Virus record (IMG/VR): IMGVR_UViG_3300042261_002385
Coordinates: 124,001 to 188,000 of that record
Strand: one strand, 5' to 3'
DNA: 64,000 nucleotides
Part shown: in pieces, positions 1-64,000 of the stretch
Position numbering within the stretch: the first letter of the stretch is position 1
How the letters are laid out: each line of letters begins with the position of its first letter
Notes under the pieces: model-generated
The model's database searches: none
What the model was told of the DNA's origin: nothing
What the model saw: the letters and a program-made list of their open reading frames with translations, nothing else
Program-made: the position numbers and the translations under genes

Positions 1-1875
1 TTTACCGATATTTAATATAAGTGATGATACCGCAATGACACCTGCTAAGATTAAAATAACAAGTCCACCTTTTAGTGCATCAACTGGTTTTAGAACTTTA
101 CCTATGATCTTAGTCGCAAAGGCGTAAGCAACAAATATAATTGCTGTTACTAATCCAAAAACTAACAACTTTAGTATCATACCAAGTGTGAGTTTGTCAA
201 ATGATGATTTAAACTTGGCGAATATAAAAGCTGACAACGCCAGTGATAGTGCCATCAAAGTAAACAACACCGGTAGTAGAATTACTTGTTTAAGAGACAA
301 TTTACCTAAGAATTTTGAGGCAAAAGCCACTATAAAAACTACTACACCCATAGCAAACCCTAAGAAAAGTATTCTTAATATTGTTCCATAACCTAATGCA
401 TCAATTGACTTTTTAAACATAGGTTTAGCAAATATAAATGCTGAAAGAGCCAAAGCTAATGACATAGTCGTCAAGAAAAGAGGTAGTAGTAAAACTTCTT
501 TTATACTTAATTTACCTAATTTATTAGTTGCCATAGCCATTAAAAACGCAACAACACTTATACTAGCTCCTAAAAATAATATTTTGAATATTGTGCCATA
601 TCCAAGTTTATCAAACGAAGATTTGAATTCTGAAAATATCGCAGCAGAAAGTGCGATAGCTAATGCAATAGCAACCATCGCAATAGGTAATAGTAATATA
701 GCAACTGGATTTGTTTTTTCTAATGAGTTTATCAGTTTCGCAATACCTAACGATACAACAGCAAACATACCGGCGATTAATATTGCGGTGATTGCTTGCA
801 TAAATCCGATAGGTTTAATCTGGTTTAAAGCGTGAGATGACCATGTGATACCTTTAGCAATCATAAACATTATCAGTGGTAGACCTAAAATAATTGCAAA
901 CATTTTACCCATTCCAATTGAAGTAGTCTTAAAACCAAAACCTCCACCACTCGCCTGTTGTGAGGTTGTTAAAGACGTAATCAAACCAGCGATACCTCTA
1001 GCGACTATAGCAAACATTACACCAATCAAAATTGCAGTCAATGCTTTCGGGATTGATATAGGTGTAATTTGTGCCAAAAATTTAGATGACATCATAATCC
1101 CTATTGACATAGAGACCATAAGAAGAGGAAGCATCACAGCTGCTTTTAGAACTGTTCCAAATGACATACTTTGCGTCTTCATCTTCATACCTCTGAACTC
1201 CACATCCTGAGATGTTGTCATCGCAGCAATTAATTTTGATATAGCCGGAGCTACTAAAGTGAAGAGTAGAGCTATTGAAGCAGCGGTCAAAATTTGAGGT
1301 ATAGTTATTGGTTTAATCTTTGATAATAACCAAGAAGAAACCATAATACCTAAAGATGCGATGACCATTATCGCCGAAGTAATTGCAGCTTCTCTTATAG
1401 TCATTGGTCCACCAGTTGCGCCCGTAATTTTAGCTACTCTTTCAAACGCAAAAGCTACTAACATAATACCAATTCCAAGTGCAATTACGGAAAGAATATT
1501 TACTTTACCTACAATTTTAAATGCTAAACCTATTGCTAATACGGCTATTGCGATTAATAAAATAGTTGCTACACCTTTTTTGAGTTGAGATTCTTTCTTA
1601 GGATCTCCACCTTCCATAGGTTCAGTTTTTTTATCATCATTTTTTTGTTTACAAAGACCAATTATGGTTTGTTGATTTTTAAGAATCTCTTGAGTATCAG
1701 TTTTTATAGATTTAATTTCAACACTTATTTGTTCCAAAGATTTACCAAAATCTCCAGATTGTAAGGCAGCACCCGTGTCTGACTTCTTTCCATCATCTTT
1801 CTTCTGTAAAGCCTCAACTAATGCTTCCAGTCCGAGTGATAAGTTATCTAATGCTGCTAATAATTGTTTATCCAT
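1..1875 (-). CDS. Tape-measure-like protein, 3'-truncated by window edge (not in ORF track)
   Basis: ATG at 1875 (MDKQLLAALDNLSLGLEALVEALQKK...), open to position 1; long Ala/Ile/Leu/Gly-rich hydrophobic helical repeats (e.g. SSFDKLGYGTIFKILFLG / KSIDALGYGTILRILFLG); late-type promoter at 1899-1909. The + strand ORFs at 188-1588 are its antisense shadows. Confidence 0.7.
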   Translation of the reverse strand, partial: MDKQLLAALDNLSLGLEALVEALQKKDDGKKSDTGAALQSGDFGKSLEQISVEIKSIKTDTQEILKNQQTIIGLCKQKNDDKKTEPMEGGDPKKESQLKKGVATILLIAIAVLAIGLAFKIVGKVNILSVIALGIGIMLVAFAFERVAKITGATGGPMTIREAAITSAIMVIASLGIMVSSWLLSKIKPITIPQILTAASIALLFTLVAPAISKLIAAMTTSQDVEFRGMKMKTQSMSFGTVLKAAVMLPLLMVSMSIGIMMSSKFLAQITPISIPKALTAILIGVMFAIVARGIAGLITSLTTSQQASGGGFGFKTTSIGMGKMFAIILGLPLIMFMIAKGITWSSHALNQIKPIGFMQAITAILIAGMFAVVSLGIAKLINSLEKTNPVAILLLPIAMVAIALAIALSAAIFSEFKSSFDKLGYGTIFKILFLGASISVVAFLMAMATNKLGKLSIKEVLLLPLFLTTMSLALALSAFIFAKPMFKKSIDALGYGTILRILFLGFAMGVVVFIVAFASKFLGKLSLKQVILLPVLFTLMALSLALSAFIFAKFKSSFDKLTLGMILKLLVFGLVTAIIFVAYAFATKIIGKVLKPVDALKGGLVILILAGVIAVSSLILNIGK

Positions 1876-1898
1876 AAAAAACTTTTAGTATTCACAAC

Positions 1899-1909
1899 TA
1901 TATATTAAA
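1899..1909 (-). promoter_or_regulatory. Putative phage late promoter TTTAATATATA
   Basis: Exact copy of a motif recurring upstream of ~25 genes in this window. Confidence 0.65.
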
Positions 1910-1956
1910 ATCAACATACTCTTTAGAATATATAATTAGAAGGAGAATGATTAATT

Positions 1957-2421
1957 ATGAAAATAAAACGACTTATTAAATATTATCTTTTAGGTGAATC
2001 TCTAAAAGAAATAGAAATGAATAGAATTCTAGATAAAATATCAAAAAAAGTAAAACTTACTGACAGAGAAAAGGGATTCTTAGAACTTTATAATCTAACA
2101 GTAACTAAATCAGAAGATAAAGATTGGATGATGTTATCAAAAAGTGCAACCTCAACAAAGGTAAAAGAACTAATCGACTCAAATAGAAAAGTAATTTGTG
2201 ACTTACACGATAGAAATGGAAAAATAGGTCTTCAAATTATAAATGTTTTAGATAGCATAGAAGAAGAATTCTCAATTTTAGAACTCAAAGGTGAAGAAAA
2301 TCACAAATTACAGGATAAATTTCTTTACAATTTAATATATAGTGTAAAGAAAAATGAATATTCTCTACAAGAACACGATGAGTATTTCGAAAAATTAACC
2401 GTAGAAGGTGGTGAAAATTAA
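1957..2421 (+). CDS. Hypothetical protein with DUF6576-like helical hairpin
   Basis: 154 aa; MNRILDKISKKVKLTDREKGFL resembles the ILDKIS..LT..E..FL motif; basic N-terminus weakly resembling the CTS-like peptide. Confidence 0.55.
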   Translation: MKIKRLIKYYLLGESLKEIEMNRILDKISKKVKLTDREKGFLELYNLTVTKSEDKDWMMLSKSATSTKVKELIDSNRKVICDLHDRNGKIGLQIINVLDSIEEEFSILELKGEENHKLQDKFLYNLIYSVKKNEYSLQEHDEYFEKLTVEGGEN

Positions 2422-2725
2422 AAAGTATCAAAATTTTATCTCTGAAGAAATATCAGGAACCGAGTTAGTTGGTCCAGTAGGACCGGCGTATGGTGAAACG
2501 AGAACTCAGAACAAAACAGTAAATAAGTCTCACACATCTCTTGTTGGAGTAGAAGATAGAAATAATCCAAATTCTCAGAACAGTCTCACAAGTGATCTTT
2601 TCTTTGAAGATGATTACAATAAAATACATAATGATTATCTGAAATCCGGTGGAAATCAGAATCAACTTACAGGTAACAAACAAGATGATATAGCTATAAT
2701 GTTAGATTTTTTACAAGAAAACTAA
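2408..2725 (+). CDS. Putative internal head protein (CTS-like N-terminus)
   Basis: Starts MVKIKKYQNFISEE, like T4 capsid-targeting sequence MKTYQEFIAE. Confidence 0.55.
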   Translation: MVKIKKYQNFISEEISGTELVGPVGPAYGETRTQNKTVNKSHTSLVGVEDRNNPNSQNSLTSDLFFEDDYNKIHNDYLKSGGNQNQLTGNKQDDIAIMLDFLQEN

Positions 2726-2765
2726 CTTTTTATATATAATTTGATAAAAACAGAAATCAAAATTT

Positions 2766-4112
2766 ATGAGTAAATTAATTAAACTAAACACAAGTGAGGA
2801 TAAAGCCCTTTTAAACGATATCTTAAATGATGAGTTAATAGTAATTGAAGACATACAGGGTTCTAAAATCTGGATTAAATGGGATGGTCAAAATTTTGAA
2901 ATAAGACCAAAGTCAATAACGAATGAACCAATCAATTTAATCGATTTAGCAATGCAGAATTACTATAATCCTGTCACTAAATTCTTCTCAGAATTAGATG
3001 ATAGAGTTAAAAGTTTACTTAATCGTAAGTGGTGGTTTTGTTTTGAGTATTTTCCTGATGAACAACCGGCTAATATTGAATATTCTAGAGTTCCAAAGAA
3101 TCATTTAGTATTGAGTTCTATAAATAAAGGTGGTAAATTTGAATTTAATATTGAAGAACTTGATGAATACGCAAGATTATTTGATGTAGATTTGATTCCA
3201 GTTATTTATCAAGGTCAATTGACCGAGACTATGAAAGAAGCAATTATCTACTTTCTAAACACATCTGAAGAAGATTTAGAGTATGTTTTTGGTGATAAAT
3301 CATTTTCTTACTTTTTTTACAAAATATTGAATCCAATTTCTGAAAACTCATTTTTGATGGAAGAAGATTTTCAACAGAATTTAGAAAAATTAATAATTCG
3401 AAGTTCAAAAAGAGATATATCTTTCGAGTTACTGAATCCACTATACAAAAGAATGAATGACTCAAACACAACTGAGTTTGTTGAAATCTACACACTAATA
3501 CTAATTAATTTCTTAAATTTCTGTCAATCAGTGCAATTAGAAAGTGTGAAATTAAAAGGTGATACAAAAGAAGAGATGTATATTTACTTAATTTGCAAAT
3601 TATTCAATATTTATGTATCAGAAGTAAAAGAAGACCTACTTAATTTTGATTTTGTTGTTCCGGAATTTTTTGATAAAGAAAAATTTAAAATAAACACTGA
3701 GTTAATTAAAAATAAATTGACTAAAGATTATCTTAAAGAAGATGATAAACTTGAATACATCTTCAAAGTAATTTTAGGCTCATTTAACAAGAAAAGAAAA
3801 AAACCAATTGGTATCTTTACAGAAAATACCGTAAAACTATTTAATAAATTTGTTGATGATATTGAAGTCTATTTAGGTCGATATCTAAATAAAATTCAAG
3901 AAATTGAACTTGGAAGAGCTGGATTGTTAGACTTTGGTGATTTCTTTGACATTCAGTATGATACAGATGCAGAAGGTCAGGTTTATCCAGATGTTTATGA
4001 TGAGTTTGAAAAAGAAGAAGAAACTGGTAAAAAGAAAAAAGGTAAAGGTGGTAAATTTCCAGTAGGAGCTCCAACTAAAGAGGCACCATCTAAAGAAACA
4101 CCTACTAAGTAA
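2766..4112 (+). CDS. RNA ligase 2-like nucleotidyltransferase-fold protein, probably catalytically degenerate
   Basis: IEDIQGSKI (motif I position, Lys absent), FCFEYF, HLVLSSI, ARLFDVDLIPVIYQG, LEKLIIRS follow Rnl2-type motif order; acidic/basic C-tail. Confidence 0.5.
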   Translation: MSKLIKLNTSEDKALLNDILNDELIVIEDIQGSKIWIKWDGQNFEIRPKSITNEPINLIDLAMQNYYNPVTKFFSELDDRVKSLLNRKWWFCFEYFPDEQPANIEYSRVPKNHLVLSSINKGGKFEFNIEELDEYARLFDVDLIPVIYQGQLTETMKEAIIYFLNTSEEDLEYVFGDKSFSYFFYKILNPISENSFLMEEDFQQNLEKLIIRSSKRDISFELLNPLYKRMNDSNTTEFVEIYTLILINFLNFCQSVQLESVKLKGDTKEEMYIYLICKLFNIYVSEVKEDLLNFDFVVPEFFDKEKFKINTELIKNKLTKDYLKEDDKLEYIFKVILGSFNKKRKKPIGIFTENTVKLFNKFVDDIEVYLGRYLNKIQEIELGRAGLLDFGDFFDIQYDTDAEGQVYPDVYDEFEKEEETGKKKKGKGGKFPVGAPTKEAPSKETPTK

Positions 4113-4312
4113 TGAACTCAATAAATCTAAATATGACTTCACTAGAAGTTAAAGCAGAGTTAAGACCCTTAAAGTGCGAATGGACACGTGAAATGGCTAA
4201 AGATTTACAACATCATAGAGATGTGGATATGAGTTCCTTTGAACTGTTTATTGCAAAACAAATAAGAGCTAATAATCGCAAAAATTCAATCAAAAATATA
4301 TTTCTTAATTAA
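4112..4312 (+). CDS. Small protein containing a gp23-type major capsid protein segment
   Basis: VKAELRPLKCEWTREMAKDLQHHRDVD resembles gp23-family AKSRQLKAxWxxELAQDLxAxHGxD; ends NRKNSIKNIF. Confidence 0.6.
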   Translation: MNSINLNMTSLEVKAELRPLKCEWTREMAKDLQHHRDVDMSSFELFIAKQIRANNRKNSIKNIFLN

Positions 4313-4344
4313 AAACCATATCTTCTATTCCATATATAAATTAT

Positions 4345-5574
4345 ATGAGAATCTCAAACGAATTAGAGTCAGTATACCGTTCCACAATCACTCAAAAGTT
4401 AGACAAAAAAACTAAATCTCTACAATTTTTACCAAAAAGTTTAGAAGAAATCAGTAAGAAAAAACATTTCTATTTTTCGGAAAAAAAACTGAAAACAGCT
4501 TATATTATTGACATCGTTCATAATATGATACTTAAGTACTACTTCAAAAAAGAAAACAAATTTACGATTAATGCGACTGTTTTAAAACAGAAATATGGAC
4601 ACGAGTATAAAGCTTATGTTGATTTTTTGATTTATAAACAAATTATAAAAATGAAATGTAACTATAAAGCAGGTGTTACTTCTAGAATTTATGAATTAAA
4701 TCCAATAACTTTTAAACAACCAATAAGTCGAGTAAAAAATGACGATAAGGTTCTTTTAAAAAAATATAAGAAAAAAATATACGACACAATAGATTTTGTT
4801 AAAAAAGATGACTCTTCAATTCAACCAGAAATTAGAGAAAAATTAATTTCAGACCTTTTTAGTGTTGATATTGACTTTCAAAGAAGTATATTCTTTTTGA
4901 ATTGCTTGAAAAAAGAAGATATTGACATATATAATAGAAATATCTATTCGGTAGAGTCTATTAACGACAAGCACATATTTTATCACTTCGATAACTATGG
5001 TAGATTACATACAAATTTTACAATACTAAAATCATTCATTAGAAAAAACTGTTTACTAATTGATGGAGAAGAAACTTGTGAGATTGATATCAATAATTCA
5101 CAGCCTCTTTTTTTGTGCAAGTTGATACAAGAAAGTGAAACTAATTGGGTGAATAAAGATGAATTTGATTTCTTTAGAAATTTAGTAATGAATGGTAACT
5201 TTTACCAGTATTTAATTCAAATTACCGGTGAAAAAGATAGAAATAAAGTCAAAGAAATGACCTATAAAGTTCTTTTTGGTCACAATAGAATAAACTCAAA
5301 ATCTGATAAAATATTTTCACAGTTATTTCCAACAATACATCATTTTATTAAGCTTTATAAAAAAGAATGGGGTAATCATAAAATAGTAGCTCATGACCTA
5401 CAAAGAGCAGAGTCAAATTTAGTCTATAACAAAATTATTAAAAAGATAATGTTACTACATCCAGAAATAAAGATTATCACAGTTCATGACTCAATAATAT
5501 TTGCAAAAAAATATAGACAAATTGTCCAATCTATTTTTGACTATGAATTATCAAATGAATTTAATTTAAAGTAA
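4345..5574 (+). CDS. Minimal family-A/T7-type polymerase-like protein with N-terminal winged-helix-like region
   Basis: HFDNYGRLHT, EIDINNSQPLFL (motif A), RNKVKEMTYKVLFG (motif B), TVHDSII (motif C); 409 aa, no exonuclease motifs seen. Confidence 0.6.
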   Translation: MRISNELESVYRSTITQKLDKKTKSLQFLPKSLEEISKKKHFYFSEKKLKTAYIIDIVHNMILKYYFKKENKFTINATVLKQKYGHEYKAYVDFLIYKQIIKMKCNYKAGVTSRIYELNPITFKQPISRVKNDDKVLLKKYKKKIYDTIDFVKKDDSSIQPEIREKLISDLFSVDIDFQRSIFFLNCLKKEDIDIYNRNIYSVESINDKHIFYHFDNYGRLHTNFTILKSFIRKNCLLIDGEETCEIDINNSQPLFLCKLIQESETNWVNKDEFDFFRNLVMNGNFYQYLIQITGEKDRNKVKEMTYKVLFGHNRINSKSDKIFSQLFPTIHHFIKLYKKEWGNHKIVAHDLQRAESNLVYNKIIKKIMLLHPEIKIITVHDSIIFAKKYRQIVQSIFDYELSNEFNLK

Positions 5575-5597
5575 ATTCAAAATTTAATATATAATTT

Positions 5598-6137
5598 GTG
5601 ATAGATTTAAACAGTCCTAGATTATCTTTTATTCTAATTTCATCTAATTCTTTAGATGATATGATGTCTATATTGTGGGCAAAAAACTACCAGATTATTC
5701 CTATCAAAGGATACTATAAAGGTCAGTATGAGGACTCTGCAATGGCTTTTGCTCCTGTTGATAATGATGAGCTAAGAAAGGAATTAATATTTTTATTAAA
5801 TCACTTTAAACAAGAATGTGGATTTATTAAATACTTTGGAGAAACTGACGTAACAAAAGTTTTTGCAGATGGTTCTGAAAAACCAATGGGTATAACTCTC
5901 TACAATACAGATGAAGAAAATATATCCTATCTTTATAACGGTATGAGTTTTTCATTTGTTGAAAAAGTAAGATATTGGAAACCTACAAAATTAGAAGATT
6001 TTAAAGTAGGAATGTTAGTTGAATATCTAAACAATAATAAGTGGTATCAGAAAAAAATTGAAGATCCAAAGAGTGACTGGGATAGTATGTTCAAGCTACT
6101 GACTAAATACGATAAAGTAAGAGTAGCTTCAATTTAA
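5598..6137 (+). CDS. Hypothetical protein
   Basis: 179 aa, GTG start 4 nt after TTTAATATATA (5583-5593). Confidence 0.6.
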   Translation: MIDLNSPRLSFILISSNSLDDMMSILWAKNYQIIPIKGYYKGQYEDSAMAFAPVDNDELRKELIFLLNHFKQECGFIKYFGETDVTKVFADGSEKPMGITLYNTDEENISYLYNGMSFSFVEKVRYWKPTKLEDFKVGMLVEYLNNNKWYQKKIEDPKSDWDSMFKLLTKYDKVRVASI

Positions 6138-6478
6138 TATTGTAGACTATCATATGTCTGTAGTAATCTCTGTGACAATTGTTCTTTTTGTTCTTCTGTG
6201 AGCTCCTGACTAAACTCATCTTCAAACCACTCAACTAACTGGTCAGCAACTACTTCTTCAGCCTCACCAGAACCGTGTTCATCATACCATTCTCTTTTAG
6301 TCTCGTATTCGTATCCGCCTCTACTAATTTCTTTGAGGTTTTCATCATCAACCCAGTTTTCGATTTCGTCATCTACTTTATTTTTAACATCATATTCAGG
6401 AAAATGGTGTTTTATCTTAGCCATCGTGAAATCAATGTCAAAGTCTCTAAAATTTTCATATTTTTTTAATACTCTCAT
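6134..6478 (-). CDS. Acidic putative internal head protein (CTS-like)
   Basis: Starts MRVLKKYENF; ATGA overlap with upstream gene. Confidence 0.6.
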   Translation of the reverse strand: MRVLKKYENFRDFDIDFTMAKIKHHFPEYDVKNKVDDEIENWVDDENLKEISRGGYEYETKREWYDEHGSGEAEEVVADQLVEWFEDEFSQELTEEQKEQLSQRLLQTYDSLQY

Positions 6479-7239
6479 AGTTGAAAAAAATCTTTTAATG
6501 ATTTAAGGAAATTATTTATTTGTTGAATCTCTTGTTCATTTCCTTCCTCTAATATATATTTAATAGTTTCATTTTCAGAAACATATTTATAAGCTCTTAA
6601 TTTGTCACCATATTCAAATTCACCAAGAGATTTACCGATATATCTTTCTAAGTCTTGTTGTAAACCCTCTGAAGTTTCCCATCTTTCGAATACATCTGAA
6701 TCATCTTCATCATTATAATCTAATTCTTCTAAATCTGTAGTATCTAAGATATCAATTGATTTTTTGACAGAATCACCGAATCCTTCTCTATATACCCAAC
6801 TGTCATCACACATGTCTAATATATCCTGAGCGGTTTTGTTAAGGTGATTGATTCGTCTTTCGGTTTTATCTTTAACAGTTGCCCAAAGAGAAGTAGTAAG
6901 GTCTTCAAATAAACCAAACATTGAATAGTCATCATCAGAGTCAATTCCAAATTGATTGTCATTGTAAAGTTTATTTTCATAATCTTTTACTAAGTCAAGT
7001 AACTCATCAAGACCACCTTCACCAGTCAATTTTGAATCTATGAAAGATTTCAAATCAGATTGAAAATCTTCACTATTAACAATTTTTGTATCATGATAGT
7101 AATGTTTTTCATGAACATCAATTACCTTATTAATAGCATTCTTACATCTACCAACAGCTACCAAAAAATCAAATTCTAAGTCTTCATTTTCTGAATTGGA
7201 TTTACCCCAGAATTCCTCATATAGTTTAATAGTTCTCAT
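6475..7239 (-). CDS. Acidic putative internal head protein (CTS-like)
   Basis: Starts MRTIKLYEEF; 254 aa, Asp/Glu-rich. Confidence 0.6.
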   Translation of the reverse strand: MRTIKLYEEFWGKSNSENEDLEFDFLVAVGRCKNAINKVIDVHEKHYYHDTKIVNSEDFQSDLKSFIDSKLTGEGGLDELLDLVKDYENKLYNDNQFGIDSDDDYSMFGLFEDLTTSLWATVKDKTERRINHLNKTAQDILDMCDDSWVYREGFGDSVKKSIDILDTTDLEELDYNDEDDSDVFERWETSEGLQQDLERYIGKSLGEFEYGDKLRAYKYVSENETIKYILEEGNEQEIQQINNFLKSLKDFFQL

Positions 7240-7242
7240 TTT

Positions 7243-8247
7243 TTATTTTATTTTTAAATGTATATAAAGCCAAAATGATTCTGGTTTAACGCTAATCAAT
7301 ACTTTATTAGACCATTTTTTTGTCATTAACCAATTTGTAAAATTGTTTTTGATATTTTGATATTCACCTTCATCAAGTTTTCCATTATCCCAACGACCAA
7401 CTCCGTAGTATCCAAAAGTTATAACTCTATCTCTCAACATAGGAGTAAGTTTTTTTTCAAAATAACCAGGAGTAAAAGTCTTCATATCTAGTTTAATCTG
7501 ACCTATTGTCAAAATATCTAAATAATTTAGATTGACTATCTCTTTCTTTAAGGAAGAGGCCGATTTTGATTCTAAACTTAGAATCCATTTTACAACTGAT
7601 TGTGATAGTTTAAATTGACCAATTGGAAATCTCATATCATATTCAATACCATATTCAAACTGACCAGAACAATTTAGTCCAAAATATAAACCAAGTTCAT
7701 TCTTACCATAGTCTATTAAATGAGTATATCTATCTAAACTTCTAAATCTTGCAAATATTTGTCTAACGAATTCAGAATTTAAATTCTGAAAAGAATAATA
7801 AAGTAGAAAATCTTCAGGACATAAAGACCAGTTAGGATTTGATTCTTTCAGACCCAAAGCTGTAAGTGACTTTAAAAATGAATTAAAAATACCTTTACCA
7901 GCTACACTCACTTCAGATTGAACCTCAATTGATTCACCCAATAACTCAGTTGTATCAGTAGAAGGTGTGACTACAGGTTGTTTATCCTGTATACCATTTT
8001 GTAGATAGTTTTCTATTTGAAGTTTTATTTCAAGTTTTGCTCTATCGTCTAATAAATTTACCGCATTTACTAAATCAATTGTTGGATTAATATCCTCTCC
8101 ACCATATAGTTTATTATGATCATCAATATATCTATTTACAATATTCAATATATATTCATCTTCACAAAGTGATTCTATCCACTTACCAAAAGACTCGAAA
8201 TCTTCAACAGATTCGGAAATAAATTGTAAATATCTTTTTATCAACAT
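7243..8247 (-). CDS. Putative internal head protein (CTS-like)
   Basis: Starts MLIKRYLQFISES; late-type promoter at 8252-8262, 4 nt from ATG. Confidence 0.6.
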   Translation of the reverse strand: MLIKRYLQFISESVEDFESFGKWIESLCEDEYILNIVNRYIDDHNKLYGGEDINPTIDLVNAVNLLDDRAKLEIKLQIENYLQNGIQDKQPVVTPSTDTTELLGESIEVQSEVSVAGKGIFNSFLKSLTALGLKESNPNWSLCPEDFLLYYSFQNLNSEFVRQIFARFRSLDRYTHLIDYGKNELGLYFGLNCSGQFEYGIEYDMRFPIGQFKLSQSVVKWILSLESKSASSLKKEIVNLNYLDILTIGQIKLDMKTFTPGYFEKKLTPMLRDRVITFGYYGVGRWDNGKLDEGEYQNIKNNFTNWLMTKKWSNKVLISVKPESFWLYIHLKIK

Positions 8248-8261
8248 AGTCTATATATTAA

Positions 8262-8894
8262 TTATAAATTTTGAAAGTATTTCAAAATTCTTTTACTTAG
8301 TCTGACTCTTGGATCTTCTTCATCTCTACCAAGGTCTTGATAACTCAAAATAAATCCAAAACTTAATAACATTCTATCAAATTTGAATTCTTCTGACCAG
8401 TGTTTATATAATGAGGCCTCAAAGCAGTATAAATCTTCTTCATCAATATTTAAAATATCTTTGTCTACATAAAAATCATAATTCTCTGATTTTAGACTAA
8501 TATTACATTTATAATTTATAAAACCATCAACAGTAGCATCATAATGTGGTCGGACTTTTCCACCAGAATTCATTTCAATTATTTGAAAAAAAACTCTATT
8601 TTGAGGTATTTCAATTGTCTGTGAAATCCTCTCAATAACACTATAGATTACACCAGGTATCTCTTGGTTGATAACATTGTTACTTGATTGAAATTTACAA
8701 ATTTCTATTGTTTCTTTTGTTTTAGAAACATCAAACATATAAGAATTTCCTTTTAATTCTTTACGAACCTCTTTGATGTGATTATTTGTCACTACCTGAT
8801 TTTCTATAGATAGTGAATTTATCCAATTAATAATTTCCGTCTTTTCATCTGAAGAGATGAATTTTTTTATTACTTTATGATTTTTAGATTCCAT
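8262..8894 (-). CDS. 2-oxoglutarate/Fe(II)-dependent oxygenase
   Basis: GGKVRPHYD (HxD) ... YKCNI ... LYKHWS (distal His) double-stranded beta-helix pattern. Confidence 0.7.
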   Translation of the reverse strand: MESKNHKVIKKFISSDEKTEIINWINSLSIENQVVTNNHIKEVRKELKGNSYMFDVSKTKETIEICKFQSSNNVINQEIPGVIYSVIERISQTIEIPQNRVFFQIIEMNSGGKVRPHYDATVDGFINYKCNISLKSENYDFYVDKDILNIDEEDLYCFEASLYKHWSEEFKFDRMLLSFGFILSYQDLGRDEEDPRVRLSKRILKYFQNL

Positions 8895-9115
8895 TTTGTC
8901 AAGAATTCTTTTGGTCCTGATATTTCCATAGTAGTTATTTCTGCCTTACTTAATAATTCCTGAGCTTTCTTCCCATCGACTACCATACTACAAAATCTGT
9001 GTGTTACTGGAAGTTCTCCAGATTCTGAACAAGGTATTGTTAAGATATTATCTCTTTTCATTTTTTCTCTCACTTGTTCTAATTTAGACTCCTCACATAA
9101 TATACAAATTCTCAT
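8870..9115 (-). CDS. Hypothetical protein
   Basis: 81 aa ORF in a tightly packed operon. Confidence 0.55.
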   Translation of the reverse strand: MRICILCEESKLEQVREKMKRDNILTIPCSESGELPVTHRFCSMVVDGKKAQELLSKAEITTMEISGPKEFLTKWNLKIIK

Positions 9116-9123
9116 ACATTTAT

Positions 9124-9372
9124 TTATTTTTTTAAAAGATTTCTTATTTCTCTAGCTTCAATTAGCGTCATTGGTTTTCTTTTTGAAAAATCTACAATTT
9201 CTTTCAAATCTTCGATTGAGTATGAATTTAATAATAGTTCTTTAATACTTTCACACTCATGATAAGTCATGAGTAAAGCTTCTGATATACTATCGCTCCA
9301 TGTATTATCTTCAGATGAAACTAGAAATTTATTATCCGATCTTCTTTTTATTAGTTTTACCATTTTTGTCAT
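9124..9372 (-). CDS. Hypothetical protein
   Basis: 82 aa ORF in operon; ends EAREIRNLLKK. Confidence 0.55.
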   Translation of the reverse strand: MTKMVKLIKRRSDNKFLVSSEDNTWSDSISEALLMTYHECESIKELLLNSYSIEDLKEIVDFSKRKPMTLIEAREIRNLLKK

Positions 9373-9378
9373 TTATTT

Positions 9379-10353
9379 TTAATCATTGAATACTTCAAAT
9401 GTTAGTTGATTTTCTTCAACAAATTTTCTTTTAAGACCAGCCTGCATAGTCAAAACAATATTTCCGTTATCAATTGAATAAGTCCCAAGATGGCTTGTGT
9501 CTGGATCTGTGTTTAGAGATGTGACTACTTCTGATAGATCATTAGAAGTCAAATTAGAGTAAAAAGTAGTAATTAGTTGAGAATCTCTGAGTAAATTTAT
9601 TGATGTATTGACAATTGGATAAGAACTAGAGACAGTGCCAGTTATTGTTATTGGAGTTGTATCTAAATCTTGTTTAAGATAAATTTCAACTGGAGTGTAG
9701 TATAGTCTATCACTCAAATAATCTACAGCTCCATAATCGTATACGTTGAGAATTATTGAATCATCTTTAAAAGACAAACTGTATATTTGAATCCACATTT
9801 GTAATTGTTCGGTTGTCATGTAATTCCAGTTATTTTTCTCTTGAGTGGAAACCATAACTTTATTTCTTGGAAAACTATTATAAACTGGACCAAAATCCTC
9901 ATGAAAAGCTACATAGTAACCTTCCCCACCAAAAGGTGTTTTGACCCAAGATAAATTAAAACCTAAATTGTTCTCTAAAACTTCAACAACAAGTGTTCCG
10001 CTTGAAATAATTGTAGAACCATTAGAAAAATTTGTTGGATAGCTACCATTCGCTATAAATACACAACCTGTTTGATTTATTGTTCCAGAAGTGACTGTAG
10101 CAATATTACTAAAATCATCACCAGACACATAATTAGATATTGTGTATTCCTCACCAATTATTAAAGCGTAGTCAAAAAAACTCATATCAGTGCCAGTAAT
10201 TACTTCTGTCTGGGTTAGTAGAGCCTTATAACTAGAAATACTATATGTTCCATCAGTGACAATAAGACCACCATCTACTCTAAGATTTCCACTAAGAGTT
10301 AGATCACCGGAAAGTGTCTGATTAGCTAAATTATCAACGATATATTTTCTCAT
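9379..10353 (-). CDS. Putative virion structural/fibre-associated protein
   Basis: Thr/Ser/Gly beta-rich composition; LSGDLTLSGNLRVDG fibre-like start; in structural cluster. Confidence 0.55.
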   Translation of the reverse strand: MRKYIVDNLANQTLSGDLTLSGNLRVDGGLIVTDGTYSISSYKALLTQTEVITGTDMSFFDYALIIGEEYTISNYVSGDDFSNIATVTSGTINQTGCVFIANGSYPTNFSNGSTIISSGTLVVEVLENNLGFNLSWVKTPFGGEGYYVAFHEDFGPVYNSFPRNKVMVSTQEKNNWNYMTTEQLQMWIQIYSLSFKDDSIILNVYDYGAVDYLSDRLYYTPVEIYLKQDLDTTPITITGTVSSSYPIVNTSINLLRDSQLITTFYSNLTSNDLSEVVTSLNTDPDTSHLGTYSIDNGNIVLTMQAGLKRKFVEENQLTFEVFND

Positions 10354-10368
10354 TCTATTTTTTAATTT

Positions 10369-12891
10369 TTATTGGTTTATATTTATAATTGTTAACACAT
10401 CATTCTCATCATAATAAGATAATCTATCTAATCCATTTGAATTTTTAAAAATATTACAACTATAATCTTCATAGACAGATGGAGTTCCTGAAACAGAAAG
10501 AACAGTCAATGTCAAATCAGTTTCACCACCAAAAGAAGCAGAAGCTATTGTAAGAGTATCATTAACAGAAAATCCAATTCCTGACGCACTGATAATAACC
10601 TGTGAGACAACACCGGATGAAACTTGTACATCAAAATATGAGTTTATACCAGAACCACCTGTTGCACCAACCGCCAAGTGTAATGTGTCAGGTGAAGCCG
10701 TGGCCGAGCTCCAAGTTATTGACGTGACTGTATTGTAATATGTAAGAAAATTATATTCATTAAGATTGTGAATTTTTACATCATTGTTTCTAAAATAGTC
10801 ACCAATTTCGTTGCCATTGAAAAGATCTTGAATAAAATTATTATAAAAATATTCCCCTACTGTATTTTGATTAAAATAGTTACCAATGATGTTACCAAAC
10901 GATTGAGCTCCACCATATCCGAAGTCATTCTGAATATTATTGTTGTTAAAATAATTACCAATTTTATTAAATGCAAAATTGTTAGCTAAAGTATTACTAT
11001 AAAAATTATCACCGATGGTATTAGAGAAAAAGTCATTACCAATATTATTATCATAAAAATAAGAACTTATTATATTTTTCTCAAAATTATCACCTATAGT
11101 ATTATAAATAGATTCACATCCAATTATGTTTTGATGTATGTTATTACCTAAATCATTATATGAAAAATTTTCTCCAAATTCATTACCAGTGGTATGACCA
11201 AAGAAAAGATTGCCTTTGACATTAGATTTACAAGAATTTTGTCTGAAATCATTAGCTCCATAGTTTTCAAAATCTCCTACAATATTATCATTGAAGTTAA
11301 ATCCAATTTCATTTCTGTAAAAGAAATTATAAATATCATTACTCACAAAATCATTAAAAATTTTGTTTTCATAGAAATCTCTATAAATATTGTTGTTTTC
11401 AAATCCATTACCAATATGATTTTCATAAAATTGAACTTCTCCAAAGTTTGCAATATCACCTATGATATTATTATAAAAGTAATCTCCTATCTTATTGTCT
11501 CTAGTAGTAGAGTAAAATTTATTAGCATTTCCTCCATTACCAAGAGTATTAGACTCAAACTCTCCACGAATTTCATTATTATTAAAACCAACACCAATAA
11601 TATTTTTTAAGAAACCATCAGAAAGAGTATTTATAATATTATTATTAAAGCCATTTCCAATTATATTATTTTGAAAGTCTTGTCCTGAGATTTTATTATT
11701 ATCAAATTGATTATTAATTCTATTTCTATAGAAACTACCAACAGTAATAATATTATCATTAAAATCTTCACCAACTGAGTTTCTTTGAAAATTAGCAGTT
11801 ATAATATTTCTTTGAAAATAATTTCCTATCTGATTCTGGTCAAAGTCATCATCTGTGATATTATGAGAAAAGAAATTACCTATTGTGTTATTGCTACAAT
11901 CATCATCAAAAGTGTTATTGTAACAATTATTTCCGAATCTGTTATTATAATAAGAACCATCTAAGAAAACGTTGTTTGATAATACAAAATTTCCTATACC
12001 GTCCTGTAGGTAAGAATTAGCATGATCCCCGATGTAATTATTAAAAGCAGTAACACCATCAAAAGTTCTAATATTATAGGATTCACTATCAACATTGGTC
12101 TTTTTAGGACTACCGAAGTTCATTATATAGTTGGCAGAATAGTATTTTATATCATTAGCAGTAACATCCCAAACTGAACCAGTCAATGACATGGCGGTAG
12201 CACTTGTTATTGTATCAATTTTAAAAACCTCTTCACTAAAGTATGGTAAAGCAATTACATCACCTTCTGAAAAGTTTGTGAAAACAGTATCAACACCAGT
12301 GACTATACCACCTACTACACTAACTGTTCCTGCCTGTGGATTATTTATATCATATAAATAATAATCATATCTCTTAAAATAAACTTCTCTATGGTCATAG
12401 TCAGTTCTATTATTCCACTCATCTATTCTTTCTGTAATTCTACCATATGCTGTTCCACCGGTATGCTCAGACTGAGTAAACGATATATCATATTTGATTG
12501 AATCTTTCGGAAAATCAGGCTGATATGCATCAATAGACAGAGCCGTGGCACTTATAGCCATCACAATAATTGAATGTGTACTACCGACTTTGTAACTATC
12601 TTCACTGTGAGTTGGATTTCCATAAATGTCATAATCTGGTTGGTCATAACAAGTTTTAAAATCCGATATTTCATAAAATCTACCAGGAACTAAATTTTCT
12701 GAAGTCACTAAACTAAGTAATGAGAAATATGTCACTATTGAATATGAACTAGAACCCCCTCCAGTATTGTTAGTATTTCCATTTTCATCTTTTTGACTGA
12801 AATTAGGCCCATCAAAACCAATATATTTAAATCCTGCTGGTGGGTTTGGCAAAGATGCGAAATCTGTCTCTTGAAAAATTAATCTTCTCAT
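10369..12891 (-). CDS. Putative tailspike/receptor-binding protein with Asn-rich parallel beta-helix repeats
   Basis: Dozens of ~10-11 aa N-x-I-G-x-x-F-x-x repeats (e.g. NNTIGNFFSHN, SNTIGDNFYSN); late-type promoter 12915-12925. Confidence 0.65.
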   Translation of the reverse strand: MRRLIFQETDFASLPNPPAGFKYIGFDGPNFSQKDENGNTNNTGGGSSSYSIVTYFSLLSLVTSENLVPGRFYEISDFKTCYDQPDYDIYGNPTHSEDSYKVGSTHSIIVMAISATALSIDAYQPDFPKDSIKYDISFTQSEHTGGTAYGRITERIDEWNNRTDYDHREVYFKRYDYYLYDINNPQAGTVSVVGGIVTGVDTVFTNFSEGDVIALPYFSEEVFKIDTITSATAMSLTGSVWDVTANDIKYYSANYIMNFGSPKKTNVDSESYNIRTFDGVTAFNNYIGDHANSYLQDGIGNFVLSNNVFLDGSYYNNRFGNNCYNNTFDDDCSNNTIGNFFSHNITDDDFDQNQIGNYFQRNIITANFQRNSVGEDFNDNIITVGSFYRNRINNQFDNNKISGQDFQNNIIGNGFNNNIINTLSDGFLKNIIGVGFNNNEIRGEFESNTLGNGGNANKFYSTTRDNKIGDYFYNNIIGDIANFGEVQFYENHIGNGFENNNIYRDFYENKIFNDFVSNDIYNFFYRNEIGFNFNDNIVGDFENYGANDFRQNSCKSNVKGNLFFGHTTGNEFGENFSYNDLGNNIHQNIIGCESIYNTIGDNFEKNIISSYFYDNNIGNDFFSNTIGDNFYSNTLANNFAFNKIGNYFNNNNIQNDFGYGGAQSFGNIIGNYFNQNTVGEYFYNNFIQDLFNGNEIGDYFRNNDVKIHNLNEYNFLTYYNTVTSITWSSATASPDTLHLAVGATGGSGINSYFDVQVSSGVVSQVIISASGIGFSVNDTLTIASASFGGETDLTLTVLSVSGTPSVYEDYSCNIFKNSNGLDRLSYYDENDVLTIININQ

Positions 12892-12943
12892 TTAATAAAA
12901 TTATTTTAATAAACTATATATTAAATGTTAAACTAAGACATTG

Positions 12944-14062
12944 TTAAAATCCTAATGCTTGTTTAATTCTTAGTGTAAAATTACTAACTACTGTCTTACA
13001 TTCTTCAGAGGTCACTAAAACACCACCTGATTTACTGAGTAATGTGTGTATTGCTAAAATGTTACTAGCTGTGGTTGAATAATAATAAATTCCATTTCCA
13101 CCATTAGCAGCTGTATCAGAAAAACTATTTAAAGTTCCGAATTGAGAATCCCAGTTTGTATGCCCTAAGAGTATTATTAAATTACAGTGAGATGGGTCAG
13201 TTGCATTATAAGTTTCTCTAAAGTATGCGTAGGTCGAAAATCCATTACTTTGAGTGCCATTCCAAATAACACTCGCAGTCATAAGACCACCACCATCAGC
13301 TCCTGAGTTACCACCTGACTGCCAACCAATTGGCCCAGAACCACTTCTACTACCTAATACAGTAAGTGGATGATATGTGCCACTTTGACTAGAACCATTA
13401 AACTGAGTATATCCTAAACTTGTGTAATAAAAATCCGTATCTACTAAAGTAGAAGTATCATTTGTGTAAAAAATAGACTGAGTAAAAGATGTTGTTGCAC
13501 CAGAAGAAGATGTGTAATTGACACCACTTCTTAACCATGGAGTCGTAAAGTTTCCAGAATCATACATGTCTCCACCTCCATCACTAATATAACTACCATT
13601 TCCATCAAGTCTATAAAAGTAAAAACTTGGATTTCTAAAATCAGACATATAGTTTCTTAGATATGAAGCAATAGTGTTTAAAGATAGGTATGGAGATGAA
13701 CTATAAGAAGTCCAGTAGCCATTAGTATTCAACCAAGCTGTGGCTTGTGTTGCAAAAACGAAATTCTGTGGACTACCGTGTTTGTTAGAAACATAATTTG
13801 CAATACTAATAAAAGATTCTCTGCTTGAAGTAGCACTACGCCAAAACTGCACAGATGCCGTTCTTCCATCAGGAACTGTCGTATCCCCTAAAACATTTTG
13901 ATTAGCAATGACATAACCTAGCTCTTCATCGGGCCCAGCAAACCATTCTAAAGAGGTAGTCAGTCCGGCAAAATTCGTTTCAGAAATAGATATATTCCCA
14001 ACTTGATTTAGACCAGGTATAGCCGTTCCACTATTATATGCAAATGCTCTTGATGTTGCCAC
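12944..14062 (-). CDS. Putative virion structural protein
   Basis: GTG start 4 nt after ATTAATATATA (14067-14077); Gly/Ser/Thr/Tyr-rich. Confidence 0.55.
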   Translation of the reverse strand: MATSRAFAYNSGTAIPGLNQVGNISISETNFAGLTTSLEWFAGPDEELGYVIANQNVLGDTTVPDGRTASVQFWRSATSSRESFISIANYVSNKHGSPQNFVFATQATAWLNTNGYWTSYSSSPYLSLNTIASYLRNYMSDFRNPSFYFYRLDGNGSYISDGGGDMYDSGNFTTPWLRSGVNYTSSSGATTSFTQSIFYTNDTSTLVDTDFYYTSLGYTQFNGSSQSGTYHPLTVLGSRSGSGPIGWQSGGNSGADGGGLMTASVIWNGTQSNGFSTYAYFRETYNATDPSHCNLIILLGHTNWDSQFGTLNSFSDTAANGGNGIYYYSTTASNILAIHTLLSKSGGVLVTSEECKTVVSNFTLRIKQALGF

Positions 14063-14101
14063 GTAGTATATATTAATTTTTAATAATATAGTTAGTGACT
14101 A

Positions 14102-16831
14102 TCAACTAAATGGATTTATCTGACCTAATACTTGACTCCAAGTAGCAGAAGTTCTTAAAAATGTGAATCCAACTACATCAACTTTATTAGCAGAGGCAGA
14201 ATAAGTTCCACCAGCCCATTTAACACTCTGTGTGACTCCCTCAATATGAACAATTGTTGGTGAGTAAGCTGTAGCTCCTTGGCTAATAATAATAGTAGCT
14301 GTGACCGCTCTGTTATTAGTTGTTGGAACATTGACAAATTTAGCTGTGTAATTAGTTGAAGCCGTTCCGTGATACCAAATCGAACCTAAAGTGAAATCAT
14401 AAACAACATTAGATGCTGTAGCACCTGTTGGTTCTGAGCCGATAACTTCTATGACTTCAGCCAACTCAGATAAACCTGTAGATGAGAATGTGGCAGTAAG
14501 AGTCAAACTGTCACCTACTGATGTTCCACTTGTTCCAGCAGTACCAGAAGTGCCATTTGTTCCAGAAGTACCATTAATTCCAGAACTACCACTTGTGCCA
14601 GAAGTTCCTGCCTCACCACTTGTTCCAGAGGTTCCGGTCGTTCCGGATTCACCACTAGTGCCAGAAGTTCCAGTAGTGCCAGAAGTTCCAGACTCACCAG
14701 TAGTCCCAGAGGTTCCCGATTCACCGCTTGTGCCAGAAGTTCCAGTGGTTCCAGATTCTCCACTTGTTCCAGACGTTCCAGTAGTTCCTGCCTCACCACT
14801 TGTGCCAGAAGTTCCTGCCTCACCACTTGTGCCAGAAGTTCCTGCCTCACCACTTGTGCCAGAGGTTCCTGTATCACCACTTGTTCCGGACGTTCCAGAT
14901 TCCCCGCTTGTTCCAGACGTTCCAGTAGTTCCAGATGTTCCTGCCTCACCACTTGTGCCAGAGGTTCCCGTATCACCACTTGTTCCGGACGTTCCAGATT
15001 CCCCGCTTGTTCCAGACGTTCCAGTAGTTCCAGTAGTTCCAGATGTTCCTGCCTCACCACTTGTTCCAGAAGTTCCATTATCACCGGAAGTTCCGGATGT
15101 TCCTGTATCACCACTTGTTCCGGATGTTCCTGTATCACCACTTGTGCCAGAGGTTCCAAGACCACTACTTCCAGAGGTTCCATTTAAACCACTAGAACCA
15201 GAGGTTCCAGTAGAACCATCTATTCCATTGACACCACTTAGTCCGCTTGTTCCGCTTGAACCAGAGGTTCCTCGAGTACCGGAAGTTCCGGAAGTTCCAA
15301 CCGTTCCAGATACACCACTAGAACCAGAGGTTCCTCGAGTTCCAGAAGTTCCGGAAGTTCCTAAACCAGAAGTACCACTAGAACCAGCAGATCCGGATGT
15401 TCCAGACGTGCCACTAGCACCTGACGAACCAGAAGAGCCACTGCTACCCGAAGTTCCGGAGGTTCCGGAAGTTCCTTTAGTTCCGCTAGTTCCAGATGTG
15501 CCATTATCACCTGAACTACCAGATGTTCCGTTGATACCTGAGCTACCGGATGTTCCGGAAGAACCATTAAGACCAGCGGGTCCTTGAATGGCTCCCATAT
15601 CAACCCAACCATCAGCATTTGAGGCGGCTGACGTTGGATCATATATGTATAGATGACTAGTATCTTGTAAGATATATGTATCTAAAAGATTTGGTTGTGG
15701 TATAGAATAGGATGTTCCTCTACTTTGAGTTAGTGATGAGTATGATGCTTCTACACCCTGTGGACTTAAAGTCTGACCAGGTATACCCTGTGCACCAGAT
15801 GTTCCAGAAGTGGCGGAAGTTCCACTTGTTCCAGATGAACCTCCACCAGAAGTTCCAGATGAACCGCTAGTTCCAGATGAACCGCTAGTTCCAGTTTCAC
15901 CACTAGAACCTGATGACCCACTAGATCCAGATGACCCACTAGACCCAGATGAACCCGAACTGCCGGATTCACCACTTGTGCCGTTTTGACCAGAAGTTCC
16001 GCTTGAACCCGAAGAACCAGTTTCGCCAGAAGTTCCAGATTCACCAGAACTTCCACTTGAGCCAGAAGAACCGGAAGTTCCGTATTCTCCTGAAGTTCCC
16101 GATGTTCCATCAACACCTGATGAGCCAGCATCACCTTCTGCGCCACTTATACCAGAAGTTCCGGAAGTTCCGGTCACTCCGGAGCTTCCTGAGCTACCAC
16201 TTGTTCCAGTTGTTCCACTTTGACCAGAACTTCCAGAAGTGCCATTTGTGCCGTTTACACCTGATGAACCACTTGTTCCAGTTTCACCGGAACTACCACT
16301 TGTTCCAGTTGTTCCACTTTGACCAGAACTTCCAGAAGTGCCACTAGATCCTGACGATCCACTAGACCCTGAAGAACCCGAAGCACCGGACACACCTGAA
16401 GTTCCTGACGTTCCACTTGTGGTGCTAGAACTACCACCAGCAAAAGCTGTACCGTTAATTATCAAAGATGATGTATCAGAAGATAAAATAAATGGTTGAG
16501 ATTCACTACCAAGATTGATGCTATTCATCATAACAGAATTTCCATCTGTTGATATAGTGACACCACCTATATAGATTGTATTACCAGAAACATGAAGACT
16601 CTTCCATCTCAAACTAGATGTTCCCAAATCATATTGAGAGTCAACATCCGGTAAAACATGACCTGAGACGACTGTATTACTTGAAAGTATGCTAAATGTT
16701 GGAGAAGTCACTTCGGTAAACTGAAATGGAACTCCAGCTACCCAACCTCTTCCATTCCATTTGTATCTTACACCTTGAGCATTTACATAAACGTCTCCAA
16801 CATTCGGGTTATTTGGCCAATTTGTATTCAC
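14102..16831 (-). CDS. Collagen-like (Gly-Thr/Ser-Ser) fibre protein
   Basis: N-term WPNNPNVGDVY..YKWNGRGW and HVLPDVDSQYDLGTSSLRWKSLHV fibre-type domains; two long G-X-Y tracts (GTS/GSS/GES); C-terminal beta domain (YDFTLGSIWYH...VKWAGG). Confidence 0.75.
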   Translation of the reverse strand: MNTNWPNNPNVGDVYVNAQGVRYKWNGRGWVAGVPFQFTEVTSPTFSILSSNTVVSGHVLPDVDSQYDLGTSSLRWKSLHVSGNTIYIGGVTISTDGNSVMMNSINLGSESQPFILSSDTSSLIINGTAFAGGSSSTTSGTSGTSGVSGASGSSGSSGSSGSSGTSGSSGQSGTTGTSGSSGETGTSGSSGVNGTNGTSGSSGQSGTTGTSGSSGSSGVTGTSGTSGISGAEGDAGSSGVDGTSGTSGEYGTSGSSGSSGSSGESGTSGETGSSGSSGTSGQNGTSGESGSSGSSGSSGSSGSSGSSGSSGETGTSGSSGTSGSSGTSGGGSSGTSGTSATSGTSGAQGIPGQTLSPQGVEASYSSLTQSRGTSYSIPQPNLLDTYILQDTSHLYIYDPTSAASNADGWVDMGAIQGPAGLNGSSGTSGSSGINGTSGSSGDNGTSGTSGTKGTSGTSGTSGSSGSSGSSGASGTSGTSGSAGSSGTSGLGTSGTSGTRGTSGSSGVSGTVGTSGTSGTRGTSGSSGTSGLSGVNGIDGSTGTSGSSGLNGTSGSSGLGTSGTSGDTGTSGTSGDTGTSGTSGDNGTSGTSGEAGTSGTTGTTGTSGTSGESGTSGTSGDTGTSGTSGEAGTSGTTGTSGTSGESGTSGTSGDTGTSGTSGEAGTSGTSGEAGTSGTSGEAGTTGTSGTSGESGTTGTSGTSGESGTSGTTGESGTSGTTGTSGTSGESGTTGTSGTSGEAGTSGTSGSSGINGTSGTNGTSGTAGTSGTSVGDSLTLTATFSSTGLSELAEVIEVIGSEPTGATASNVVYDFTLGSIWYHGTASTNYTAKFVNVPTTNNRAVTATIIISQGATAYSPTIVHIEGVTQSVKWAGGTYSASANKVDVVGFTFLRTSATWSQVLGQINPFS
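14510..16440 (-). repeat. Gly-X-Y (GTS/GSS) coding repeat tracts, ~14510-15585 and ~15775-16440
   Basis: 9-nt periodic, GC-richer sequence (e.g. ccacttgtgccagaagtt units) standing out from the AT-rich background; boundaries approximate. Confidence 0.85.
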
Positions 16832-16847
16832 TATTCATTTCTTATTT

Positions 16848-18479
16848 TTATATTACTCCATATACTCTTAAGCTATCTACTGTCCAAGTTCCACCAGAAG
16901 AACTTGTAGTTGTTATTGTTATAGTGGCTCCAGCAGCTATAGCCTCTGAATACTTTAAATTTCTACCAACATCATGTTGGTCAGATGTTCCAGTAGCATC
17001 GAGTCTAACTATTTTACTTCTTTTATTAACACCACCAACGACTATATTGAATGTTACTGTGGCATTAGTATTAGCATTAGTAAACAGACCACACTCTGAT
17101 TCAATTATAATTTTTGAATATGCATTTGCAGCTAAAGTATAGCTAAAAGCTGTAGTGTTTGTGCTACCACTCACCGGAGTTTCGTTTGCACTTAATAACA
17201 TAACTGTGCCAGAAGCTGGACTTAAACCTGAAGTTCCGGATGTTCCGGTGGTTCCTTGAGCACCTGAGGATCCACTTGTTCCTGATGTTCCTCTTGTTCC
17301 TCTTGTTCCTGATGTGCCATTCACACCACTGCTACCGGATGTTCCTGAGGTGCCACTGGAACCTAAGAAGTTCCCATCTACCCCAGAGGTTCCACTAGTA
17401 CCTATAGTTCCAGAAGTTCCACTGGTTCCTCTAGTTCCAGAAGTTCCCATAGTTCCTCTTGTTCCAGATGTGCCGTTTACACCAGAAGAGCCAGATGTTC
17501 CTCTTGTTCCACTTGTTCCTGATGTTCCGGTGCTTCCGGAAGTTCCAGAAGTGCCATTAACACCAGAAGTTCCACTGGTTCCTCTTGTTCCTGATGATCC
17601 ACTTGTTCCAGAGGTTCCTCTAGTTCCAGAGGTTCCGTTAACTCCGCTAGTTCCTGATGTTCCATTAATACCACTAGTTCCTGAGGTCCCTGATGTTCCA
17701 TCACCACCAGCAGCTCCATCAAGATTGACAACCCAATTTGAGTACGAAGATGAACCATATTTAGCCAATACTTCATATACTAACTCACCAGTAGAAGAAT
17801 TATAGCTTTCTACCTGACCTTCTATATAATTTGATGCATCATAAGATATTATTATTAATTGAGCGGCACTATATGATAAAGAAGGATCTACAGTAATACT
17901 ATATGTTGATGAAACAGCTGTAGTTGATAAATCAATAGCTGAGTTATATTCTACTCTAAATGAATCACCATCATAACCTGATGTTCCTGAAGTTCCAGCT
18001 GGACCTGTTCCACCAATAGGTCCAATTTCACCTACTGCAGTAACCCATTGATAATAGTCACCGTCATAAATATAGGTGTATAAGTTACCATATTCAGCAT
18101 CATACCAAAAAGAACCTGTTTTAATTTGACTTGTTCCAGTGCCTGTGGGTGTAGTTGATTGATAAAAGAATTTAGCAGATACAGCTGTTATGTAATTTTT
18201 AATTTCGTTGTTTATAAAAATTGGTGAGTTTTGTTGTAAAGTGTCTATCAGTTGTTTGATTCTTGGTAGTCCGAGTTTAGCTTCGTTATTAGAAGAAAAC
18301 GGAATATTTATCAATCTTTGACTTTTAAGACTGATAACAACCATATTGTTTTTTACATAAAGATTTATTACTGTAAATGGATTGACGGTGTATGTGACTA
18401 CTCCAGTATTATCCATTATTTGAATATTCGTATCGTTTGTTCCTAAAGGTCTTAAAAATTTATCCCAACTATAACTCAT
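16848..18479 (-). CDS. Second collagen-like (GTS/GTR) virion protein
   Basis: G-X-Y tract ~17215-17710 (GTSGTRGTSG...), GSFWYDAEYGNLYTYIYDG fibre-type domain. Confidence 0.7.
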   Translation of the reverse strand: MSYSWDKFLRPLGTNDTNIQIMDNTGVVTYTVNPFTVINLYVKNNMVVISLKSQRLINIPFSSNNEAKLGLPRIKQLIDTLQQNSPIFINNEIKNYITAVSAKFFYQSTTPTGTGTSQIKTGSFWYDAEYGNLYTYIYDGDYYQWVTAVGEIGPIGGTGPAGTSGTSGYDGDSFRVEYNSAIDLSTTAVSSTYSITVDPSLSYSAAQLIIISYDASNYIEGQVESYNSSTGELVYEVLAKYGSSSYSNWVVNLDGAAGGDGTSGTSGTSGINGTSGTSGVNGTSGTRGTSGTSGSSGTRGTSGTSGVNGTSGTSGSTGTSGTSGTRGTSGSSGVNGTSGTRGTMGTSGTRGTSGTSGTIGTSGTSGVDGNFLGSSGTSGTSGSSGVNGTSGTRGTRGTSGTSGSSGAQGTTGTSGTSGLSPASGTVMLLSANETPVSGSTNTTAFSYTLAANAYSKIIIESECGLFTNANTNATVTFNIVVGGVNKRSKIVRLDATGTSDQHDVGRNLKYSEAIAAGATITITTTSSSGGTWTVDSLRVYGVI

Positions 18480-18494
18480 TTTTTATAATTTTTT

Positions 18495-19637
18495 TTAAAT
18501 TATTATATCCAAATTTACATTCACTCCACCTAAAGTATTATGAGCCAAGTCTGTAAAATTGAATGTAAGAGAATACGTTCCTACTACAGATATTGAATTA
18601 ACAAGACCTTGAGTGCCCATAATTAATAAATCAGAAGCCATTATGTTTATATTTCCATCTCTATTATCATCAATATAATCAATTAATAAATCAGTCAATT
18701 TATCTTTATAAATTACACTTGAGGTTCCCCAATTTACTAATGAGATAGTCGTTGAATAAGTTAAACCATCAGTTCCAGTGTTGTAAGGAGTTCCTGAAGT
18801 AGCTCCTGTGTAGTTAACAATATAACTACCAGTAGCACCGGATCTAGAATTAAAATAAATGACCGGTGGTGTTTCATCCGGCAGAGTAATTGTATCAATA
18901 TCAACATTAGGATGTTCTAAAACATAATTTATTAAAGAAAATGCTTGATTAGCATGAAACTCACTAATAAAATTTAAAAAAACAGTTCCATAAGTTTGGT
19001 CATCAATTATTATAAAGGTAGAATCAATTGATAGTGATTCTATGTAAGGTAGACCAAAATAAACTAAAGCTCTTTTTGGTGTTCCTTTATCGTATATAAC
19101 AATAGACTCACCTACAACATAAGATTTTATATCTGTATATTCTAAACCGGTAAAAGAAGTCGCACTTTGATTCAAATCATCATTAAAGAATGTATAATTA
19201 TCATCAATGACCCCTATCATCAAATCCAATATAACTGGATATTTAGAATTTGGATTTGTTAAATATAATTGAGGTATTCTATTAGAAGAATTACCAGTCA
19301 ATACTAACATTTGTGCGAAAGTATAGCTTTTTACTGGATAGTCATAGTAAGAATAATTAACATAATTATCAGCTTCAATGACTGACTTTGGATCGAAAAT
19401 TGCTTTTATTGCTAAAAAAGTTGCATTGTCTCCTAATCCTAAATGATTGAGTAAATAATTTGTTTGTCCTTTCTTTAAAATAACTCTACCTTTGAGTAAT
19501 TGTTTGTAAGGCATTCTGGAATCAGATACAAGTAATCTATCTCTACTTGTTGAGCCTTCTATTGCAACAAACTCACCATTAGTTACTTTGATATATTGAC
19601 TTGAGTTTCCAAACAAGGATGAACCACATACTGCCAT
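18495..19637 (-). CDS. Putative virion structural protein
   Basis: 380 aa beta-rich ORF in structural cluster; late-type promoter 19659-19669. Confidence 0.55.
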   Translation of the reverse strand: MAVCGSSLFGNSSQYIKVTNGEFVAIEGSTSRDRLLVSDSRMPYKQLLKGRVILKKGQTNYLLNHLGLGDNATFLAIKAIFDPKSVIEADNYVNYSYYDYPVKSYTFAQMLVLTGNSSNRIPQLYLTNPNSKYPVILDLMIGVIDDNYTFFNDDLNQSATSFTGLEYTDIKSYVVGESIVIYDKGTPKRALVYFGLPYIESLSIDSTFIIIDDQTYGTVFLNFISEFHANQAFSLINYVLEHPNVDIDTITLPDETPPVIYFNSRSGATGSYIVNYTGATSGTPYNTGTDGLTYSTTISLVNWGTSSVIYKDKLTDLLIDYIDDNRDGNINIMASDLLIMGTQGLVNSISVVGTYSLTFNFTDLAHNTLGGVNVNLDIII

Positions 19638-19676
19638 AATAAAATTATAATTTTAATCTATATATTAAAATTATAA

Positions 19677-22430
19677 TCACATAATATCGTTTACTTCAAT
19701 ATAATATCGTTCCTCAAGATTTGTTGAATTAGAAATTCTTGTTAATGTCAATTTTTTTCCTTTGTTTAAAGACAAATAAGGAATATTAGACAAAGTTGTT
19801 GAACCTGTGCCATGTATTTCATATGGAAGTGTCACAGAAGAACTAAAATCCACTAAGCTATTATTTGGACTAACATCAAATACCACATATGAAGAAGTTA
19901 TTCCAGTGACAGAAGCAACTTTATACTGACCAGAAAAGTCATACACAGAAGATGTTCCAACAAATAAATTATTCATTACGTAAGCATCTCCAACTTTTAG
20001 AGTATTTGATAAAATATTCACATCACCTTCAAAAGCTACTTCAAGTAGATTATCTTGTAGCAAGTTTATTGGTTTTGTGAAATCTATATCTAAGTTAGAT
20101 GATTTCCACAAATATGCTGAATTCTGAAGTCCTAAGTCTTTATTATAACTTACTGGTAAATCTATATCACCTAGTAACAAAGTTTCTGATGTTATTCCTG
20201 AAAAATTAGTTCTTATAAAGACATCTAATTTTTTATTTTCACTAGAAAACTGACTCGGAACAATATTCAAATCCATACTTTGTCTCAAATCTAAATCCTT
20301 ATCCATTACAAGTGTCAATCTTTGACCTTGGGGAAGCTCAAGTTCTACTTCATCATTATTTACAATTTGAATTAAAAATTTCTTGTTGAATGGAACATTC
20401 AATACCACAGGAACTGAGCCTTGAGCATTATACATTGAAGATGTATTTACAACTCTAATTTCACTGTATGTAGTATCTACTGTTTCTAGAGCTATTTGAG
20501 GAGGTGAACCAGGTATTAATCTTGACCTTACAGAAGTCGTGTCAGTAATCTGCATAGTGGAGTATAGCCTCAAAAGGTTCTCTAAATTCTGAATTTTACT
20601 ATTCAATACATTAATATCTGTTTGTGTATAAAGAAGAGTTTTTATGTTCTGAAGTTCTTCTTTGAATAAGAAATTATCAGCAATAATATTTACAAAGCTA
20701 TCATTGAAACTTGCTAATCTTTGCATAGCTTCATTGAATCTTATCATATTGAACTGAGAATTTATCGCCTCTGGATTATAAGCAGGAACTGTATTATCAT
20801 TAATAATGTTAAAATTTAATAATAAATTAAAAGCGTAAGATGTTCCGTCTTGTTGTTTTGTGTCGTTTGCCACTAATTTTTTATAAGTTGGAAATCTTAG
20901 ACTTGTCTCACCCTCTGTTTGGTTCTGATCCGGATGATTTAAAAACGATATACCATAAAGATTAGTAGCAGATGAGAAATTAGTTGTTCCATCTGCATTT
21001 GTAGTCTCTTTTTCTACTGTATAATACCAAAGAATTGCATTAAACTCAAAATCTTGAGGAACTTCCTCATTTACTGCTAATGAATTAAATTCATCAAATG
21101 TAGTTAAATTTCTACCTGTAACTGATTTTGGTGTATTCATTTTAGCATAGTGTCTGTAATCGAAATCAATGTTTAATCCATCTAAAGAAGATCCATCATA
21201 TACAGGAACACTTGTATCACCAGTAACACCAAAGTAATCTCCCGATCTTCTCTGTGAGTCACCTGTAGAAGTTTCATAAGTAAAATCATTTGTGTCAAAT
21301 TGTCCATAATATGAACCTGGATAATCTTGTGGATCCGAAACAATAGGTGAATTAAAAGTCTCAGCTCCCATTATTTCTGATTGATATTGTCTTGGTAAAA
21401 TAGGATATGTTAGATTCGGACCATAGTTATAATCAACCATAGTTCTAAATAAAATATCAGGAGTCTGGCCTGTATGATCTGGTATGTGAGCATAGACTTC
21501 AGTATAAGCTCTATTTGCTTCTTGAACGTTTGATAATCCATTTACTTCACCTATATACTGAATTAGCTTATTATAAACCAATTTAAATGTTCCAATTCTA
21601 TTTCCAGAATCATTAACGTTTGTTCCAAAACCTATGTCAAAAACAACAGTCTGACCAGCAGTTGGACCTGATGGAGCTATAACTTCTAAAACCTCTAAGT
21701 TTAATCCAGTTTCTGCTGTGTATCCATAATCATCTATTTCATTCAAAATCGAAACTATTTCAACACCTGATAGATTGACAATGTCACCAACTTTGAAATT
21801 TGTAAGTTCAGTATCTGGTCCTTCAAAATCTACTTCTAATAAGTTAGAAAATGGAGCAGGTAACCCACTTTGTTTAAAGTTAATACCATAATAAGACTTA
21901 GTAGTTCTTTCTTTCCAAAGTTGTTCTTTAAAAAAATCTGTTCCACCTTGTCCTAAAGAATTTGGAGAAAAGTCAGCTAAATCTCCAACGTATTCATTAT
22001 CTGGATCAGCAGGTTCAAAATCGATTAAGTTTAATTTTCTACACCATTTAAAAAAAATCTTTTCAGAGGTCGTTTCTAAAGACTCAGTTTTGTAGTTATA
22101 CTCATTTGAATTTAGACGACTCTCTCTTAAAACAACTTCATGATTGGCAACATAATTTCTTAAAGATTCTACTACTCCTTCAGCGAAGTTTGTAACTGGT
22201 GTTGCTATTCCACTTTTACTAAATGCGTTATCAAAATCCCAATAAAGAGGTTTTGAAATTGTTCCCGAAATTAAATTCTGTTTAGGAAAGTTTACTAAAA
22301 CATACTTTGAAAAGTACATTTTATAAAGTGGATTCTGATATGAAGCAGAAATATCTTCAGCTGCACTTGGAAATGCATAAAATGAAGTTCCATTAGGTTT
22401 TAGTGATTTATAAAGTGGTGTAGACGCCAT
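19677..22430 (-). CDS. Large putative baseplate/tail structural protein
   Basis: 917 aa; central coiled-coil (FKEELQNIK...IQNLENLL); late-type promoter 22456-22466. Confidence 0.5.
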   Translation of the reverse strand: MASTPLYKSLKPNGTSFYAFPSAAEDISASYQNPLYKMYFSKYVLVNFPKQNLISGTISKPLYWDFDNAFSKSGIATPVTNFAEGVVESLRNYVANHEVVLRESRLNSNEYNYKTESLETTSEKIFFKWCRKLNLIDFEPADPDNEYVGDLADFSPNSLGQGGTDFFKEQLWKERTTKSYYGINFKQSGLPAPFSNLLEVDFEGPDTELTNFKVGDIVNLSGVEIVSILNEIDDYGYTAETGLNLEVLEVIAPSGPTAGQTVVFDIGFGTNVNDSGNRIGTFKLVYNKLIQYIGEVNGLSNVQEANRAYTEVYAHIPDHTGQTPDILFRTMVDYNYGPNLTYPILPRQYQSEIMGAETFNSPIVSDPQDYPGSYYGQFDTNDFTYETSTGDSQRRSGDYFGVTGDTSVPVYDGSSLDGLNIDFDYRHYAKMNTPKSVTGRNLTTFDEFNSLAVNEEVPQDFEFNAILWYYTVEKETTNADGTTNFSSATNLYGISFLNHPDQNQTEGETSLRFPTYKKLVANDTKQQDGTSYAFNLLLNFNIINDNTVPAYNPEAINSQFNMIRFNEAMQRLASFNDSFVNIIADNFLFKEELQNIKTLLYTQTDINVLNSKIQNLENLLRLYSTMQITDTTSVRSRLIPGSPPQIALETVDTTYSEIRVVNTSSMYNAQGSVPVVLNVPFNKKFLIQIVNNDEVELELPQGQRLTLVMDKDLDLRQSMDLNIVPSQFSSENKKLDVFIRTNFSGITSETLLLGDIDLPVSYNKDLGLQNSAYLWKSSNLDIDFTKPINLLQDNLLEVAFEGDVNILSNTLKVGDAYVMNNLFVGTSSVYDFSGQYKVASVTGITSSYVVFDVSPNNSLVDFSSSVTLPYEIHGTGSTTLSNIPYLSLNKGKKLTLTRISNSTNLEERYYIEVNDIM

Positions 22431-22486
22431 TATAATAAGATTTTATTTTACAATCTATATATAAAGAAATCACGTTCTCTTTTTAA

Positions 22487-22906
22487 TTACTTAATCATTT
22501 TGACTATTTCGATAAAAGCCTTTTCTGTTCCTTTTATAACATATTCATACAAACCGAATGCATTATTTTTAGTTGGAACTTCATCGAAAAATTTAAGATT
22601 GTTTAAAATCTCATCTATATCATTTCTCCATTTTAGATAAAACTCATAAATATCAGCATCATTTATAAAACCTCTTACTTTAACATCTTTTGGATTCTTT
22701 GTATATGATTTCATAAATGAACTAAATTCACCACCTGACTCTTCAATTGTCTTTTCAATCATTGATTTAACTTCTTCAATAACCTCGGTGTATTTTGAAG
22801 AATCAGACGCATCAGTTTCTTCCGCGGTGGCTTGGCTTTCCTCTGGAACTTGAGCTTCGGTCTCATCCGCTTCTGTTAAAAATTGAACGTATTTTCTAAG
22901 TTTCAT
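22487..22906 (-). CDS. Putative internal head protein (CTS-like)
   Basis: Starts MKLRKYVQFLTEADE; ATTAATATATA at 22911-22921. Confidence 0.6.
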   Translation of the reverse strand: MKLRKYVQFLTEADETEAQVPEESQATAEETDASDSSKYTEVIEEVKSMIEKTIEESGGEFSSFMKSYTKNPKDVKVRGFINDADIYEFYLKWRNDIDEILNNLKFFDEVPTKNNAFGLYEYVIKGTEKAFIEIVKMIK

Positions 22907-22934
22907 ATGTTATATATTAATTTATGAAATTAAA

Positions 22935-25900
22935 TTACATCCAAGTTGCTTCAAATACACCATTATACCAGATTCCACCTTCCCACAATCCTTTTTTGTA
23001 AATACCATTTGTCCAGATACCTGACTTCCAATTACAATCAGAAAACTTACTGACTACTCTAAGATTTAAGTCAACTGGTGGTGCTTGAACAATCGAAAAA
23101 GCAGTGGCTACATATACTTTCGTCCACTTATTAACTACATCTTCCTCTCTATAAAGAACTTTATAAGTTTTAGGAGAAGTATTTCTTCCGAATGTTGCGC
23201 TAATTGGAGAATTAGAGTTGTTATCGATAATAGTAAGTTCATCACCAGTATTAAATTTAAATATTCCGTTCAAAGTCAAATAGTAAGCACCGATTCCATC
23301 ATTACCATAACCAATCATCTGTATATCCTCTAAAATACCACCATGCCAAGTTCCGGTTTTCCAATTCATATTGTAGGCGACTCCACCATAGAAGTCACCA
23401 TCAAACCAGTTACCAGTATACCAAATTGAATATTTATGAACATCTGATACATCTTCTTCACCTCTATCATTTATGTTTAATCGTGAATGAAATTCACCAT
23501 TCAACCAGTTACCACTATGCCAAATTGATGTTCTACTGTTAAACGAATTGACTCCAAATCTTGATTTTTTTCCTTCTCTTTGATTCCAAGTTCCATCATA
23601 CCAAATTCCATTTTCAAAATCACCAGCATACCAATTACCATCTAACCAGAATGATGGTTCATTATCTGTATTGAAAACACCGTCATTCCAGTCACCTAGA
23701 ACCCAGATTCCACCTCCAAACCTACCTTGGTCCCAAGTTCCATCATTCCAGATACCTCTATACCAAGTTCCATTCTTCCAATTTCCACCATACCAACGAC
23801 CATCAACCCAAATTCCTTGATTCCATGTTCCATCAAACCATCGACCATTATACCATATAGATGCTGATGGTGATGGCACACTTCCATATCTTATTTCACT
23901 TACCCTATCTTCTATATCTTTAGAATCCCATACTCCACTATACCAGTCACCAGATATCCACTGACCACTAATCCACTTACCACCAAACCATCGACCGCTT
24001 TCCCAGACACCTTTATACCAAATTATATCATTGTCGACTCCAATTACAGCTTCAGATATTTCAGCCTCAAGTATCCAAGAGAATTTTTGATAAATTTGAT
24101 TCAAATCAAGACCATCAATTAGTCTAAATCTATATCTTGAAAAGTCAACATTTGTTAGTGCATAAGTTTTGTTTGTCAGTATTTGATTATCAACACTTAA
24201 TTCTATTGATTTTTTTCCCATTTTATTGACACTTACATCAATTAAGTCAACTGGACTAAATTCGAAAAATGGATCTTGTCTTGAATATTTAACAAAACCC
24301 GTATCATTTCCAGACAATGGAACATTTCCATATGGGAAGTCTATATAGAAATTAAACTCATTTACGACTATCACTGGATGATAACCAAAATAATTTTGAT
24401 TAATTTCTTGAGAAGAAGCAGTTCCTCCATTAAACTCTAAAACAACACTATCATTTGTCTTTAGACCGTGTTTTTCAGAACAAAATATAAATAGATTACC
24501 TAAATAATTAGCAGTATTTTTTATCGGAACTGTAACTTGCTCTTCAAGATTCAAAATGTTCATAGACATTTCATTTTTGTAGTCAATATACATTATTGCA
24601 GATAGAGCTTGAAATGTCTCAGCATCAGACAACAATATCTTAGCGTAAGAATCTGTAGGTATTTTAAAGTTTAATTCTCTTTCATAATTGTAGTATTCAT
24701 TACCTGGAGGATAAACTATTTCTCTTCTCTGAAAAGCGCCCTTTTGAATATTATTTAATTCTTGTAAATCATCACTAATTTGTTTTAGTTTTCTTCTAGA
24801 AACTATATCTATGAAGTAATGAAAATCACCAATAGTATAATTTATATTTTTGTGAAACTCTATTATATACAATTCATCAGCAGAGTCATAATATTTATTC
24901 AAAACCAATAATCTTTCAGTTGTTGAACTTGGATTTCCTGCGACGTAAGGTGTGGAATTCCACAAATGGATATCAACAAATGTATTTATGAAAATTGATT
25001 GCCATTCTAAAACTAAATCCTTACCAAACTTTAAAGTATTTGAAGTTTTTTGTATTGGTGAAGTATAATTTGAATATGTGATTCCATTACTAGCTAAGTA
25101 TACAACAGAGTTTGTAGCAATACCTACACCATTACCAGACATTGGAATACCTCTAAAATCAGGCATCGCGAAATATTCTTTGTCTGCTGTAAATTTCGGA
25201 TTAGGATTACCTACGTCATTTAGACCTTCTAAGTAACTTAAAATATTATAAGTTGGTGTGTATTTAAAATCTAAGAATCCTTCTGTATAAGACATTGTAA
25301 ATTGGTTACCGGTCAAATACACGTTAGTTGCTAAGTTATAATATGCAGTGTAGTTATTAAATTTTGGAGATAAATTCAATATTCTATTATTTGAATAAGT
25401 GATTCCATAATTTCCAATTTCGACATCTAAAAAACTCTCGGTGTAAAGACTAATATCTTGAATTGATATCCACATATATCCAGTTCCTAACGGATCTCTT
25501 TCTGCCACCGTAAAGTCAAATTTAAACTGTGAGAATGAACCATTCAAAGTCAAATCTATATGAGTAGGAGTTGAACTAAGTGAATAAGGTATGCTATATG
25601 TTGCTAACTCTATCCAGGAAGAAGCTGATAAACCCTGAACACTAATACTTGAATATGTTCCTGTCGTTGCGTAAGTTCCTGATTGATAGTCATATGAAAA
25701 AGATACATTAGTGACGCCACTCATTGTAGGACTTATTATAGAAGCTGTTTGAGCTCCTGAACCAGAAGATGGTGAAATTTCAAGTGAGTTAGTTGATGAA
25801 GTCGTAAAACCAGTTACATTAAAAGTAGCAGCATGTGTCAAGCCTTGAACTAACCAATTTGAATAAGTAGCTCCTGTTTGTGGGTAAAGATTTACAGCTG

Positions 25901-28622
25901 TAATTTCATCAACATAGTTAGATTGAATTGCATAAGCTAGCGAAATAGGATGTGAATTAAATCTATTTTCAAATTCATCAACATCAGTATAAACGTTCAA
26001 ATTTACAATTGAAGCGGTGTAACCTTTCATATTGGTTATGATTGTGTCATTGAATTCAGTAAACATATAAATGAATTTACCGGATGCTAAAACGACTATT
26101 TTGTTTACAGTAAAATTACCATTTACATATGATGAAGATAATTTCATAGTATCTCCTACTTTTACTGGATATCCAAAATCAGTAGTTTTAAATATCATTA
26201 AATATTTGTAAATATAAAGTTCATCATTTGTTAGTGGATCACTAATCGCGGTAAGACCCATCGCGTTGTATCTTGATAGGAAATGATTATAAGTCGCTCC
26301 AAAAGTATCAGTTATCGTCGGAGCTAAAGGTTGTATTATTGAAGCCGTATTTGTAATTCTAGTAATTAAAGTCTCAGATTGAGTTGGTGAATATGAAAAA
26401 GTAGGTGAAATTAAAACCATAGACGATTGGTCTAAAGGATTACTACTATTATAATACTCAAATGTTTTTTGATTATCTGTCCAGTATGTCCACCAGTTTG
26501 TTTCACTTTGAGTCAAATAATCTGGAAAATCAGCAGGATATGTTATTGTTTCAAAATATAAATTACTGTTATTTGAAAATGATTTACCTCTTAAATTTAT
26601 TTCGTTTGGTAATCTATAGTCGCCAAAATCAGTAAAGAAATTAAGTTTAGAAGCAGCGTCATAGTCTAAAAATAAAAATTTAGATTTCAATCTGTTTTCA
26701 AAAGAATCATCTAATTTTATAAAATCTCCTGACGAATAAGTAGCATATCTATAAAGAGATTCATTACCACATATCATCAACTCTGTTCCATTGTAGTCAA
26801 AAATTTCATTTGGAAAATACGTTGTCAATATCGATGGATTAGAAGAGGTTATAGATATTGTGTTAGAGTATGAATTACCATATCCTATTGTTGGAAAGTT
26901 ATTTATATTGAAAGTGAAAATTCCGGTTTCGGATGATGACATTTTCATACCAGTATAGATGAAATTATCAGTTGTTCCTTTTCTTGTAATATTAAGTATA
27001 TCACCAAAATCTTCACCTAAGTCAAGATATAAAAAATCGAACAGACCATTTGACTTATTTACATCATAAACAATTATTTTACTATCATCCGTAGTTATAA
27101 ATACTAATTCTTTATTGGCTGGTATAGATTGTGTAAAATATTGAAAGCTTAAATTCCAAGTGCTTGTATTAGTATAATATAAATCATTTATATTATCTAA
27201 TAATAAATAATCGTCATCATCATCAATAATTTGTGATATTCTTCTTCTGTAGGCGGTCCATCCAGCTATTGTTTCTTTGAATTCAATAAAAACACCATTT
27301 CTACCACCAATTATAAAGTTGTTGTTTTGATTAAAAATAACTTTGTTATAATAGAACGTATCAAAATCTCTAATTCTTAATCTTCTCCAGTTATTACCAC
27401 TATCATCTGTCAAATAGATAGAGTTCAAATCACCAACTACCACACCTCTTAAATCACTATAGAAAGATATAGAACGTAGGTTTATCGAATATTTATTGTC
27501 TAAATCTAAATTATATTTCTGAATCTGAAAATCATGTTTTCTTATTCTTAGTAATATACCAGTATCTCCACATATCCAGTAATATTTAGAAGTCTGTGAA
27601 ATACTTCTTAAGTTAAGTTTGTATTTGTTAGAAATCAAATTTGAGACGCCATTTTGATGACAAATTATTGTTCCAAATTCACCAATTGTTATAGTTCTTT
27701 CAGGAATGGAGTATGTTATTCCATCAAGTGCATAAGACTGAGTGCCGTGTTTAATGATATCATAATGATTTATTTCAAATAGGTTATTATAATTAACTTT
27801 ATTTCTTAGCATCCAGTTTTTGTTTTGAACAAACTCAAATGGATCGCCAAAGTCAATAGGATAATATCCTTTTCTTAATCTTTGTAGATGAAATTGTCTT
27901 CCCGCATTTACATTACCCAGTTTTACATAAACACTGTATCTGACACAGTTCTGATAGTTTTGAAAAATAGTGCTTCTCACTAAGAAACGATTCTCAACGG
28001 TGTATATTCCATTCTGTTCATCTAAATACTCATACTCAATAGTTGAACCCAAATTTCTAAGTATTGTATATTCACCTTTGAAATATACCTCAGGGTCTAT
28101 TGTATTGGCTAAAACAATTCTTGTTTTTTGGTCTTTAAGTAGAATTCTGTGCCCCTCTAAAACTAAAACACCGTCAATAGTAAAGTTATCTTCAAGTCTT
28201 GAATCCAAGTCTGTAATTTCAATAGTAGATGCAATATCAACTTGATTATAATTTTTTATTGAATCATCAATCAATCTTCTTGGTGTAAATAAAGTTTTTA
28301 ATGAAAGTCCATATTCACCTAAATACTTGTCATAATATTCTACTGAAGTTGTCGCATTTATTGGCTCTGCGTTAAATGCCGGTATTAAAGTGTTTGTATA
28401 TTGAGAACCATCAATGCTGATATACCAAGATCTTGGAGTGTGAGCTCCTAAGACATCATAAATGTTATTAAAATTATTTATTGGTAGATAAGTTGCACCA
28501 CTTAGTGCTTTTGAATAAAATCTTACTAAAGATAACTCCTGTAAATAAAATTGATAGTCATCATCTATCAAGTTATCACTAGACATATTCCATCTATTAT
28601 ACTCTGAGTTATATTCCCACAT
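22935..28622 (-). CDS. Very large virion protein with beta-propeller-like and W-x-x-G-x pentapeptide repeat regions
   Basis: 1895 aa; TIGEFGTII / ICGDTGILL / VVGDLNSIYLTDDSGNNW (BNR/Ycf48-like propeller); C-terminal WYNGRWFDGTWNQGIW... repeats. Confidence 0.65.
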   Translation of the reverse strand: MWEYNSEYNRWNMSSDNLIDDDYQFYLQELSLVRFYSKALSGATYLPINNFNNIYDVLGAHTPRSWYISIDGSQYTNTLIPAFNAEPINATTSVEYYDKYLGEYGLSLKTLFTPRRLIDDSIKNYNQVDIASTIEITDLDSRLEDNFTIDGVLVLEGHRILLKDQKTRIVLANTIDPEVYFKGEYTILRNLGSTIEYEYLDEQNGIYTVENRFLVRSTIFQNYQNCVRYSVYVKLGNVNAGRQFHLQRLRKGYYPIDFGDPFEFVQNKNWMLRNKVNYNNLFEINHYDIIKHGTQSYALDGITYSIPERTITIGEFGTIICHQNGVSNLISNKYKLNLRSISQTSKYYWICGDTGILLRIRKHDFQIQKYNLDLDNKYSINLRSISFYSDLRGVVVGDLNSIYLTDDSGNNWRRLRIRDFDTFYYNKVIFNQNNNFIIGGRNGVFIEFKETIAGWTAYRRRISQIIDDDDDYLLLDNINDLYYTNTSTWNLSFQYFTQSIPANKELVFITTDDSKIIVYDVNKSNGLFDFLYLDLGEDFGDILNITRKGTTDNFIYTGMKMSSSETGIFTFNINNFPTIGYGNSYSNTISITSSNPSILTTYFPNEIFDYNGTELMICGNESLYRYATYSSGDFIKLDDSFENRLKSKFLFLDYDAASKLNFFTDFGDYRLPNEINLRGKSFSNNSNLYFETITYPADFPDYLTQSETNWWTYWTDNQKTFEYYNSSNPLDQSSMVLISPTFSYSPTQSETLITRITNTASIIQPLAPTITDTFGATYNHFLSRYNAMGLTAISDPLTNDELYIYKYLMIFKTTDFGYPVKVGDTMKLSSSYVNGNFTVNKIVVLASGKFIYMFTEFNDTIITNMKGYTASIVNLNVYTDVDEFENRFNSHPISLAYAIQSNYVDEITAVNLYPQTGATYSNWLVQGLTHAATFNVTGFTTSSTNSLEISPSSGSGAQTASIISPTMSGVTNVSFSYDYQSGTYATTGTYSSISVQGLSASSWIELATYSIPYSLSSTPTHIDLTLNGSFSQFKFDFTVAERDPLGTGYMWISIQDISLYTESFLDVEIGNYGITYSNNRILNLSPKFNNYTAYYNLATNVYLTGNQFTMSYTEGFLDFKYTPTYNILSYLEGLNDVGNPNPKFTADKEYFAMPDFRGIPMSGNGVGIATNSVVYLASNGITYSNYTSPIQKTSNTLKFGKDLVLEWQSIFINTFVDIHLWNSTPYVAGNPSSTTERLLVLNKYYDSADELYIIEFHKNINYTIGDFHYFIDIVSRRKLKQISDDLQELNNIQKGAFQRREIVYPPGNEYYNYERELNFKIPTDSYAKILLSDAETFQALSAIMYIDYKNEMSMNILNLEEQVTVPIKNTANYLGNLFIFCSEKHGLKTNDSVVLEFNGGTASSQEINQNYFGYHPVIVVNEFNFYIDFPYGNVPLSGNDTGFVKYSRQDPFFEFSPVDLIDVSVNKMGKKSIELSVDNQILTNKTYALTNVDFSRYRFRLIDGLDLNQIYQKFSWILEAEISEAVIGVDNDIIWYKGVWESGRWFGGKWISGQWISGDWYSGVWDSKDIEDRVSEIRYGSVPSPSASIWYNGRWFDGTWNQGIWVDGRWYGGNWKNGTWYRGIWNDGTWDQGRFGGGIWVLGDWNDGVFNTDNEPSFWLDGNWYAGDFENGIWYDGTWNQREGKKSRFGVNSFNSRTSIWHSGNWLNGEFHSRLNINDRGEEDVSDVHKYSIWYTGNWFDGDFYGGVAYNMNWKTGTWHGGILEDIQMIGYGNDGIGAYYLTLNGIFKFNTGDELTIIDNNSNSPISATFGRNTSPKTYKVLYREEDVVNKWTKVYVATAFSIVQAPPVDLNLRVVSKFSDCNWKSGIWTNGIYKKGLWEGGIWYNGVFEATWM

Positions 28623-28624
28623 AT

Positions 28625-28855
28625 TTACTTTTTAACTTTTAAAGTCCAAATGGCTGTTTTACTATCAACAGTTACCACAGATTTTAATACTTTAACTTTT
28701 GATTTTTTAAGTATAATTTTCATTTCCTCTATGAAGTCGTCATATTGATAAATATCTTCAACGTATTCAGCAATGTCAATTTTAAACTCAAATTTTTCTG
28801 AAAAAATTAAGTCATAAATTAATTCCTCTTTATTTCCCACGTTGGAAGCTACCAT
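28625..28855 (-). CDS. Small hypothetical protein (start revised to 28855)
   Basis: MVASNVGNKEELIY...; TTTAATATATA at 28864-28874 lies inside the longer ORF call, favouring the downstream ATG. Confidence 0.55.
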   Translation of the reverse strand: MVASNVGNKEELIYDLIFSEKFEFKIDIAEYVEDIYQYDDFIEEMKIILKKSKVKVLKSVVTVDSKTAIWTLKVKK

Positions 28856-28932
28856 TTTCAGTTTATATATTAAAACTTTGAAGTTCTTAATCAAATATAA
28901 TTGGGTAAACAAAAACTAATGATATATAAATT

Positions 28933-29019
28933 ATGAAACTAATCAACTTTTTTCTAAAACCATTTGATGCTATAATGAGATGGAAAATTAAAAAACAATT
29001 AAAAGTGTATAAAAAATAA
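28933..29019 (+). CDS. Possible 28-aa cationic peptide (not in ORF track)
   Basis: MKLINFFLKPFDAIMRWKIKKQLKVYKK*, a few nt after a TGATATATA promoter variant, directly before phoH. Confidence 0.3.
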   Translation: MKLINFFLKPFDAIMRWKIKKQLKVYKK

Positions 29020-29028
29020 TCTTTTTTT

Positions 29029-29784
29029 ATGAGTAAATCTAAGTCCGAATTAAATCGTGAAATCCAAGAAGGAGTAAACGACTATGAGTATAAAAAAAAT
29101 ATTCGAAAGAAAAATTCTCTAACTAAAGAAGAATTTCAAAAAAATGGAGTTAGATTGTCTGATAAACAAAATGACTTATACAAAGGAATCAGAAATAACA
29201 TTTTGACTGTTGTGCATGGACCAGCTGGAACAGCAAAAACTTTTGTGACTTGTTATACTGCTCTCGCGTTACTTGCAGACAAAAAAATTGAAAAAATAAT
29301 TATTACAAAACCTATACAAGAAAGTGGCGAAAACTTAGGATTTCTACCAGGATCATTAGAAGATAAATTACATCCATACAAACAATCCTACTACACTACA
29401 TTTTGTAAAATTATAGGTAAAGTTACAACTGACTTTTTGTTTTCTACTGAAGAAATAATTTTTGAACCATTAGCTTATATGAGAGGTTCAACTTACGACA
29501 ACTGTATTATGTTATTAGACGAGTGTCAAAACGCATCAATCAAACAATTGATGTTATGGATAACCAGATTAGGAACAGATTCACGAGCCGTAATGATGGG
29601 TGATACTTCACAATATGATGTAAGAAAAAAAGATTCAGGATACAACGACTTCATCAAAATGGTTGATGGGATGGTTGACCTAAATCTTTTTGAATTTACG
29701 AATGAAGATATAGTTAGAAATAAGTTTCTTATTGAGATCGCTAACAGATACGATAAATATCGAAGTGAGCAGAAGGATTTTTAA
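29029..29784 (+). CDS. phoH: PhoH-family ATPase
   Basis: GPAGTAKT Walker A, PLAYMRGSTY, LLDECQN, GDTSQYD, IVRN. Confidence 0.92.
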   Translation: MSKSKSELNREIQEGVNDYEYKKNIRKKNSLTKEEFQKNGVRLSDKQNDLYKGIRNNILTVVHGPAGTAKTFVTCYTALALLADKKIEKIIITKPIQESGENLGFLPGSLEDKLHPYKQSYYTTFCKIIGKVTTDFLFSTEEIIFEPLAYMRGSTYDNCIMLLDECQNASIKQLMLWITRLGTDSRAVMMGDTSQYDVRKKDSGYNDFIKMVDGMVDLNLFEFTNEDIVRNKFLIEIANRYDKYRSEQKDF

Positions 29785-30737
29785 TCTTCTTCTTCATCAT
29801 AATATTCTTCAGTATCTTCTTCTCTTTGAACACGTCCGCTGCTTTGAATTAAAACATAATCAAAGTTATAGTTTTGAGAGTTTGAAAATCTTCCCTTATA
29901 AGTATCATAGAATTTGAAGGTGTCTAAATAAGGATAATAACTTAGATTATGGTTTTCTAAAATAACATAGAGATGTCTTCTCTCGGGATTCCCATCAATA
30001 TCTACATAAAGTTCAGACTTTGCGTTTTGTTCCCATTTTGTAAGATAACCATTATCTTTTGCCCACTTTTTAAAAATATCTACATCGTGATCGTAGACAG
30101 TGTAGATACGGTCCATAAATTTATAAACATTGTCTGAATTAAATTCTTTTATTTCATCCCACAAAAGAGCTCTAGCTCTGACTTGTCCATCATCAGTCAG
30201 TAGGACTAACATTTTGACTGGATTTACAGCGTATAGAGTCATGAATTTATTTCTATCGGGTTGTCTCATACAAGAATTCCAAAGAGAACCGTATCGACAA
30301 CCATCTGGTCTAAAATAATTATCTTCTAAATAGTATTTTTTTATATCTTCACCTTCAACAACGATAAGTTTTTTTGGATCGTAGTTGAAATATGATTTGT
30401 AGTAGTTAACAAACTTCTCTACATCAGAGTCAGCAATTCCGAATTCATTAAATGCTTCTTTAGACAAAAATCGTTTTATAAAACGACCAACTTTAATTTT
30501 AGTTCTACCCACACCATCACCAAAAGGATCTTTTCCTTCATCATTTTTGATGATGTCGTATTTAGATTTAGGCAGATAAGAAAGAGTATCAATTTCATCA
30601 TCTTCTCTTTTAACAAAGTTTCCTTCTTCTTTTATCAATCCACTCATGCCGTGAATTAAAATTTGAGAGATTCTAAAATGTGTGCTTCTATCTAAGAAGT
30701 TCATCATTTCATGGTCAAAAATAAGTCGATTATACAT
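29781..30737 (-). CDS. Conserved phage hypothetical protein
   Basis: GSLWNSCMR, RARALLWD, FMDRIYT, YYPYLDTF pattern recognised from large-phage hypothetical proteins; function unknown. Confidence 0.55.
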   Translation of the reverse strand: MYNRLIFDHEMMNFLDRSTHFRISQILIHGMSGLIKEEGNFVKREDDEIDTLSYLPKSKYDIIKNDEGKDPFGDGVGRTKIKVGRFIKRFLSKEAFNEFGIADSDVEKFVNYYKSYFNYDPKKLIVVEGEDIKKYYLEDNYFRPDGCRYGSLWNSCMRQPDRNKFMTLYAVNPVKMLVLLTDDGQVRARALLWDEIKEFNSDNVYKFMDRIYTVYDHDVDIFKKWAKDNGYLTKWEQNAKSELYVDIDGNPERRHLYVILENHNLSYYPYLDTFKFYDTYKGRFSNSQNYNFDYVLIQSSGRVQREEDTEEYYDEEED

Positions 30738-30754
30738 TTTAATATATAGTTTAT

Positions 30755-30967
30755 ATGCAGTTTATTGTAGAATTTAAGTCTTTTTATAAAGTAGGTGATG
30801 TAGTCAAAATTGAATACTGGTGGGATGATATGATCACACCTGTAAAAGTTATTGAACAAACATCACCAAGAACAATCAAAGTTACTCATAATATTCCAGA
30901 ATCTAAAATTCAAAATGCTCCTGATGAAATCATTAGCACTTCAGATATTATAGATATTGCTAGATAA
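30755..30967 (+). CDS. Small SH3-like hypothetical protein
   Basis: YKVGDVVKIEYW; TTTAATATATA at 30738-30748; N-term MQFIVEFKSF. Confidence 0.55.
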   Translation: MQFIVEFKSFYKVGDVVKIEYWWDDMITPVKVIEQTSPRTIKVTHNIPESKIQNAPDEIISTSDIIDIAR

Positions 30968-32159
30968 TCTCACCTTTTCCATCTTCATACATTTTATCTA
31001 AAAGATAATCATAGAAGAATTTATCATATTCAAGATTCATATCTAAATATTGTTCTTTAATTATTTGTAACTCCCAATATTCTAAATTAGAATCGGTGAA
31101 CTTACTCATAATCCAATCATACTTAGGATCTTTATTCGAAACCGAATCAATGTTTATAATATTAGAAATTGGCTTGATGTCATAAAAATCATCATATTGG
31201 TCATAAGCATATGACATATCCATTAAACCGGAACCACTGTCGTAATATTTTTTACCACTTCTTCGATTTCTCTTCTTCTTTTTACCTCTGTTTGAGTAAA
31301 TTTCAGACATACTATCACCATATCCGACACTATCATCATATTGACCATAGTCATATGTTTCATATCCATAATCTTTACGACCGTAGGTAGGGTAAGAATA
31401 ATCTTTCCATTCGTGAACCTCAGGATTACGTTTTGTAGGAAGACTTTCCCAATTAACTTTTACACAAGCTTCAGCCAAATCTGTTAAGTGAAGAATATCT
31501 TGAGACTCATTAGTAGTATGTTCTTTGTAATAACCAACAGAAACATTAGTACACTCTGGAATTAAGTGAGTAAACTCAGCAGAGTCGGTATAAACACCAC
31601 CTGTATCTTTTTTATAAGACAAACTACGAGTCTGATTTAATTCTTGACACAGTGCGTCAGCGAAATCATCAGAACAACAACGAGAAGAAGATTGATAAGT
31701 AATAATAGAAGATACATCACGTCGGTCAAAAGAAATGATGCGGTCATAATTTCCTTTGAAGAATCCGAATTTAGCGGCATTTCCCGAACCAATACATCCA
31801 ACTTCCTCACCAATGAAGAAATAGTAAAGACCTGGAACTTCATTTTTAATCATCCAAAGAAGAACTGTGATACCAGCTTTGTCGTCAGCTCCTAAAGTAG
31901 TTTTACCATCAGTTTTGATTAAATTCTGGTCAAAAACGTGAGTTACTGTGACATAGTCTTTTGATACCGTATCTAGGTGAGCTGCGAAAATTGAACGACT
32001 TTCACCAATTTTATAAAAGTAGTTTCCCCACTCGTCTTTTTGCATACCTTTTGGAAACAACTCTCTCATTGATGCTACGAGTTGGTCCTCGTGTCCATAA
32101 GGAACTGTTTTAGAGGTTAATCTTAAAAATGTTTCAAATACAAATTCTTCTACTTTCAT
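30960..32159 (-). CDS. M20/M28/M42-clan zinc peptidase
   Basis: AHLDTV, LGADDKAG, GEEVGCIGS, ISFDR, YTDSAEF, NVSVGYYKEHT; Tyr/Asp/Gly-rich C-terminal half. Confidence 0.8.
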   Translation of the reverse strand: MKVEEFVFETFLRLTSKTVPYGHEDQLVASMRELFPKGMQKDEWGNYFYKIGESRSIFAAHLDTVSKDYVTVTHVFDQNLIKTDGKTTLGADDKAGITVLLWMIKNEVPGLYYFFIGEEVGCIGSGNAAKFGFFKGNYDRIISFDRRDVSSIITYQSSSRCCSDDFADALCQELNQTRSLSYKKDTGGVYTDSAEFTHLIPECTNVSVGYYKEHTTNESQDILHLTDLAEACVKVNWESLPTKRNPEVHEWKDYSYPTYGRKDYGYETYDYGQYDDSVGYGDSMSEIYSNRGKKKKRNRRSGKKYYDSGSGLMDMSYAYDQYDDFYDIKPISNIINIDSVSNKDPKYDWIMSKFTDSNLEYWELQIIKEQYLDMNLEYDKFFYDYLLDKMYEDGKGEII

Positions 32160-32163
32160 ACTA

Positions 32164-32195
32164 CAAAGATACGGAACTTATTAACAAAATACAAA
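32164..32195 (-). promoter_or_regulatory. Bacteroidota-type primary-sigma promoter
   Basis: TTTG-N20-TATCTTTG, ending 4 nt before the peptidase ATG. Confidence 0.7.
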
Positions 32196-32361
32196 TATTC
32201 CTCTATAAATATCATTGTTTATAAGAAAAATACTCAAACAAACAAAATATTTTTTGATATATAACATTAGCTGTTCGCTAACTTATGTCGGGTATCAAAA
32301 GGATACCTTTGAGATTTAGAAATGAATCAAAGATATAGGTCTAAAAATAAAATGAATAACT

Positions 32362-33294
32362 ATGGCAAAACAAATTGCAAGTAGCAATTCCAAGCCAGGA
32401 GCTTGGATTGTATCTCCTAAAGATAGGGGAAGAAAACAAATCAAAAGTGGAAAAGTCTTCTTAAAAGACGGAGACGAATTCGAAATCGAATTATTTAACT
32501 CACTAACCGTTTCAGTTCTGTCTGATATAAAATTAAACGGTCAATCAATCTCAAAAACAGGATTAGTCATAAAACCAGGTCAACGTGTTTACTTAGACTG
32601 CTTTATTGATGATAGAAAAAAATTCAAATTTTCAACATACGAAATTGAAAACTCTGGAGAAGCATTAGATGCTACTCAGAACAATGGTGTATTAGAAGTT
32701 TTCTTTTATAAAGAAGATGTTATTACTTTAGATAACTGGCAAAGAAAGTTTGATAGAGTGATAGTTGAAAAATACTACCCTTATAATCCTTACCCGTGGT
32801 ATAATCCATATAGAGTCTATTGTGGTTCAGGAACAATTAGTGGTGGAACAGTAGTGACTACAAACGGTAATCCTTTTAATATTAATGCTTCTAGTGGTCT
32901 AATTGGTGAAACAACAACTGCTTATAACTCATCAAATAATATAAATTGTAGTTATACTTCTCAAGTTGATTTATCTAATTTAAATGTTGCTGGTTCTCTT
33001 TCAACAAACTCTATTGAAACAGGTAGAGTTGAAAAAGGTGAAAAATCAAAACAACAATTCACTGAGGTAGATATGGAATTTGAGAAACATTATATTGCTT
33101 CTACTATTATACAAATTCTTCCAGAAAGTAGAAAACCAGCTGAAGTAAAGCAAATGAAAACTAAACAAAGTCAGTTACTTTCTTCAGATGAAGTGATTAA
33201 TCTTATCAAAAAGTTAGGTGATTTACATTCATCAGGAATCCTAACAGATGAAGAGTTCTCAAAAAAGAAAGCAGAACTACTTTCTAAAATCTAA
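32362..33294 (+). CDS. Hypothetical protein with C-terminal SHOCT domain
   Basis: C-term INLIKKLGDLHSSGILTDEEFSKKKAELL fits SHOCT; N-terminal beta-sandwich-like region of unknown function. Confidence 0.65.
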   Translation: MAKQIASSNSKPGAWIVSPKDRGRKQIKSGKVFLKDGDEFEIELFNSLTVSVLSDIKLNGQSISKTGLVIKPGQRVYLDCFIDDRKKFKFSTYEIENSGEALDATQNNGVLEVFFYKEDVITLDNWQRKFDRVIVEKYYPYNPYPWYNPYRVYCGSGTISGGTVVTTNGNPFNINASSGLIGETTTAYNSSNNINCSYTSQVDLSNLNVAGSLSTNSIETGRVEKGEKSKQQFTEVDMEFEKHYIASTIIQILPESRKPAEVKQMKTKQSQLLSSDEVINLIKKLGDLHSSGILTDEEFSKKKAELLSKI

Positions 33295-33321
33295 AACTAA
33301 ATAAACGAACAGCTATAAATG

Positions 33322-33349
33322 AAAAGAGAGACTTAGGTCTCTCTTTTTT
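33322..33349. terminator. Intrinsic terminator, probably bidirectional
   Basis: aaaagagagac-ttag-gtctctctttt between convergent genes. Confidence 0.8.
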
Positions 33350-34213
33350 TTAGAAATGTTTTTTGACTTCCGATGAAACCTCATCAATAGTCATTTGACC
33401 ACCTGATTTATTTCTTGTATTTACAACAACATCATAATTTCCTTCAGGTTGAGGTTTAGTATAAATCCAATACTCTTTTTCATCTTCTTTTATACCTAAT
33501 TTATTTAAGAATTCATCAACCCAAGATTGATCTGTAAATAACTCTTTTACAGAATTTTTATTCCATGATTTTTCACTATCTACACCACCCTTCTCAGGTT
33601 TTGCCTCATACTTAAAACAATAAGCACCAACAAAAACTCCTTTAGGATCTCTAGCATCAGTTCCTTTTCTTCTTTCTATATTCAAAATTAAATGATCAAT
33701 TGGAGCATGTACTAAAATCCATTTTGGTTTTGATAGTCCTGATTTAGTAGCGCACTCTAATATTGTTCCTTGAACATCATCATATATTACATTTTTTTGT
33801 TGATTAGTTCTTCCAAATGTTCCATTTTTATCTTTAAGACCTATTTTTGATATTTTACCACTTTTTGCTTCTTGTGCCATAAACCATCTAGCCGCTTTTT
33901 CAAAATCATCAGTACCGGGACTTGTTTTATAAGGACATCCAGGATATATTTCAGATAACTTAGGTTTATCTTCATTACCAAAATTTTCCATTCCCGCCTC
34001 CTCATACATCAAATTATAAAATGAGTCTACGGCTAGAACACACCAATCAGGTGATAGATTTTTAAGAGCTGCACTTTTACCAGAACTAGAAGTTCCATCT
34101 AAAAGTATTTGTTTTGATGGATTTGATAATTCTTCAATGCTTGATTGTTTGACATCAATCCCCGGAAGTGATTCACCTTCCATAAAATTTTCGTATAACT
34201 TTAAGTATTTCAT
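33350..34213 (-). CDS. P-loop kinase (chloramphenicol-phosphotransferase-like) with CTS-like N-terminus
   Basis: ILLDGTSSSGKSA Walker A, LAVDSFY, IYDDV; starts MKYLKLYENFME. Confidence 0.65.
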   Translation of the reverse strand: MKYLKLYENFMEGESLPGIDVKQSSIEELSNPSKQILLDGTSSSGKSAALKNLSPDWCVLAVDSFYNLMYEEAGMENFGNEDKPKLSEIYPGCPYKTSPGTDDFEKAARWFMAQEAKSGKISKIGLKDKNGTFGRTNQQKNVIYDDVQGTILECATKSGLSKPKWILVHAPIDHLILNIERRKGTDARDPKGVFVGAYCFKYEAKPEKGGVDSEKSWNKNSVKELFTDQSWVDEFLNKLGIKEDEKEYWIYTKPQPEGNYDVVVNTRNKSGGQMTIDEVSSEVKKHF

Positions 34214-34215
34214 AA

Positions 34216-34233
34216 TTTTAATATATATTAAAA
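34216..34233. promoter_or_regulatory. Palindromic bidirectional late-type promoter
   Basis: Perfect 18-bp palindrome ttttaatatatattaaaa in the 21-bp gap between two divergent start codons. Confidence 0.7.
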
Positions 34234-34234
34234 G

Positions 34235-35596
34235 ATGAAACTTAAAAGATATTTACAATTTATAAAAGAATCTCTTAAAGAAGATTTAGAGTCAGGTAAA
34301 ATCTGGGAATTAGATGAAGACCAGATTCGTGAATATCTAATAGAATTAGATGATGCTGGATATTTAATCACTGTAGGTTTTGGATTTGTAAAAAGAGAAA
34401 CTATACATCGTTACCATAGACCTTCAGTAGAAAAAGATTTTTATACTGAAAAAATGCTTGCTGGTGAAGAAATTAGACCAGCTTACAATATAGTAATAGA
34501 AAAATCAAGTGATTTAAGTAAAGAAGATGTGACAGACTCATTGAAGTTTGCTTGCTCAATTATAGAAGGAGAAGGTGACTGTGATGTAGAATTAATAGCT
34601 GGTGATGGTGGAGTTTTAGATATAGATGCAGTATTAGTTCAGGGTGGATTTTTTACTGATGTTGATCCAGAAGATGAAAATTCTGGTATAGAATTAGAAG
34701 GATATAATGCATCACTATCAATTTTTGCTAAACAAAAAAACACAATTAAAATCAAACCACAAGATTTAGAAGACTATTACGGATGGGATGTTTCAGTAAA
34801 AAAAGAAGGTCAGTTATGGGCTGAAATTGATTTAGAAGACTTAGCTGATTTTATCCTATCACCAAGATCCGAATACAAAGATTCTTTAGTTAAAGGACAA
34901 GAATATATGTGGGATTATTATGATATTTCAGCTTACTATCCAGATATAATTTCGCTTTTTAATTATAGTGTAGATAAAGAAAATGAAGTTTTAGTAGTCA
35001 AAGCAATAATTAAAGAATTAGGTGGATATGAACAAGCTATAAATCATATCGGAGATGAATGTGATAATCAAATTTATGAAGAGGTTAAAGATATGACAGA
35101 AGAAGAACTTATTGAATATCTGCTATCAGAAAGGTTTTATAAAACTATCAAACAATTAGCAAGTCATTCAATGGTCCTACAAGAAATCAGGGACACAATA
35201 GCTAACTGGGAGATGTCAGCTCATTGTGACGAAAATTATGACCAAATAGTAAGTAATTTTGATGGTATAGTTAATGATGAATTAGGTCAATATGAAAAAG
35301 TAGTGAAAGAAGTCACTAAATATTACAACTCAAAAGACGCTGAAGGAAATCAAGTAAGAAGAGAGTATAAAGATAATGTTACTTATTATCAATTTCCATA
35401 TAGTAATGATTGGATTTCGGAAACGGATTCTGAATATTTATACAATAAAGAATTAGATGACCTTTTTAGAGACTTTGTTAGAGAATCAGATATTGATAGA
35501 ACTTTAAATCCAAGAATTTCTGACTACGGTGATGTCAATAAAGAAGAAATGAATAAAGATATTAAAGCTTACTTAACTAGATACTTATCTGAATAG
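34235..35596 (+). CDS. Acidic putative internal head protein (CTS-like)
   Basis: Starts MKLKRYLQFIKES; 453 aa. Confidence 0.6.
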   Translation: MKLKRYLQFIKESLKEDLESGKIWELDEDQIREYLIELDDAGYLITVGFGFVKRETIHRYHRPSVEKDFYTEKMLAGEEIRPAYNIVIEKSSDLSKEDVTDSLKFACSIIEGEGDCDVELIAGDGGVLDIDAVLVQGGFFTDVDPEDENSGIELEGYNASLSIFAKQKNTIKIKPQDLEDYYGWDVSVKKEGQLWAEIDLEDLADFILSPRSEYKDSLVKGQEYMWDYYDISAYYPDIISLFNYSVDKENEVLVVKAIIKELGGYEQAINHIGDECDNQIYEEVKDMTEEELIEYLLSERFYKTIKQLASHSMVLQEIRDTIANWEMSAHCDENYDQIVSNFDGIVNDELGQYEKVVKEVTKYYNSKDAEGNQVRREYKDNVTYYQFPYSNDWISETDSEYLYNKELDDLFRDFVRESDIDRTLNPRISDYGDVNKEEMNKDIKAYLTRYLSE

Positions 35597-36166
35597 TTAC
35601 ATATTCAAATATTCCTTTAATTTCATTAACATATAGTCTGTAATTAAATCAGATGAGTTTACTGAATTAATGAACTTAATATCTACTTTGACGGATTTAC
35701 TAATCTTCTCTTCTTCAGAACCATCCCCTTTCGGTATTACTTCGTGGTAGTCTCTTTCGTTTAAAGGTAGAATAAAAGGGTGATATCTATTAGTATGACC
35801 TTTACTAATATAAAGAGGTTTATACTCTTCTTCAATTTGAAAATCCTCTCTTAAAACAATTCCAGCTTCTTCTTCTAATTCTCTTAAAAGAGCCATTTTC
35901 GGTGTCTCACCTGTTTCAATTCCACCACCAACAACAGTTGCATGGAATTCCTGACTATCTACATACTTAAATGTTGGAATATATTCATATCTTAAAACCA
36001 TTTGATTTGATTCAATTAAGTAAGGAATACAAACAACACAATCTTTTTCTTTAATAAGTGACCAGTCTTCATATTTGACGACCTTCATTTTATCATCTTG
36101 ATAAAGGATTTCATCATCTGGTTCAGTGAATTCGTTTTTTGGTTTAAGTTTTGAGAATTTTTCCAT
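35597..36166 (-). CDS. Nudix hydrolase
   Basis: Nudix box GGGIETGETPKMALLRELEEEAGI; ATTAATATATA at 36171-36181. Confidence 0.88.
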   Translation of the reverse strand: MEKFSKLKPKNEFTEPDDEILYQDDKMKVVKYEDWSLIKEKDCVVCIPYLIESNQMVLRYEYIPTFKYVDSQEFHATVVGGGIETGETPKMALLRELEEEAGIVLREDFQIEEEYKPLYISKGHTNRYHPFILPLNERDYHEVIPKGDGSEEEKISKSVKVDIKFINSVNSSDLITDYMLMKLKEYLNM

Positions 36167-36169
36167 AAA

Positions 36170-37366
36170 TTATATATTAATTTCTGGTTTAATAAAATTA
36201 TTGTTTTGTATACAAAGTTTAATCTTTTCAATAACCATTTCGGATGATATTTCAGTTGAACACTCATAATTTTTATTTCTTGGGCAATATGACCAACCAT
36301 TTTGACTATGATTTGGAACAGTTATATCATTCCAACAAGAATTACAAACATTAGGATTGAAGACTCTATATGGATTTGAAAACTCACTGTTTGGATTTGA
36401 AAAACCTGAAATCATAACAACTGGTTTATTGAGAGCCCAAGCTAACCATGAAAGACCAGAACCAAGACCAATAAAAAAATCACAATGAATTAAGTCCGTA
36501 ATTCTTTCTTGTAATGGAAAATCACCAGTTTTATTAACAACTCTATTGGGTGCTGAGTTGACAATTCCATCTTTTCCGAAATTGTCATTTTTATCTATAC
36601 ACAAAACATCATAACCTATTGATACTAAATAGTCAACAACTTCTTGCCAACCAGTTTTATTGTTCCAATATTTATACTGTGCCGTGCTTTGAACTCCAAT
36701 ACAAACATATGGTTTTTGATGGAACCTATCAGTGTTCTCAACAAATATATTTGGTCTTTCTTCAACATAATCCATACCCAACATATCAGAAGCAACTTTA
36801 GAAAGAGTTACCGTTCTAAGACTTGGAATTCGAGAGTAGAAACCTAAATCAAAACTAGCATAATAACAATGACATGGTGTATAAAAACAAAAGAATTTTC
36901 TACAAGAACTATTTTTTAGACCAGGAATTATTGTATTATCACCTCTATCTGGATTTGGTTCAACATCAGTAAATGAAATATCAGTATAGACATTTTCAAA
37001 CAAGTCTTTGAATGCGCAACTAACATATAATTCACATTTATGAAGTTTTTGAAATCTATCTACTTGAGCCATCCATGCAATACAATCACCTAAAGCGTGG
37101 CTATCAAAATTCAATTTAACTTTTTTTCCTTCTAAATTCATTTCATCAGAAAAAATTAAATTATCTTCAAAATATACTTTTACTTGATATTTTGTGAATT
37201 TATAATTGATAGAGTGAGGATCGTAACTAGTCAAACTCTCATTTGTAACAACATTTAAAAGTTCAGTCTTACCATCAGTGATTATTATGTTATATGACCT
37301 CCAATTAGGACAAATGATTTGAATATGACAACCATCGCAATAACTAACTGTAATTTTTGGACTCAT
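36170..37366 (-). CDS. Autotransporter O-heptosyltransferase-like (TibC/Aah, GT9-like) glycosyltransferase
   Basis: ALGDCIAW, KPYVCIGVQSTAQYKYWNN..GWQEVVDYL, FFIGLGSGLSWLAWA, PVVMISGFS, and Cys cluster CNSCWND...CPR...EC. Confidence 0.82.
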   Translation of the reverse strand: MSPKITVSYCDGCHIQIICPNWRSYNIIITDGKTELLNVVTNESLTSYDPHSINYKFTKYQVKVYFEDNLIFSDEMNLEGKKVKLNFDSHALGDCIAWMAQVDRFQKLHKCELYVSCAFKDLFENVYTDISFTDVEPNPDRGDNTIIPGLKNSSCRKFFCFYTPCHCYYASFDLGFYSRIPSLRTVTLSKVASDMLGMDYVEERPNIFVENTDRFHQKPYVCIGVQSTAQYKYWNNKTGWQEVVDYLVSIGYDVLCIDKNDNFGKDGIVNSAPNRVVNKTGDFPLQERITDLIHCDFFIGLGSGLSWLAWALNKPVVMISGFSNPNSEFSNPYRVFNPNVCNSCWNDITVPNHSQNGWSYCPRNKNYECSTEISSEMVIEKIKLCIQNNNFIKPEINI

Positions 37367-37396
37367 TACAATTATATACTAATAAATGATACAGGT

Positions 37397-38035
37397 TTAG
37401 TATTTATAGTTCTTAGTAGATTTACGACACTTAATTTGACTTTTCACATTATTCATTTCTGAACTACCAAACTCAAGTCTAGCATTTTTTCTTTTCATTA
37501 CTAAGCCTTCAATCATATCAATTGGTGTTAGTTGATTGAAAAGATCGTAGAATCCATTAAGATAAGATTTGACTCGTAATACATTTTCAGAAACTGTGAA
37601 TAAGTAATCTTTTTCTGAATTAATTTGACCATAAAGCTGGTCTAAAAGACTGACTCTTTCTTCAAATGTTTTACCAACTAAATATTCGCCATCAAAGCAT
37701 AGAATATCAAAAATTACAAACTTATGATTGAATGGTTGACTAGTTTCATCCAATTTTGATTTATTGAGATATTCGCCATTAAGTATCATCCATCCACCAT
37801 TTCCTCTATAAAGAGACTTGACTTCTTCATCGGTCAGTCTAAAATTAGTTAGTCTTTGATTGTGACGGTTCATCACGATAAATTTAAGACCATTTGTAAA
37901 AATCAAACAGTTAGAACCATTGAGTTTTGGCTGTGCTAAAAGACTATCATTGTCCCAGAAGTTTAAATCATCCGGCGATATAGCATTTTTAGGTCGAGGA
38001 GGATAAATATAACGATAGTTTATATATTTTGGCAT
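37397..38035 (-). CDS. ATP-dependent ligase, adenylation domain only (RNA or DNA ligase)
   Basis: QPKLNGSN (motif I, Lys intact), LNGEY (III), FVIFDIL (IIIa), IEGLVMK (IV), KCRK (V); 212 aa. Confidence 0.8.
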   Translation of the reverse strand: MPKYINYRYIYPPRPKNAISPDDLNFWDNDSLLAQPKLNGSNCLIFTNGLKFIVMNRHNQRLTNFRLTDEEVKSLYRGNGGWMILNGEYLNKSKLDETSQPFNHKFVIFDILCFDGEYLVGKTFEERVSLLDQLYGQINSEKDYLFTVSENVLRVKSYLNGFYDLFNQLTPIDMIEGLVMKRKNARLEFGSSEMNNVKSQIKCRKSTKNYKY

Positions 38036-38039
38036 ATCA

Positions 38040-38071
38040 CAAAGATAGTAAATTAGGTATTAATTGACAAA
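38040..38071 (-). promoter_or_regulatory. Bacteroidota-type primary-sigma promoter
   Basis: TTTG-N20-TATCTTTG, ending 4 nt before the ligase ATG. Confidence 0.7.
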
Positions 38072-38091
38072 TTTGTAAAATAAATTTTTAG

Positions 38092-38162
38092 AGGTTGGGG
38101 ATAGAATTTCACTACCGTAATGGACTTTGCGAGTCCACGCCTAAATACTCAGCCACCCAACC
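38092..38162 (-). tRNA. trnC: tRNA-Cys(GCA), non-canonical
   Basis: GGTTGGG/CCCAACC acceptor stem, D arm GCTGAGTATTTAGGC, anticodon arm TGGAC-TCGCAAA-GTCCA, T arm GGTAG-TGAAATT-CTATC, discriminator U73; CCA not encoded. Confidence 0.8.
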
Positions 38163-38169
38163 GTGTTTA

Positions 38170-38310
38170 TTAAGAATTAATTTCCTCTTGAAGTTGATAC
38201 ATTAATTGTTGATACTGAAAATCTTGAGCCATTGATATCAAATCAGGTAGATTTTCAAAATCAATTTCAGGATTTTCTAAATAATCATTGATAACTTGAG
38301 TAGTGTCCAT
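38170..38310 (-). CDS. Small acidic hypothetical protein (46 aa, not in ORF track)
   Basis: MDTTQVINDYLENPEIDFENLPDLISMAQDFQYQQLMYQLQEEINS*; TATATTTG promoter box at 38325-38332; would be co-transcribed with the tRNA. Confidence 0.55.
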   Translation of the reverse strand: MDTTQVINDYLENPEIDFENLPDLISMAQDFQYQQLMYQLQEEINS

Positions 38311-38356
38311 TTTTTTTATTTATACAAATATACAAATAAAAATTAAAAGTCAATAA

Positions 38357-39178
38357 TCAATTAAATATATTTTGTTTAAATCTCATGGTCCCATCAGGAT
38401 TTAAGGTGCAAATAAATTGAAATTGTGTTTGATAAAATCCATCGATTTCTTTATCCGAGATGAATTTATCAGAAACGCCTTCGAAGACTGACCAATTCTG
38501 TTTACTTATTAATTCACAACTATAAGAGTCACAAACTCTTACCACTAAATATTCACTACTACCAATATTTAGATTTATTATCTGACCTGGTTCAAATTTT
38601 AGATTTGAAGTAAATGCAACTTTATATTCATTTTTAATTAAATCAAAGTAATTGAAAACTGACTTCTCTAAATATTCACTTCTGAAATAACTATTATTTA
38701 CCGGAATTAAGCAATCTGATATATTTACATATTCAGCTAAGTTAAATTCATCAAAAGATGGAATATATTTCCAATTTTTACCAGTATCATTATCATATCC
38801 AAAAAAACTTCTTAGAGAGTTTAGTAGGAAGTCATAAGTTTTTGGCGCTTTTTGTTTTAACATAGAAAGACCAGTTCCATACCCACCATCGGATAAAACT
38901 ATTTGAACACCAGAAAGTTGGTAGAATTTTATTTGTAGAATATCTTGTAATATTTTTTGTGTATTAAATTCATACTCAGTATCAGAGTAGTAAGAATCAT
39001 CAGTAATAGAGGGTCTTTTTTTAGTTCTTATACCATAGGTGTTAGAATTATTTCTTATTACAGCTTGTCCACCGGTTCCTATTCTTAAGTCATTATCACC
39101 AAAGATAAATAACTTTTCAGGAGTGGATTTTACATCATCAACTGACCAATATCCGTTAAAAATTTCAATTTCTTTCAT
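38357..39178 (-). CDS. Conserved phage protein with FIFGDN..GGQA..R motif (possibly macro-like N-domain)
   Basis: FIFGDNDLRIGTGGQAVIRNNSNTYGIRTKKRP, GYGTG; fold assignment tentative. Confidence 0.5.
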   Translation of the reverse strand: MKEIEIFNGYWSVDDVKSTPEKLFIFGDNDLRIGTGGQAVIRNNSNTYGIRTKKRPSITDDSYYSDTEYEFNTQKILQDILQIKFYQLSGVQIVLSDGGYGTGLSMLKQKAPKTYDFLLNSLRSFFGYDNDTGKNWKYIPSFDEFNLAEYVNISDCLIPVNNSYFRSEYLEKSVFNYFDLIKNEYKVAFTSNLKFEPGQIINLNIGSSEYLVVRVCDSYSCELISKQNWSVFEGVSDKFISDKEIDGFYQTQFQFICTLNPDGTMRFKQNIFN

Positions 39179-39530
39179 TTGTATTTTTGTAATTTATGTG
39201 ATCTGAAATTGTTGGTAGTTTTGTTTCTTTCCACTTATCAATTCCAAGTAAATAGTCTATTTTCTTTTGTCTGAGTGTTTGTTTATCATAAATACTCATC
39301 ATATCGATATAATTTCCAATTAATTGTCGGTCAATAGAACACCTAATGCCTCTTTTTGAAACATATTCTCTATAAACAGGTGTGTGATATTCATAGGCAT
39401 AGTATTGACCATAATCGTGGTCAAAATAATCCCCATCATCATACCAATAATAAAACCAATCATTATACTCTTGATAACTTTCTTTATAAATATCTCGAGC
39501 TAAAATGTCCCATTTATTCTTTTTCATCAA
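39165..39530 (-). CDS. Hypothetical Tyr/Asp-rich protein
   Basis: 121 aa; contains LRQKKIDYLL motif. Confidence 0.55.
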   Translation of the reverse strand: MMKKNKWDILARDIYKESYQEYNDWFYYWYDDGDYFDHDYGQYYAYEYHTPVYREYVSKRGIRCSIDRQLIGNYIDMMSIYDKQTLRQKKIDYLLGIDKWKETKLPTISDHINYKNTNERN

Positions 39531-39861
39531 CTAGTTTTCCTATTCTCCAATCTCTTACATTAATCTTGAAGTCCTCAAAAGAATGAGATTGTGACATTAT
39601 TTCTATTTTAGTATTTATTTCTTCTATTAAGTCTTTTAATTCCGAATCTCTTACTCTACCCCATCCATCATAAACACAAACTATTTCGTCTCTTTTAGAT
39701 GCGACAAACCACATAGTTGCGTTTTTATAGATATCTAAATATTGTTGAGTTTGTTGGACATACTCAATTCCCGATTGACGAGTTTTACCATCAACGTTAA
39801 TATAAACTACAAATATAGGATTGTTTAGGTCTAGCTCTTGATTTTTTTGAGATTGAAACAT
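39514..39861 (-). CDS. Hypothetical protein
   Basis: 115 aa; ends VRDWRIGKLV; TTAGTATATA promoter variant upstream. Confidence 0.55.
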   Translation of the reverse strand: MFQSQKNQELDLNNPIFVVYINVDGKTRQSGIEYVQQTQQYLDIYKNATMWFVASKRDEIVCVYDGWGRVRDSELKDLIEEINTKIEIMSQSHSFEDFKINVRDWRIGKLVDEKE

Positions 39862-39897
39862 AAGTTTTCTCTTTTATATACTAAAAAAGAAAAAAAG

Positions 39898-40377
39898 TTA
39901 ATCTAGATATCTTACGTCTTTATGTGGGTCTTTAGATTGACCAGAATGTGTCCATAGTCTAGCAAATGGTGTAGTGAAAAAATTGTTATAAATTAATGTA
40001 TCATCTATATGTAGGTTTATTCCCATCTCTTTACAATATTCACCTTTGACTTTGTCCCAGTCTTCTGGATTAAATTTTCTTTGAACTGTGCCATCAGGAA
40101 ACTGAATTTTTCCAGTCTGTTCAGCTCCAATGCTTTTTAAATAGTCATATACTGAAAATTTGTGCGTCCATTTAATACCAAAGTCATTTAATTGTTTTTC
40201 AAATTCACTATCCCAACGACCACCTGTAATAATATGGACTTCACCTCCTGAGTTTACAAAAGATTGTGTAAGAAATGCGAAGAACTCTGGCATTCCATCA
40301 ATAACACCGTGAACATCAAGTCCAATTTTAAATTTAGAACCTAATTCTTCATTTACCATATTAGTAAATTTTTTCAT
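39898..40377 (-). CDS. HAD-superfamily phosphatase (nucleotidase-like)
   Basis: IGLDVHGVID (motif I, DxH variant), K..YC, LHIDD (motif IV); N-term MKKFTNMVNEE; TTTAATATATA at 40384-40394. Confidence 0.7.
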   Translation of the reverse strand: MKKFTNMVNEELGSKFKIGLDVHGVIDGMPEFFAFLTQSFVNSGGEVHIITGGRWDSEFEKQLNDFGIKWTHKFSVYDYLKSIGAEQTGKIQFPDGTVQRKFNPEDWDKVKGEYCKEMGINLHIDDTLIYNNFFTTPFARLWTHSGQSKDPHKDVRYLD

Positions 40378-40396
40378 AGAAAGTATATATTAAATA

Positions 40397-40789
40397 TTAA
40401 AAATATCTTCTTAAAACCTTATTCAGCTTAGCTTCTCTTATTTCATCAGGTTCAAGTGACAATTCAGTATATTCAATAAATATAGTAAAAATTAAACCAG
40501 GTAAAAAGAAAAATAAAAAACTTATCAAGTATCCTAAAAAAATTGATACTATCACATTTAAACTTAAATAACTATCAACTAAATAGATAGAAAAAAAATT
40601 GATAGAAGTAAATAACAAAGAAAATAATACTAGATATTTTTTTTCAGATTTTGCAAAATCATCACTGTAAATTGAAAAGAAGATACCTGCAAAAGAACCA
40701 AAAGATGCTAATGCTGATAAAGATAGAGCTGATATCAAAAGATTTTTAAAGCTTTTTCTGAAAATCTTTTGCATTTTATAAAAGAACAT
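40397..40789 (-). CDS. Membrane protein (about 3 TM helices)
   Basis: Hydrophobic stretches; ends EIREAKLNKVLRRYF. Confidence 0.6.
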   Translation of the reverse strand: MFFYKMQKIFRKSFKNLLISALSLSALASFGSFAGIFFSIYSDDFAKSEKKYLVLFSLLFTSINFFSIYLVDSYLSLNVIVSIFLGYLISFLFFFLPGLIFTIFIEYTELSLEPDEIREAKLNKVLRRYF

Positions 40790-40793
40790 TAAT

Positions 40794-41420
40794 TCAATTA
40801 TTTTTTTCTAAGAATGTCTTAGTGTAGACATCTTTTATAGCTTGAACACCATTTGGTTTAATTTCTCGAGTTCCTATTCCAGCAAAATTTTGATATAGTA
40901 TTTTTGGACAATTACACTCAACATATGACAATGAAGAATAAGACCACCTAAACCATTTGTCTCTCATTTGGTCAAAAACATAAACTTCTTTTTGATTATT
41001 TATAGCCATTTGACAAGCGTATCCGGTTCCACCGTCTACCATATCATATTTTCCTTTATTGTAATATCCTTTTGGATTCTTTTCACCTTTTTTTACAATT
41101 GAACCAATTGCGATTACTTGTTCAGAATACTTTACTTGTGCCCAATTACGAGCAAGTAGATTCATATATTTATGAATACCATATCGATTTAACCATTTAT
41201 TTGCCCTATTTACCTCAACAACGCCTTCTTTATAATCATCTTCTGATATTTCAACTTTATTATCCGAGACGTGATAAGATGTTTTGTAAGAGTAAGCACG
41301 AGTTTTGACTCCAAATTCTTTTCCAATATTTTCCCATTCAGTGTCTGAACCAACAGCACCTCCGGAATGACAAACAATATTTGTCAAATCTAACTTTTTG
41401 TTATCAAAAATATCAATCAT
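40794..41420 (-). CDS. SLOG-superfamily (DprA/YspA-like) nucleotide-binding protein
   Basis: CHSGGAVGSDTEW, VDGGTGYACQMA, FAGIGTR. Confidence 0.65.
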   Translation of the reverse strand: MIDIFDNKKLDLTNIVCHSGGAVGSDTEWENIGKEFGVKTRAYSYKTSYHVSDNKVEISEDDYKEGVVEVNRANKWLNRYGIHKYMNLLARNWAQVKYSEQVIAIGSIVKKGEKNPKGYYNKGKYDMVDGGTGYACQMAINNQKEVYVFDQMRDKWFRWSYSSLSYVECNCPKILYQNFAGIGTREIKPNGVQAIKDVYTKTFLEKNN

Positions 41421-41673
41421 CTAACAATTCTCTTAGTAAAAATTCTCTGTTAAGTTCAGTATTTTTGTCGAAAATGACACTAATTTGTGAAAAAACTCTT
41501 CCTTCAAAATAAGTATTTGATACAGTGATTTTATATTTTGAATTAAGATAAAATGGATTAACATACTTTATAAGTAACATTCTTGCATTGTCTATATTAG
41601 TTACAACTTCCGGAAAGGTGTATGTTTTTAAAATCTGTTCTTTATTTTCTAAATATAAATTTACCTCTGTCAT
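41413..41673 (-). CDS. Hypothetical protein
   Basis: 86 aa; ends LNREFLLRELLDD. Confidence 0.5.
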   Translation of the reverse strand: MTEVNLYLENKEQILKTYTFPEVVTNIDNARMLLIKYVNPFYLNSKYKITVSNTYFEGRVFSQISVIFDKNTELNREFLLRELLDD

Positions 41674-41858
41674 ACACCTAAATTTTTTTTATATATTCTT
41701 TTTATTTTCAAAACTCTACTTTGTATTTTAAAAAACTTATTTTTTTTATTTATCATTTCATCATAAAGAGAAATACTTACACCACCCATACCATAAGAAG
41801 AGTTTATTTGCATCTTTAACAACATCAATTCATTCCTTAGTTTATTCATGATGGTCAA
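41670..41858 (-). CDS. Hypothetical protein
   Basis: 62 aa; ends SRVLKIKRIYKK. Confidence 0.5.
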   Translation of the reverse strand: MTIMNKLRNELMLLKMQINSSYGMGGVSISLYDEMINKKNKFFKIQSRVLKIKRIYKKNLGV

Positions 41859-42441
41859 TTTGATGAATTTCTCTTTTTTCCATAATTCTCATAATATCTC
41901 CTATATTAAAAGGTCGATATTCTCCAAAAATTCTATAAGCTACATCTACTCCGACATCCATAGAACGACCGTAATCAGGAATTGAACCGTGACTGTGTCC
42001 ATAAAGATGAATTACTCCTTTGTGACTTCCATTCCAAACTCTATGTGAATAGTGTGAAAGGAATAACTCAGTTTTTCCTAAACTAAGATGTAAAACATCT
42101 TGAACAGATGAAAAAAGGTCGATGGGATTAAAAGTAGTGTCGTGAAATTTTACTTCTTTGTCAACAATATGTTGGTCGTGATTTCCTAAAATAAGATGTA
42201 TATTCTGACAAACAATTGAGTCTCTGAACAATTTGATATTATGTATGCCTCCAAAACTCCAGTCTCCTAAATGATAAAGTATATCGTCTTCTTTTACATA
42301 GCGGTTGATACCATCAACTAAAGCTTGGTTCATTTCCCAAACAGAATTAAAGTTTCGATAACCTCTTTGCCAACGAGAAACACCGGGTCCGGCTATATTT
42401 GTATGGCCATAGTGAGTGTCTGATGTTATCCATATATTCAT
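41842..42441 (-). CDS. Calcineurin-like metallophosphoesterase
   Basis: SDTHYGH, HLGDW, LILGNHD, SHY, HLYGHSH; TATATTTG box at 42446-42453, 4 nt before ATG. Confidence 0.88.
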   Translation of the reverse strand: MNIWITSDTHYGHTNIAGPGVSRWQRGYRNFNSVWEMNQALVDGINRYVKEDDILYHLGDWSFGGIHNIKLFRDSIVCQNIHLILGNHDQHIVDKEVKFHDTTFNPIDLFSSVQDVLHLSLGKTELFLSHYSHRVWNGSHKGVIHLYGHSHGSIPDYGRSMDVGVDVAYRIFGEYRPFNIGDIMRIMEKREIHQIDHHE

Positions 42442-42514
42442 AAGACAAATATAGTTATTTTTTTAGAACTTTAATAATGTCAATATATAAAATATAAAAA
42501 TTATTAATCACTTA

Positions 42515-43387
42515 ATGAAAAAACTCTCTTCTCAAGTCGGTAACACTCCTCTTTTAAAAATCTCAGATAGAATATTTGCAAAATTTGAAGGTCAAAATCC
42601 TTCTGGTTCAGTGAAAGACAGAATGGCATCTTATATTATAAATGACGCCGAAGAAAGGGGATTAATAAAAAAAGGTGATACAATTATTGAAGCTACTTCT
42701 GGAAACTCTGGTATTGCTTTTGCTTTTTTGGCTTCCGAAAGAGGATATAAGTGTATTATTGTTATGCCAAGAAATATGTCAGAAGAAAGAAAACAAATGT
42801 TAAGACTATATGGGGCAGAATTAATCGAAGTTGAAGATGGTAAATTTGATGAAGCAATTGCACTCAGAGATAGATTAGCTGAAGAAAACGGATACTTCAA
42901 TCCAAATCAATTTCACAACCCACTCAATATAGAAGCTCATATAAAAGGAACAGGAGTTGAGATTTTATATCAACATACAAACACTATTTTAGCTTTTGTT
43001 GATGGAACAGGAACAGGTGGAACTCTTATGGGAACTACAAGACTTTTAAAAATGTATCATCCAAATATGCACGTTGTAGCAGTAGAACCAGCAGAATCTC
43101 CAGTAATGTCTGGTGGAGAACCTGGTTTACACGGAATTCAAGGAATCGGAGATGGTTCTAAATTTATGGTCGATTTGAAAGAAGTTGATGACATTATTGT
43201 TATATCTACAGAAGAAGCCATTCAAAGAGCAAAAAGACTTGCTACTGAACAAGGTCTATTTGTTGGAATAAGTTCTGGGGCTAACATCTTAGCGTCTGAA
43301 AGATTTTTAGAAAAGAACAGTCACTTAGAAGGTAATATCATAACTATTCTTTGTGATAGAGGTGAGAGATATCTTTCTTGTTTTTAA
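42515..43387 (+). CDS. cysK: Cysteine synthase (PLP-dependent, CysK/CysM family)
   Basis: VGNTPL, AKFEGQNPSGSVKDR (PLP Lys), EATSGNSGI, GTGTGGT, HGIQGIG, GLFVGISSGAN, DRGERYLS. Confidence 0.93.
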   Translation: MKKLSSQVGNTPLLKISDRIFAKFEGQNPSGSVKDRMASYIINDAEERGLIKKGDTIIEATSGNSGIAFAFLASERGYKCIIVMPRNMSEERKQMLRLYGAELIEVEDGKFDEAIALRDRLAEENGYFNPNQFHNPLNIEAHIKGTGVEILYQHTNTILAFVDGTGTGGTLMGTTRLLKMYHPNMHVVAVEPAESPVMSGGEPGLHGIQGIGDGSKFMVDLKEVDDIIVISTEEAIQRAKRLATEQGLFVGISSGANILASERFLEKNSHLEGNIITILCDRGERYLSCF

Positions 43388-43427
43388 TTTTTTAAAATTA
43401 ATATATATCTAAAACTTATTGATAATA

Positions 43428-43952
43428 ATGAGATATTTACAACTATTTGAAAACTTTGACGATAATAAGCCAGTAATCGATGCTCTTAAAACTATCCTAA
43501 GATGCATTAATAGTGGAAAAAAAATATCATCTGAAATAAATGGCGGTAAGTTAATGGACTTACACGATAAGTGTGAAGATCCGCAAGTGCAAGAATTTTT
43601 AGTGAAAGCAGCTGAAGTAGCAGGAGAAGAAATTCAAGGAACTATTATTGATTTAAATTTTGAATTTGATAAAAATGAATTAGAAGGTTTAATTAGAATA
43701 TTAGAGGCGAATCCAGAAAAAGATGAAGATTCTAATTTTAAAATCGAAAGATTTACAAAATTAACAAATGAGTCTTTACACAATTTTCATCATATATCCG
43801 AAGAAGAGTTAAATCTATTTTCTCAAGTTCCAGCCCTCGAAGAACTAATTACTAAAATGAAAGTTAGACTTGAAAAAGATGGTATACATTTCGATGAAAA
43901 CGATTTAGAGACTGTAGAAATTCTTAAGTCACAAGGAATAATCACTGAATAA
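43428..43952 (+). CDS. Putative internal head protein (CTS-like; start revised to 43428)
   Basis: MRYLQLFENF; second internal copy KIERFTKLTNES; ATTAATATATA at 43397-43407. Confidence 0.55.
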   Translation: MRYLQLFENFDDNKPVIDALKTILRCINSGKKISSEINGGKLMDLHDKCEDPQVQEFLVKAAEVAGEEIQGTIIDLNFEFDKNELEGLIRILEANPEKDEDSNFKIERFTKLTNESLHNFHHISEEELNLFSQVPALEELITKMKVRLEKDGIHFDENDLETVEILKSQGIITE

Positions 43953-44646
43953 AAGATTTTAGACTATCCCAAAGTATTCTAAAAACATCATCTATCTGAT
44001 CATATCTAATTTTAATTAGATTAATAAAATTCTCTTCAGAGAATATTTCTTTCTTTTTATCTAATTCTTTGAATTTATCAAAAGTCTTTACACCACCGAT
44101 TTCACTTATCGGTTCAAAATGGTGTCTACCTAAAAAATCAACACAAATAATATATTTAGGTAGATAAAAACTGAAACCATTCCAATTTTCAATATATTCT
44201 ACATTCCATTTATTTAGAAAATCTTGGATCTCTTTTTTTCCGACTAAATCTGATTGAGTAATTTTATCTAAAATAATTGACTCTTCATTTTGTCGAAATT
44301 CAGGTGCTTTTCCTTCTAAGTGACTTGTGGGCCTTTGTTCATATACGACTCCATTATAAACAATTTTAATATTATTTAAAGCACCTGTATATTGAGTCAA
44401 TGAGTAATCATATTTTTCTCCCCAAACTTTTTTAGATTCTTTTATAAACTCTTCAGTTGTTTTTTTATCAATTTTTTTCTCTGGGCATCTTCCAGATAAA
44501 TGCTTGGAAACATTTTGATTATAAACTACACCATCAAGCTCAATTTGAACTTGCTCTGTAAGCGTAATTTTATCAGGTAAGTTAGGATAATTATACTTAT
44601 ATCCGTGTTTATTTCTAGCCTTTTCTAAGAAATCTCGTTTTTTCAC
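43942..44646 (-). CDS. Homing-endonuclease-like protein (DUF723-type repeats plus Vsr/PD-(D/E)xK-like domain), possibly inactive
   Basis: FLEKARNKHGYKYNY and EEFIKESKKVWGEKYDYSLTQY repeats; FSFYLPKYIICVDFLGRHHF where FDFYLP...IEYDG.QH is expected. Confidence 0.6.
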   Translation of the reverse strand: MKKRDFLEKARNKHGYKYNYPNLPDKITLTEQVQIELDGVVYNQNVSKHLSGRCPEKKIDKKTTEEFIKESKKVWGEKYDYSLTQYTGALNNIKIVYNGVVYEQRPTSHLEGKAPEFRQNEESIILDKITQSDLVGKKEIQDFLNKWNVEYIENWNGFSFYLPKYIICVDFLGRHHFEPISEIGGVKTFDKFKELDKKKEIFSEENFINLIKIRYDQIDDVFRILWDSLKSFIQ

Positions 44647-44752
44647 ATATTATATATAAAAAATCCTCACCCTCTTTCAAGATTTTTTTTATTTTTATTG
44701 AAAGGGGGTGTTATTAATTTAATATATAAAAATAAAAAAATAGAATTTAATT

Positions 44753-45973
44753 ATGGCTAAAAAACAAGAATCGGGCAAAAAATTTGAATTCTCTAAGATT
44801 GGAAATATTATGAACAACATTGCTAAAAATGTTCCAATTATTATTGATGACAAAATCAAAGAAAAAAGTTTTATCTCTACAGGAGTTTATTTATTAGATG
44901 CTGCATTATCAGCTAAATTACTCGGAGGTGGAATTCAATCAAACAGAATCACTGTATTCGCAGGTGAGTCTGGAACAGGTAAATCATTCTTAGCATACTC
45001 AGTTGCTAAACACGCACAAAAAGCAGGATATGGTATCGTCTATATCGACACAGAATATTCAGTAGAATTAGGAGAAATTAATAAATTTGGAATTGACGCA
45101 TCACCTGAAAAATTCATTTTAGTTCGTTCAAATAAAGTAGAAGATATCAATATTACATTGAGTCAATTATTAGACGAATTGAAAGAAGCTAAATTATCAG
45201 GTCAAGAAGTTCAACCACTTATGATTGTATTAGATTCAATTGGACAGATGGCTTCTAATAAAGAAAAGGCTGACTTACTTAAAGGAGATATTAAACAGGA
45301 TATGACTAAAGCTAAAGCAATTGGTTCACTATTCCGTTCAATTAATACAGACTTAGGATTCTTAGAAATTCCTATGGTGGTTTGTAACCATACTTACTTG
45401 ACTCAGGATTTATTTCCACAAGAAGTACTAAAAGGTGGTCGTTCATTAGTTTACTCAGCATCTGTAATTGGTATGATGTCTAAATCAAAACTTAAGACAG
45501 GAGAGGAAGATGATATGGACTTAGGTCAATCTGGTATTAATGTTCTCTTCAAGACAGCTAAAAATCGTTTAGCGAAACCTAAGAAAATTAGATTTGATAT
45601 CTCTTTTAATCATGGTATGAATCCTTATACAGGACTTGATGCTTTCTGTCGTCCAGAATACTTTGAACAAATTGGAATTGCTCAAGGTAAAATGGACGTA
45701 GACAAGAAGACCGGAGAAATGAATTTCACACCAGGTGGAAACAGATGGTATGTAAGTCACTTAAGTAAGTCGTTTACAACTAAACAATTATTTACACAAG
45801 AAATATTTACAGAAGAGGTTCTTAAAAGAATGGAGCCTATCGTGAATGAATATTTCCGTTACAAATCTTTAGATGAAATTGAAGAGATTGAAAAACAATT
45901 TACAGAAATTGAAGAAGAAGATGATACAAACGGATTTGTAGATTCAGCAGATGCTGATGATATCTTTGGATAA
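44753..45973 (+). CDS. recA: RecA/UvsX recombinase
   Basis: ISTGVYLLDAAL, FAGESGTGKS Walker A, IDTEYS, IVLDSIG, VVCNHTY, GGRSLVYSAS (T4 UvsX-like); TTTAATATATA at 44718-44728. Confidence 0.92.
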   Translation: MAKKQESGKKFEFSKIGNIMNNIAKNVPIIIDDKIKEKSFISTGVYLLDAALSAKLLGGGIQSNRITVFAGESGTGKSFLAYSVAKHAQKAGYGIVYIDTEYSVELGEINKFGIDASPEKFILVRSNKVEDINITLSQLLDELKEAKLSGQEVQPLMIVLDSIGQMASNKEKADLLKGDIKQDMTKAKAIGSLFRSINTDLGFLEIPMVVCNHTYLTQDLFPQEVLKGGRSLVYSASVIGMMSKSKLKTGEEDDMDLGQSGINVLFKTAKNRLAKPKKIRFDISFNHGMNPYTGLDAFCRPEYFEQIGIAQGKMDVDKKTGEMNFTPGGNRWYVSHLSKSFTTKQLFTQEIFTEEVLKRMEPIVNEYFRYKSLDEIEEIEKQFTEIEEEDDTNGFVDSADADDIFG

Positions 45974-46011
45974 ACTAAACCTAATAAGGTTATAAAAAAT
46001 AAAAAGCTAAA

Positions 46012-46182
46012 ATGTCAAAACAAGAAGTTTATGAACAATTGAAAGCACTGTGGGCTGAGTTTGAAGCAAACCACAACGCAACAAGCAAAGTTTCTGATAC
46101 AAGAGCGCGTAAAGCTTTAGGTGAAATTAAGAAATTGGTTACTCCTTATAGAAACGCATCTGTTGAAGAAGCAAAAAAATAA
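46012..46182 (+). CDS. Histone H1-like (Hc1-family) small DNA-binding protein (not in ORF track)
   Basis: MSKQEVYEQLKALWAEFEANHNATSKVSDTRARKALGEIKKLVTPYRNASVEEAKK*; the RARKA..E..KL...YR..S signature matches Bacteroidota Hc1-type proteins. Confidence 0.72.
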   Translation: MSKQEVYEQLKALWAEFEANHNATSKVSDTRARKALGEIKKLVTPYRNASVEEAKK

Positions 46183-46192
46183 TTTTCAATAA

Positions 46193-46411
46193 ATGAAATA
46201 CAAGATTAAAGAGATTCTTTCAGAAAGAAATGTTAATGTTGATAACTTTCCAATTGAGACCCTATATAAAGTAGGAATGGACAATGTGAAAGAAAACATT
46301 GAGTTTTATTTTGATAAGACTTATACTTGTGAATCAGTTATAAAGGAATTATTTATTCGAGGTATAATTAATTATATCCAGAAAAAGAGTTTTCCTTATT
46401 TAGAAAAATAA
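46193..46411 (+). CDS. Hypothetical protein
   Basis: 72 aa ORF following the Hc1-like gene. Confidence 0.5.
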   Translation: MKYKIKEILSERNVNVDNFPIETLYKVGMDNVKENIEFYFDKTYTCESVIKELFIRGIINYIQKKSFPYLEK

Positions 46412-46451
46412 GGTGGTGGAGTCGGAAGTAATTTCGAGCCTTTTTACAGTT

Positions 46452-46482
46452 AAAACCTTCAGATTATTCTGAAGGTTTTTTT
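46452..46482. terminator. Intrinsic terminator, probably bidirectional
   Basis: aaaaccttcaga-ttat-tctgaaggtttttt between convergent units. Confidence 0.8.
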
Positions 46483-46934
46483 ATTGAAATAAAATATAAT
46501 TTATAAAAAAGTATTGAGTAGAAAATTATATTCAAAGTTCCATAAATTGGCCACAAATGTAATCTATGACCAAAAAAAATACTTAAAACATCAATTAAAA
46601 TTATTGAACCAACAAAGAGAGGAAAAATCCAGTAAATTTTTTTAAAACTTTTTGAAACAATATAATTGTGAAATTTATATTTCCATTTTAGATACGGATT
46701 TTGTAGTTGAGATATTTTGATTTCTCTATCACAAGATTTACAAAGAATTTTAAAGTCTTTAAGATCAAGAATCCTTGATAGTAGGACACCATCTACCAAG
46801 TCAATTTCTTCTTTACAGTTGTAACAAACTTGTCCTTTTCGAATATTCCACTCTAAGTTTTTTCTCCTATTTGAATAAAACATAAGAATAAAAAACAATA
46901 GTATTGGAAGTAAGCAATAAATTAAACTAAACAT
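46464..46934 (-). CDS. Membrane protein with Zn-finger (CYNC...CKSC)
   Basis: N-terminal TM, two CxxC, two C-terminal TM helices. Confidence 0.6.
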   Translation of the reverse strand: MFSLIYCLLPILLFFILMFYSNRRKNLEWNIRKGQVCYNCKEEIDLVDGVLLSRILDLKDFKILCKSCDREIKISQLQNPYLKWKYKFHNYIVSKSFKKIYWIFPLFVGSIILIDVLSIFFGHRLHLWPIYGTLNIIFYSILFYKLYFISIKKPSE

Positions 46935-47389
46935 TAAGCTAAAATTAATTCTAAGAATTTATCTCTTTTTTCAGATTTAGAGAGTTTTTTTATACAATCT
47001 GGACCAATTCCGGACAAAATTGAAGTTGGAACTGTCAATCGCTTACCACATTTTCCACAAAACCCTTCGTGCCAAACTTCTAAAAAATCACTTACACTGT
47101 CATTGATTAGATTCTTCAACATATAGGTAAAAACTTTTACTGATTGTGAATTTTCACTTATCGGTGATTTTTTTCCGTGTTTAAAATTTCCCTGTATACA
47201 AGTTCCAATATATGTATACTGGTCAGGACCAGTAAGAACACTCACAAAAAATAGATTAGAATCTTTAGCTTGTTTTATTTTGTAAGTAAATCTATTACTT
47301 GTTTGAGTATTCAAAAAAGTAACAACTGATTTACCAGAAAACATAAATTTGAGAGCATCTTTTGAGTTAGAAATTTTGTGACCGTTCAT
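46934..47389 (-). CDS. DUF6011-like Zn-ribbon protein (start revised to 47389)
   Basis: CGKCGKRLTVPTSILSGIGPDC; TTTG-N19-TATATTTG promoter at 47407-47437 lies within the longer ORF call. Confidence 0.65.
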   Translation of the reverse strand: MNGHKISNSKDALKFMFSGKSVVTFLNTQTSNRFTYKIKQAKDSNLFFVSVLTGPDQYTYIGTCIQGNFKHGKKSPISENSQSVKVFTYMLKNLINDSVSDFLEVWHEGFCGKCGKRLTVPTSILSGIGPDCIKKLSKSEKRDKFLELILA

Positions 47390-47406
47390 AGTGGAATTAT
47401 TTACTA

Positions 47407-47437
47407 CAAATATAATATAAATAAACGTCAAATCAAA
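47407..47437 (-). promoter_or_regulatory. Bacteroidota-type primary-sigma promoter
   Basis: TTTG-N19-TATATTTG. Confidence 0.6.
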
Positions 47438-47445
47438 ATTTGCAT

Positions 47446-47473
47446 AAAAAAACCGAGATTAAATCTCGGTCTA
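47446..47473 (-). terminator. Intrinsic terminator
   Basis: On - strand: accgagatt-ta-aatctcggt-ttttt (small loop) after ORF 47476-48036. Confidence 0.75.
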
Positions 47474-47475
47474 AA

Positions 47476-48036
47476 TTATTCAGAATATCTTTCTTTATGA
47501 AGCTCTTCAATTTTTTGAATTTCTTCTTCAGTCAATTTATCCCATATTGAACTTAATGACTCTTTAACGCCTTCTAAGCTGTCCCACTCACACTGATAAC
47601 CAATCTCTTCCCAGAAGTATTCTGTATCAGTCTCAATCATATATTCCCAGTAGGTCATTTCTTCTCTTGCTATTTCTTCACCATCGTTCCATCTAGTAAT
47701 TCCAGCAAAGTCCATGCCTCTTTCAGAATATTCACATTCAAGAGAAACTTCAAAATCTTTAGATATTTTTTGCCAAAGTCCTTCAGTTGGTGACCAAGCA
47801 GAATAACCTTCAATAAACATCATTGAGTCTCCTTCATAATATTCAATGTTAGAAAAAACAGTCCATTTTGAACCCCAGTCTTCAACGTCTTCACAAGATT
47901 CAAAAAGTATATTGTAGTTATCAGCATGAAGAGAACCTTTAGTTTCAATTTCTTCACATTTTAAAGATTGGTTTAATTTTGTAAGATTTTCTGGTTCTCC
48001 AGTAATTCTTACTTTGTAGTCACAGTCATTTGCCAT
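47476..48036 (-). CDS. YubB/DUF1281 ferredoxin-like domain protein
   Basis: WGSKW, YSAWSP, YSERGMDFAG. Confidence 0.65.
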   Translation of the reverse strand: MANDCDYKVRITGEPENLTKLNQSLKCEEIETKGSLHADNYNILFESCEDVEDWGSKWTVFSNIEYYEGDSMMFIEGYSAWSPTEGLWQKISKDFEVSLECEYSERGMDFAGITRWNDGEEIAREEMTYWEYMIETDTEYFWEEIGYQCEWDSLEGVKESLSSIWDKLTEEEIQKIEELHKERYSE

Positions 48037-48120
48037 AATTTATAAGATTTAGATATTTTCTATCATATAACTTATGATATGGAAAGTTTAATATATACAA
48101 TAATAAAAATAATTTTAATT

Positions 48121-48414
48121 ATGAAAATATTAAAATATGAATCTTTCTTAGAAACCATGCAGTTTGCAGCTCTTACAAATGCTCAGAGATTAGCTAAACA
48201 AGAAGCTGAAAGAAGAAAAGCTAAAAAAGAGGAAGAAGACTCTAAGAAGAATATTCCAGCAGAAGATAAGGATGATTCTAAATACATTAGTCATCATGAT
48301 GTTCAAATGGAAGGAGAAGAAGGCCAAACTCAAATGGAAGGAGAAGAAGGCCAAACTCAAATGGAAGGAGAAGAAGGCCAAACTCAAATGGAAGGAGAAG
48401 AACCAGAAAGATAA
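48121..48414 (+). CDS. Small acidic CTS-like protein with tandem repeat (start revised to 48121)
   Basis: MKILKYESFLE; TTTAATATATA at 48087-48097 lies inside the longer ORF call. Confidence 0.6.
   Translation: MKILKYESFLETMQFAALTNAQRLAKQEAERRKAKKEEEDSKKNIPAEDKDDSKYISHHDVQMEGEEGQTQMEGEEGQTQMEGEEGQTQMEGEEPER
48304..48402 (+). repeat. Perfect 27-bp tandem repeat, ~3.7 copies (QMEGEEGQT)
   Basis: caaatggaaggagaagaaggccaaact x3 plus 18 nt. Confidence 0.95.
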
Positions 48415-48443
48415 GGAAAACATGAACAATTCATATATAGTTT

Positions 48444-49151
48444 ATGAATATTGTAGCAATTGACCCCTCACTTATATCAACAGCACTTGTGGTAAGTTCA
48501 GGTGATACATTCAAAATCTATAATTATTGTAGAGAGTCTAAAGTTTATGGTAAAAAAGGAATTACCAAATGGTTTAAGTCTGCAGAAGAATTTGTAGAAT
48601 ATAAGTTCATAGAATATAGAGAATTTCAAGACTATTCAGAAGGAGAGTTAACAAAACTAAAAGACTATGATAAAATTACTGACCAAATTATAGTAGATAT
48701 CTTATCAAATATAGATCCATCAAAAGAAACTAAAGTAGGTATCGAAGGGTATAACTTTGGAGCTCAAGTAGGTGACCTTATTGATCTAGTAACTTTTTCG
48801 ACACTTTTAAGAAAAAAACTTTATGATAAAGTTAGTAAAGACATATGGGTAATGTCACCATCTACTTTAAAACTAGAATCCTGTAAATTAACTTATGAAC
48901 CAATTAGAACTGAAATTGGAAAAAAAGTAGTTAAAATAAAAGAAGAGTATCGAAATAAAATAGGTATACCTGGTGGTAAATTCACTAAGAATGATATGGC
49001 ACTTGCAATAATTGAAAATGAAAATCTAAATGATTATTGGTCTAAACATTGCAAATTGATTAGAGATGACCTTAATTCTGTATCAACAATACAAAAACCC
49101 TATGAAGATGTGAATGACGCTTATCTAATCTATCAAATACTAAACAAATAA
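48444..49151 (+). CDS. RuvC-like (RNase H fold) nuclease / Holliday junction resolvase
   Basis: IVAIDPSLISTAL, VGIEGYNFG, EDVNDAYLI. Confidence 0.72.
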   Translation: MNIVAIDPSLISTALVVSSGDTFKIYNYCRESKVYGKKGITKWFKSAEEFVEYKFIEYREFQDYSEGELTKLKDYDKITDQIIVDILSNIDPSKETKVGIEGYNFGAQVGDLIDLVTFSTLLRKKLYDKVSKDIWVMSPSTLKLESCKLTYEPIRTEIGKKVVKIKEEYRNKIGIPGGKFTKNDMALAIIENENLNDYWSKHCKLIRDDLNSVSTIQKPYEDVNDAYLIYQILNK

Positions 49152-49173
49152 ATAATTTTTTGATAAAATTCAT

Positions 49174-49893
49174 ATGAAAGAAATAGTCTATCCATATGGA
49201 TCTAGTCACTTAATTGGTGAAAAAACAAGAGAAAAACTTTTAGCTAATAAGATTGATAAAATTGAGATACCGAGTTCCAAAGACGCAACACAAGCCACAA
49301 CTTTAATACAATTTAGTGGAGGAATTGACTCAACTTTTGTGCTTTGGTGGTGGCTTTTAAATCACCCGGATGAGTATTGTGTTGTGCATCATATTGATAT
49401 GATGCATTTTGAAAAAAGAAACAAAGAAGAATTAGATGCTGTTGATAGAGTTTTGAGATGGTTGGATTCACAAGGTCTTAAAAACTATTTTTATTTGCAA
49501 AATCCATTTGATTATGGTAATATACCGGGTGTAGTTTATGACGTAGAAGTTTGTGGTTTTTTAGCTGGAATAATTTTGTATTCAGAAAGATTCAAATCAA
49601 TATCCAAAGTTTTTTTTCCAATATATGGACATGAGACAACAAGAGAACAAATCAGAAAGGAAGTTATGCATTTGACTGCGAAAAGAAAAGTAGAGTGTAT
49701 TTATCCACTTGTTGGTTTATCAAAAACAGATGTTATGAAAATGATGCCTTATGAGCTTTTAAAACTGTGTTGGTATTGTAGAGTTCCCTTAGATGGTAAA
49801 GCTTGTGGTAATTGTCATACTTGTGAACAAGTTCTTAAAGGAGAACCTGAAGTCATAGAAGAAAATCTAAAAAACTATTTAAAAGATTTCTAA
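49174..49893 (+). CDS. QueC-like PP-loop ATPase
   Basis: FSGGIDST PP-loop; CWYC...CGNCHTC Zn motif. Confidence 0.7.
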   Translation: MKEIVYPYGSSHLIGEKTREKLLANKIDKIEIPSSKDATQATTLIQFSGGIDSTFVLWWWLLNHPDEYCVVHHIDMMHFEKRNKEELDAVDRVLRWLDSQGLKNYFYLQNPFDYGNIPGVVYDVEVCGFLAGIILYSERFKSISKVFFPIYGHETTREQIRKEVMHLTAKRKVECIYPLVGLSKTDVMKMMPYELLKLCWYCRVPLDGKACGNCHTCEQVLKGEPEVIEENLKNYLKDF

Positions 49894-51960
49894 TTACATT
49901 TCATCGACCCAAGGTTTCTTACCTCTTCTATCTAATTTAGCTAATAATTCTTTCCACTCTTCCGGTTCAAATTTAATAGCATTTTCTTTTAAGAATGTTC
50001 CAATTTGTTTCTTAATATCCTCATTAGGTAGTTTAGTAGTGTGTCCCATCCAAGCAAATGCATCAACAAAACCACTTTTACAACCTCTATTCATTTGGTC
50101 ATTTATGATGTCCATTCTACCATATTCTGCAGCCCATTTGATTACGAAGTTTTTACCATTTTCCTCTTGTTTAACACCATACTTTAGAAGCATTTGATAC
50201 CCAGCAAAATAAGATTCACCAATCTCAGTTCTACTTTTCCAAGAACCTTTACAAACTTTTCTTATTGGTAAATTAGAATTGAAATTAGGATCGGCTCCTG
50301 CTTTCAGACAAAATTCTAAAGCGTCCTCATCACAAACTATATTATTGAACACATCACCAGTTAGAACTGCGTGATTTTGAACTAAAAGTTTTATCATTTC
50401 CATATTCTTAGCCTTAGCTATTGCTGAATCTGAACCTTTTTGAAGATTTGCAGTTCCACCTAAAGCGAATATCATTTTAACTCTTTCAATATCATCATCT
50501 TCTACAGCATTTATCAAAGCTTTTCCATTGTCTCTGTTAATATCAGCTCCGTACTCCTTAACATATCTTTGTAAATCCTCGGCTGTTATCTGTCTTTCTC
50601 TACCGGTCTCTGGGTCTGGAATTGTTTTTTTGATAATAAATTTCTCGGCTTCTTTTGCCTTTTTTCTTCGTTCAATTTCATCTTGACTAAGAGGCTGTAA
50701 AATGTCCCAAATACTATCACTTATTCCATACTCACTTTCCCATTGTCTTAAAAGAGATTTAAACTCACCACCAATATAACTGTTATTTACAGTCTGACAA
50801 GCACCATTTGAATAAGTTCTATCAGGTTTGATAGTAACTCCAAGAGTCCACCTACTATTTGTGGATGATAAGTTAAAATTATAAATATAATATTGAATGT
50901 TATACTCACCAAGATAGCTATTCCAGTAGCTTTCAGAATTTACAATACAGTGAGAACAGTGAGCATTTAACATTTTATTAGCAGCATATGAATTTACTTC
51001 AACTACCATAATACCAGATTCATTATAAAGAACTTTACAACCTTTTACACCAAGTAAATCATTAACTTTATTTATCTTTTCTACTCTATCTGAATAACCT
51101 TCAGAGCCAGATGCATCTAAGTGTTGTTTAGCGGCTCTAATAAATTCAACAAGTGGATTATCCATTGTAGTGAATCTAAATAAACGGCTTCTCCATACTA
51201 ATTTACCAAAATTAGGATTTGGTTTTCCATCTCTTGTAGTTTCATATCTATCTTCTAACATCTCACCAAAGAAAGTTTTCCAAACGATTTCTTTCTTTTC
51301 TTCTGGTTCGATACTTTCAAAACCATTAGCAATCTCCACAAGCTGTTCCATTTGAAGTTCAGTAGCAGCATTAGCAGCTTTCTTTAACTTTGGAGGAAGA
51401 GTATCAACAATCTTTTTAACTTTTCTATACTCACCCAATTTATCTAACTCATCAGAGAGAATTTCAGCATTTGTATGATTGTTCGAAGGATTCGGAATTG
51501 ATTCATCTATAAAGTTGATATCAAACTTCTTAGGTAGTTTATCTAAAAGGTCTTTATATTCAATTAGAAGTGCATAAAGTCTTTCAACTTCTTCGTAAGA
51601 AATATTCTCAACAAAATACATATAAACAAAGTTATAAAGATATCCAATGTTTGGTTGAAACAACTCTCTTAGTTTAACAAACTCTTCATTTCTTTCAAGA
51701 TTTCTTACTTGTTCATCTGTAAGTCTAACATCTCTCATTTTCATTCTGATTTCGTTATACTGTTCAGGTGAGAAATCTCCTTTAGAAAGACCTCTCTTTT
51801 CACCGTGTCTAAGTTTATAATCTAATTCGGAATCGATTAATTTTAAATCTGTAGCCAATTTTTTAATAATAAATTGGTCTTTCAAAAACTTTTTAGACTT
51901 ATCTAAATTTTCATTTAGAGGTTCTAAATTCCTAAATTGATTATATCTAAATAATTTCAT
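49894..51960 (-). CDS. Ankyrin-repeat protein with CTS-like N-terminus
   Basis: C-terminal GADINRDNGKALINAVE, GADPNFNSNLPIRKV, IKWAAEYGRMDII; starts MKLFRYNQF...LNE. Confidence 0.7.
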   Translation of the reverse strand: MKLFRYNQFRNLEPLNENLDKSKKFLKDQFIIKKLATDLKLIDSELDYKLRHGEKRGLSKGDFSPEQYNEIRMKMRDVRLTDEQVRNLERNEEFVKLRELFQPNIGYLYNFVYMYFVENISYEEVERLYALLIEYKDLLDKLPKKFDINFIDESIPNPSNNHTNAEILSDELDKLGEYRKVKKIVDTLPPKLKKAANAATELQMEQLVEIANGFESIEPEEKKEIVWKTFFGEMLEDRYETTRDGKPNPNFGKLVWRSRLFRFTTMDNPLVEFIRAAKQHLDASGSEGYSDRVEKINKVNDLLGVKGCKVLYNESGIMVVEVNSYAANKMLNAHCSHCIVNSESYWNSYLGEYNIQYYIYNFNLSSTNSRWTLGVTIKPDRTYSNGACQTVNNSYIGGEFKSLLRQWESEYGISDSIWDILQPLSQDEIERRKKAKEAEKFIIKKTIPDPETGRERQITAEDLQRYVKEYGADINRDNGKALINAVEDDDIERVKMIFALGGTANLQKGSDSAIAKAKNMEMIKLLVQNHAVLTGDVFNNIVCDEDALEFCLKAGADPNFNSNLPIRKVCKGSWKSRTEIGESYFAGYQMLLKYGVKQEENGKNFVIKWAAEYGRMDIINDQMNRGCKSGFVDAFAWMGHTTKLPNEDIKKQIGTFLKENAIKFEPEEWKELLAKLDRRGKKPWVDEM

Positions 51961-51962
51961 AA

Positions 51963-53651
51963 CTATCTTCTTATGTGTAATTTTTCAAATATTCTTTTTA
52001 GTTCCATATCCCAAACTTTCTTGGATTCTCCTTTGAGATATTTATTTTTTAATTCAGCAGCTAATTCATAATTCTCTTCTTCAACTGCGTTTTCAATTTC
52101 TTGTTGAATTTCACTAATCGTCATCTCATCATAAGACTTTTTCTGAACAGGTTGTTCCTCATCTTTATTTTGTAAAGACTGTCTAACAAGTCTATCTACA
52201 TCAGATTCTTCTTCAGACTCTGTTTGAGTTTGTTTCCATCTTTGCTCATCTTCAATTTCTTTTTGTTGTCTTTCCCACTCTTCAATTTCTCTTTTGTAAT
52301 CTTCAATATCATCAACAATATATTTGATAATCTTTTGAATTTCTGATTTAGCGTGTGAGGAACTAAATCTTTCTTGATTAATTACAAAACGACCACCTTG
52401 TAAGTCAAAACTTGAAAATATGCTATTCATAATTTCTAAGAATTGTTCATCAGTTCTACAAACATCTGCTCTTTTCTTCAAATATTCTTTAAACTCAGGT
52501 GATGATTTTTCAGCTTCTGAATATGCTCTTTCTTTATCATAAGCTAAAATTGTGAAAACTCTTGTTTCTAATCTTTTATATTGATTAGACTCTGGAAACA
52601 TATTTACGAATGTCAGTAACATTTCAAGTGCAGGTGGACCATATCTAAAATCCTGAGCTTCATCTTTAAAAGAAGAAGTAGCTTTTTTAATAATTTTAGC
52701 AGTTTCTTTATCCTTTTTGACAGCTCCTGATTGTAAAAATAAGTATATGCCTTTAATAGTTTCATGAATCAACATTGGAAAATCAATACCAGCTGCTTTA
52801 ATTACAATTTTAGTAGCTTCTTTTTCCAATAACATTGACATTTCATAATAGTTACCAGATTGACTTTCCCAGATTACTTGACAAGCACCTGCCATACCCT
52901 GAGGCATATTTTTCATCATCTCTGACTTTCTATTGATTGGAATAACCCAGTCCATTTTATCAGCTAAGTCAGACATTCTAACCCAACAATCTAAAATTTG
53001 TTTTCCTCTATTTCCAAAAATATTTTGTAATTCAGTCTCAACCGTTTCAGAAAATCTTATGATATCTTTAGTTGCTTTACCAGCAGCTTGAGTAATCATA
53101 TTTAAAATCTTTTTCTTTTCAATTGCTGCAACTAAATTCGTTCCAGGAGTCTGTTCTCCTTCTTCTTGAGTCTGTTCTGCTTGTTGTCTTCTATTTTCTT
53201 CATCTCTTTCATCCTGTTCTTCTTGTTGCTCAGGAGTAGGTTGTTGAGATTGTTGAGGCACTTGTCTAACATCAGATATCTCAGAAGAAACCTGACCTTG
53301 TGGAACTAATTTTATTTGTAATTCAATAGGCTTTATAGATGTCTGTAGAATTTCATCAAACTCTTCTCTAACGACTGTCTCTGCTAAAACCTCTAAACTT
53401 CTAATTCTAGCTGACATTTGTTCAGGATTAAGTTGCCGACCATCTTGAGATGTCATCAATATTTGATTAGATTGTCTCATATTCTGGTCAAACTCTGGCC
53501 AAATTCTTGGCATTTGACCTCTTTCATCATCAGGACTAACACCCAATGCTCTTCTGGCTTGTTCTTCAGATTTAGCCATAAAATCCGATGGAACACCTTT
53601 ATTACCTTCTAAATCAACTTCTTCATTTATAAATTTATCAAATGATTTCAT
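51963..53651 (-). CDS. Putative internal head protein (CTS-like), helical, Gln/Glu-rich
   Basis: Starts MKSFDKFINEE; C-term UVR-like IENAVEEENYELAAELK. Confidence 0.6.
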   Translation of the reverse strand: MKSFDKFINEEVDLEGNKGVPSDFMAKSEEQARRALGVSPDDERGQMPRIWPEFDQNMRQSNQILMTSQDGRQLNPEQMSARIRSLEVLAETVVREEFDEILQTSIKPIELQIKLVPQGQVSSEISDVRQVPQQSQQPTPEQQEEQDERDEENRRQQAEQTQEEGEQTPGTNLVAAIEKKKILNMITQAAGKATKDIIRFSETVETELQNIFGNRGKQILDCWVRMSDLADKMDWVIPINRKSEMMKNMPQGMAGACQVIWESQSGNYYEMSMLLEKEATKIVIKAAGIDFPMLIHETIKGIYLFLQSGAVKKDKETAKIIKKATSSFKDEAQDFRYGPPALEMLLTFVNMFPESNQYKRLETRVFTILAYDKERAYSEAEKSSPEFKEYLKKRADVCRTDEQFLEIMNSIFSSFDLQGGRFVINQERFSSSHAKSEIQKIIKYIVDDIEDYKREIEEWERQQKEIEDEQRWKQTQTESEEESDVDRLVRQSLQNKDEEQPVQKKSYDEMTISEIQQEIENAVEEENYELAAELKNKYLKGESKKVWDMELKRIFEKLHIRR

Positions 53652-53659
53652 ATAATTAA

Positions 53660-54031
53660 TTATTTTTCAAAATAAGAATCAATCTTTTCTTTTTCTTCTT
53701 TAGAAACTTCTGTGTAGATTCTCTCAAATCTATCCATCACTTCTTTTGCTGCGGCTAATGGAGCATCTTCTTCAGATGGAATTTCTGTTGGGGTAATTCC
53801 TGGACGAGTTGGTCTTGGAATTGTAGTTGGAGCCGGAGTTGTAGTCGGAGATGGTTTTGTCTCTGTTCCAGCCAACGGAGCATCTTCTTCTGACGGAATT
53901 TCTGTTGGTGTGATTCCTGGACGAGTTGGTCTTGGAATTGTAGTTGGAGCCGGAGTCGTAGTTGGAGATGGTTTTGTTTCCGTCATCACAAACTCTTCGA
54001 CAAATCTCTGATATTTTTTGATATAACCCAT
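53660..54031 (-). CDS. Pro/Thr-rich CTS-like protein with internal duplication
   Basis: Starts MGYIKKYQRFVEE; TTTAATATATA at 54051-54061. Confidence 0.65.
   Translation of the reverse strand: MGYIKKYQRFVEEFVMTETKPSPTTTPAPTTIPRPTRPGITPTEIPSEEDAPLAGTETKPSPTTTPAPTTIPRPTRPGITPTEIPSEEDAPLAAAKEVMDRFERIYTEVSKEEKEKIDSYFEK
53760..53983 (-). repeat. 117-bp-period tandem duplication (TETKPSPTTTPAPTTIPRPTRPGITPTEIPSEEDAPLA x2)
   Basis: Copies begin at 53760 and 53877; peptide identical, about 8 nucleotide differences, all silent. Confidence 0.92.
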
Positions 54032-54139
54032 TGTTATAATTTATTTTTAGTATATATTAAAAATGAATATTTACTTTTTTAGACTAAAAAAAGAGTTTTA
54101 CATTTAAATATATAAGTAAGAAAAAATTAAATATTTAAA

Positions 54140-54718
54140 ATGAAAAGATTTTCAGAATTACAAAAGAAATCAAAAGTTAGAAGAATTTTCGAAGCAGAAG
54201 AAGGAGCAAATCTTCCATCTAACTACAAAGATATGTCAAAAGAAGAACTTATAAAATTGATGTCAGGTCAAGCTGGTAAAGAAGAAGATAATGAAAAAGA
54301 AGATGAAAAAGAAGACAAACAAGAATCATCAAAAGAAGGTGGTGATGTGGTAAAATTCTTTTCTAAATTATTCGAAAGTAGAGAAATGGCTCACATATAT
54401 CACTTAACGGTAAAAGGTGAGATGGGTTCACACGCAGCTCACTTAGCACTAAATGAATACTATGATGGAATTCTTGGTTTTATTGATGAAATGATTGAAG
54501 TTTATCAAGGTCAATATGGTATAATTGAGGGTTATGAAACAATTGATACTTCGGAGACTCAAAGTAAAGATAAAATTGATTATTTTGAAGAACTTGTTAA
54601 ACAAATCAGAGAAGATAGAAAATCAATCAATAGCGAAGATACTCATATTCATAATATCGTTGATGAAGCAATTGCTTTAATGTATAAAACACTATATAAG
54701 TTAAAATATAACAAATAA
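54140..54718 (+). CDS. DUF5856-type ferritin-like protein with N-terminal extension
   Basis: AHIYHL...SHAAHLALNEYYDGI..FIDEMIEVYQGQYG four-helix pattern; starts MKRFSEL. Confidence 0.68.
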   Translation: MKRFSELQKKSKVRRIFEAEEGANLPSNYKDMSKEELIKLMSGQAGKEEDNEKEDEKEDKQESSKEGGDVVKFFSKLFESREMAHIYHLTVKGEMGSHAAHLALNEYYDGILGFIDEMIEVYQGQYGIIEGYETIDTSETQSKDKIDYFEELVKQIREDRKSINSEDTHIHNIVDEAIALMYKTLYKLKYNK

Positions 54719-54722
54719 AAAT

Positions 54723-54750
54723 AAAACCCACTTACAGAGTGGGTTTTTTT
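54723..54750. terminator. Intrinsic terminator, probably bidirectional
   Basis: aaaacccact-tacag-agtgggtttttt between convergent genes. Confidence 0.8.
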
Positions 54751-55031
54751 ATTTCTATATTTTTGTAATATCTAATTTTTATAATATTTTTAGAGTATCT
54801 ACTCATTATTGATTTATTTAATGAAAATTCATCTTTAACATTTAAACCTAAATCAAATATCTTACTAATCGTTCTTTTTCTATTTACATTTTTAGAACCA
54901 TATTCAACTATTTCTGAGGAAGTAGTCATTGGTATATAAGGTACCCAAACGTATCCAGGTTCTAAATTAGAACTCTTCTTTCCTATTTGAATTTTCTGTT
55001 CACCAGGTATTTGATTTTGGTTAACAAACAT
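54732..55031 (-). CDS. Small protein containing the C-terminal segment of a gp23-type major capsid protein
   Basis: LEPGYVWVPYIPM ... KSIMSRYSKNII..RYY resembles gp23-family GYVYAPYxPL ... KGxMTRYAKxxV...FY; interrupted by NRKRTISKIF. Confidence 0.65.
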   Translation of the reverse strand: MFVNQNQIPGEQKIQIGKKSSNLEPGYVWVPYIPMTTSSEIVEYGSKNVNRKRTISKIFDLGLNVKDEFSLNKSIMSRYSKNIIKIRYYKNIEIKKPTL

Positions 55032-55227
55032 TTTTGTAGATTTTATTTATAGAACTTTTTCTTCTTAAAGGTCTTTCGAAAATACCTAACTTTCTGAGTA
55101 TTTCTAAGTCTATTTCTTTTGCTACTTGCTCAGATAAAATTTTAGTAAGTTCAGATTCTATGTCTCTTGTAGAAGTAGAAACAGTATTATTACTATCAAC
55201 CACACCTTTGACTTTATACTTTTTCAC
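55021..55227 (-). CDS. Small protein containing the spine-helix segment of a gp23-type major capsid protein
   Basis: DIESELTKILSEQVAKEIDLEILRKL resembles gp23-family DAEAELxxILSxxIxxEIxREIL; ends RRKSSINKIY. Confidence 0.65.
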   Translation of the reverse strand: MKKYKVKGVVDSNNTVSTSTRDIESELTKILSEQVAKEIDLEILRKLGIFERPLRRKSSINKIYKNVC

Positions 55228-55250
55228 TAATTATTTTAGTATTAGATAAG

Positions 55251-55568
55251 TTATTTGTTTTCAGTATAAAGATACTTTCTACCTTCATCATTATAACTAT
55301 TCATGTTTTGTAGAAAAGTATCTAATTTATCTTGTGTATCGTCTAAATTTTTTTTAATTACTTGAAGAGCAAAAATTGAATCATCTATCTGATCATTACC
55401 TTTTTGAGAATCACTTACATAATTATTTAACTCACTTGTTAAAGACTCAATAGTTTTAGTCTTATCTTTGATAGAATCCGATATTTCAGTAATCTCTTTT
55501 ACAATTTCTTCAATTCTGTCAGGTGATATATCAACCTCTTCAGTCTCATAAAATCTTTTAATTCTCAT
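55251..55568 (-). CDS. Coiled-coil CTS-like protein (start revised to 55568)
   Basis: MRIKRFYETEE; palindromic promoter at 55583-55604. Confidence 0.6.
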   Translation of the reverse strand: MRIKRFYETEEVDISPDRIEEIVKEITEISDSIKDKTKTIESLTSELNNYVSDSQKGNDQIDDSIFALQVIKKNLDDTQDKLDTFLQNMNSYNDEGRKYLYTENK

Positions 55569-55582
55569 AGAAAGTGTTTTAA

Positions 55583-55604
55583 AATTTAATATATATATTA
55601 AATT
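55583..55604. promoter_or_regulatory. Palindromic bidirectional late-type promoter
   Basis: Perfect 22-bp palindrome aatttaatatatatattaaatt between divergent genes. Confidence 0.7.
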
Positions 55605-56285
55605 ATGAAACGTAGAAATAAACATCTAATACTAGAGTTCACCGAATTCAATCTTCAGCGTTTTAATCCTGACTCAGCTAGAGCATCAGTTCATGTTGAC
55701 GATCCTAAATTGAGTATCGATGCATTTGATAAACATCAAGATGCAATTAGAGCAGCGATGTCAAGAATCACTGATATCTTAATGAATGTTAAGGGAACAA
55801 CTGCTTACTCACAACTGAGAAGTAAACTAGCTCTCGAAAAACAAGATATTCAAAATTTAAAAATTCAGAAAATTGTTAAGAACGGTATTAAATATGATTG
55901 TTACGTTGTAGTCACTATTGATGATGAAGATTATTGGGGCGTAGTTGAAGATATTTTAGGTCAAAATACAGAATTTACTTCAGAATTGTTTAAAGATATG
56001 GACCTTTATCAACCAATAGAATGGACTATTAAAATTAAAGGTCTTGTAATCAAAACAATTAAAGAGTGGTTGAAACCAGAACCCGGAAATTATAGATTAT
56101 TAAATAATGAAGTAATTTGCTATTCACAAGAGACAGGAAAACTCTTAAAAATGGAACAGGGAATTGAAATAGAGTTGATAAGAGCCTATGACGAAAAACT
56201 ACTTATTCGTTATGAGTCGAATGTTTATAGTTTAGTAAATGATAATTATATCTATTTTAATTGGTGGTTTGAAAAAATAGATTAA
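55605..56285 (+). CDS. Hypothetical protein (CTS-like variant HLILEFTEF)
   Basis: 226 aa ORF starting immediately after the palindrome. Confidence 0.55.
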   Translation: MKRRNKHLILEFTEFNLQRFNPDSARASVHVDDPKLSIDAFDKHQDAIRAAMSRITDILMNVKGTTAYSQLRSKLALEKQDIQNLKIQKIVKNGIKYDCYVVVTIDDEDYWGVVEDILGQNTEFTSELFKDMDLYQPIEWTIKIKGLVIKTIKEWLKPEPGNYRLLNNEVICYSQETGKLLKMEQGIEIELIRAYDEKLLIRYESNVYSLVNDNYIYFNWWFEKID

Positions 56286-57553
56286 ACTATTCTAACTCTC
56301 AAAGCTCCAGCATTATGATAAAACTCACCTAAAGATATACCACCAGCAGCGGCTGCAGCATCATTAGCATAGTTTCGACCGGAAGCGTAACTTGACATCT
56401 TAAGTCTATCCGCAGAAAATGTTCCATTTACTTGCAAATTTGTATGTATGTATATACCATATCCACCAACTGTAGGAACGGTGGAGCTATTTCCTATCAT
56501 GTAAAATCTGATTTCGCCTATTGCAGGGTTGCCAAATGTTATTAATCTTGAATCACTAGTTCCACTTCCAGTTGTATTAATATAAGCGCGACTGCCAAAA
56601 TAAAGTTCATCATATGGACTTGTAATACCAGCCGGGACCGAATAACCGTACGAAATAAGACCGGATGATTGTGAAGCACCTGTGCTAAGTTTTTTCCAAA
56701 GTCTTATTCCCGCGCTTTCATTGGTCTGTGTAATTTCAAAATTTGTCCAACTATCCGACACACCAGTAGTAAAAGGCGAAAAAGAAGATGACGTTTGCAC
56801 TCTAAGCTGTGACCTAGACAAATTTCCGGTAGTTGAAGATCCTATAAATATTCTACCATTACTTGGATTAATTTTCGGAGAAACAGTTGTATTAGTATAT
56901 AAAAGTGTAGTTCCAGTCGAATTTGCAAATATTAGATATGAAGTACCAGACACTGAGTAAGAATTAACACCAACATTTGTAGCATTTGTGGCAAATGTAG
57001 AGTAAACAGCACTTGTTGCGTTACCTACTGTAATAGATCCAGGGGCAATCCAAGATGATTGACCAGAACCACCAACACCGGAAGTCATTATATAGTTTGC
57101 GTTTGAAGAATTTTGTAGTCTATTCAAAGTCAAAGTTCCAGACGTCACATGGTCTGCATCTAAGTTTGTGATTAAAGAACCGTCTCCTATAAAATTGCTT
57201 GAGGATTTTATAACTCCAGTCACATCTAATGCGTATGCGGGTGAGTTATTTCCAATTCCAACATAAACACCGTCATCATAAATATTTGAGTCAGCTACAG
57301 TAGTCGATGTAGTAAATTTAGGTATTTTATTCACCGTTCCTGAGCCACCAATTGAAACAGAATTCTCACTACTATAAGTAGAACCATCCCAAACATAAGG
57401 TAGTCCATCATTTAAGTCCCAGACTCTCATACCTACATATTTCCATTCAATAAAGTCACGATGAGTGTAAAAAGATTGAGAACCAACAACAAATCTATTA
57501 TCTATTGGAACTGATGAATTTAGATAAAACTGGTCTATAATCTGTATTGCCAT
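56282..57553 (-). CDS. Tail-fibre-like virion protein
   Basis: PIDNRFVV..YVGMRVW, GTVNKIPKFT, VGIGNNSPAYALDVTG, NLDADHVTSGTL fibre-type motifs; TTTTATATATA at 57558-57568. Confidence 0.68.
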   Translation of the reverse strand: MAIQIIDQFYLNSSVPIDNRFVVGSQSFYTHRDFIEWKYVGMRVWDLNDGLPYVWDGSTYSSENSVSIGGSGTVNKIPKFTTSTTVADSNIYDDGVYVGIGNNSPAYALDVTGVIKSSSNFIGDGSLITNLDADHVTSGTLTLNRLQNSSNANYIMTSGVGGSGQSSWIAPGSITVGNATSAVYSTFATNATNVGVNSYSVSGTSYLIFANSTGTTLLYTNTTVSPKINPSNGRIFIGSSTTGNLSRSQLRVQTSSSFSPFTTGVSDSWTNFEITQTNESAGIRLWKKLSTGASQSSGLISYGYSVPAGITSPYDELYFGSRAYINTTGSGTSDSRLITFGNPAIGEIRFYMIGNSSTVPTVGGYGIYIHTNLQVNGTFSADRLKMSSYASGRNYANDAAAAAGGISLGEFYHNAGALRVRIV

Positions 57554-57583
57554 ATACTATATATAAAATTTTAATTACTCATA

Positions 57584-59107
57584 TTAAAAATTAAACTCAT
57601 ATAAAGTAGAGTTTGTAAATGTTGGAGGTGAAGTCCATTTATAAATATAAAATTTCTTACCAGCCCATAGACCAGTAGGAGAAGAAAAAATAGATGAAGT
57701 AGCTGAAAAGGAGGCCGAGAACGTTACTCCGAAATCATCATAAATATTTGATAGTGTTCCCCAATCAAAATCATAAATAAAATAAAAATAAGCCCCTGAA
57801 CCAAACAAATCTAGTTCTTTATTTTGTTTGAAAGACAATTCTTTATTCAAAGATAATAAACCTATATTTGTCATAGTAGCTAAAGTAGAATAACCATAAA
57901 AATATGGATATATCCCTGTTAAGGTTGTAGAAGCAGAGCCCGACTGTGTTCCATCACTAACTACTATTTTAAATTCAGTCGAAGTCGCTGATATAGGTGA
58001 TATTACTATTCCAGTGGAAGTTCCTTCAACATTTTGTTCTCCTACTCCTGATATAGCAGGGTAAGCTCCCGGTATCATGTTTTGTAAAGATGTAATAAGA
58101 GTTGGAAAAGTTCTTTTTTTAATTTTCCATTTGACTTGAGGAGATGGAAAAGTTCCAACTTCAGCATATCCACCAGAATAGGCACCAGTCAACTCAATTT
58201 GACCTTCAGGTGGTAAGTAAGGAAAAACAATTCTTTTTAACATCTCAACAATCGGTGATGAAGAAAAAGTAGAGCCAATAGCCAAATCATTAAAATCTAT
58301 AGGCATCATTCTACTATCTGTAAATTCAAGAGGATAGTCATTCATATAAACTGGCTGACCATAAAAATTTAATGATGATCCAGTTACTCCTAAAAATCCT
58401 CCAAGTGCTGAAAGTGGTGGAAATGAAATCTGATCCCAGCTAGTAGAAGCAGTTGACCCGGTCAATCCACTAAACATCAGTGTCTCTAAGTTACCTGGAT
58501 TATTAGAAGATAATGGAAAATTTATTTCATTAACAGAAACTGTTCCATAGTCACTTATCACTGAAATATTTCCGGAATTTATAAAATCTAATGATGTTGA
58601 GTTCTGTGTCAATCCGGTCACTATCTGAGATTGTATCAGCGGAGAATCCTGAAAAGTTGACGCACCAGTTCCGGATATTATTAGAATTTTAGTCGCCTCG
58701 TTTGATACTGTATCTAATTTAGTATTATAAAAAAAATGGTCAGTATCACTAGATAATAATGTAGAATCCATTATATTCACTGTTTGAGGATCAGTATAAG
58801 AATACGTTCCAGAATAAGCTCTTTTTCCGAAATATAATTTCCGACCTTTCAAATCTCTACTAGATGGATTGAGAGTGTCTATTCCAATGTATGAAACTGT
58901 TGAACCTGTTGTGTTTTTTGTTTCTTTGAATGGAAAACTTACATTTAGTGAGAATACCGCATTTCTAACAGATTCTGCTAAAATTAAACCAGAAGTATTG
59001 TTTCTTAGATTATAAAGAATTACATTGTTTAAATCAGAGCTTGTTCCACCAAGCTCGTAACCAGTAGATTGAGTAGCGGTTCCTATATTTATACTAAATG
59101 TAGCCAT
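57584..59107 (-). CDS. Virion structural protein (paralogue of 59110-60765)
   Basis: Shares YIGID..NP..RD.K, FFYNTK, PIVE....PY..P and YAEVGT with its neighbour. Confidence 0.6.
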   Translation of the reverse strand: MATFSINIGTATQSTGYELGGTSSDLNNVILYNLRNNTSGLILAESVRNAVFSLNVSFPFKETKNTTGSTVSYIGIDTLNPSSRDLKGRKLYFGKRAYSGTYSYTDPQTVNIMDSTLLSSDTDHFFYNTKLDTVSNEATKILIISGTGASTFQDSPLIQSQIVTGLTQNSTSLDFINSGNISVISDYGTVSVNEINFPLSSNNPGNLETLMFSGLTGSTASTSWDQISFPPLSALGGFLGVTGSSLNFYGQPVYMNDYPLEFTDSRMMPIDFNDLAIGSTFSSSPIVEMLKRIVFPYLPPEGQIELTGAYSGGYAEVGTFPSPQVKWKIKKRTFPTLITSLQNMIPGAYPAISGVGEQNVEGTSTGIVISPISATSTEFKIVVSDGTQSGSASTTLTGIYPYFYGYSTLATMTNIGLLSLNKELSFKQNKELDLFGSGAYFYFIYDFDWGTLSNIYDDFGVTFSASFSATSSIFSSPTGLWAGKKFYIYKWTSPPTFTNSTLYEFNF

Positions 59108-59109
59108 AT

Positions 59110-60765
59110 TTAAAATATAAATTCAAATTCACCAACACCGATATAACTACAAGTTCCTAAAGTCCTATACAAATAGTAATTTCCAAAATAAGTATAAGGA
59201 GTTGCTATAGTAATAGAATTTGAATAAGTAAATGATGAATATGTAAAATTGTTATAATCATGTAAGTAAAAGCCATTTGGGTCCTTAATATATTTTAGGT
59301 ATCCATACGTTGAAGGATAAGCAAAATATAAATATCCACTACCATCAACATCCATATTAATAGATTGGCTTAGACCAGGATAAGGAACAATTTTCTTTGT
59401 AGAAGAAATAGTCACACCAGTAAGAATACATCTTACCGAATCAGCTCTATCTACTTGCTGTTGAGCAGTTCCATCAACAACTAAGAAGTCTAAACTACTA
59501 GTTCCAACAAACGCACTCACAAACGGTTGTATAAAATTAATTGAAGCAGTAGCACTATATGAATAACCCCAAGGAGCTATCCATTGGTTTGAAACCTGTA
59601 GTCCATAATCAATCGAACCAGTTGCTGAACTATAGGTCGAACCACTAGCAGATAAGATAAGAGTGTTACCTGGAGCAGCCGAGTAACTGTAACCACCAAC
59701 ACTAAATGTAGGAGTAGAATAAGTTACTGAGTTTACTATGTAATAGTCTCTTATGTATTCATTTGAATCTCTAGCATAAGTCTTGATAGAAAAATTCAGT
59801 GTTATTGAAGGAGTTGTTCCAACTTCAGCATATGTTGTTCCAGTCACATTATTTACTGCAGTGATGGATAAGTCTGGAGCTATATACGGATATAATAACT
59901 TCCTAATCACTTCAACTATAGGCCAATTTTGATAAGCAGAGTTTATTGTTGAGTAATATGATGATGAAGTAAATGAGTCACCTTGTAAGATTCCACCAAT
60001 AGTCTCAGGAACAACTTGTCCATTTACTATAAACTCTAGAGGATATCCATTTACATAGCTTGAGCTACCATAAATGTAAGTTGGTGAACCAGTAGAACCA
60101 ATTACCGATGTTGTGACATCAGGATCAGCCCATCTCAAAAATCCGTTAGGATAAGTTCCATAATATTTTAAAATTTTACCATTAGATGCAGTGGCATTAG
60201 TTTCAGCAACTGTTGGAAAAGCTACTCCATTTATTCCTACTCTGCCAGAACTGGAATAAATATTTATAGCCCCACCTGCTAAAGACGGATTTTTAATGTC
60301 TAGATTTATCGCACTTTGAGTTAAACTATAACTAGCAGCTATAAAAGGAGCTGTATAAAAAAGACTAGAATCAGTTCCAGCCAATATGGAAATTTTCGTT
60401 TGGTTCTGTGAAACACTCTCTGGTTTTGTATTGTAAAAAAAGATATCGGCATCTGACGTATTAAGTAATGCATCACTGACGACATCTAAATTACCAACAG
60501 TTCTTTTACCTAAAAGAATTTTTTTCTTTATGTCTCTGTCTTCTGGATTTGCCGAATCGATTCCAATGTATTCAGTAGATATTGCATCTGGTGTGGTAAG
60601 TTTAAAAGCAGCTGAGGCCCAAGATGTAAAAATTGCGTCTCTTAAGTCCTTAGGAGATATTTTTTTCTGAACGTTATCAGGTAAATCAATTAACGCTGAG
60701 TAAATATCTGTTTTTCTTAGAGATTCTGTTATAGTTCCTACATTTATACTATAAGTTGCTGACAT
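59110..60765 (-). CDS. Virion structural protein (paralogue of 57584-59107)
   Basis: Same shared blocks; TTTAATATATA at 60785-60795. Confidence 0.6.
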   Translation of the reverse strand: MSATYSINVGTITESLRKTDIYSALIDLPDNVQKKISPKDLRDAIFTSWASAAFKLTTPDAISTEYIGIDSANPEDRDIKKKILLGKRTVGNLDVVSDALLNTSDADIFFYNTKPESVSQNQTKISILAGTDSSLFYTAPFIAASYSLTQSAINLDIKNPSLAGGAINIYSSSGRVGINGVAFPTVAETNATASNGKILKYYGTYPNGFLRWADPDVTTSVIGSTGSPTYIYGSSSYVNGYPLEFIVNGQVVPETIGGILQGDSFTSSSYYSTINSAYQNWPIVEVIRKLLYPYIAPDLSITAVNNVTGTTYAEVGTTPSITLNFSIKTYARDSNEYIRDYYIVNSVTYSTPTFSVGGYSYSAAPGNTLILSASGSTYSSATGSIDYGLQVSNQWIAPWGYSYSATASINFIQPFVSAFVGTSSLDFLVVDGTAQQQVDRADSVRCILTGVTISSTKKIVPYPGLSQSINMDVDGSGYLYFAYPSTYGYLKYIKDPNGFYLHDYNNFTYSSFTYSNSITIATPYTYFGNYYLYRTLGTCSYIGVGEFEFIF

Positions 60766-60798
60766 TAAGAATTACTTTTTTGATTATATATTAAAAAG

Positions 60799-60825
60799 AA
60801 AAAGCCTGATGATGTCACCAGGCTT
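60799..60825 (-). terminator. Intrinsic terminator
   Basis: On - strand: aagcctg-gtgacatcat-caggcttttt after ORF 60841-61242. Confidence 0.6.
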
Positions 60826-60840
60826 AAAATAATTTTCTTT

Positions 60841-61242
60841 TTAATTAAATAGAAACTCTAGCTTCATTAAGTCTTTAACTTTAGCAGTTTGTAGTTCTAA
60901 ATCTTCAAAGTTTATTTTTTCAAAAGGAATTTCATTCTCTACATCCATAAGACTTTTCATCTCCTGAGTAAAAGATTCAGGATCTGTCAGACTTACAGCA
61001 CCTGTAATTGTATTACCATCATTGTCTAGTGCTGGTCTAGGAATTCCATTTTCATCTTTTTCTACCCACTTATCTAAAATTCTCTTTTCCATTTTTAGCT
61101 TATCCTCAACAATTGAAGAAAGTTCTTTAATTATTCTGGATAAACGAAAAGCTGTTGATGCTTTAATATCTAATTCTATAAGAATATTTAAAGACTCGAT
61201 AGTTTCATTAGTTAGTTGAGAATTTTTTACTATTATTGACAT
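60841..61242 (-). CDS. DUF1617-like hypothetical protein
   Basis: TAFRLSRIIKEL...ILDKWVEKDENG pattern recognised from phage proteins near fibre genes. Confidence 0.5.
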   Translation of the reverse strand: MSIIVKNSQLTNETIESLNILIELDIKASTAFRLSRIIKELSSIVEDKLKMEKRILDKWVEKDENGIPRPALDNDGNTITGAVSLTDPESFTQEMKSLMDVENEIPFEKINFEDLELQTAKVKDLMKLEFLFN

Positions 61243-61266
61243 TGTTGATTTTTTTTTATTTTTATA

Positions 61267-61974
61267 TTATTTAATTGACAAATTGTTTAACCTGTTTTTC
61301 ATCATTTCAAAATAAGATTCTTCTTTTTCTATAAGAATGAAATCTCTTTGTAACCTCTGACATGCTTCTCCAACAGTTCCAGTTCCAGCAAAATTATCAA
61401 GAACAATATCACCTATATTAGAGTGCTTTTCAATCAAATTTGTTATAAGTGAAAGTGGTTTTTGAGTAGGATGTTTAAGTCTCTCTTTACCATGACAAAT
61501 AGGATACTTGTAAAAACCATTATCATATTCTGAATTAAATACAGGCTTGCTATCTTTTACAAAAGTAAAGAAATACTCAGTAGCGTTAGATAAATAATTT
61601 ATTTTAGAGTTAATTGGAACTGGGTTTGTTTTAATCCAAGCACAGACTCTTGGTTGTTTAAAGTCAAATTCTTCAGCCGCCTCTTTTATCTCATTCGATT
61701 TCCATATATCATAAAATACGATAAGAGTTCCTCCTTTTCTAAGAATTCTAGACCATTCTCTGAACAAACTTCTAAAATCAAGTTCGATTTTATCCCAATC
61801 ACCAAAATCTATTGATATATTATATTTTGTTGCCATTTCTTCCGGTGTGTCTTGAGAAATTTGTTTAAAGTTTGAACTTCTAGATATCAAATATGGTGGA
61901 TCTGTGATTATTAAATCAACACTTTCACTGTTGATTTTTGGTAATTCTTGTAAACAATCCCCTAAAATAATCAT
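61267..61974 (-). CDS. DNA N4-cytosine/N6-adenine methyltransferase (beta class)
   Basis: LIITDPPY (motif IV) precedes HPTQKP and VLDNFAGTGT (motif I). Confidence 0.9.
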   Translation of the reverse strand: MIILGDCLQELPKINSESVDLIITDPPYLISRSSNFKQISQDTPEEMATKYNISIDFGDWDKIELDFRSLFREWSRILRKGGTLIVFYDIWKSNEIKEAAEEFDFKQPRVCAWIKTNPVPINSKINYLSNATEYFFTFVKDSKPVFNSEYDNGFYKYPICHGKERLKHPTQKPLSLITNLIEKHSNIGDIVLDNFAGTGTVGEACQRLQRDFILIEKEESYFEMMKNRLNNLSIK

Positions 61975-62025
61975 TAACTATATATTTGAAAGACATGTTC
62001 TCTACAATTTAATATATAAATATAA

Positions 62026-62811
62026 ATGAAGAAAATTATGTTATCTGTTTATAACATACTCAAAGACTTGATTTTTTCTCAGAAGAAAATTGATAAATCA
62101 AAACTTCCATCTCAAGGACTTTTTTATAAAGATGACCTTAATATATTTATTAAAAGGGCAAAAGAAGAGGATATAAACGAGTATGAAAGAAATTTCGTAA
62201 AGAATAATTTAGGTCTAATAATTCAAAAAGTAAAACAGATAGTTGAAAATAATATTATTTTATCTAAAGGTTATTTATTTGAAGACCTAAAAAGTATAGA
62301 CGTTGTTTTCATTTTTCTTGAAATTGTAAAATATACTAAAAACCAAAGCATTGTCATAAATTATGTTGATGAAATTAATAACAAACTAGACGATATTGAG
62401 TTTAATCAAACTACATTTAACTATCATAAATTAAGTGACGAAGTTATGAAAAACTATAACCGTGAAGAAAAAAACTTTAAACTTAATGGATACACATACA
62501 CATTACCTTCAATTGGAGTAGAAAATAGTTTAACCTTCTTTTTGTTCCACAAATCAACATCACAAGATTCTCACGTTTATCAGAATCTTTTCTATGACTT
62601 CACATATTTTGTTGGAGATAAAAACTTTTTGACTTTTCAAGAGATTGAAAATCTGATACAAATTTTCAATCAAGATATTGAAAAAGAAGAATTAGAGAAA
62701 GTTAAAAAAACCTTAGAAGTCTTTATTCCGCTACAAAAATATTCTCTAATAAAAGACGGCAAAGAAATAGATATAAATTCTAAAATAGATTTAGAAAATA
62801 TCTGGAAATAA
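62026..62811 (+). CDS. Putative baseplate hub / tail assembly protein (T4 gp26/gp51-like)
   Basis: LPSQGLFY motif, DVVFIFLEI; TTTAATATATA at 62008-62018. Confidence 0.5.
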   Translation: MKKIMLSVYNILKDLIFSQKKIDKSKLPSQGLFYKDDLNIFIKRAKEEDINEYERNFVKNNLGLIIQKVKQIVENNIILSKGYLFEDLKSIDVVFIFLEIVKYTKNQSIVINYVDEINNKLDDIEFNQTTFNYHKLSDEVMKNYNREEKNFKLNGYTYTLPSIGVENSLTFFLFHKSTSQDSHVYQNLFYDFTYFVGDKNFLTFQEIENLIQIFNQDIEKEELEKVKKTLEVFIPLQKYSLIKDGKEIDINSKIDLENIWK

Positions 62812-62836
62812 AAAAACCTCCCAATATGAGAGGTTT
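62811..62836. terminator. Intrinsic terminator, probably bidirectional
   Basis: aaaaaacctc-ccaatat-gagaggttt between convergent genes. Confidence 0.65.
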
Positions 62837-62840
62837 GAAG

Positions 62841-64000
62841 TTAAACGAGTGATATAGATTTAATATCATTATATAAAGCCATTTTATCAGTCTCCATAAG
62901 TTTCATAATATCAAAAACTTTATCAGAAAAACCAGCTAAACAAAAAACATTACTTTCAGGTAACTGTAAAGTTCCATAACCAGCCAAGTCCCAAGAGTAA
63001 ACAAACGGATTAGCATCAAATCTTTTCTTGTAAGCTTTGAACTCAGAAGAAGGACTAGTATAACCCACCCAACCTTGCATATCACTTAAAATAATAACTC
63101 GGTCATATTTTTTGTTTGCTTTTTGAAAAATTGATTTAAAGTTAGTTCCACCACCAGAATACTTGAAGCTGTTTCTGATAGACATAACAGAATCTAATGG
63201 ATTATATGATTTATAATTAGCATTTGTTGCAAAAGTCATAACATCACAGTTATTAACTTTAGCTAAAATAGCACCAAATAGTGACGCTATTTCAGATGCT
63301 CTACCCATCATAGAACCAGAAACATCCATAACTACTAGTGTTTCACCATCAAATTTAGGAACGTTCTGAACAGAAATTTCCAACGCTTGGTTGATAGCAA
63401 CTAAGACCTCTCTAACTTCTTTTGATTGACCAACTTTTTCAATCTCATCAAAAGCTGTAGTGAAACGAAAAGGTAAAACTCGTGATTTTTTAATTAAATT
63501 CTCATCAACTAACATCTCACAAGCAGCCTTAACAGATTGAGGAGACTGAGTAATTATGTTTCTTAGATTTCTAAGAAGAGCAAAATATCCAATCTTTCTA
63601 GTTTCAATCAACTCAGACCAAGCATTTGATTTTAAATCAGCTAATTCTTCTTCAGACTCAGCAACTTGACCAACTTTAGACAATTTAGCTTCCCAAGTGT
63701 CTGTATTTTTAAGTTCACCTTTAATAAGTAACTCAAGTGCCTCTTTATTTCTAAATGTAGGAACCGGGTGAACTAAATTTACAATATCCACAAGTTTAAC
63801 TTCTTTATTCTCACCTTTATACTTAGCTAATTGATAACCATCAAATTTATCAAAAGCCTTAGCAAATCCTTTTTTCAAAGCATTTGGAAACTTTGGATTG
63901 TCTTTTTCGGTTTTATAAGCCAAATAATAAGAAAGAATTTCGGTCATATCATCAACTCTAACGACAACTTTGTTGTAAAAATCTTTACCCCAATCAGCCC
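62841..64000 (-). CDS. TROVE-domain (Ro60/Rsr-like) RNA-binding protein with vWA domain, 5'-truncated
   Basis: Frame open to window edge (ADWGKDFYNKVVVRVDDMTE); YQLAKY, LVHP, YFALLRNLRN, VLPFRF, DVSGSM (MIDAS), GGGT, LSDMQ. Confidence 0.88.
   Translation of the reverse strand, partial: ADWGKDFYNKVVVRVDDMTEILSYYLAYKTEKDNPKFPNALKKGFAKAFDKFDGYQLAKYKGENKEVKLVDIVNLVHPVPTFRNKEALELLIKGELKNTDTWEAKLSKVGQVAESEEELADLKSNAWSELIETRKIGYFALLRNLRNIITQSPQSVKAACEMLVDENLIKKSRVLPFRFTTAFDEIEKVGQSKEVREVLVAINQALEISVQNVPKFDGETLVVMDVSGSMMGRASEIASLFGAILAKVNNCDVMTFATNANYKSYNPLDSVMSIRNSFKYSGGGTNFKSIFQKANKKYDRVIILSDMQGWVGYTSPSSEFKAYKKRFDANPFVYSWDLAGYGTLQLPESNVFCLAGFSDKVFDIMKLMETDKMALYNDIKSISLV

What the first reader, a model, noticed from the sequence alone, without database searches (positions are those of the whole stretch)
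1957..55625. About 18 unrelated genes share a T4 capsid-targeting-sequence-like N-terminus: a very large packaged-cargo programme
Seen: MVKIKKYQNFISEE (2408), MRVLKKYENF (6478), MRTIKLYEEF (7239), MLIKRYLQFISES (8247), MKLRKYVQFLTE (22906), MKYLKLYENFME (34213), MKLKRYLQFIKES (34235), MKKFTNMVNEE (40377), MRYLQLFENF (43428), MKILKYESFLE (48121), MKLFRYNQF..LNE (51960), MKSFDKFINEE (53651), MGYIKKYQRFVEE (54031), MKRFSEL (54140), MRIKRFYE (55568); weaker at 1957, 30755, 36166 and 55605. Established: T4 internal proteins IPII/IPIII begin MKTYQEFIAE, which directs packaging into the prohead, with cleavage after Glu by gp21; T4 uses it for only a few proteins. Most of these genes follow the late-type promoter or lie in operons headed by it. 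Inference: this phage loads dozens of different proteins into its head for injection.
Basis: partly seen in the sequence, partly recalled or inferred. Interest (0 to 1): 0.76.

Follow-up and report, generated by a model that had tools for sequence, protein, structure and literature searches.

The report
Head-loading tags on huge-phage proteins
About one gene in ten of this 436-kb uncultivated phage starts with the same short peptide, which closely resembles the tag that phage T4 uses to load proteins into its head, so the tag probably lists the proteins this giant virus delivers together with its DNA.

Summary
The window lies in a 436-kb phage of the Mahaphage group (31% GC, probably a Bacteroidota host). 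About 48 of its ~528 genes start with M-(K/R)-x-(I/L)-(K/R)-(K/R/L)-[YF]-x-x-F-(I/L/V)-x-E. Eleven clear cases and three borderline ones are in the window. Shuffled N-termini give 0.3 matches. Codon use shows that selection acts on the amino acids, not the DNA. Beyond the tag the proteins are unrelated, apart from one four-member paralogue family.

The core [YF]xxF[ILVM]xE is the T4 capsid-targeting sequence (YQEFIAE). It is 25- to 50-fold enriched at N-termini in this phage and in three other huge phages. It is absent from the equally AT-rich jumbo phages PTm1 and pT24.

The genome has a T4-type portal, a T4-type capsid protein and a gp21-type protease with the catalytic His and Ser. Tagged genes sit in operons headed by the promoter that drives virion genes, never behind host-type promoters.

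The cultured relative PAU has its own tag on 19 proteins. These include four of the five that its depositors call "internal capsid protein", plus the scaffold.

The best explanation is a greatly expanded T4-type head-loading system. Packaging and cleavage in this phage are inferred, not shown.

The parts
2408..2725 (+). Tagged gene, 105 aa, GTG start. Tag MVKIKKYQNFISEE occupies codons 1-14 (2408-2449).
   Evidence: 22.9 bits and T4-type core YQNFISE. The LR745206 orthologue starts MIKKFYQFINE and is then identical through ISGTELVGPVGPAYG.
6134..6478 (-). Tagged gene, 114 aa. Tag MRVLKKYENF. First of three consecutive tagged genes.
   Evidence: 16.7 bits. The orthologue in LR745206 is tagged. 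No Pfam or PHROG family.
6475..7239 (-). Tagged gene, 254 aa. Tag MRTIKLYEEF.
   Evidence: 18.3 bits. No family.
7243..8247 (-). Tagged gene, 334 aa. Tag MLIKRYLQFISES. ATATATA promoter motif 5 nt upstream.
   Evidence: 22.7 bits and T4-type core. Orthologue tagged. Promoter seen.
22487..22906 (-). Tagged gene, 139 aa, very acidic. Tag MKLRKYVQFLTEA. Lies inside the tail-fibre/structural operon.
   Evidence: 19.1 bits and T4-type core. Orthologue starts MIKKYLQFIKEADE. Neighbouring genes are collagen-like tail fibres.
33350..34213 (-). Tagged gene, 287 aa. Tag MKYLKLYENFMEGE. Weak P-loop kinase-like match.
   Evidence: 23.1 bits. Pfam CPT 20 bits, below the family cut-off.
34214..34234 (.). 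21-nt intergenic palindrome containing TTTTAATATATATTAAAA, which places an ATATATA promoter motif upstream of both divergent tagged genes.
   Evidence: Read directly. Motif statistics.
34235..35596 (+). Tagged gene, 453 aa. Tag MKLKRYLQFIKES. Best-scoring tag in the window.
   Evidence: 26.3 bits. In its deep family, 64 of 81 full-length cluster representatives start with the T4-type core. The tag is followed by a variable 5-17 aa linker and then a conserved domain.
39898..40377 (-). Borderline tag, 159 aa, MKKFTNMVNEE. HAD-like motif follows.
   Evidence: 9.6 bits, in the T4 register with Met in place of Phe.
43428..43952 (+). Tagged gene, 174 aa. Tag MRYLQLFENF.
   Evidence: 16.3 bits.
48121..48414 (+). 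Borderline tag, 97 aa, MKILKYESFLE. The start is an internal ATG of the ORF that begins at 48079.
   Evidence: 5.0 bits. ATATATA motif upstream.
49894..51960 (-). Tagged gene, 688 aa. Tag MKLFRYNQF. Probably an ankyrin-repeat protein.
   Evidence: 21.6 bits. ESM Atlas nearest clusters are all ankyrin, score 0.98. No Pfam hit at E <= 0.01.
51963..53651 (-). Tagged gene, 562 aa. Tag MKSFDKFINEE, in the same register as T4 MKTYQEFIAE. UVR motif near the C-terminus.
   Evidence: 14.0 bits with the aromatic at residue 4, and T4-type core FDKFINE. The orthologue starts MKNFKDFMNEE. Pfam UVR.
53660..54031 (-). Tagged gene, 123 aa. Tag MGYIKKYQRFVEE.
   Evidence: 20.2 bits and T4-type core. The orthologue starts MRFLKKFEKFNEE.
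54140..54718 (+). Borderline tag, 192 aa, MKRFSELQKK.
   Evidence: 8.9 bits.

Best explanation
The shared N-terminus is a capsid-targeting sequence of the T4 type. It is a roughly 13-residue amphipathic segment, M-(K/R)-x-(I/L)-(K/R)-(K/R/L)-[YF]-x-x-F-(I/L/V)-x-E, placed in front of otherwise unrelated proteins.

Inferred mechanism: during head assembly the tag binds the scaffolding core, which here is the C-terminal part of the 699-aa protease-scaffold protein. The tagged protein is thereby enclosed as the gp23-type shell forms. The gp21-type serine protease then cuts after the Glu of the (I/L/V)-x-E site, releasing the tag and leaving the cargo in the head, from which it leaves with the DNA at infection.

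In this phage and its huge-phage relatives the system has grown from the handful of tagged proteins in T4 to about 50 genes, or 9-11% of the gene set.

Shown here: the tag, its amino-acid-level selection, its conservation across the clade, its resemblance to the T4 tag, the T4-type head module with an apparently active protease, and the association with the virion-gene promoter.

Inferred: binding to the core, packaging, cleavage and injection.
For: 1. The tag is real and selected as protein. 45 N-termini match against 0.27 in shuffles, and cross-validation holds. Synonymous codon use in the tags equals that in gene bodies. The same-codon fraction for identical residues is 0.586 observed against 0.586 expected.

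2. It is attached to unrelated proteins and added in front of complete domains, for example ahead of the racemase-like IGVFDSGYGG and the HAD-like FDFDDTL motifs.

3. It resembles the T4 tag. The T4 CTS is MKTYQEFIAE. The T4-derived pattern [YF]xxF[ILVM]xE at residues 3-9 gives 17 hits against 0.66 expected here, 14/0.41 in LR745206, 21/0.40 in LR756501 and 19/0.44 in LR756500. It gives 3 in T4 (IPII, IPIII, gp61.1) and 0-1 in Lak, PTm1, PAU and pT24. A core matrix trained only on this phage ranks IPIII and IPII second and third of 236 T4 N-termini.

4. The head machinery is T4-type. Portal: PF07230, 200 bits. Capsid protein: PF07068, 102 bits. The protease domain matches T4 gp21 by hhalign at 96.8% probability, E = 2.6e-10, with invariant His and Ser at the T4 His85 and Ser140 columns. 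[ILM]xE is conserved in the capsid-protein propeptides of all relatives. PAU's capsid protein is cut from 585 to 520 residues by N-terminal sequencing, which falls at its L-M-E site give or take one residue.

5. Expression class. 42/48 tagged genes lie in ATATATA-headed units against 247/480 untagged (p = 6e-7). 0/48 lie in TAnnTTTG-headed units against 97/480 (p = 5e-5). ATATATA precedes 8 of 9 recognisable virion genes.

6. Conservation. All 79 hits in 1.5 Mb of related loci fall on first ATGs. 11 of 21 orthologues in LR745206 keep a scoring tag and most others keep a degenerate one. 64 of 81 members of one deep family keep the tag at 26-50% overall identity, followed by a variable linker.

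7. Cultured relative PAU. It has a lineage-specific tag, MKT(L/I)xx(L/M)(Y/F)E..LNE, on 19 proteins. These include 4 of the 5 annotated 'internal capsid protein' and the 'scaffolding' protein (Fisher p = 4e-6). Two of them lie far from the head genes.

8. Negative controls. PTm1 and pT24 are 29-30% GC phages of Flavobacteriia and lack the tag.
Against: There are no virion proteomics, N-terminal sequences or expression data for this uncultivated phage.

Only 23 of 48 tags have Glu at +6, and only 15 have the full (L/I/V/M)-x-E directly after the Phe. Cleavage of the MKYLKLFEEF-type tags is therefore unclear.

The matrix gives the T4 tags only 6-8 bits, so the resemblance could be convergence rather than homology.

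The cargo is slightly acidic (median pI 5.1) rather than basic like the T4 internal proteins.

Some tagged proteins look like ordinary cytoplasmic enzymes: a GATase, and racemase-like, HAD-like and NUDIX-like proteins. These are unusual for injected cargo.

The ATATATA promoter also precedes primase, UvsX, gp47 and NrdA, so late timing is not established.

The basis of the PAU depositors' notes is not stated. One annotated internal protein (gp70) and the two 'mango' internal vertex proteins lack the tag.
Confidence: 0.7

Rival explanations
1. The tag is a recognition peptide for something other than the prohead core. It could be a shared docking helix for a phage chaperone, an assembly or replication compartment, or a timed-degradation signal, so that tagged proteins act in the infected cell and are not packaged.
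For: The tag is a short amphipathic helix that could bind many partners. Several tagged proteins look like cytoplasmic enzymes. Half of the tags lack the Glu at the T4 position. Tagged genes are scattered across the genome rather than clustered with the head genes (adjacent pairs 7 against 4.3 expected, p = 0.12).
Against: The core pattern is that of the one short tag with a known function in a phage that has the same head machinery. In PAU, the proteins annotated as internal to the capsid are the tagged ones. The scaffold protein itself carries the tag in PAU. No tagged gene sits behind a host-type promoter.
Confidence: 0.17
2. The tag is an amphipathic helix that works after delivery or synthesis by attaching proteins to the membrane or to DNA. 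It has no role in head assembly.
For: The hydrophobic face (I/L at -3, Y/F at 0, F at +3, I at +4) and the Lys-rich face are typical of in-plane membrane anchors (read from the sequences).
Against: This does not explain the conserved Glu and the (I/L/V)-x-E protease-type site. It does not explain the lineage-specific variants that track the head-gene phylogeny, or the PAU annotations. A variable linker after the tag fits a removable module.
Confidence: 0.07
3. The pattern is a nucleotide-level or translation-level signal. AT-rich first codons might be needed for initiation on leaderless or Shine-Dalgarno-less mRNAs of a Bacteroidota host, or the pattern might be part of the promoter or initially transcribed region that lies only 4-7 nt upstream.
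For: Promoter motifs end 4-7 nt before many start codons. The tag residues (K, I, L, Y, F, N, E) all have AT-rich codons.
Against: Shuffling the same N-terminal residues abolishes the signal (45 against 0.27). Synonymous codon choice in the tags equals that in gene bodies. Same-codon sharing equals expectation (0.586 against 0.586). 21 of 48 tagged genes have no promoter motif directly upstream. K/R, Y/F and I/L exchanges are the ones tolerated. Two other AT-rich jumbo phages of Flavobacteriia (PTm1, pT24) lack the tag.
Confidence: 0.02
4. The shared N-termini are remnants of one duplicated gene family, or of a mobile 5' cassette (promoter plus first codons) spread by recombination.
For: One true paralogue family of four exists. 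T4-type phages are known, from general knowledge, to shuffle genes at conserved flanks. Some relatives carry tandem arrays of tagged genes.
Against: With the first 16 residues removed, 44 of 48 tagged proteins show no BLASTP similarity to each other. Median nucleotide identity over the first 36 nt is 47%, with no excess of shared codons. The tags persist in orthologues at 26-50% identity.
Confidence: 0.02

Closest known systems
Phage T4 capsid targeting sequence (CTS) of internal proteins IPII and IPIII (MKTYQEFIAE), cleaved by the prohead protease gp21
   Same: It is a short N-terminal peptide on otherwise unrelated proteins. It has the same core, aromatic-x-x-Phe-(I/L/V)-x-Glu, a few residues after the initiator Met. 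The phage has a T4-type portal, a T4-type capsid protein with a similar propeptide, and a gp21-type protease with conserved catalytic His and Ser.
   Different: About 50 genes carry the tag, against 2-3 with this exact tag in T4. The tag is 2-3 residues longer, with an extra basic turn (K-x-[IL]-K-K) before the aromatic. Half of the tags lack the Glu at the T4 position. The cargo is mostly acidic and up to 688 aa, rather than small and basic. The protease is fused to a roughly 550-aa extension, presumably the scaffold. Function has not been tested here.
Internal capsid proteins and scaffold of Sphingomonas (Sphingobacterium) phage PAU, GenBank JQ362498
   Same: PAU is a jumbo phage with a gp23-type capsid protein (25% identity to ours) and the same protease family. 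Nineteen of its proteins share an N-terminal tag of the same build: MK, a hydrophobic residue at position 4, an aromatic followed by Glu, then L-N-E. Four of its five 'internal capsid protein' entries and its 'scaffolding' entry carry the tag.
   Different: The sequence differs (MKTLSKLYEAKLNEA): there is no Phe at +3, so the matrix built here does not detect it. Most PAU tagged genes sit in the head module, whereas here they are spread over the genome. I found no published description of the PAU tag.
Ejection/inner-body proteins of phiKZ-like giant phages such as SPN3US
   Same: Dozens of different proteins are loaded into a very large head and processed by a T4-related prohead protease (PMC5694885).
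   Different: In those phages the propeptides are long (around 80-130 residues) and are not one shared short motif, and cleavage follows an A/S/G-x-E-type site. Here there is a single roughly 13-residue consensus tag.
Sec, Tat and lipoprotein signal peptides
   Same: They are N-terminal, start with Met-Lys, and are removable.
   Different: The tag has no hydrophobic core stretch, no twin arginine and no lipobox. It is charged and amphipathic (read from the sequences).

Membership tests
T4-type capsid targeting sequence / internal-protein system | A short (about 10-20 aa) N-terminal sequence shared by proteins that are otherwise unrelated | tested here: met
   About 48 genes carry it. 44 show no similarity to each other once the first 16 residues are removed.
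T4-type capsid targeting sequence / internal-protein system | Sequence resemblance to the T4 CTS MKTYQEFIAE | tested here: met
   [YF]xxF[ILVM]xE at residues 3-9 occurs 17 times against 0.66 expected. A matrix trained here ranks T4 IPIII and IPII second and third of 236 T4 N-termini. The absolute score is only 6-8 bits, so common descent as opposed to convergence is not settled.
T4-type capsid targeting sequence / internal-protein system | The tag ends in the gp21 cleavage motif (L/I)-x-E | tested here: inconclusive
   15 of 48 have [LIVM]-x-E directly after the Phe, and 23 of 48 have Glu at +6. 31 of 48 have some [LIV]xE within 20 residues, against 148/480 untagged. In the relative LR756500 the site is nearly universal.
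T4-type capsid targeting sequence / internal-protein system | The phage encodes a gp21-type (S77) prohead serine protease within a T4-type head gene module | tested here: met
   Pfam S77 gives 20-22 bits, below the family cut-off. phmmer with T4 gp21 gives E = 0.0013. hhalign of a diverse alignment against T4 gp21 gives 96.8% probability and E = 2.6e-10, with invariant His72 and Ser127 in the columns of T4 His85 and Ser140. The gene lies directly upstream of the gp23-type capsid gene and near the gp20-type portal.
T4-type capsid targeting sequence / internal-protein system | Tagged proteins are present inside the virion | not testable with these tools
   There are no proteomics for this phage. 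Indirect support: in PAU, 4 of 5 annotated internal capsid proteins and the scaffold carry that lineage's tag.
T4-type capsid targeting sequence / internal-protein system | The tag alone is sufficient to package a foreign protein, and is removed by the protease | not testable with these tools
   This needs tag-reporter fusions and N-terminal mapping.
T4-type capsid targeting sequence / internal-protein system | Expression together with the head genes | tested here: inconclusive
   Promoter-motif association is strong: 42/48 against 247/480, and 0/48 behind the host-type motif. However, the timing of the ATATATA promoter is inferred, and it also precedes 4 of 10 replication genes.
phiKZ/SPN3US-type ejection-protein propeptides | Long N-terminal propeptides (roughly 80-130 residues) without one shared short consensus | tested here: not met
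   Here the conserved part is about 13 residues. It is followed at once by a variable linker and then the conserved domain. The comparison is.
Mahaphage clade of huge phages (Al-Shayeb et al. 2020) | Capsid protein clusters with the 634-735 kb genomes and the Lak phages, with Bacteroidetes hosts | tested here: met
   The capsid protein is 69-70% identical to those of LR756502 and LR745206, 51% to LR756501 and 29% to Lak. The clade and host statement come from PMC7162821. Host-type TAnnTTTG promoter motifs are present. No tree was built.

The most novel reading that the evidence does not exclude
The tag is a lineage-coded packaging address. Each branch of this group of T4-headed jumbo and huge phages has its own version: this clade, LR756501, LR756500, PAU and Lak. 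Each version co-evolves with that branch's scaffold. The tag therefore gives a sequence-readable list of the cargo. By this reading, the largest known phages pre-load about 50 different proteins, or 10% of their gene set, including enzymes, a lysozyme and ankyrin-repeat proteins. That amounts to a ready-made starter proteome delivered with the DNA, far beyond anything known for T4.
Probability: 0.45. Interest if true: 0.85.

Novelty: new variant of a known kind. Interest (0 to 1): 0.78.

Why it matters
Huge phages of the Mahaphage group are known only from metagenomes, and most of their genes have no assigned function.

If the tag is a head-loading address, a simple N-terminal pattern predicts from sequence alone which roughly 50 proteins per genome travel inside the virion. 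Those proteins act first in the infected cell. That set is the natural place to look for anti-defence factors, host-takeover enzymes and cell-wall-opening proteins.

It would also show that the short T4 targeting tag is ancient or repeatedly reinvented, that it diversifies by lineage, and that it can scale from a few proteins to a tenth of a proteome.

It also offers new, possibly mutually independent tags for loading foreign proteins into phage capsids. The cultivable phage PAU provides a system in which the idea can be tested directly.

Tried and rejected
- Pfam and PHROG scans of about 40 tagged proteins. Most have no family, and a few have weak enzyme matches. The cargo cannot be named from these.
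- PHROG scan of the large window genes. Only the collagen-like tail fibres are recognised.
- The full 12-column matrix on T4. IPII and IPIII score only 5.9 bits and IPI scores negative. Only the core matrix and the neutral pattern show the link.
- hmmsearch of the shallow protease alignment against PDB sequences found nothing relevant. hhalign with a more diverse alignment did.
No fold evidence was obtained for the protease or for the tags.
- The ESM Atlas gave no lead for the 453-aa protein.
- Clustering of tagged genes along the genome is not significant (7 adjacent pairs against 4.3 expected, p = 0.12).
- T4 gp55 (late sigma), gp22, gp67, gp68 and the internal proteins have no phmmer-detectable homologue in the genome.
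- Explanations rejected: a DNA cassette, a translation signal, a paralogue family, or an N-terminal composition artefact (and the controls).
- Literature searches for a prior description of such tags in huge phages or PAU found none in the held library. Subscription journals are not covered.

Full report
**Where the window lies.** The window is bases 124,001-188,000 of a single 436,265-bp virus record. The record is 31.5% GC and estimated 95% complete. The genome carries a T4-type portal (PF07230, 200 bits) and a gp23-type major capsid protein (PF07068, 102 bits). It also carries T4-like replication, recombination and packaging genes: gp41, gp43, gp44, gp46, gp47, gp32, gp61, UvsX, UvsW, NrdA, gp17, gp18, gp4, gp13 and gp25. 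Its capsid protein is 69-70% identical to those of the 642-kb and 634-kb metagenomic phages LR756502 and LR745206. It is 51% identical to that of the 735-kb genome, 34% to LR756500, 29% to the Lak phages, and 25-31% to the cultured jumbo phages pT24, MA9V, PAU and PTm1. The 634-735-kb genomes and the Lak phages are the Mahaphage clade, predicted to infect Bacteroidetes (PMC7162821). No Shine-Dalgarno sequences are visible upstream of the genes. A TAnnTTTG motif, which from general knowledge is the Bacteroidota -7 promoter element, is enriched upstream of genes. Both observations fit that host.

**The observation.** I built a 12-column position matrix from the genome's own N-termini, anchored on the aromatic residue. 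With it, 45 of about 528 genes score >=12 bits, against 4 of 115,217 internal windows. Training on one half of the genome and testing on the other finds 14/285 and 18/241 N-termini, against 0/855 and 3/931 internal Met positions. Shuffling residues 2-16 within every N-terminus keeps the N-terminal composition, yet gives a mean of 0.27 hits and a maximum of 2. A six-frame scan of every ATG, GTG and TTG in the genome returns 52 hits, almost all at the first ATG of a long ORF.

The consensus is M-(K/R)-x-(I/L)-(K/R)-(K/R/L)-[YF]-(E/N)-(E/Q/N)-F-(I/..)-x-E. Phe at +3 is found in 43 of 45 tags and Glu at +6 in 23 of 45. The aromatic sits at residue 5-8. About ten further genes in the genome have degenerate tags such as MKYLKLFEDN and MKYIKLFEEW.

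**Protein-level, not DNA-level.** Synonymous codon use inside the tags equals that of gene bodies: TTT 0.75 against 0.75, TAT 0.76 against 0.75, AAA 0.82 against 0.83. Among tag columns, pairs of genes with the same residue share the same codon in 58.6% of cases, against 58.6% expected from codon usage. Median nucleotide identity of the first 36 nt is 47%. Twenty-one of 48 tagged genes have no promoter motif immediately upstream. With the first 16 residues removed, only one family of four paralogues remains, and the other 44 proteins are unrelated by BLASTP. This rules out a promoter or translation signal, a mobile 5' cassette and a gene family.

**Not a general property of AT-rich Bacteroidota phages.** PTm1 and pT24 infect Tenacibaculum and are 29-30% GC. 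They give 3 and 0 weak matrix hits, and 1 and 0 hits to the T4-derived pattern.

**Clade-wide conservation.** In 80 related loci from IMG/VR (1.5 Mb, capsid protein 67-90% identical), all 79 matrix hits are first ATGs of ORFs of >=50 aa. These include orthologous genes next to the capsid gene. The first 400 kb of LR745206 holds 29 hits, 28 of them first ATGs. LR756501 holds 12, with consensus MIKKFxxFINE. LR756500 holds 18, with consensus MKYIKEYEEF(I/L)xE, several of them in tandem. Of 21 reciprocal-best orthologue pairs with LR745206 in which our protein is tagged, 11 partners score >=10 bits and most others keep a recognisable degenerate tag.

The 453-aa window protein (34235-35596) belongs to a family with 137 cluster representatives. 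Of the 81 that are full-length, 64 begin with [YFW]xx[FYLW][ILVM]xE within ten residues, even at 26-35% overall identity. The tag (consensus M-I/K-K-K-Y/W-L-Q-F-I-K-E-S) is followed by a poorly conserved linker of 5-17 residues and then a conserved W-x-L-S..D-I domain start. Conservation of the pattern columns is partly by selection. The 64/81 count and the linker result are not. This is the anatomy of a separate N-terminal module.

**Resemblance to the T4 tag.** The T4 capsid targeting sequence is MKTYQEFIAE. It is cut off once by gp21, and any protein fused to it is packaged. I read IPII and IPIII from the T4 record and both start with exactly this sequence. IPI starts MKTFKEF. A pattern taken from T4 rather than from this phage, [YF]xxF[ILVM]xE starting at residues 3-9, gives the following counts:

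| Genome | Observed | Expected |
|---|---|---|
| This phage | 17 | 0.66 |
| LR745206 | 14 | 0.41 |
| LR756501 | 21 | 0.40 |
| LR756500 | 19 | 0.44 |
| T4 (IPII, IPIII, gp61.1) | 3 | 0.30 |
| Lak, PTm1, PAU, pT24 | 0-1 | - |

Conversely, the core of the matrix trained only on this phage ranks T4 gp61.1, IPIII and IPII as the top three of 236 T4 N-termini. The absolute scores are low (6-8 bits), so I cannot separate common descent from convergence on the same binding and cleavage requirements.

The 699-aa ORF directly upstream of the capsid gene (genome 269,288-271,387, minus strand) has a weak S77 match and a weak phmmer match to T4 gp21. I aligned its N-terminal domain with those of close and distant relatives, including the PTm1 gene annotated as prohead core scaffolding protein and protease and the pT24 gene annotated as prohead core scaffold. 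This alignment matches T4 gp21 by hhalign with 96.8% probability and E = 2.6e-10. The invariant His72 and Ser127 fall in the columns of T4 His85 and Ser140, which from memory are the catalytic pair. The remaining roughly 550 residues are presumably the scaffold.

The capsid protein has a T4-like N-terminal propeptide (KKWSPVLE against T4 NKWKPLLE). An [ILM]-x-E site is conserved in the propeptides of all relatives. In PAU the capsid protein is cut from 585 to 520 residues according to N-terminal sequencing (PMC5646251). That places the cut at its L62-M63-E64 site, give or take one residue. T4-like cleavage specificity in this group is therefore plausible.

**Expression class.** The octamer AATATATA is 44-fold enriched in the 30 nt upstream of genes. 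ATATATA ends either 4-8 nt or about 17-27 nt before the start codon. It precedes 8 of 9 recognisable virion or packaging genes, but also 4 of 10 replication or recombination genes. It is therefore a phage-specific promoter class that includes the virion genes, and not strictly "late". Counting operons, 42 of 48 tagged genes lie in ATATATA-headed units against 247 of 480 untagged (odds ratio 6.6, p = 6e-7). None lies in a TAnnTTTG-headed unit, against 97 of 480 (p = 5e-5). None of the T4-core replication or structural proteins carries the tag.

**Independent support from a cultured relative.** A motif-blind test counted pairs of proteins whose residues 2-13 score >=28 in BLOSUM62. It gives 377 pairs here against 3-6 for internal segments. 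Unexpectedly, it gives 105 against 0 in phage PAU and 43 against 3 in Lak-A1. PAU has its own tag, MK(T/S)(L/I)xx(L/M)(Y/F)E(A/S)KLNE(A/S), on 19 proteins, all at first ATGs. Fourteen of them lie in the head-gene region.

I read the whole GenBank record. Five of these six carry the tag, against 14 of about 288 other genes (p = 4e-6). gp199 and gp270 lie 30 and 85 kb from the capsid gene, so the notes were not assigned by position. If they had been assigned from the motif, all 19 would carry them. Their basis is nevertheless not stated, and gp70 and the two "mango" internal vertex proteins lack the tag.

Aligned on the aromatic residue, the three tags share an aromatic followed four residues later by (I/L)-x-E:

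- PAU: Y-E-A-K-L-N-E
- This phage: Y-x-x-F-I-x-E
- T4: Y-Q-E-F-I-A-E

Lak has MNKxIKxL(L/I/V/M)ESLFDD on at least six proteins, again with an L-x-E.

**What the cargo is.** It is mostly unknown, since the majority of tagged proteins have no Pfam or PHROG family. The exceptions are:

- a GH108 lysozyme domain (62 bits);
- a class-I glutamine amidotransferase domain;
- weak racemase-, HAD-, NUDIX- and nucleotidyltransferase-like matches;
- a probable ankyrin-repeat protein, the 688-aa window gene.

In the enzyme-like cases the tag precedes the normal start of the domain. Tagged proteins total 11,378 residues and have a median length of 192 aa. They are slightly more acidic than the rest (pI 5.1 against 5.5, p = 0.04). 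Their orthologues in LR745206 are less similar than those of untagged genes (about 50% against 61% identity).

**Verdict.** The best explanation is a T4-type capsid-targeting and propeptide system expanded to about a tenth of the gene set. Lineage-specific versions occur across a group of T4-headed jumbo and huge phages. The tag, its selection, its distribution and the head machinery are shown. Binding to the core, packaging, cleavage and injection are inferred by analogy with T4 and from the PAU annotations. I put this at about 0.7. The main alternative (about 0.17) is a shared docking or regulatory peptide that has nothing to do with packaging. I found no prior description of these tags in the held literature.

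Noticed in passing
window 34214-34234: The start codons of two divergent tagged genes are only 21 nt apart. The gap is a palindrome (TTTTAATATATATTAAAA) that places an ATATATA promoter motif 7-8 nt upstream of each ATG, so it looks like a bidirectional promoter.
   Followed up: partly
whole genome; e.g. window 8248-8267, 22907-22926, 14063-14082: The ATATATA promoter-like motif ends either 4-8 nt or about 17-27 nt before the start codon, a bimodal spacing. The short class implies leaderless or nearly leaderless mRNAs. TAnnTTTG motifs also end 3-5 nt before several ATGs, for example upstream of window genes 37397-38035, 30960-32159 and 41842-42441.
   Followed up: partly
L026 (T4 record) 18966-19130, minus strand: T4 gp61.1, a 54-aa hypothetical protein, starts MKTFKEFIKED. 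Among 236 T4 ORFs it is the best match to the tag matrix, ahead of IPIII and IPII. It may be an unrecognised CTS-bearing protein of T4.
   Followed up: no
PAU record JQ362498, e.g. L237 1249-2697, 7052-9181, 11720-14736: The cultured jumbo phage PAU has its own N-terminal tag, MKT(L/I)xx(L/M)(Y/F)E..LNE, on 19 proteins. These include the scaffold and 4 of the 5 annotated internal capsid proteins. I found no published mention.
   Followed up: yes
Lak-A1 record MK250016, first 400 kb (L217-L236): At least six Lak proteins of 232-387 aa start MNKxIKxL(L/I/V/M)E(S/N/Y)LFDD. This may be a third version of the tag. A separate group starting MKVQIRxGVFETNSSSTH looks like an ordinary paralogue family.
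   Followed up: partly
LR756500 record, L197 11706-17016: Six consecutive genes all start MKYI(K/F)(E/G/K)YEEF(I/L)xE. Only some are paralogous beyond the tag. The array recalls the variable internal-protein loci of T-even phages.
   Followed up: partly
window 14102-18479, minus strand: Two collagen-like tail-fibre genes (909 and 543 aa) lie in a stretch of 36-40% GC, against about 30% elsewhere.
   Followed up: no
genome 271,565-274,710 (L017 13565-16710), plus strand: A block of four opposite-strand genes is inserted between the portal gene and the protease-scaffold gene. It includes a full RNase R/RNase II-type exoribonuclease (RNB domain, 378 bits), and it splits the T4-type head module.
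   Followed up: no
window 38091-38162, minus strand: A tRNA-Cys (GCA) gene.
   Followed up: no
window 55251-55568, minus strand: The N-terminus MRIKRFYETEE fails the tag matrix. It is conserved in the LR745206 orthologue (MKIKRLYENDE) and resembles the PAU-type (L/F)-Y-E form. It may be a variant tag.
   Followed up: no
window 188-1764, plus strand: The mechanical ORFs here have GTG/TTG starts and odd, low-complexity hydrophobic translations. They are probably not genes. The real coding strand or frame of this stretch was not examined.
   Followed up: no
genome 363,684-364,694 (L022 15684-16694), plus strand: A tagged protein (MISRYNEFLLEKEF) carries a GH108 lysozyme domain (62 bits). If it is packaged, it would be a head-borne cell-wall hydrolase, as is known for the T7 internal core protein gp16 (from general knowledge).
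   Followed up: no

What the first reader, a model, noticed from the sequence alone, without database searches (positions are those of the whole stretch)
4112..4312. A third capsid-fragment mini-protein 50 kb away supplies the segment just upstream of the spine helix
Seen: VKAELRPLKCEWTREMAKDLQHHRDVD followed by NRKNSIKNIF. Established: gp23-family AKSRQLKAxW/YxxELAQDLxAxHGxD directly precedes the DAEAEL helix found in the 55021 ORF. So three separate ORFs carry three non-redundant capsid segments, each with the same added motif. Simple decay of one pseudogene does not explain this well. Inference: a dispersed family of capsid-peptide effectors. This ORF abuts the degenerate-ligase gene and lies just upstream of the mini-polymerase.
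Basis: partly seen in the sequence, partly recalled or inferred. Interest (0 to 1): 0.78.

Follow-up and report, generated by a model that had tools for sequence, protein, structure and literature searches.

The report
Capsid-derived mini-protein family in huge phage
A 66-residue gene in a 436 kb freshwater phage is a conserved, selected copy of one short piece of the T4-type capsid protein, and it is one of at least five such capsid-piece mini-genes sharing a helix tag; no search here found the family described, and its function is untested.

Summary
ORF 4112-4312 (+) exists. Its residues 2-52 are homologous to the gp23 segment just before and into the spine helix: Pfam Gp23 E 5.5e-5, hhalign 96.7% with E 3.7e-10, and a family profile hit on solved T4 gp23 residues 248-301 at E 3.6e-6. 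It is not a decaying pseudogene. dN/dS is 0.18-0.38 with saturated dS. It keeps its place between the same two genes in every relative examined. About 255 clusters of mostly 55-75 aa homologues exist in metagenomes.

The window's genome is a 436 kb Mahaphage-like virus record. It has at least five such mini-genes, which together tile the HK97 core (N-arm/E-loop, strand, spine helix, A-domain, C-terminus). All carry the R-[KD]-x-[KS]-I-x-x-I-[FY] motif.

ORF1 and ORF2 overlap on the spine helix. In ORF1 the motif is the end of a helix collinear with the spine helix, so it is not clearly an added part.

ORF1-3 resemble canonical gp23, not the resident capsid protein. In other phages several pieces are fused into one protein.

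Function is inferred only. My best guess is a trans-acting mimic of conserved capsid elements, acting as a decoy or interference agent. The rivals are an accessory or split capsid protein, or a partner of the neighbouring enzymes.

The parts
4112..4312 (+). ORF1, a 66-aa mini-protein (the finding). It consists of an MCP-derived strand region, a short helix, and a long helix ending in the motif.
4115..4267 (+). Residues 2-52. This segment is homologous to gp23-type MCP, covering the strand before the spine helix, the ELAQDL turn and the start of the spine helix. It corresponds to T4 gp23 residues 248-301.
4274..4303 (+). Motif NRKNSIKNIF (residues 55-64). R56 is invariant and I60 and I63 nearly invariant across 61 family members. 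It lies inside predicted helix 41-63. The population variant 4279 C>T is synonymous in R56.
2766..4112 (+). p448, the upstream gene whose stop overlaps the ORF1 start. It looks like an RNA ligase (Rnl2-type) by language-model features only. Its synteny with ORF1 is kept in distant relatives.
   Evidence: no Pfam or PDB sequence hit
4345..5574 (+). p409, the downstream gene. It is always found after ORF1-type genes. Its function was not established here.
   Evidence: searches gave no family
55021..55227 (-). ORF2, 68 aa. It has a canonical-type spine helix (DIESELTKILSEQVAKEIDLEILRKL), a linker, and the motif RRKSSINKIY.
   Evidence: hhalign 95.3%, E 2e-8, MCP 329-362
54732..55031 (-). ORF3, 99 aa. 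It is the C-terminal ~60 residues of the MCP with a ~20-aa insertion that carries the motif NRKRTISKIF. It overlaps ORF2 by 11 nt.
   Evidence: hhalign 95.2%, E 2.6e-8, MCP 487-541, insertion aligned as a gap
41670..41858 (-). A 62-aa ORF ending in a tag-like tail (SRVLKIKRIY). It contains KMQINSSYGMGG, which looks like PolB motif B by eye only. Its membership in the tag family is weak.
   Evidence: no Pfam support

Best explanation
Shown:
- ORF1 is a real small gene under purifying selection, derived from a canonical gp23-type major capsid protein. It keeps the strand and turn that precede the spine helix, plus a shortened helix at the spine-helix position. The basic/hydrophobic end of that helix, R-K-x-S-I-x-x-I-F, is the shared motif.
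- It is one of at least five MCP-derived mini-proteins in this 436 kb Mahaphage-like genome: P_N, ORF1, ORF2, P_A and ORF3. Together they tile the HK97 core, and each carries the motif.
- ORF1-3 match canonical gp23 and not the phage's own, strongly diverged MCP.
- ORF1 always sits between an RNA-ligase-like gene, whose stop overlaps its start, and a 409-aa gene, in a co-directional non-structural cluster.

Inferred (mechanism):
- The mini-proteins act in trans as molecular mimics of the most conserved elements of T4-type virion proteins.
- Each presents one interface element on a common helix tag that binds a shared partner or drives oligomerisation.
- The mimic engages a non-self target. This could be a host factor or immune sensor that recognises conserved capsid segments, as in T4 Gol/EF-Tu/Lit, or the assembling capsid of a co-infecting canonical T4-like phage.
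- It therefore works as a decoy or a dominant-negative piece.

I put the identity part at about 0.9. The stated confidence refers to the mechanism.
For: - Homology.
- Selection and conservation: dN/dS 0.18-0.38 against 0.04-0.10 for the neighbours, with dS above 1. There are 17 close and 255 clustered homologues, mostly 55-75 aa. The only listed variant inside ORF1 in two other metagenome runs, 4279 C>T, is synonymous.
- Family and tiling. Orthologues of all five pieces are intact in relatives.
- Motif: the strict pattern is unique to ORF1-3. A PSSM scores 15 or more in 14 ORFs against 0-3 in shuffles. Codons vary, so the constraint is on the protein.
- Non-self likeness: ORF1 family members score 9-33 bits on the canonical MCP model, apart from one partial sequence (-1.3), and at most 0.6 on the resident-type model. 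ORF2 and ORF3 are likewise canonical-leaning.
- Faster evolution than the neighbours and a variable architecture: the middle helix is absent in W02, the motif position shifts in the W01 ORF3, and fusions occur elsewhere. This is typical of conflict genes.
- Context: a tight co-directional cluster with an RNA-ligase-like gene and no terminator-like site.
- Precedent: a short conserved gp23 region has a trans-acting role with a host factor and a defence protease (PMC3014915). MCP-sensing bacterial receptors are also known (bioRxiv 10.64898/2026.01.04.697583).
Against: - No target, interaction, expression timing or phenotype was observed.
- The only RNA evidence is one 188-nt contig on the neighbouring gene.
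- P_N is resident-type, not canonical-type (27-76 bits against 13-17). That fits a role with the phage's own capsid.
- Known MCP sensors recognise whole folds over large interfaces, which a 66-aa piece may not mimic.
- If the resident MCP has already diverged, a decoy for canonical gp23 is not obviously needed.
- Tiling of the fold and natural fusions of pieces fit a cooperative, structural role at least as well.
- Two literature searches found no described capsid-fragment decoy.
Confidence: 0.33

Rival explanations
1. The pieces work together for the phage's own virion. They would be a dismantled second capsid protein whose fragments re-associate by fragment complementation, with the shared helix acting as a zipper. 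Alternatively they are accessory, cement or size-determining peptides of the very large capsid.
For: - The five pieces tile the HK97 core with little redundancy. P_A ends at MCP position 486 and ORF3 starts at 487.
- The pieces co-occur in all relatives examined.
- In other phages, strand, spine helix, N-arm and E-loop strand are fused in one 115-220 aa protein in at least 7 clusters. An ORF3-like gene abuts one such fusion.
- P_N is a paralogue of the resident MCP N-terminus.
Against: - ORF1-3 do not resemble the resident MCP they would have to fit.
- The pieces are scattered over 250 kb in different gene clusters, and ORF1 sits in a non-structural cluster.
- The middle helix of ORF1 is dispensable.
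- AF2 gave no confident fold for a natural fusion (pLDDT 45).
- No five-piece split capsid protein is known to me.
Confidence: 0.27
2. ORF1 is a small subunit or regulator of its neighbours, the RNA-ligase-like p448 and p409. Its capsid likeness is only a mark of its origin. The tail would be a docking peptide, for example a clamp-binding-like or membrane-binding-like amphipathic end.
For: - The order p448-ORF1-p409 is strictly kept, with stop/start overlap, even in members only about 40% identical.
- The tail has the spacing S/K-I-x-x-I-F preceded by basic residues. From my own knowledge it resembles the C-terminal clamp-binding ends of T4-type polymerases and MinD-type membrane helices. This was not tested.
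Against: - The most conserved part of ORF1, besides the tail, is exactly the gp23-like strand. A vestige would not keep it.
- The same tail occurs on other MCP pieces that have no such neighbours.
Confidence: 0.15
3. The ORFs are inert remnants of an old capsid gene copy, and the motif is a by-product of A-rich sequence in front of the next start codon.
For: - The genome is 31% GC, and many small ORFs end in K/R/N/I-rich tails just before the next start.
- Low-scoring tail hits are no more frequent than in shuffles.
Against: - dN/dS is well below 1 at saturated dS.
- Reading frames are intact in all relatives, and R56 is invariant with changing codons.
- Motif copies lie inside P_N and ORF3, far from any start codon.
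- There are hundreds of homologous clusters.
Confidence: 0.04

Closest known systems
T4 gp23 major capsid protein (Pfam PF07068; PDB 6uzc, 5vf3, 7vs5)
   Same: ORF1 residues 2-54 align with gp23 248-301 (EAKSRQLKAAYSIELAQDLRAVHGMDADAELSGILATEIMLE), E 3.6e-6. ORF2, ORF3, P_N and P_A map to other gp23-family segments.
   Different: ORF1 is 66 aa and not ~520 aa, so it has no complete HK97 fold. It falls just under the Pfam cut-off. The genome has its own complete, strongly diverged MCP elsewhere.
T4 gp24 vertex protein (paralogue of gp23)
   Same: It is a second capsid-protein copy kept beside the major one. In T4 it lies next to the RNA ligase 2 gene, and ORF1 lies next to an RNA-ligase-like gene.
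   Different: gp24 is full length. The ORF1 family profile matches gp23 much better than gp24 (E 3.6e-6 against 0.25). The gene orientation differs: convergent in T4, co-directional here.
Gol region of T4 gp23 (activator of the Lit protease through EF-Tu)
   Same: It is a short, highly conserved capsid-protein stretch that acts on a host factor apart from capsid building (PMC3014915).
   Different: Gol is part of the full-length protein and lies in its first quarter. ORF1 corresponds to residues 248-301 and is a separate gene. Only P_N covers the N-arm region. No EF-Tu or Lit link was tested.
Satellite capsid-redirecting capsid homologues (e.g. Ccm of SaPIbov5) and other interfering capsid copies (from my own knowledge)
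   Same: A capsid-protein derivative is used to act on another element's capsid assembly.
   Different: Those are whole HK97-fold proteins encoded by satellites. Here the derivatives are fragments of 45-150 aa encoded by a huge phage and carrying a common tag.
T4 internal proteins with a capsid-targeting sequence
   Different: The T4 tag is N-terminal and is cut off after L/I-x-E. The tag here is C-terminal or internal and helical. Packaging was not tested.

Membership tests
Pfam PF07068 Gp23 (T4-type major capsid protein) | Score at or above the curated gathering cut-off (24.4 bits) | tested here: not met
   23.2 bits, E 5.5e-5. Several close homologues do carry a precomputed PF07068 hit.
Pfam PF07068 Gp23 (T4-type major capsid protein) | Homology of the matched segment to gp23 | tested here: met
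   hhalign 96.7%, E 3.7e-10. Profile against solved T4 gp23, E 3.6e-6.
Pfam PF07068 Gp23 (T4-type major capsid protein) | Complete HK97 fold (N-arm, E-loop, P-domain, A-domain) in one chain | tested here: not met
   66 aa covers profile positions 132-183 of 376. The AF2 model is an extended N-terminus plus two helices.
gp24-type vertex protein | Full-length paralogue that is closer to gp24 than to gp23 | tested here: not met
   gp24 chains score E 0.25 against gp23 at E 3.6e-6. Only one full-length Gp23-family gene is in the genome.
Pseudogene fragment | Neutral evolution (dN/dS near 1) and loss of the frame in relatives | tested here: not met
   dN/dS 0.18-0.38 with dS 1.05-1.74. The ORF is intact in every relative examined.
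Gol-type peptide (Lit/EF-Tu) | Lies in the conserved region of the first quarter of gp23 | tested here: not met
   ORF1 maps to gp23 248-301. The Gol location is from PMC3014915.
Gol-type peptide (Lit/EF-Tu) | Binds EF-Tu and activates a protease | not testable with these tools
   This needs biochemistry.
T4-type packaged internal protein | N-terminal capsid-targeting sequence removed at L/I-x-E | tested here: not met
   The shared tag is C-terminal or internal. No shared N-terminal tag is seen.
Tag-bearing mini-protein family of this phage clade (defined here) | Small ORF with R-[KD]-x-[KS]-I-x-x-I-[FY], kept in orthologues | tested here: met
Intron or intein remnant at a split gene | Intron RNA family or intein blocks at the break, with DNA-level conservation of the junction | tested here: not met
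   No Rfam family in the window. The motif codons and the downstream DNA are not conserved.

The most novel reading that the evidence does not exclude
A huge phage keeps a deconstructed capsid protein. It consists of five or more separately encoded, separately selected mini-proteins, each made of one HK97-fold element plus a shared helix tag. The same tag also appears on a tail-sheath N-terminal peptide. Together they would form a previously undescribed class of trans-acting mimics of the conserved virion proteome. They would work either as decoys against host sensors or rival phages, or as a capsid subunit rebuilt from pieces.
Probability: 0.3. Interest if true: 0.85.

Novelty: new variant of a known kind. 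Interest (0 to 1): 0.7.

Why it matters
Capsid-protein paralogues are known, such as vertex proteins and satellite redirectors. A conserved and widespread family of fragment-sized capsid derivatives with a common tag is not something I could find described. If the pieces act as mimics, they would be a new type of phage weapon or counter-defence aimed at recognition of the conserved virion proteome. If they re-assemble, they would be an extreme case of a split structural protein, and they might bear on how very large capsids are built. Either way the family gives a concrete and cheap experimental handle on huge uncultured freshwater phages: 66-aa proteins with about 255 natural variants.

Tried and rejected
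- Intron or intein origin of the split. There is no Rfam family in the window and no DNA-level conservation at or after the motif.
- Motif as a by-product of A-rich pre-start sequence. This was rejected for the core members, because internal copies exist and codons vary. It was not rejected for low-scoring tails.
- ORF1-3 as copies of the resident MCP. Rejected: at most 0.6 bits on the resident model for ORF1.
- T4 gp67/gp68 core proteins as relatives of the mini-proteins. No similarity was found.
- P0032, a 3588-aa hit with 15 matches, is an unrelated repeat protein.
- Pfam and PDB searches of p448 and p409 gave nothing.
- Pfam gave no support for my visual reading of PolB-like, TerL-like and sheath-like fragments among the tag-bearing ORFs. 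Only the sheath-like one has a weak match, to the N-terminus of the resident 1334-aa ORF (E 0.056).
- AF2 of a natural fused mini-MCP gave pLDDT 45, so no fold search was run.
- RNA runs gave no usable evidence of ORF1 transcription.
- The origin of the motif stays unresolved. Candidates are the end of the spine helix, the Delta-domain helix, E-loop strand 1 and the A-domain helix. Only collinearity with the spine helix in ORF1 is backed by a tool result.
Full report
**The object**

The window is bases 124001-188000 of a 436,265-base IMG/VR virus record with 31% G+C. Its complete major capsid protein (MCP) lies outside the window, at G000 267439-269208 on the minus strand, and is 590 aa long. 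It is 70% identical to the MCPs of the 635-642 kb uncultured phages LR745206.1 and LR756502.1, and about 29% identical to Lak phage MCPs. The genome therefore belongs with the Mahaphage-type huge phages. Near-identical DNA occurs in at least 19 public DNA runs, most of them labelled freshwater, lake or drinking-water metagenomes.

Its ATG overlaps the stop of the upstream 448-aa gene (TAATG). A 409-aa gene follows 32 nt downstream. The six co-directional genes from 1957 to 6137 contain no terminator-like site, and promoter-like sites occur no more often than chance.

**Is the capsid likeness real?**

Yes. The evidence is:
- Pfam Gp23 (PF07068) matches residues 2-52 to profile positions 132-183, with E 5.5e-5 and 23.2 bits. 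This is 1.2 bits under the curated cut-off.
- PHROG 138 (major head protein) agrees.
- An alignment of ORF1 with 13 homologues, compared by hhalign with 11 canonical T4-like MCPs, gives 96.7% probability and E 3.7e-10. Columns 3-51 align with MCP positions 298-351.
- A 61-member family profile hits solved T4 gp23 chains (6uzc, 5vf3, 8gmo, 8t9r) at E 3.6e-6, on residues 248-301 (NEMGFRIDKQVIEAKSRQLKAAYSIELAQDLRAVHGMDADAELSGILATEIMLE). The vertex protein gp24 reaches only E 0.25.

**Is it a living gene?**

Yes. The evidence is:
- Orthologues sit at the same place, between p448 and p409 homologues, in LR745206.1, LR756502.1 and three IMG/VR contigs. Two short metagenome contigs carrying distant members (39% and 36% identical to ORF1 in A8) show the same arrangement on the flank each retains: a p448 homologue upstream of P0036 and a p409 homologue downstream of P0048.
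- dN/dS is 0.18, 0.38 and 0.27 against three relatives, at dS 1.05-1.74. The neighbouring genes give 0.04-0.10.
- In two other metagenome runs (X3, X6) the only listed variant inside ORF1 is 4279 C>T, which is a synonymous change in the R56 codon.
- The 5.8-billion-protein search found 17 homologues of 51-69 aa.
- The exhaustive profile search found 255 clusters at E up to 0.001. Of the best 149, 113 are 80 aa or shorter, and nearly all of the best-scoring ones match the whole profile, tail included.
- Across 61 members R56 is invariant and I60 and I63 nearly so. In closer sets the strand region (M8 T9 S10 E12 V13, W24, E27 M28, D31) is invariant too.
- The middle of the protein is variable and can be absent. 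The LR756502.1 orthologue has 53 aa, consisting of strand plus tail only.

**Shape**

AlphaFold2 with the 61-sequence alignment gave mean pLDDT 77.5. The model has no regular structure for residues 1-25, a helix at 26-35, and one long helix at 41-63 that contains the motif. Confidence is highest in block 51-60. This helix is collinear with the gp23 spine helix in the profile alignment. In ORF1 the 'added motif' is therefore best read as the end of a shortened helix at the spine-helix position.

**The family in this genome**

The strict motif occurs in only three of the 10,409 six-frame open segments: ORF1, ORF2 (55021-55227, minus) and ORF3 (54732-55031, minus).

I built an HMM from 12 canonical T4-like MCPs and searched it without filters against all open segments. 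It found the resident MCP and five short ORFs. The first-pass HMM ranges and the hhalign results on ortholog alignments are:

| Piece | Location | First-pass HMM range | hhalign vs canonical MCPs |
|---|---|---|---|
| P_N | G000 222057-222500 (+), 147 aa | 81-125, plus a Delta-domain-like N-terminus | 96.4%, E 1.4e-9, MCP 81-127 |
| ORF1 | window 4112-4312 (+) | 300-337 | 96.7%, E 3.7e-10, MCP 298-351 |
| ORF2 | window 55021-55227 (-) | 335-361 | 95.3%, E 2e-8, MCP 329-362 |
| P_A | G000 350689-351078 (-), 130 aa | 402-484 | 23%, E 9e-4, MCP 418-486 (weak) |
| ORF3 | window 54732-55031 (-) | 478-506 and 515-542 | 95.2%, E 2.6e-8, MCP 487-541 |

In ORF3 the 20-aa stretch carrying the motif is aligned as a gap. 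In P_N the 47-aa stretch carrying the motif is likewise a gap. Only the T4-type insertion domain (model positions 126-299) is not represented.

All five pieces have intact orthologues in relatives. All carry the motif, in these forms:
- C-terminal in ORF1 and ORF2.
- Internal in ORF3 of four genomes, but C-terminal in the LR745206.1 orthologue.
- Near the C-terminus of P_A (TRDNRIEAVL, ARDKKIDTIL).
- Internal in P_N (NRDGKIDAIV).

In one relative, a 62-aa A-domain piece with FRKEKVNRLF at its end lies just upstream of the ORF2 orthologue.

A position matrix built from these instances scores 15 or more in 14 ORFs of the genome, against 0-3 in residue shuffles. Hits that were not in the first training set include:
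- Two adjacent ORFs of 45 and 51 aa at G000 377616-377868. One has an MCP C-terminal-like stretch.
- A 42-aa ORF right after P_N that begins MNKYVSPGVYVKEVD. This resembles a tail-sheath N-terminus and matches the N-terminus of the resident 1334-aa ORF, but only weakly (E 0.056).
- A 228-aa protein just upstream of P_A.

Lower-scoring tails are no more frequent than in shuffles, and they may simply reflect A-rich sequence in front of the next start codon. My visual reading of PolB-like and TerL-like motifs in two of them has no Pfam support. The motif's codons vary and nothing downstream of it is conserved, so the constraint acts on the protein.

**Whose capsid protein?**

I scored the pieces on the canonical model and on a model built from four resident-type MCPs:

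| Piece | Canonical model (bits) | Resident-type model (bits) |
|---|---|---|
| ORF1 family | 9-33 (one partial sequence, P0016, scores -1.3) | at most 0.6 |
| ORF2 | 12-21 | -1 to 9 |
| ORF3 | 10-35 | -0.5 to 17 |
| P_N | 13-17 | 27-76 |

P_N also shares resident-specific features such as MGVTG and WMxxYAExHSINEN. The resident strand and spine-helix region is almost invariant among the four genomes and does not look canonical. So the set is not a recent break-up of the resident gene. ORF1-3 keep the consensus of ordinary T4-like capsid proteins.

**Fusions elsewhere**

Among the longer hits, seven clusters encode one protein of 115-282 aa. In these, the ORF1/ORF2-type segment (model 300-360) is followed by the N-arm and E-loop strand (model 76-126). 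This order is permuted relative to a normal MCP. On one contig an 84-aa ORF3-like gene without the tag abuts such a fusion. This is Rosetta-stone-type evidence that the pieces work together in at least some lineages. AF2 gave no confident model for one such fusion (pLDDT 45), so no fold comparison was made.

**What it does**

Nothing here shows function. Three readings remain open.

1. *Trans-acting mimic aimed at a non-self target.* The target would be a host factor or sensor that recognises conserved capsid segments, or the capsid of a co-infecting T4-like phage.
   - In favour: the canonical rather than resident likeness of ORF1-3; the non-structural gene cluster beside an RNA-ligase-like gene (ESM features 0.93-0.95); faster evolution than the neighbours; and the variable architecture.
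   - Precedent exists. The Gol region of T4 gp23 acts through EF-Tu on the Lit protease (PMC3014915), and bacterial receptors sense MCPs and other core virion proteins.
2. *A cooperative structural role.* This would be a split or accessory capsid protein. In favour: the tiling, the co-occurrence, the fusions, and the resident-type P_N.
3. *A partner of p448 and p409.* In favour: the strict synteny and the stop/start overlap.

I rank them 0.33, 0.27 and 0.15. Inert remnants get 0.04, and the rest is left open.

**Comparison with the known**

The segment is homologous to gp23, but ORF1 fails membership as a capsid protein because it has no complete fold and scores under the cut-off. It also fails these other tests:
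- It is not gp24-like.
- It is not a Gol-type peptide by position.
- It is not a T4-type packaged internal protein, because the tag is at the wrong end.
- It is not an intron or intein remnant.

Three literature searches found no description of capsid-fragment mini-proteins. Databases merely label some members 'Gp23 domain-containing'.

Noticed in passing
G000 269291-271387 (-), outside the window, just upstream of the resident MCP gene (L001): The protein has at least nine tandem 14-aa repeats, NLDKNI(A/S)YSEY(I/L)AE. Its position suggests a scaffold-type protein.
   Followed up: no
window 53660-54031 (-): A 123-aa ORF contains two identical ~40-aa Pro/Thr-rich repeats (TETKPSPTTTPAPTTIPRPTRPGITPTEIPSEEDAPLA).
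   Followed up: no
window 2766-4312 compared with T4 (L050 10324-12641): In T4 the vertex-protein gene 24 and the RNA ligase 2 gene rnlB are convergent neighbours. Here an RNA-ligase-like gene lies directly upstream of the capsid-derived ORF1, in the same direction. This could be a relic of the old gene order or a coincidence.
   Followed up: partly
G000 220543-222067; L006 1678-2472; L007 1678-2457; L054 593-6600: Capsid mini-genes recur next to glycosyltransferase or sugar-nucleotide genes. P_N follows two GT-like genes, the ORF2 orthologues follow a 259-264-aa GT-like gene, and a fused mini-MCP sits beside an epimerase/FdtA/GT2 cluster.
   Followed up: no
P0092, P0093, P0143, P0146 (alignment A9): Fused mini-MCPs carry the same FKFLRG-like peptide at both their N and C ends. 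They look as if each were one unit of a tandem or circularly permuted array.
   Followed up: no
G000 222496-222621 (+), L051 1997-2122: A 42-aa ORF right after P_N has a tail-sheath-like N-terminal peptide (MNKYVSPGVYVKEVD) plus the tag TRNKKIARIF. In relative G001 a Delta-domain piece, this peptide and the tag are fused in one 88-aa protein (95-aa open frame).
   Followed up: partly
window 41670-41858 (-) and 40397-40789 (-): A 62-aa ORF contains KMQINSSYGMGG (spacing like PolB motif B) and a tag-like end. A 130-aa membrane-like ORF ends in EIREAKLNKVLRRYF. Neither has database support.
   Followed up: partly
window 4377-4562: One 188-nt contig from a metatranscriptome library is identical to part of p409. 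It could be transcript or carried-over DNA.
   Followed up: no
window 54140-54718 (+): A DUF5856 protein (PHROG 858, 'starvation-inducible transcriptional regulator', E 4e-18) sits beside ORF3.
   Followed up: no

What the first reader, a model, noticed from the sequence alone, without database searches (positions are those of the whole stretch)
4345..5574. Minimal 409-aa polymerase with mixed PolA / T7 RNA polymerase signatures
Seen: D-x-x-G-R (FDNYGRLH, like T7 RNAP DWRGRVY), motif A DINNSQP, motif B RxxxKxxxYxxLFG, motif C VHDS (HDS as in T7-type RNAPs; PolA usually HDE), plus an N-terminal winged-helix-like region and no exonuclease. It is less than half the size of T7 RNAP or Pol I. T4-like phages normally replicate with family B polymerases. 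Inference: a specialised primase, origin-priming, repair or mini-transcription enzyme.
Basis: partly seen in the sequence, partly recalled or inferred. Interest (0 to 1): 0.6.

Follow-up and report, generated by a model that had tools for sequence, protein, structure and literature searches.

The report
Winged-helix mini family-A polymerase
A 409-residue protein of a 436-kb T4-like huge phage combines a winged-helix DNA-binding domain with a stripped-down (~260-residue) Pol I/T7-type polymerase core that keeps every catalytic residue. It belongs to a large, unnamed family shared with bacterial mobile elements and most likely acts as an accessory primase-polymerase, not the replicase.

Summary

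R220, D248, K303, H381 and D382 are invariant across 59 divergent members. They align with Klenow R668, D705, K758, H881 and D882. The DxxGR and HDS motifs are RNAP-like. No exonuclease and no steric-gate Glu are present.

No Pfam, NCBIfam, PHROGs or PADLOC model hits the protein. The phage has its own PolB, DnaB helicase and Toprim primase, so this enzyme is accessory.

In 80 huge-phage loci it lies between an RNA-ligase-fold gene (71/80) and a 179-aa gene (79/80). Bacterial relatives (Bacteroidota, Planctomycetes, Ignavibacteria) follow an integrase and an excisionase-like gene on integrative elements.

The best reading is a TV-Pol/CcPol-like primase-polymerase targeted by its winged helix. 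I rate it a new variant of a known kind. Substrate (NTP or dNTP) and biological role remain untested.

The parts
4345..5574 (+). The 409-aa polymerase gene (P0001): winged helix plus minimal family-A-type polymerase
   Evidence: ORF. Model pLDDT 88.5, pTM 0.84. Fold matches. Single copy in the 436-kb genome.
4432..4734 (+). N-terminal winged-helix domain (about residues 30-130)
4792..5568 (+). Minimal thumb-palm-fingers polymerase core (about residues 150-408)
4990..5010 (+). D216-x-x-G219-R220-L-H222 beta-hairpin (the T/DxxGR motif)
   Evidence: R220 and H222 are invariant; D216 and G219 are at 90% or more in 59 sequences. G219-R220 aligns with Klenow G667-R668 in hhalign. T7 RNAP has D421-W-R-G-R425.
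5086..5115 (+). Motif A: D248-I-N-N-S-Q-P-L-F-L, at the end of palm strand 242-247
   Evidence: D248 is invariant; N251, S252, Q253 and P254 are at 90% or more. D248 aligns with Pol I D705. No Glu sits at the steric-gate position in either possible register.
5239..5280 (+). Motif B (O-helix): R299-xxx-K303-xxx-Y307-xxx-F311-G312
   Evidence: K303 is invariant, and the -4 position is R or K throughout. It aligns with Pol I R754, K758, F762, Y766, G767 and with T7 RNAP R627, K631, Y639, G640.
5479..5493 (+). Motif C: T379-V-H381-D382-S383, at the turn of hairpin 378-387
   Evidence: H381 and D382 are invariant and T379 is at 90% or more. It aligns with Pol I H881, D882, E883. HDS matches T7 RNAP H811-D812-S813.
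2766..4112 (+). Conserved upstream neighbour c3: 448-aa RNA-ligase-fold protein
   Evidence: Present upstream in 71 of 80 loci at 62-90% identity. The top 40 Foldseek PDB hits are all ATP-dependent RNA ligases (T4 Rnl2 1.2e-6, Rnl1, Trl1); the model is only pLDDT 63.5. The protein-atlas feature search points to RNA_ligase / T4_Rnl2_C clusters at 0.93-0.95.
4112..4312 (+). Small ORF c5 (66 aa); its start overlaps the stop of c3
   Evidence: Found in 48 of 80 loci. Only a sub-threshold Gp23 match. Function unknown.
5598..6137 (+). Conserved downstream neighbour c1: 179-aa protein, 23 nt after the polymerase stop
   Evidence: Found in 79 of 80 loci. Alignment A3. No family or PDB sequence match. 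Weak atlas lead only.

Best explanation
P0001 is an active nucleic-acid polymerase of the family A / T7 superfamily that lacks an exonuclease. It is reduced to about 260 catalytic residues: a short thumb, an Arg-bearing hairpin, an RRM palm with two metal-binding aspartates, and an O-helix. It is fused to an N-terminal winged helix that places it on DNA.

It is not the phage's replicase. I take it to be a specialised primase-polymerase, meaning an initiator that starts or extends short strands at particular DNA sites. This is what was proposed for TV-Pols and shown for CcPol-MP.

In bacteria, the family serves integrative mobile elements and a temperate-phage early region. In the huge-phage clade it has been joined to an RNA-ligase-fold protein and a 179-aa protein, which suggests that what it synthesises is then sealed or processed by these neighbours.

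What is shown: the fold, the conserved active site, the domain architecture, the synteny and the distribution. What is inferred: de novo priming, the nucleotide substrate, the DNA target of the winged helix, and cooperation with the neighbours.

My confidence is about 0.9 that it is an active A-type polymerase and about 0.4 for the primase/initiator role. The figure given is a blend.
For: Fold:
- Every top Foldseek hit is a PolA.

Active site:
- R220, D248, K303, H381 and D382 are invariant down to 20% identity.
- They are collinear with Klenow R668, D705, K758, H881 and D882.
- Profile-profile P = 6.7e-4 against a PolA alignment.

Not the replicase: the genome has PolB, DnaB_C and a Toprim primase, and no PF00476 hit.

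Mobile-element context:
- Of 80 bacterial loci, 43 carry a nearby tyrosine integrase and 21 an HTH_17 excisionase-like gene directly upstream, with restriction-modification cargo downstream.
- P0261 lies in a region with Dam, Rad52, ParB and a serine recombinase.
- A Hymenobacter plasmid copy lies two genes from one annotated as a nucleotide-binding protein; that it is ParA-like is my guess.
- The distribution is patchy: 18 of 301 genomes sampled in the phylum.

Precedent:
- TV-Pols were predicted to be primase-polymerases of transposons and viruses (PMC2579912).
- CcPol-MP is an A-family polymerase that primes (PMC7581432, PMC10061031).

The helix equivalent to Pol I 684-692 is short (model helix 230-236). 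PMC7581432 links this feature to room for an initiating nucleotide.
Against: - No helicase is adjacent, unlike TV-Pol with D5 or CcPol with Cch2.
- The phage already has a Toprim primase, so a second primase needs a special reason.
- The strongest phage-specific linkage is to an RNA-ligase-fold gene. That points as much to repair or RNA work as to replication initiation.
- Complex prediction with the 179-aa neighbour gave no verdict.
- No sequence-level link to a named TV-Pol was obtained.
- Nothing here shows de novo initiation, and family A enzymes are normally primer-dependent.
Confidence: 0.5

Rival explanations
1. Synthesis-and-sealing repair module, a functional analogue of bacterial LigD. 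The mini-polymerase fills gaps or adds a few (ribo)nucleotides at nicks or breaks in phage DNA (or in RNA:DNA or RNA duplexes). The adjacent RNA-ligase-fold protein then seals the 3'-ribo nick. The 179-aa protein would be an end-binding or accessory factor.
For: - The RNA-ligase-fold gene is immediately upstream in 71 of 80 loci, and the 179-aa gene downstream in 79 of 80.
- The genes abut or overlap with no terminator-like site between them.
- The polymerase lacks the steric-gate Glu and carries RNAP-like DxxGR and HDS motifs, so ribonucleotide use is conceivable.
- Jumbo phages are known to pair RNA ligases with nucleotidyltransferases that restore missing nucleotides (PMC7824862).
Against: - The ligase-like neighbour is absent from the bacterial relatives, so this cannot be the family's ancestral role.
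- The neighbour's motif I appears to have Asp where the adenylated Lys should be. This was not checked by superposition, so it may not be a working ligase.
- Its model is only of moderate quality (pLDDT 63.5).
- A winged helix suggests site- or structure-specific targeting rather than general repair.
Confidence: 0.25
2. A miniature DNA-dependent RNA polymerase. The winged helix would recognise a promoter-like site and the core would transcribe a small set of phage genes or make a regulatory or priming RNA.
For: - D-x-x-G-R (D, as in RNAPs, where DNA polymerases have T) and H-D-S are the T7 RNAP versions of these motifs.
- There is no Glu steric gate.
Against: - The profile comparison favours PolA (P 6.7e-4) over T7 RNAP (0.56).
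- The residue equivalent to T7 RNAP Y639, which selects rNTPs, is Phe311.
- The protein has no specificity loop, intercalating hairpin or N-terminal promoter domain of known single-subunit RNAPs; it is too small.
- The mobile-element context in bacteria is a replication/maintenance position, not a transcription one.
Confidence: 0.1
3. A template-independent or loosely templated terminal transferase acting on RNA or DNA 3' ends, for example restoring damaged tRNA or RNA ends before ligation.
For: - It is linked to an RNA-ligase-fold gene.
- Pol theta and CcPol-MP, both structural relatives, have terminal-transferase activity (PMC7581432).
- Jumbo phages carry RNA-end repair nucleotidyltransferases next to ligases (PMC7824862).
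Against: - The template-contacting residues (R220 hairpin, Q353 equivalent to Klenow Q849) are conserved.
- The bacterial relatives have no RNA-repair context.
- The known RNA-end repair enzymes belong to the Pol-beta fold.
Confidence: 0.08
4. A catalytically dead polymerase fold kept as a DNA-binding or scaffolding protein.
For: No curated polymerase family model recognises it. Rice (PMC10061031) notes that some mobile-element 'Pol' partners keep little more than a vestigial RRM.
Against: The metal-binding Asp pair, the O-helix Lys, the hairpin Arg and the motif C His are invariant across 59 sequences at 20-61% identity. That is the pattern of a working active site.
Confidence: 0.03

Closest known systems
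TV-Pol family (Iyer, Abhiman & Aravind 2008, PMC2579912)
   Same: - Minimal superfamily-A core without nuclease: thumb, beta-hairpin with an absolutely conserved Arg, RRM palm with two Asp, and fingers with RxxxK.
- 400-600 residue proteins.
- Carried by viruses and by integrase- or resolvase-bearing mobile elements of Bacteroidetes, Planctomycetes and others.
- Related to both Pol I and T7-like RNAPs.
- Never fused to exonucleases.
   Different: - No sequence link to a named TV-Pol could be made: the family profile finds nothing in Microcystis phage Ma-LMM01.
- No D5-like helicase is fused or adjacent.
- The N-terminal domain here is a winged helix, whereas TV-PolN was described as all-helical.
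- The RNA-ligase-fold and 179-aa partners, and the huge-phage habitat, are not described for TV-Pols.
CcPol-MP primase of SCCmec and PolA-SSB pairs (PMC7581432, PMC10061031)
   Same: - A truncated A-family polymerase on a mobile element that has lost proofreading.
- A short last thumb helix.
- A small gene directly downstream.
- Shown experimentally that such an enzyme can prime.
   Different: - CcPol is recognisably Pol I-like in sequence, keeps three exonuclease helices and keeps the two ribonucleotide-discriminating residues.
- It needs an OB-fold partner and sits next to a helicase.
- P0001 is not detected by PF00476.
- It has a winged helix instead of an exonuclease remnant and has no steric-gate Glu.
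- No partner interaction was supported (no verdict).
Family A DNA polymerases (Klenow, T7 gp5, Pol theta, apicoplast Pol)
   Different: - The core is roughly 260 residues against about 400.
- No 3'-5' exonuclease domain.
- HDS instead of HDE.
- DxxGR instead of TxxGR.
- A two-residue insertion between the motif A Asp and the SQ pair.
- No PNLQNIP segment.
- Not part of the 19-cluster PolA classification, which rests on detectable sequence similarity (PMC10201439).
Single-subunit RNA polymerases (T7, mitochondrial, N4 mini-vRNAP, N4 RNAP II)
   Different: - Much smaller.
- No promoter-recognition elements.
- Phe in place of the rNTP-selecting Tyr639.
- Weaker fold and profile similarity than to DNA polymerases.
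LigD (polymerase + ligase) of bacterial NHEJ: analogy only
   Same: A polymerase genetically coupled to an ATP-dependent ligase-fold protein.
   Different: The LigD polymerase is an archaeo-eukaryotic primase fold and the two activities are usually fused. Here the polymerase is A-type and sits on a separate gene from the ligase-like protein, whose motif I looks non-canonical.

Membership tests
Family A DNA polymerase (PolA, Pfam PF00476) | Right-hand thumb/palm/fingers fold of the Pol I class | tested here: met
Family A DNA polymerase (PolA, Pfam PF00476) | Catalytic Asp of motif A and Asp of motif C; O-helix R/KxxxK...(F/Y)xxx(Y/F)G | tested here: met
   D248, D382 and K303 are invariant in 59 sequences. 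They are collinear with D705, D882, R754 and K758.
Family A DNA polymerase (PolA, Pfam PF00476) | Sequence membership: reaches the curated family model | tested here: not met
   No PF00476 hit at E <= 10 for P0001. A bacterial homolog shows no hit at E <= 0.001 and ten divergent members none at E <= 0.1. Family profiles find no PolA among PDB sequences. The only signal is a weak profile-profile one, P 6.7e-4.
Family A DNA polymerase (PolA, Pfam PF00476) | Motif C H-D-E and a steric-gate Glu five residues after the motif A Asp (dNTP selection) | tested here: not met
   Motif C is H-D-S. The gate position is Q253 or L255 depending on register, and is never a conserved Glu.
Single-subunit RNA polymerase (T7-like) | D-x-x-G-R and H-D-S motif variants | tested here: met
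   D216xxG219R220 and H381-D382-S383, against T7 RNAP D421WRGR425 and H811-D812-S813.
Single-subunit RNA polymerase (T7-like) | rNTP-selecting Tyr (T7 Y639); closest fold and profile similarity to RNAPs; promoter-recognition modules | tested here: not met
TV-Pol (Iyer 2008) | Minimal core: thumb, Arg hairpin, two-Asp palm, RxxxK fingers, no nuclease | tested here: met
   Model secondary structure and conserved residues.
TV-Pol (Iyer 2008) | Residence in viruses and in integrase/resolvase-bearing mobile elements | tested here: met
   Huge-phage loci. Bacterial loci with a Phage_integrase gene, an HTH_17 gene and then the homolog. Serine-recombinase context.
TV-Pol (Iyer 2008) | Detectable sequence relationship to named TV-Pol proteins | tested here: inconclusive
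   The A5 profile finds nothing in Ma-LMM01, a stated TV-Pol carrier. The paper's alignment and accession list are not held. BFVD rows of 700-1,275 aa with 270-290 aligned columns may be TV-Pol-helicase fusions, but they are unnamed.
TV-Pol (Iyer 2008) | Fusion or linkage to a D5-like helicase, or an all-helical TV-PolN domain | tested here: not met
   No recurrent helicase gene cluster lies next to the gene in the 80 phage loci or the 80 bacterial loci; only a handful of neighbour genes were scanned against Pfam. The N-terminal domain is a winged helix.
CcPol-MP / PolA-SSB primases | Small OB-fold partner that binds the polymerase, with an adjacent helicase | tested here: inconclusive
   A conserved 179-aa downstream gene exists. 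Its fold is unknown and the complex prediction gave no verdict. No helicase is adjacent.
Primase (functional class) | De novo dinucleotide synthesis on a template | not testable with these tools
   Needs biochemistry.

The most novel reading that the evidence does not exclude
The family may be the smallest self-sufficient member of the Pol I / T7 superfamily. A core of about 260 residues would start chains by itself at sites chosen by its winged helix, using ribonucleotides or both sugar types. In huge phages it would form, with a non-canonical RNA-ligase-fold protein (Asp at the adenylated-Lys position) and a 179-aa partner, a previously undescribed PolA-based synthesis-and-joining pathway for origin firing or genome repair.
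Probability: 0.2. Interest if true: 0.75.

Novelty: new variant of a known kind. Interest (0 to 1): 0.55.

Why it matters
- **Minimal functional unit.** The protein shows how far the Pol I / T7 polymerase fold can be pared down while keeping its active site (about 260 residues against about 400). This bears on the minimal functional unit of the superfamily, and on how DNA- and RNA-polymerising branches diverged: it carries RNAP-type DxxGR and HDS motifs on a DNAP-like scaffold.
- **Annotation gap.** The family is large (thousands of clusters), is core-like in a clade of huge phages, and recurs on Bacteroidota integrative elements. Yet no curated family model names it, so it is annotated 'hypothetical' almost everywhere.
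- **If it primes.** It would be a second experimental case, after CcPol-MP, of an A-family primase, and one that needs no OB-fold helper.
- **Possible use.** A compact, proofreading-free polymerase with possibly relaxed sugar selectivity could also be useful as an enzyme.

Tried and rejected
**Family and sequence searches**
- Family scans of P0001 (Pfam, NCBIfam, PHROGs, PADLOC) found nothing usable.
- Sequence searches of the PDB, with the protein and with family profiles, gave only noise.
- hhalign against single Pol I, T7 DNAP and T7 RNAP sequences was not significant, although it was collinear.
- My first local hhalign run used global mode by mistake and is void. The local-mode rerun is.

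**Ideas rejected**
- I considered that the ORF might be a homing endonuclease or intron ORF inside a split capsid gene, prompted by the weak Gp23 hit of the 66-aa ORF. I dropped this because the flanks are an RNA-ligase-fold gene and an unrelated 179-aa gene, and the real Gp23 gene lies about 140 kb away.
- A reverse transcriptase or family B polymerase is not supported by either fold search.

**No result**
- Complex prediction of the polymerase with the 179-aa neighbour gave no verdict (score 0.00). This is not evidence either way.
- The promoter scan gave 29 sites against 29 expected by chance, and no terminators.

A three-sequence alignment worked.
I left that row out and did not send it elsewhere.

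**TV-Pol and other links**
- The TV-Pol supplementary alignment is not held.
- Ma-LMM01 gave no hit with the family profile. PF00476 found only what appears to be its ordinary PolA.
- HMMs of c3 and c1 found no counterparts in the bacterial loci.

Full report
**1. The observation**

The ORF at 4345-5574 (+) is open and encodes 409 residues. I checked the comparison strings on sequences fetched by tools rather than from memory:
- T7 RNAP has M-D421-W-R-G-R425-V-Y, D537-G-S-C-S-G, R627-xxx-K631...Y639-G and I-H811-D812-S813-F.
- E. coli Pol I has T-G-R668-L-S-S, D705-Y-S-Q-I-E710, R754-xxx-K758-xxx-F762-xxx-Y766-G and V-H881-D882-E883.

The ORF is not a chance frame:
- The word-based search found 1,289 relatives, the best 120 at 60-100% identity, all unnamed or 'hypothetical'.
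- An exhaustive profile search found 5,533 representative clusters at E <= 1e-3, of which 285 were below 1e-30.

**2. What the protein is**

Curated libraries do not recognise it. Pfam, NCBIfam, PHROGs and PADLOC give nothing. Sequence searches of the PDB give only noise.

AlphaFold2 with a 29-sequence alignment gives a confident model: pLDDT 88.5, pTM 0.84.
- Every top Foldseek hit against the PDB is a family A DNA polymerase. These include apicoplast Pol at 7e-4, KlenTaq, T7 gp5, Pol theta and Klenow.

|---|---|
| Klenow | 12.0 |
| apPOL | 11.7 |
| Aquifex Pol I | 11.6 |
| T7 DNAP | 11.5 |
| Pol theta | 11.4 |
| Pol nu | 11.2 |
| yeast mtRNAP | 9.6 |
| T7 RNAP | 8.1 |

The architecture is therefore winged helix (30-130), then a short helical thumb (135-207), then a beta-hairpin (213-223). 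Palm strand 242-247 ends in D248. A helical fingers insert spans 252-342, including the O-helix at 299-311. Then come a long helix (347-371), a hairpin (378-387) with H381-D382 at its turn, and a final helix. This is the RRM-palm topology with the fingers inserted after strand 1.

**3. The active site**

In 59 sequences that fall to 20% identity with P0001, the invariant residues are R220, H222, D248, Y287, K303, E356, H381 and D382. D216, G219, N224, T226, R233, N251, S252, Q253, P254, Q353 and T379 are at 90% or more.

Profile alignment to Pol I is statistically weak but collinear across every motif:

| P0001 | Pol I |
|---|---|
| G219-R220 | G667-R668 |
| D248 | D705 |
| R299 / K303 | R754 / K758 |
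| Y307 | F762 |
| F311-G312 | Y766-G767 |
| Q353 | Q849 |
| H381-D382-S383 | H881-D882-E883 |

- Against a small PolA profile the pairwise P-value is 6.7e-4 over 171 columns.
- Against T7-like DNAPs it is 5e-3.
- Against T7-like RNAPs it is 0.56, with motif B alone aligned.

Fold and profile both place the protein nearer the DNA polymerases. Two diagnostic motifs (DxxGR and HDS) are nevertheless the RNAP variants.

There is a two-residue insertion between D248 and the S-Q pair. In neither register is there a Glu at the Pol I steric-gate position. The residue equivalent to T7 RNAP Y639 is Phe. Sugar selectivity therefore cannot be read from the sequence.

**4. Genomic setting in the phage**

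The window is positions 124,001-188,000 of a 436-kb virus record. That record has:
- a Gp23-type capsid gene
- family B polymerase pieces
- a DnaB-type helicase
- a Toprim primase
- no PF00476 hit
- a single copy of this gene

The enzyme is therefore accessory.

Among 50,697 deposited phage records, only six uncultured genomes of 595-735 kb carry it.

In 80 IMG/VR loci the gene sits in a fixed block: a 448-aa gene (71/80), a 66-aa ORF (48/80), the polymerase (80/80) and a 179-aa gene (79/80). All are on one strand and abut or overlap.

The 448-aa protein has an RNA-ligase fold. Its top 40 Foldseek PDB hits are all ATP-dependent RNA ligases, led by T4 Rnl2 at 1.2e-6. The model is only moderate, at pLDDT 63.5. 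An independent feature-based search also points to RNA_ligase / T4_Rnl2_C clusters.

The 179-aa protein has no recognisable family.

**5. The wider family**

Divergent members of 25-30% identity keep both domains and all the motifs.
- A scan of one genome per prokaryotic species returned 80 loci. They are mainly Bacteroidota, Ignavibacteria and Planctomycetes, and include cultured isolates.
- The family profile matches these over its full length at 1e-52 to 1e-74.
- 18 of 301 sampled genomes of that phylum carry the family, a patchy, mobile-element-like distribution.
- The recurrent context is a tyrosine integrase, a variable gene, an HTH_17 excisionase-like gene, then the homolog, then cargo such as type I restriction-modification.
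- One member lies in a temperate-phage-like early region with Dam, Rad52, ParB and a serine recombinase.
- A Hymenobacter plasmid copy lies two genes from one annotated as a nucleotide-binding protein; that it is ParA-like is my guess. That plasmid also has an ordinary Rep.
- The ligase-like and 179-aa genes are absent from the bacterial loci. The trio is therefore a huge-phage innovation.

**6. Mechanism**

- Shown: an A-type polymerase fold, an intact active site, a winged helix, the absence of an exonuclease, accessory status in the phage, and residence on mobile elements.
- Inferred: the winged helix delivers the catalytic core to particular DNA sites, where it starts or extends short strands.

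In mobile elements this position and logic match what Iyer et al. proposed for TV-Pols, which they saw as primase-polymerases of transposons and viruses (PMC2579912). They also match what Bebel et al. demonstrated for CcPol-MP (PMC7581432). Those authors note that a short last thumb helix could leave room for an initiating nucleotide. The equivalent helix here is short (230-236).

The main rival for the phage clade is a synthesis-and-sealing repair module with the RNA-ligase-fold neighbour, analogous in logic to LigD. A mini RNA polymerase, a terminal transferase and a dead scaffold are less likely, for the reasons given under the rival explanations.

**7. Comparison with the known, and novelty**

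The kind is known: minimal A-superfamily polymerases of mobile elements and viruses. Some database entries already carry such a name:
- a 42%-identical UniProt protein is called 'Putative DNA polymerase I [uncultured marine phage]' (TM 0.90)
- an ESM-Atlas cluster of Bacteroidota homologs is auto-named 'family A palm domain-containing' (TM 0.80)

I did not find any of the following described:
- the winged-helix fusion
- the degree of reduction
- the RNAP-type motif variants on a DNAP-like scaffold
- the linkage to an RNA-ligase-fold gene
- the status as a conserved gene of a huge-phage clade

The sources checked were the TV-Pol paper, the CcPol papers, the jumbo-phage survey (PMC7824862) and the 19-cluster PolA reclassification (PMC10201439).

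Membership of TV-Pol proper remains unproven. I therefore rate it a new variant of a known kind, with interest of about 0.55.

Noticed in passing
window 2766-4112 (+): The RNA-ligase-fold neighbour reads E28-D29-I-Q31-G-S33-K34 (all invariant) where, recalled from memory rather than fetched, T4 Rnl2 motif I reads E-K35-I-H-G-T-N. The adenylated lysine therefore seems to be replaced by Asp. The K38-W-D-G of this copy is N-W-N-G in the family consensus. It may be a non-canonical or inactive ligase.
   Followed up: partly
window 4112-4312 (+); also window ~55087-55164 (-): The conserved 66-aa ORF between the ligase-like gene and the polymerase has a sub-threshold match to positions ~130-183 of the Gp23 capsid family. 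A second scrap of Gp23 similarity lies about 51 kb away. The meaning is unknown.
   Followed up: partly
own genome G000:C1:267424-268926 (-), outside the window: The real Gp23-type major capsid gene match is read through one TAG and one TAA. The gene may be interrupted (intron, frameshift) or split.
   Followed up: no
own genome G000:C1:317539-318897 (+) and 203506-203952 (-), outside the window: The family B DNA polymerase matches fall at two distant places: two matches in one 487-aa frame at 317.5-318.9 kb, and one at 203.5 kb with a TAA inside. This may be a split or duplicated PolB.
   Followed up: no
window 14102-16831 (-) and 16848-18479 (-): The GC-rich island (0.42-0.46 against about 0.30 elsewhere) consists of two large collagen-triple-helix repeat proteins (Pfam Collagen, 3.6e-76 and 1.1e-23). 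They are probably fibre proteins.
   Followed up: yes
window 37466-37936 (-) and 38091-38162 (-): A second RNA ligase domain, this one recognisable by Pfam (PF09414, 8.4e-7, at the cut-off), lies beside the only tRNA gene in the window (tRNA-Cys GCA).
   Followed up: no
window 1-1875 (-): A membrane-spanning protein of more than 625 aa with internally repeated hydrophobic blocks runs off the window start. Homologs of about 1,100 aa lie upstream of the block in 14 other loci (cluster c15).
   Followed up: no
L252/L253 (Hymenobacter qilianensis plasmid NZ_CP060788.1, 2824-4398): A 524-aa family member annotated 'hypothetical protein' lies two genes from one annotated as a nucleotide-binding protein (ParA-like is my guess). 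It follows a 2.1-kb stretch in which PLSDB's partial gene table lists no gene. The plasmid also has an ordinary Rep/ParA module, so this may be a second replicon.
   Followed up: partly
BFVD rows (F2Y0M9, A0A7M3UP97, A0A2I6J2T6, A0A2H4YBD9, A0A499SAH4): Several 700-1,275-aa viral proteins align to about 270-290 columns of the model at low rmsd (4.8-6.3 A). One is named as having a replication origin-binding protein domain (Pyramimonas orientalis virus). They may be polymerase-helicase fusions of the TV-Pol type.
   Followed up: no
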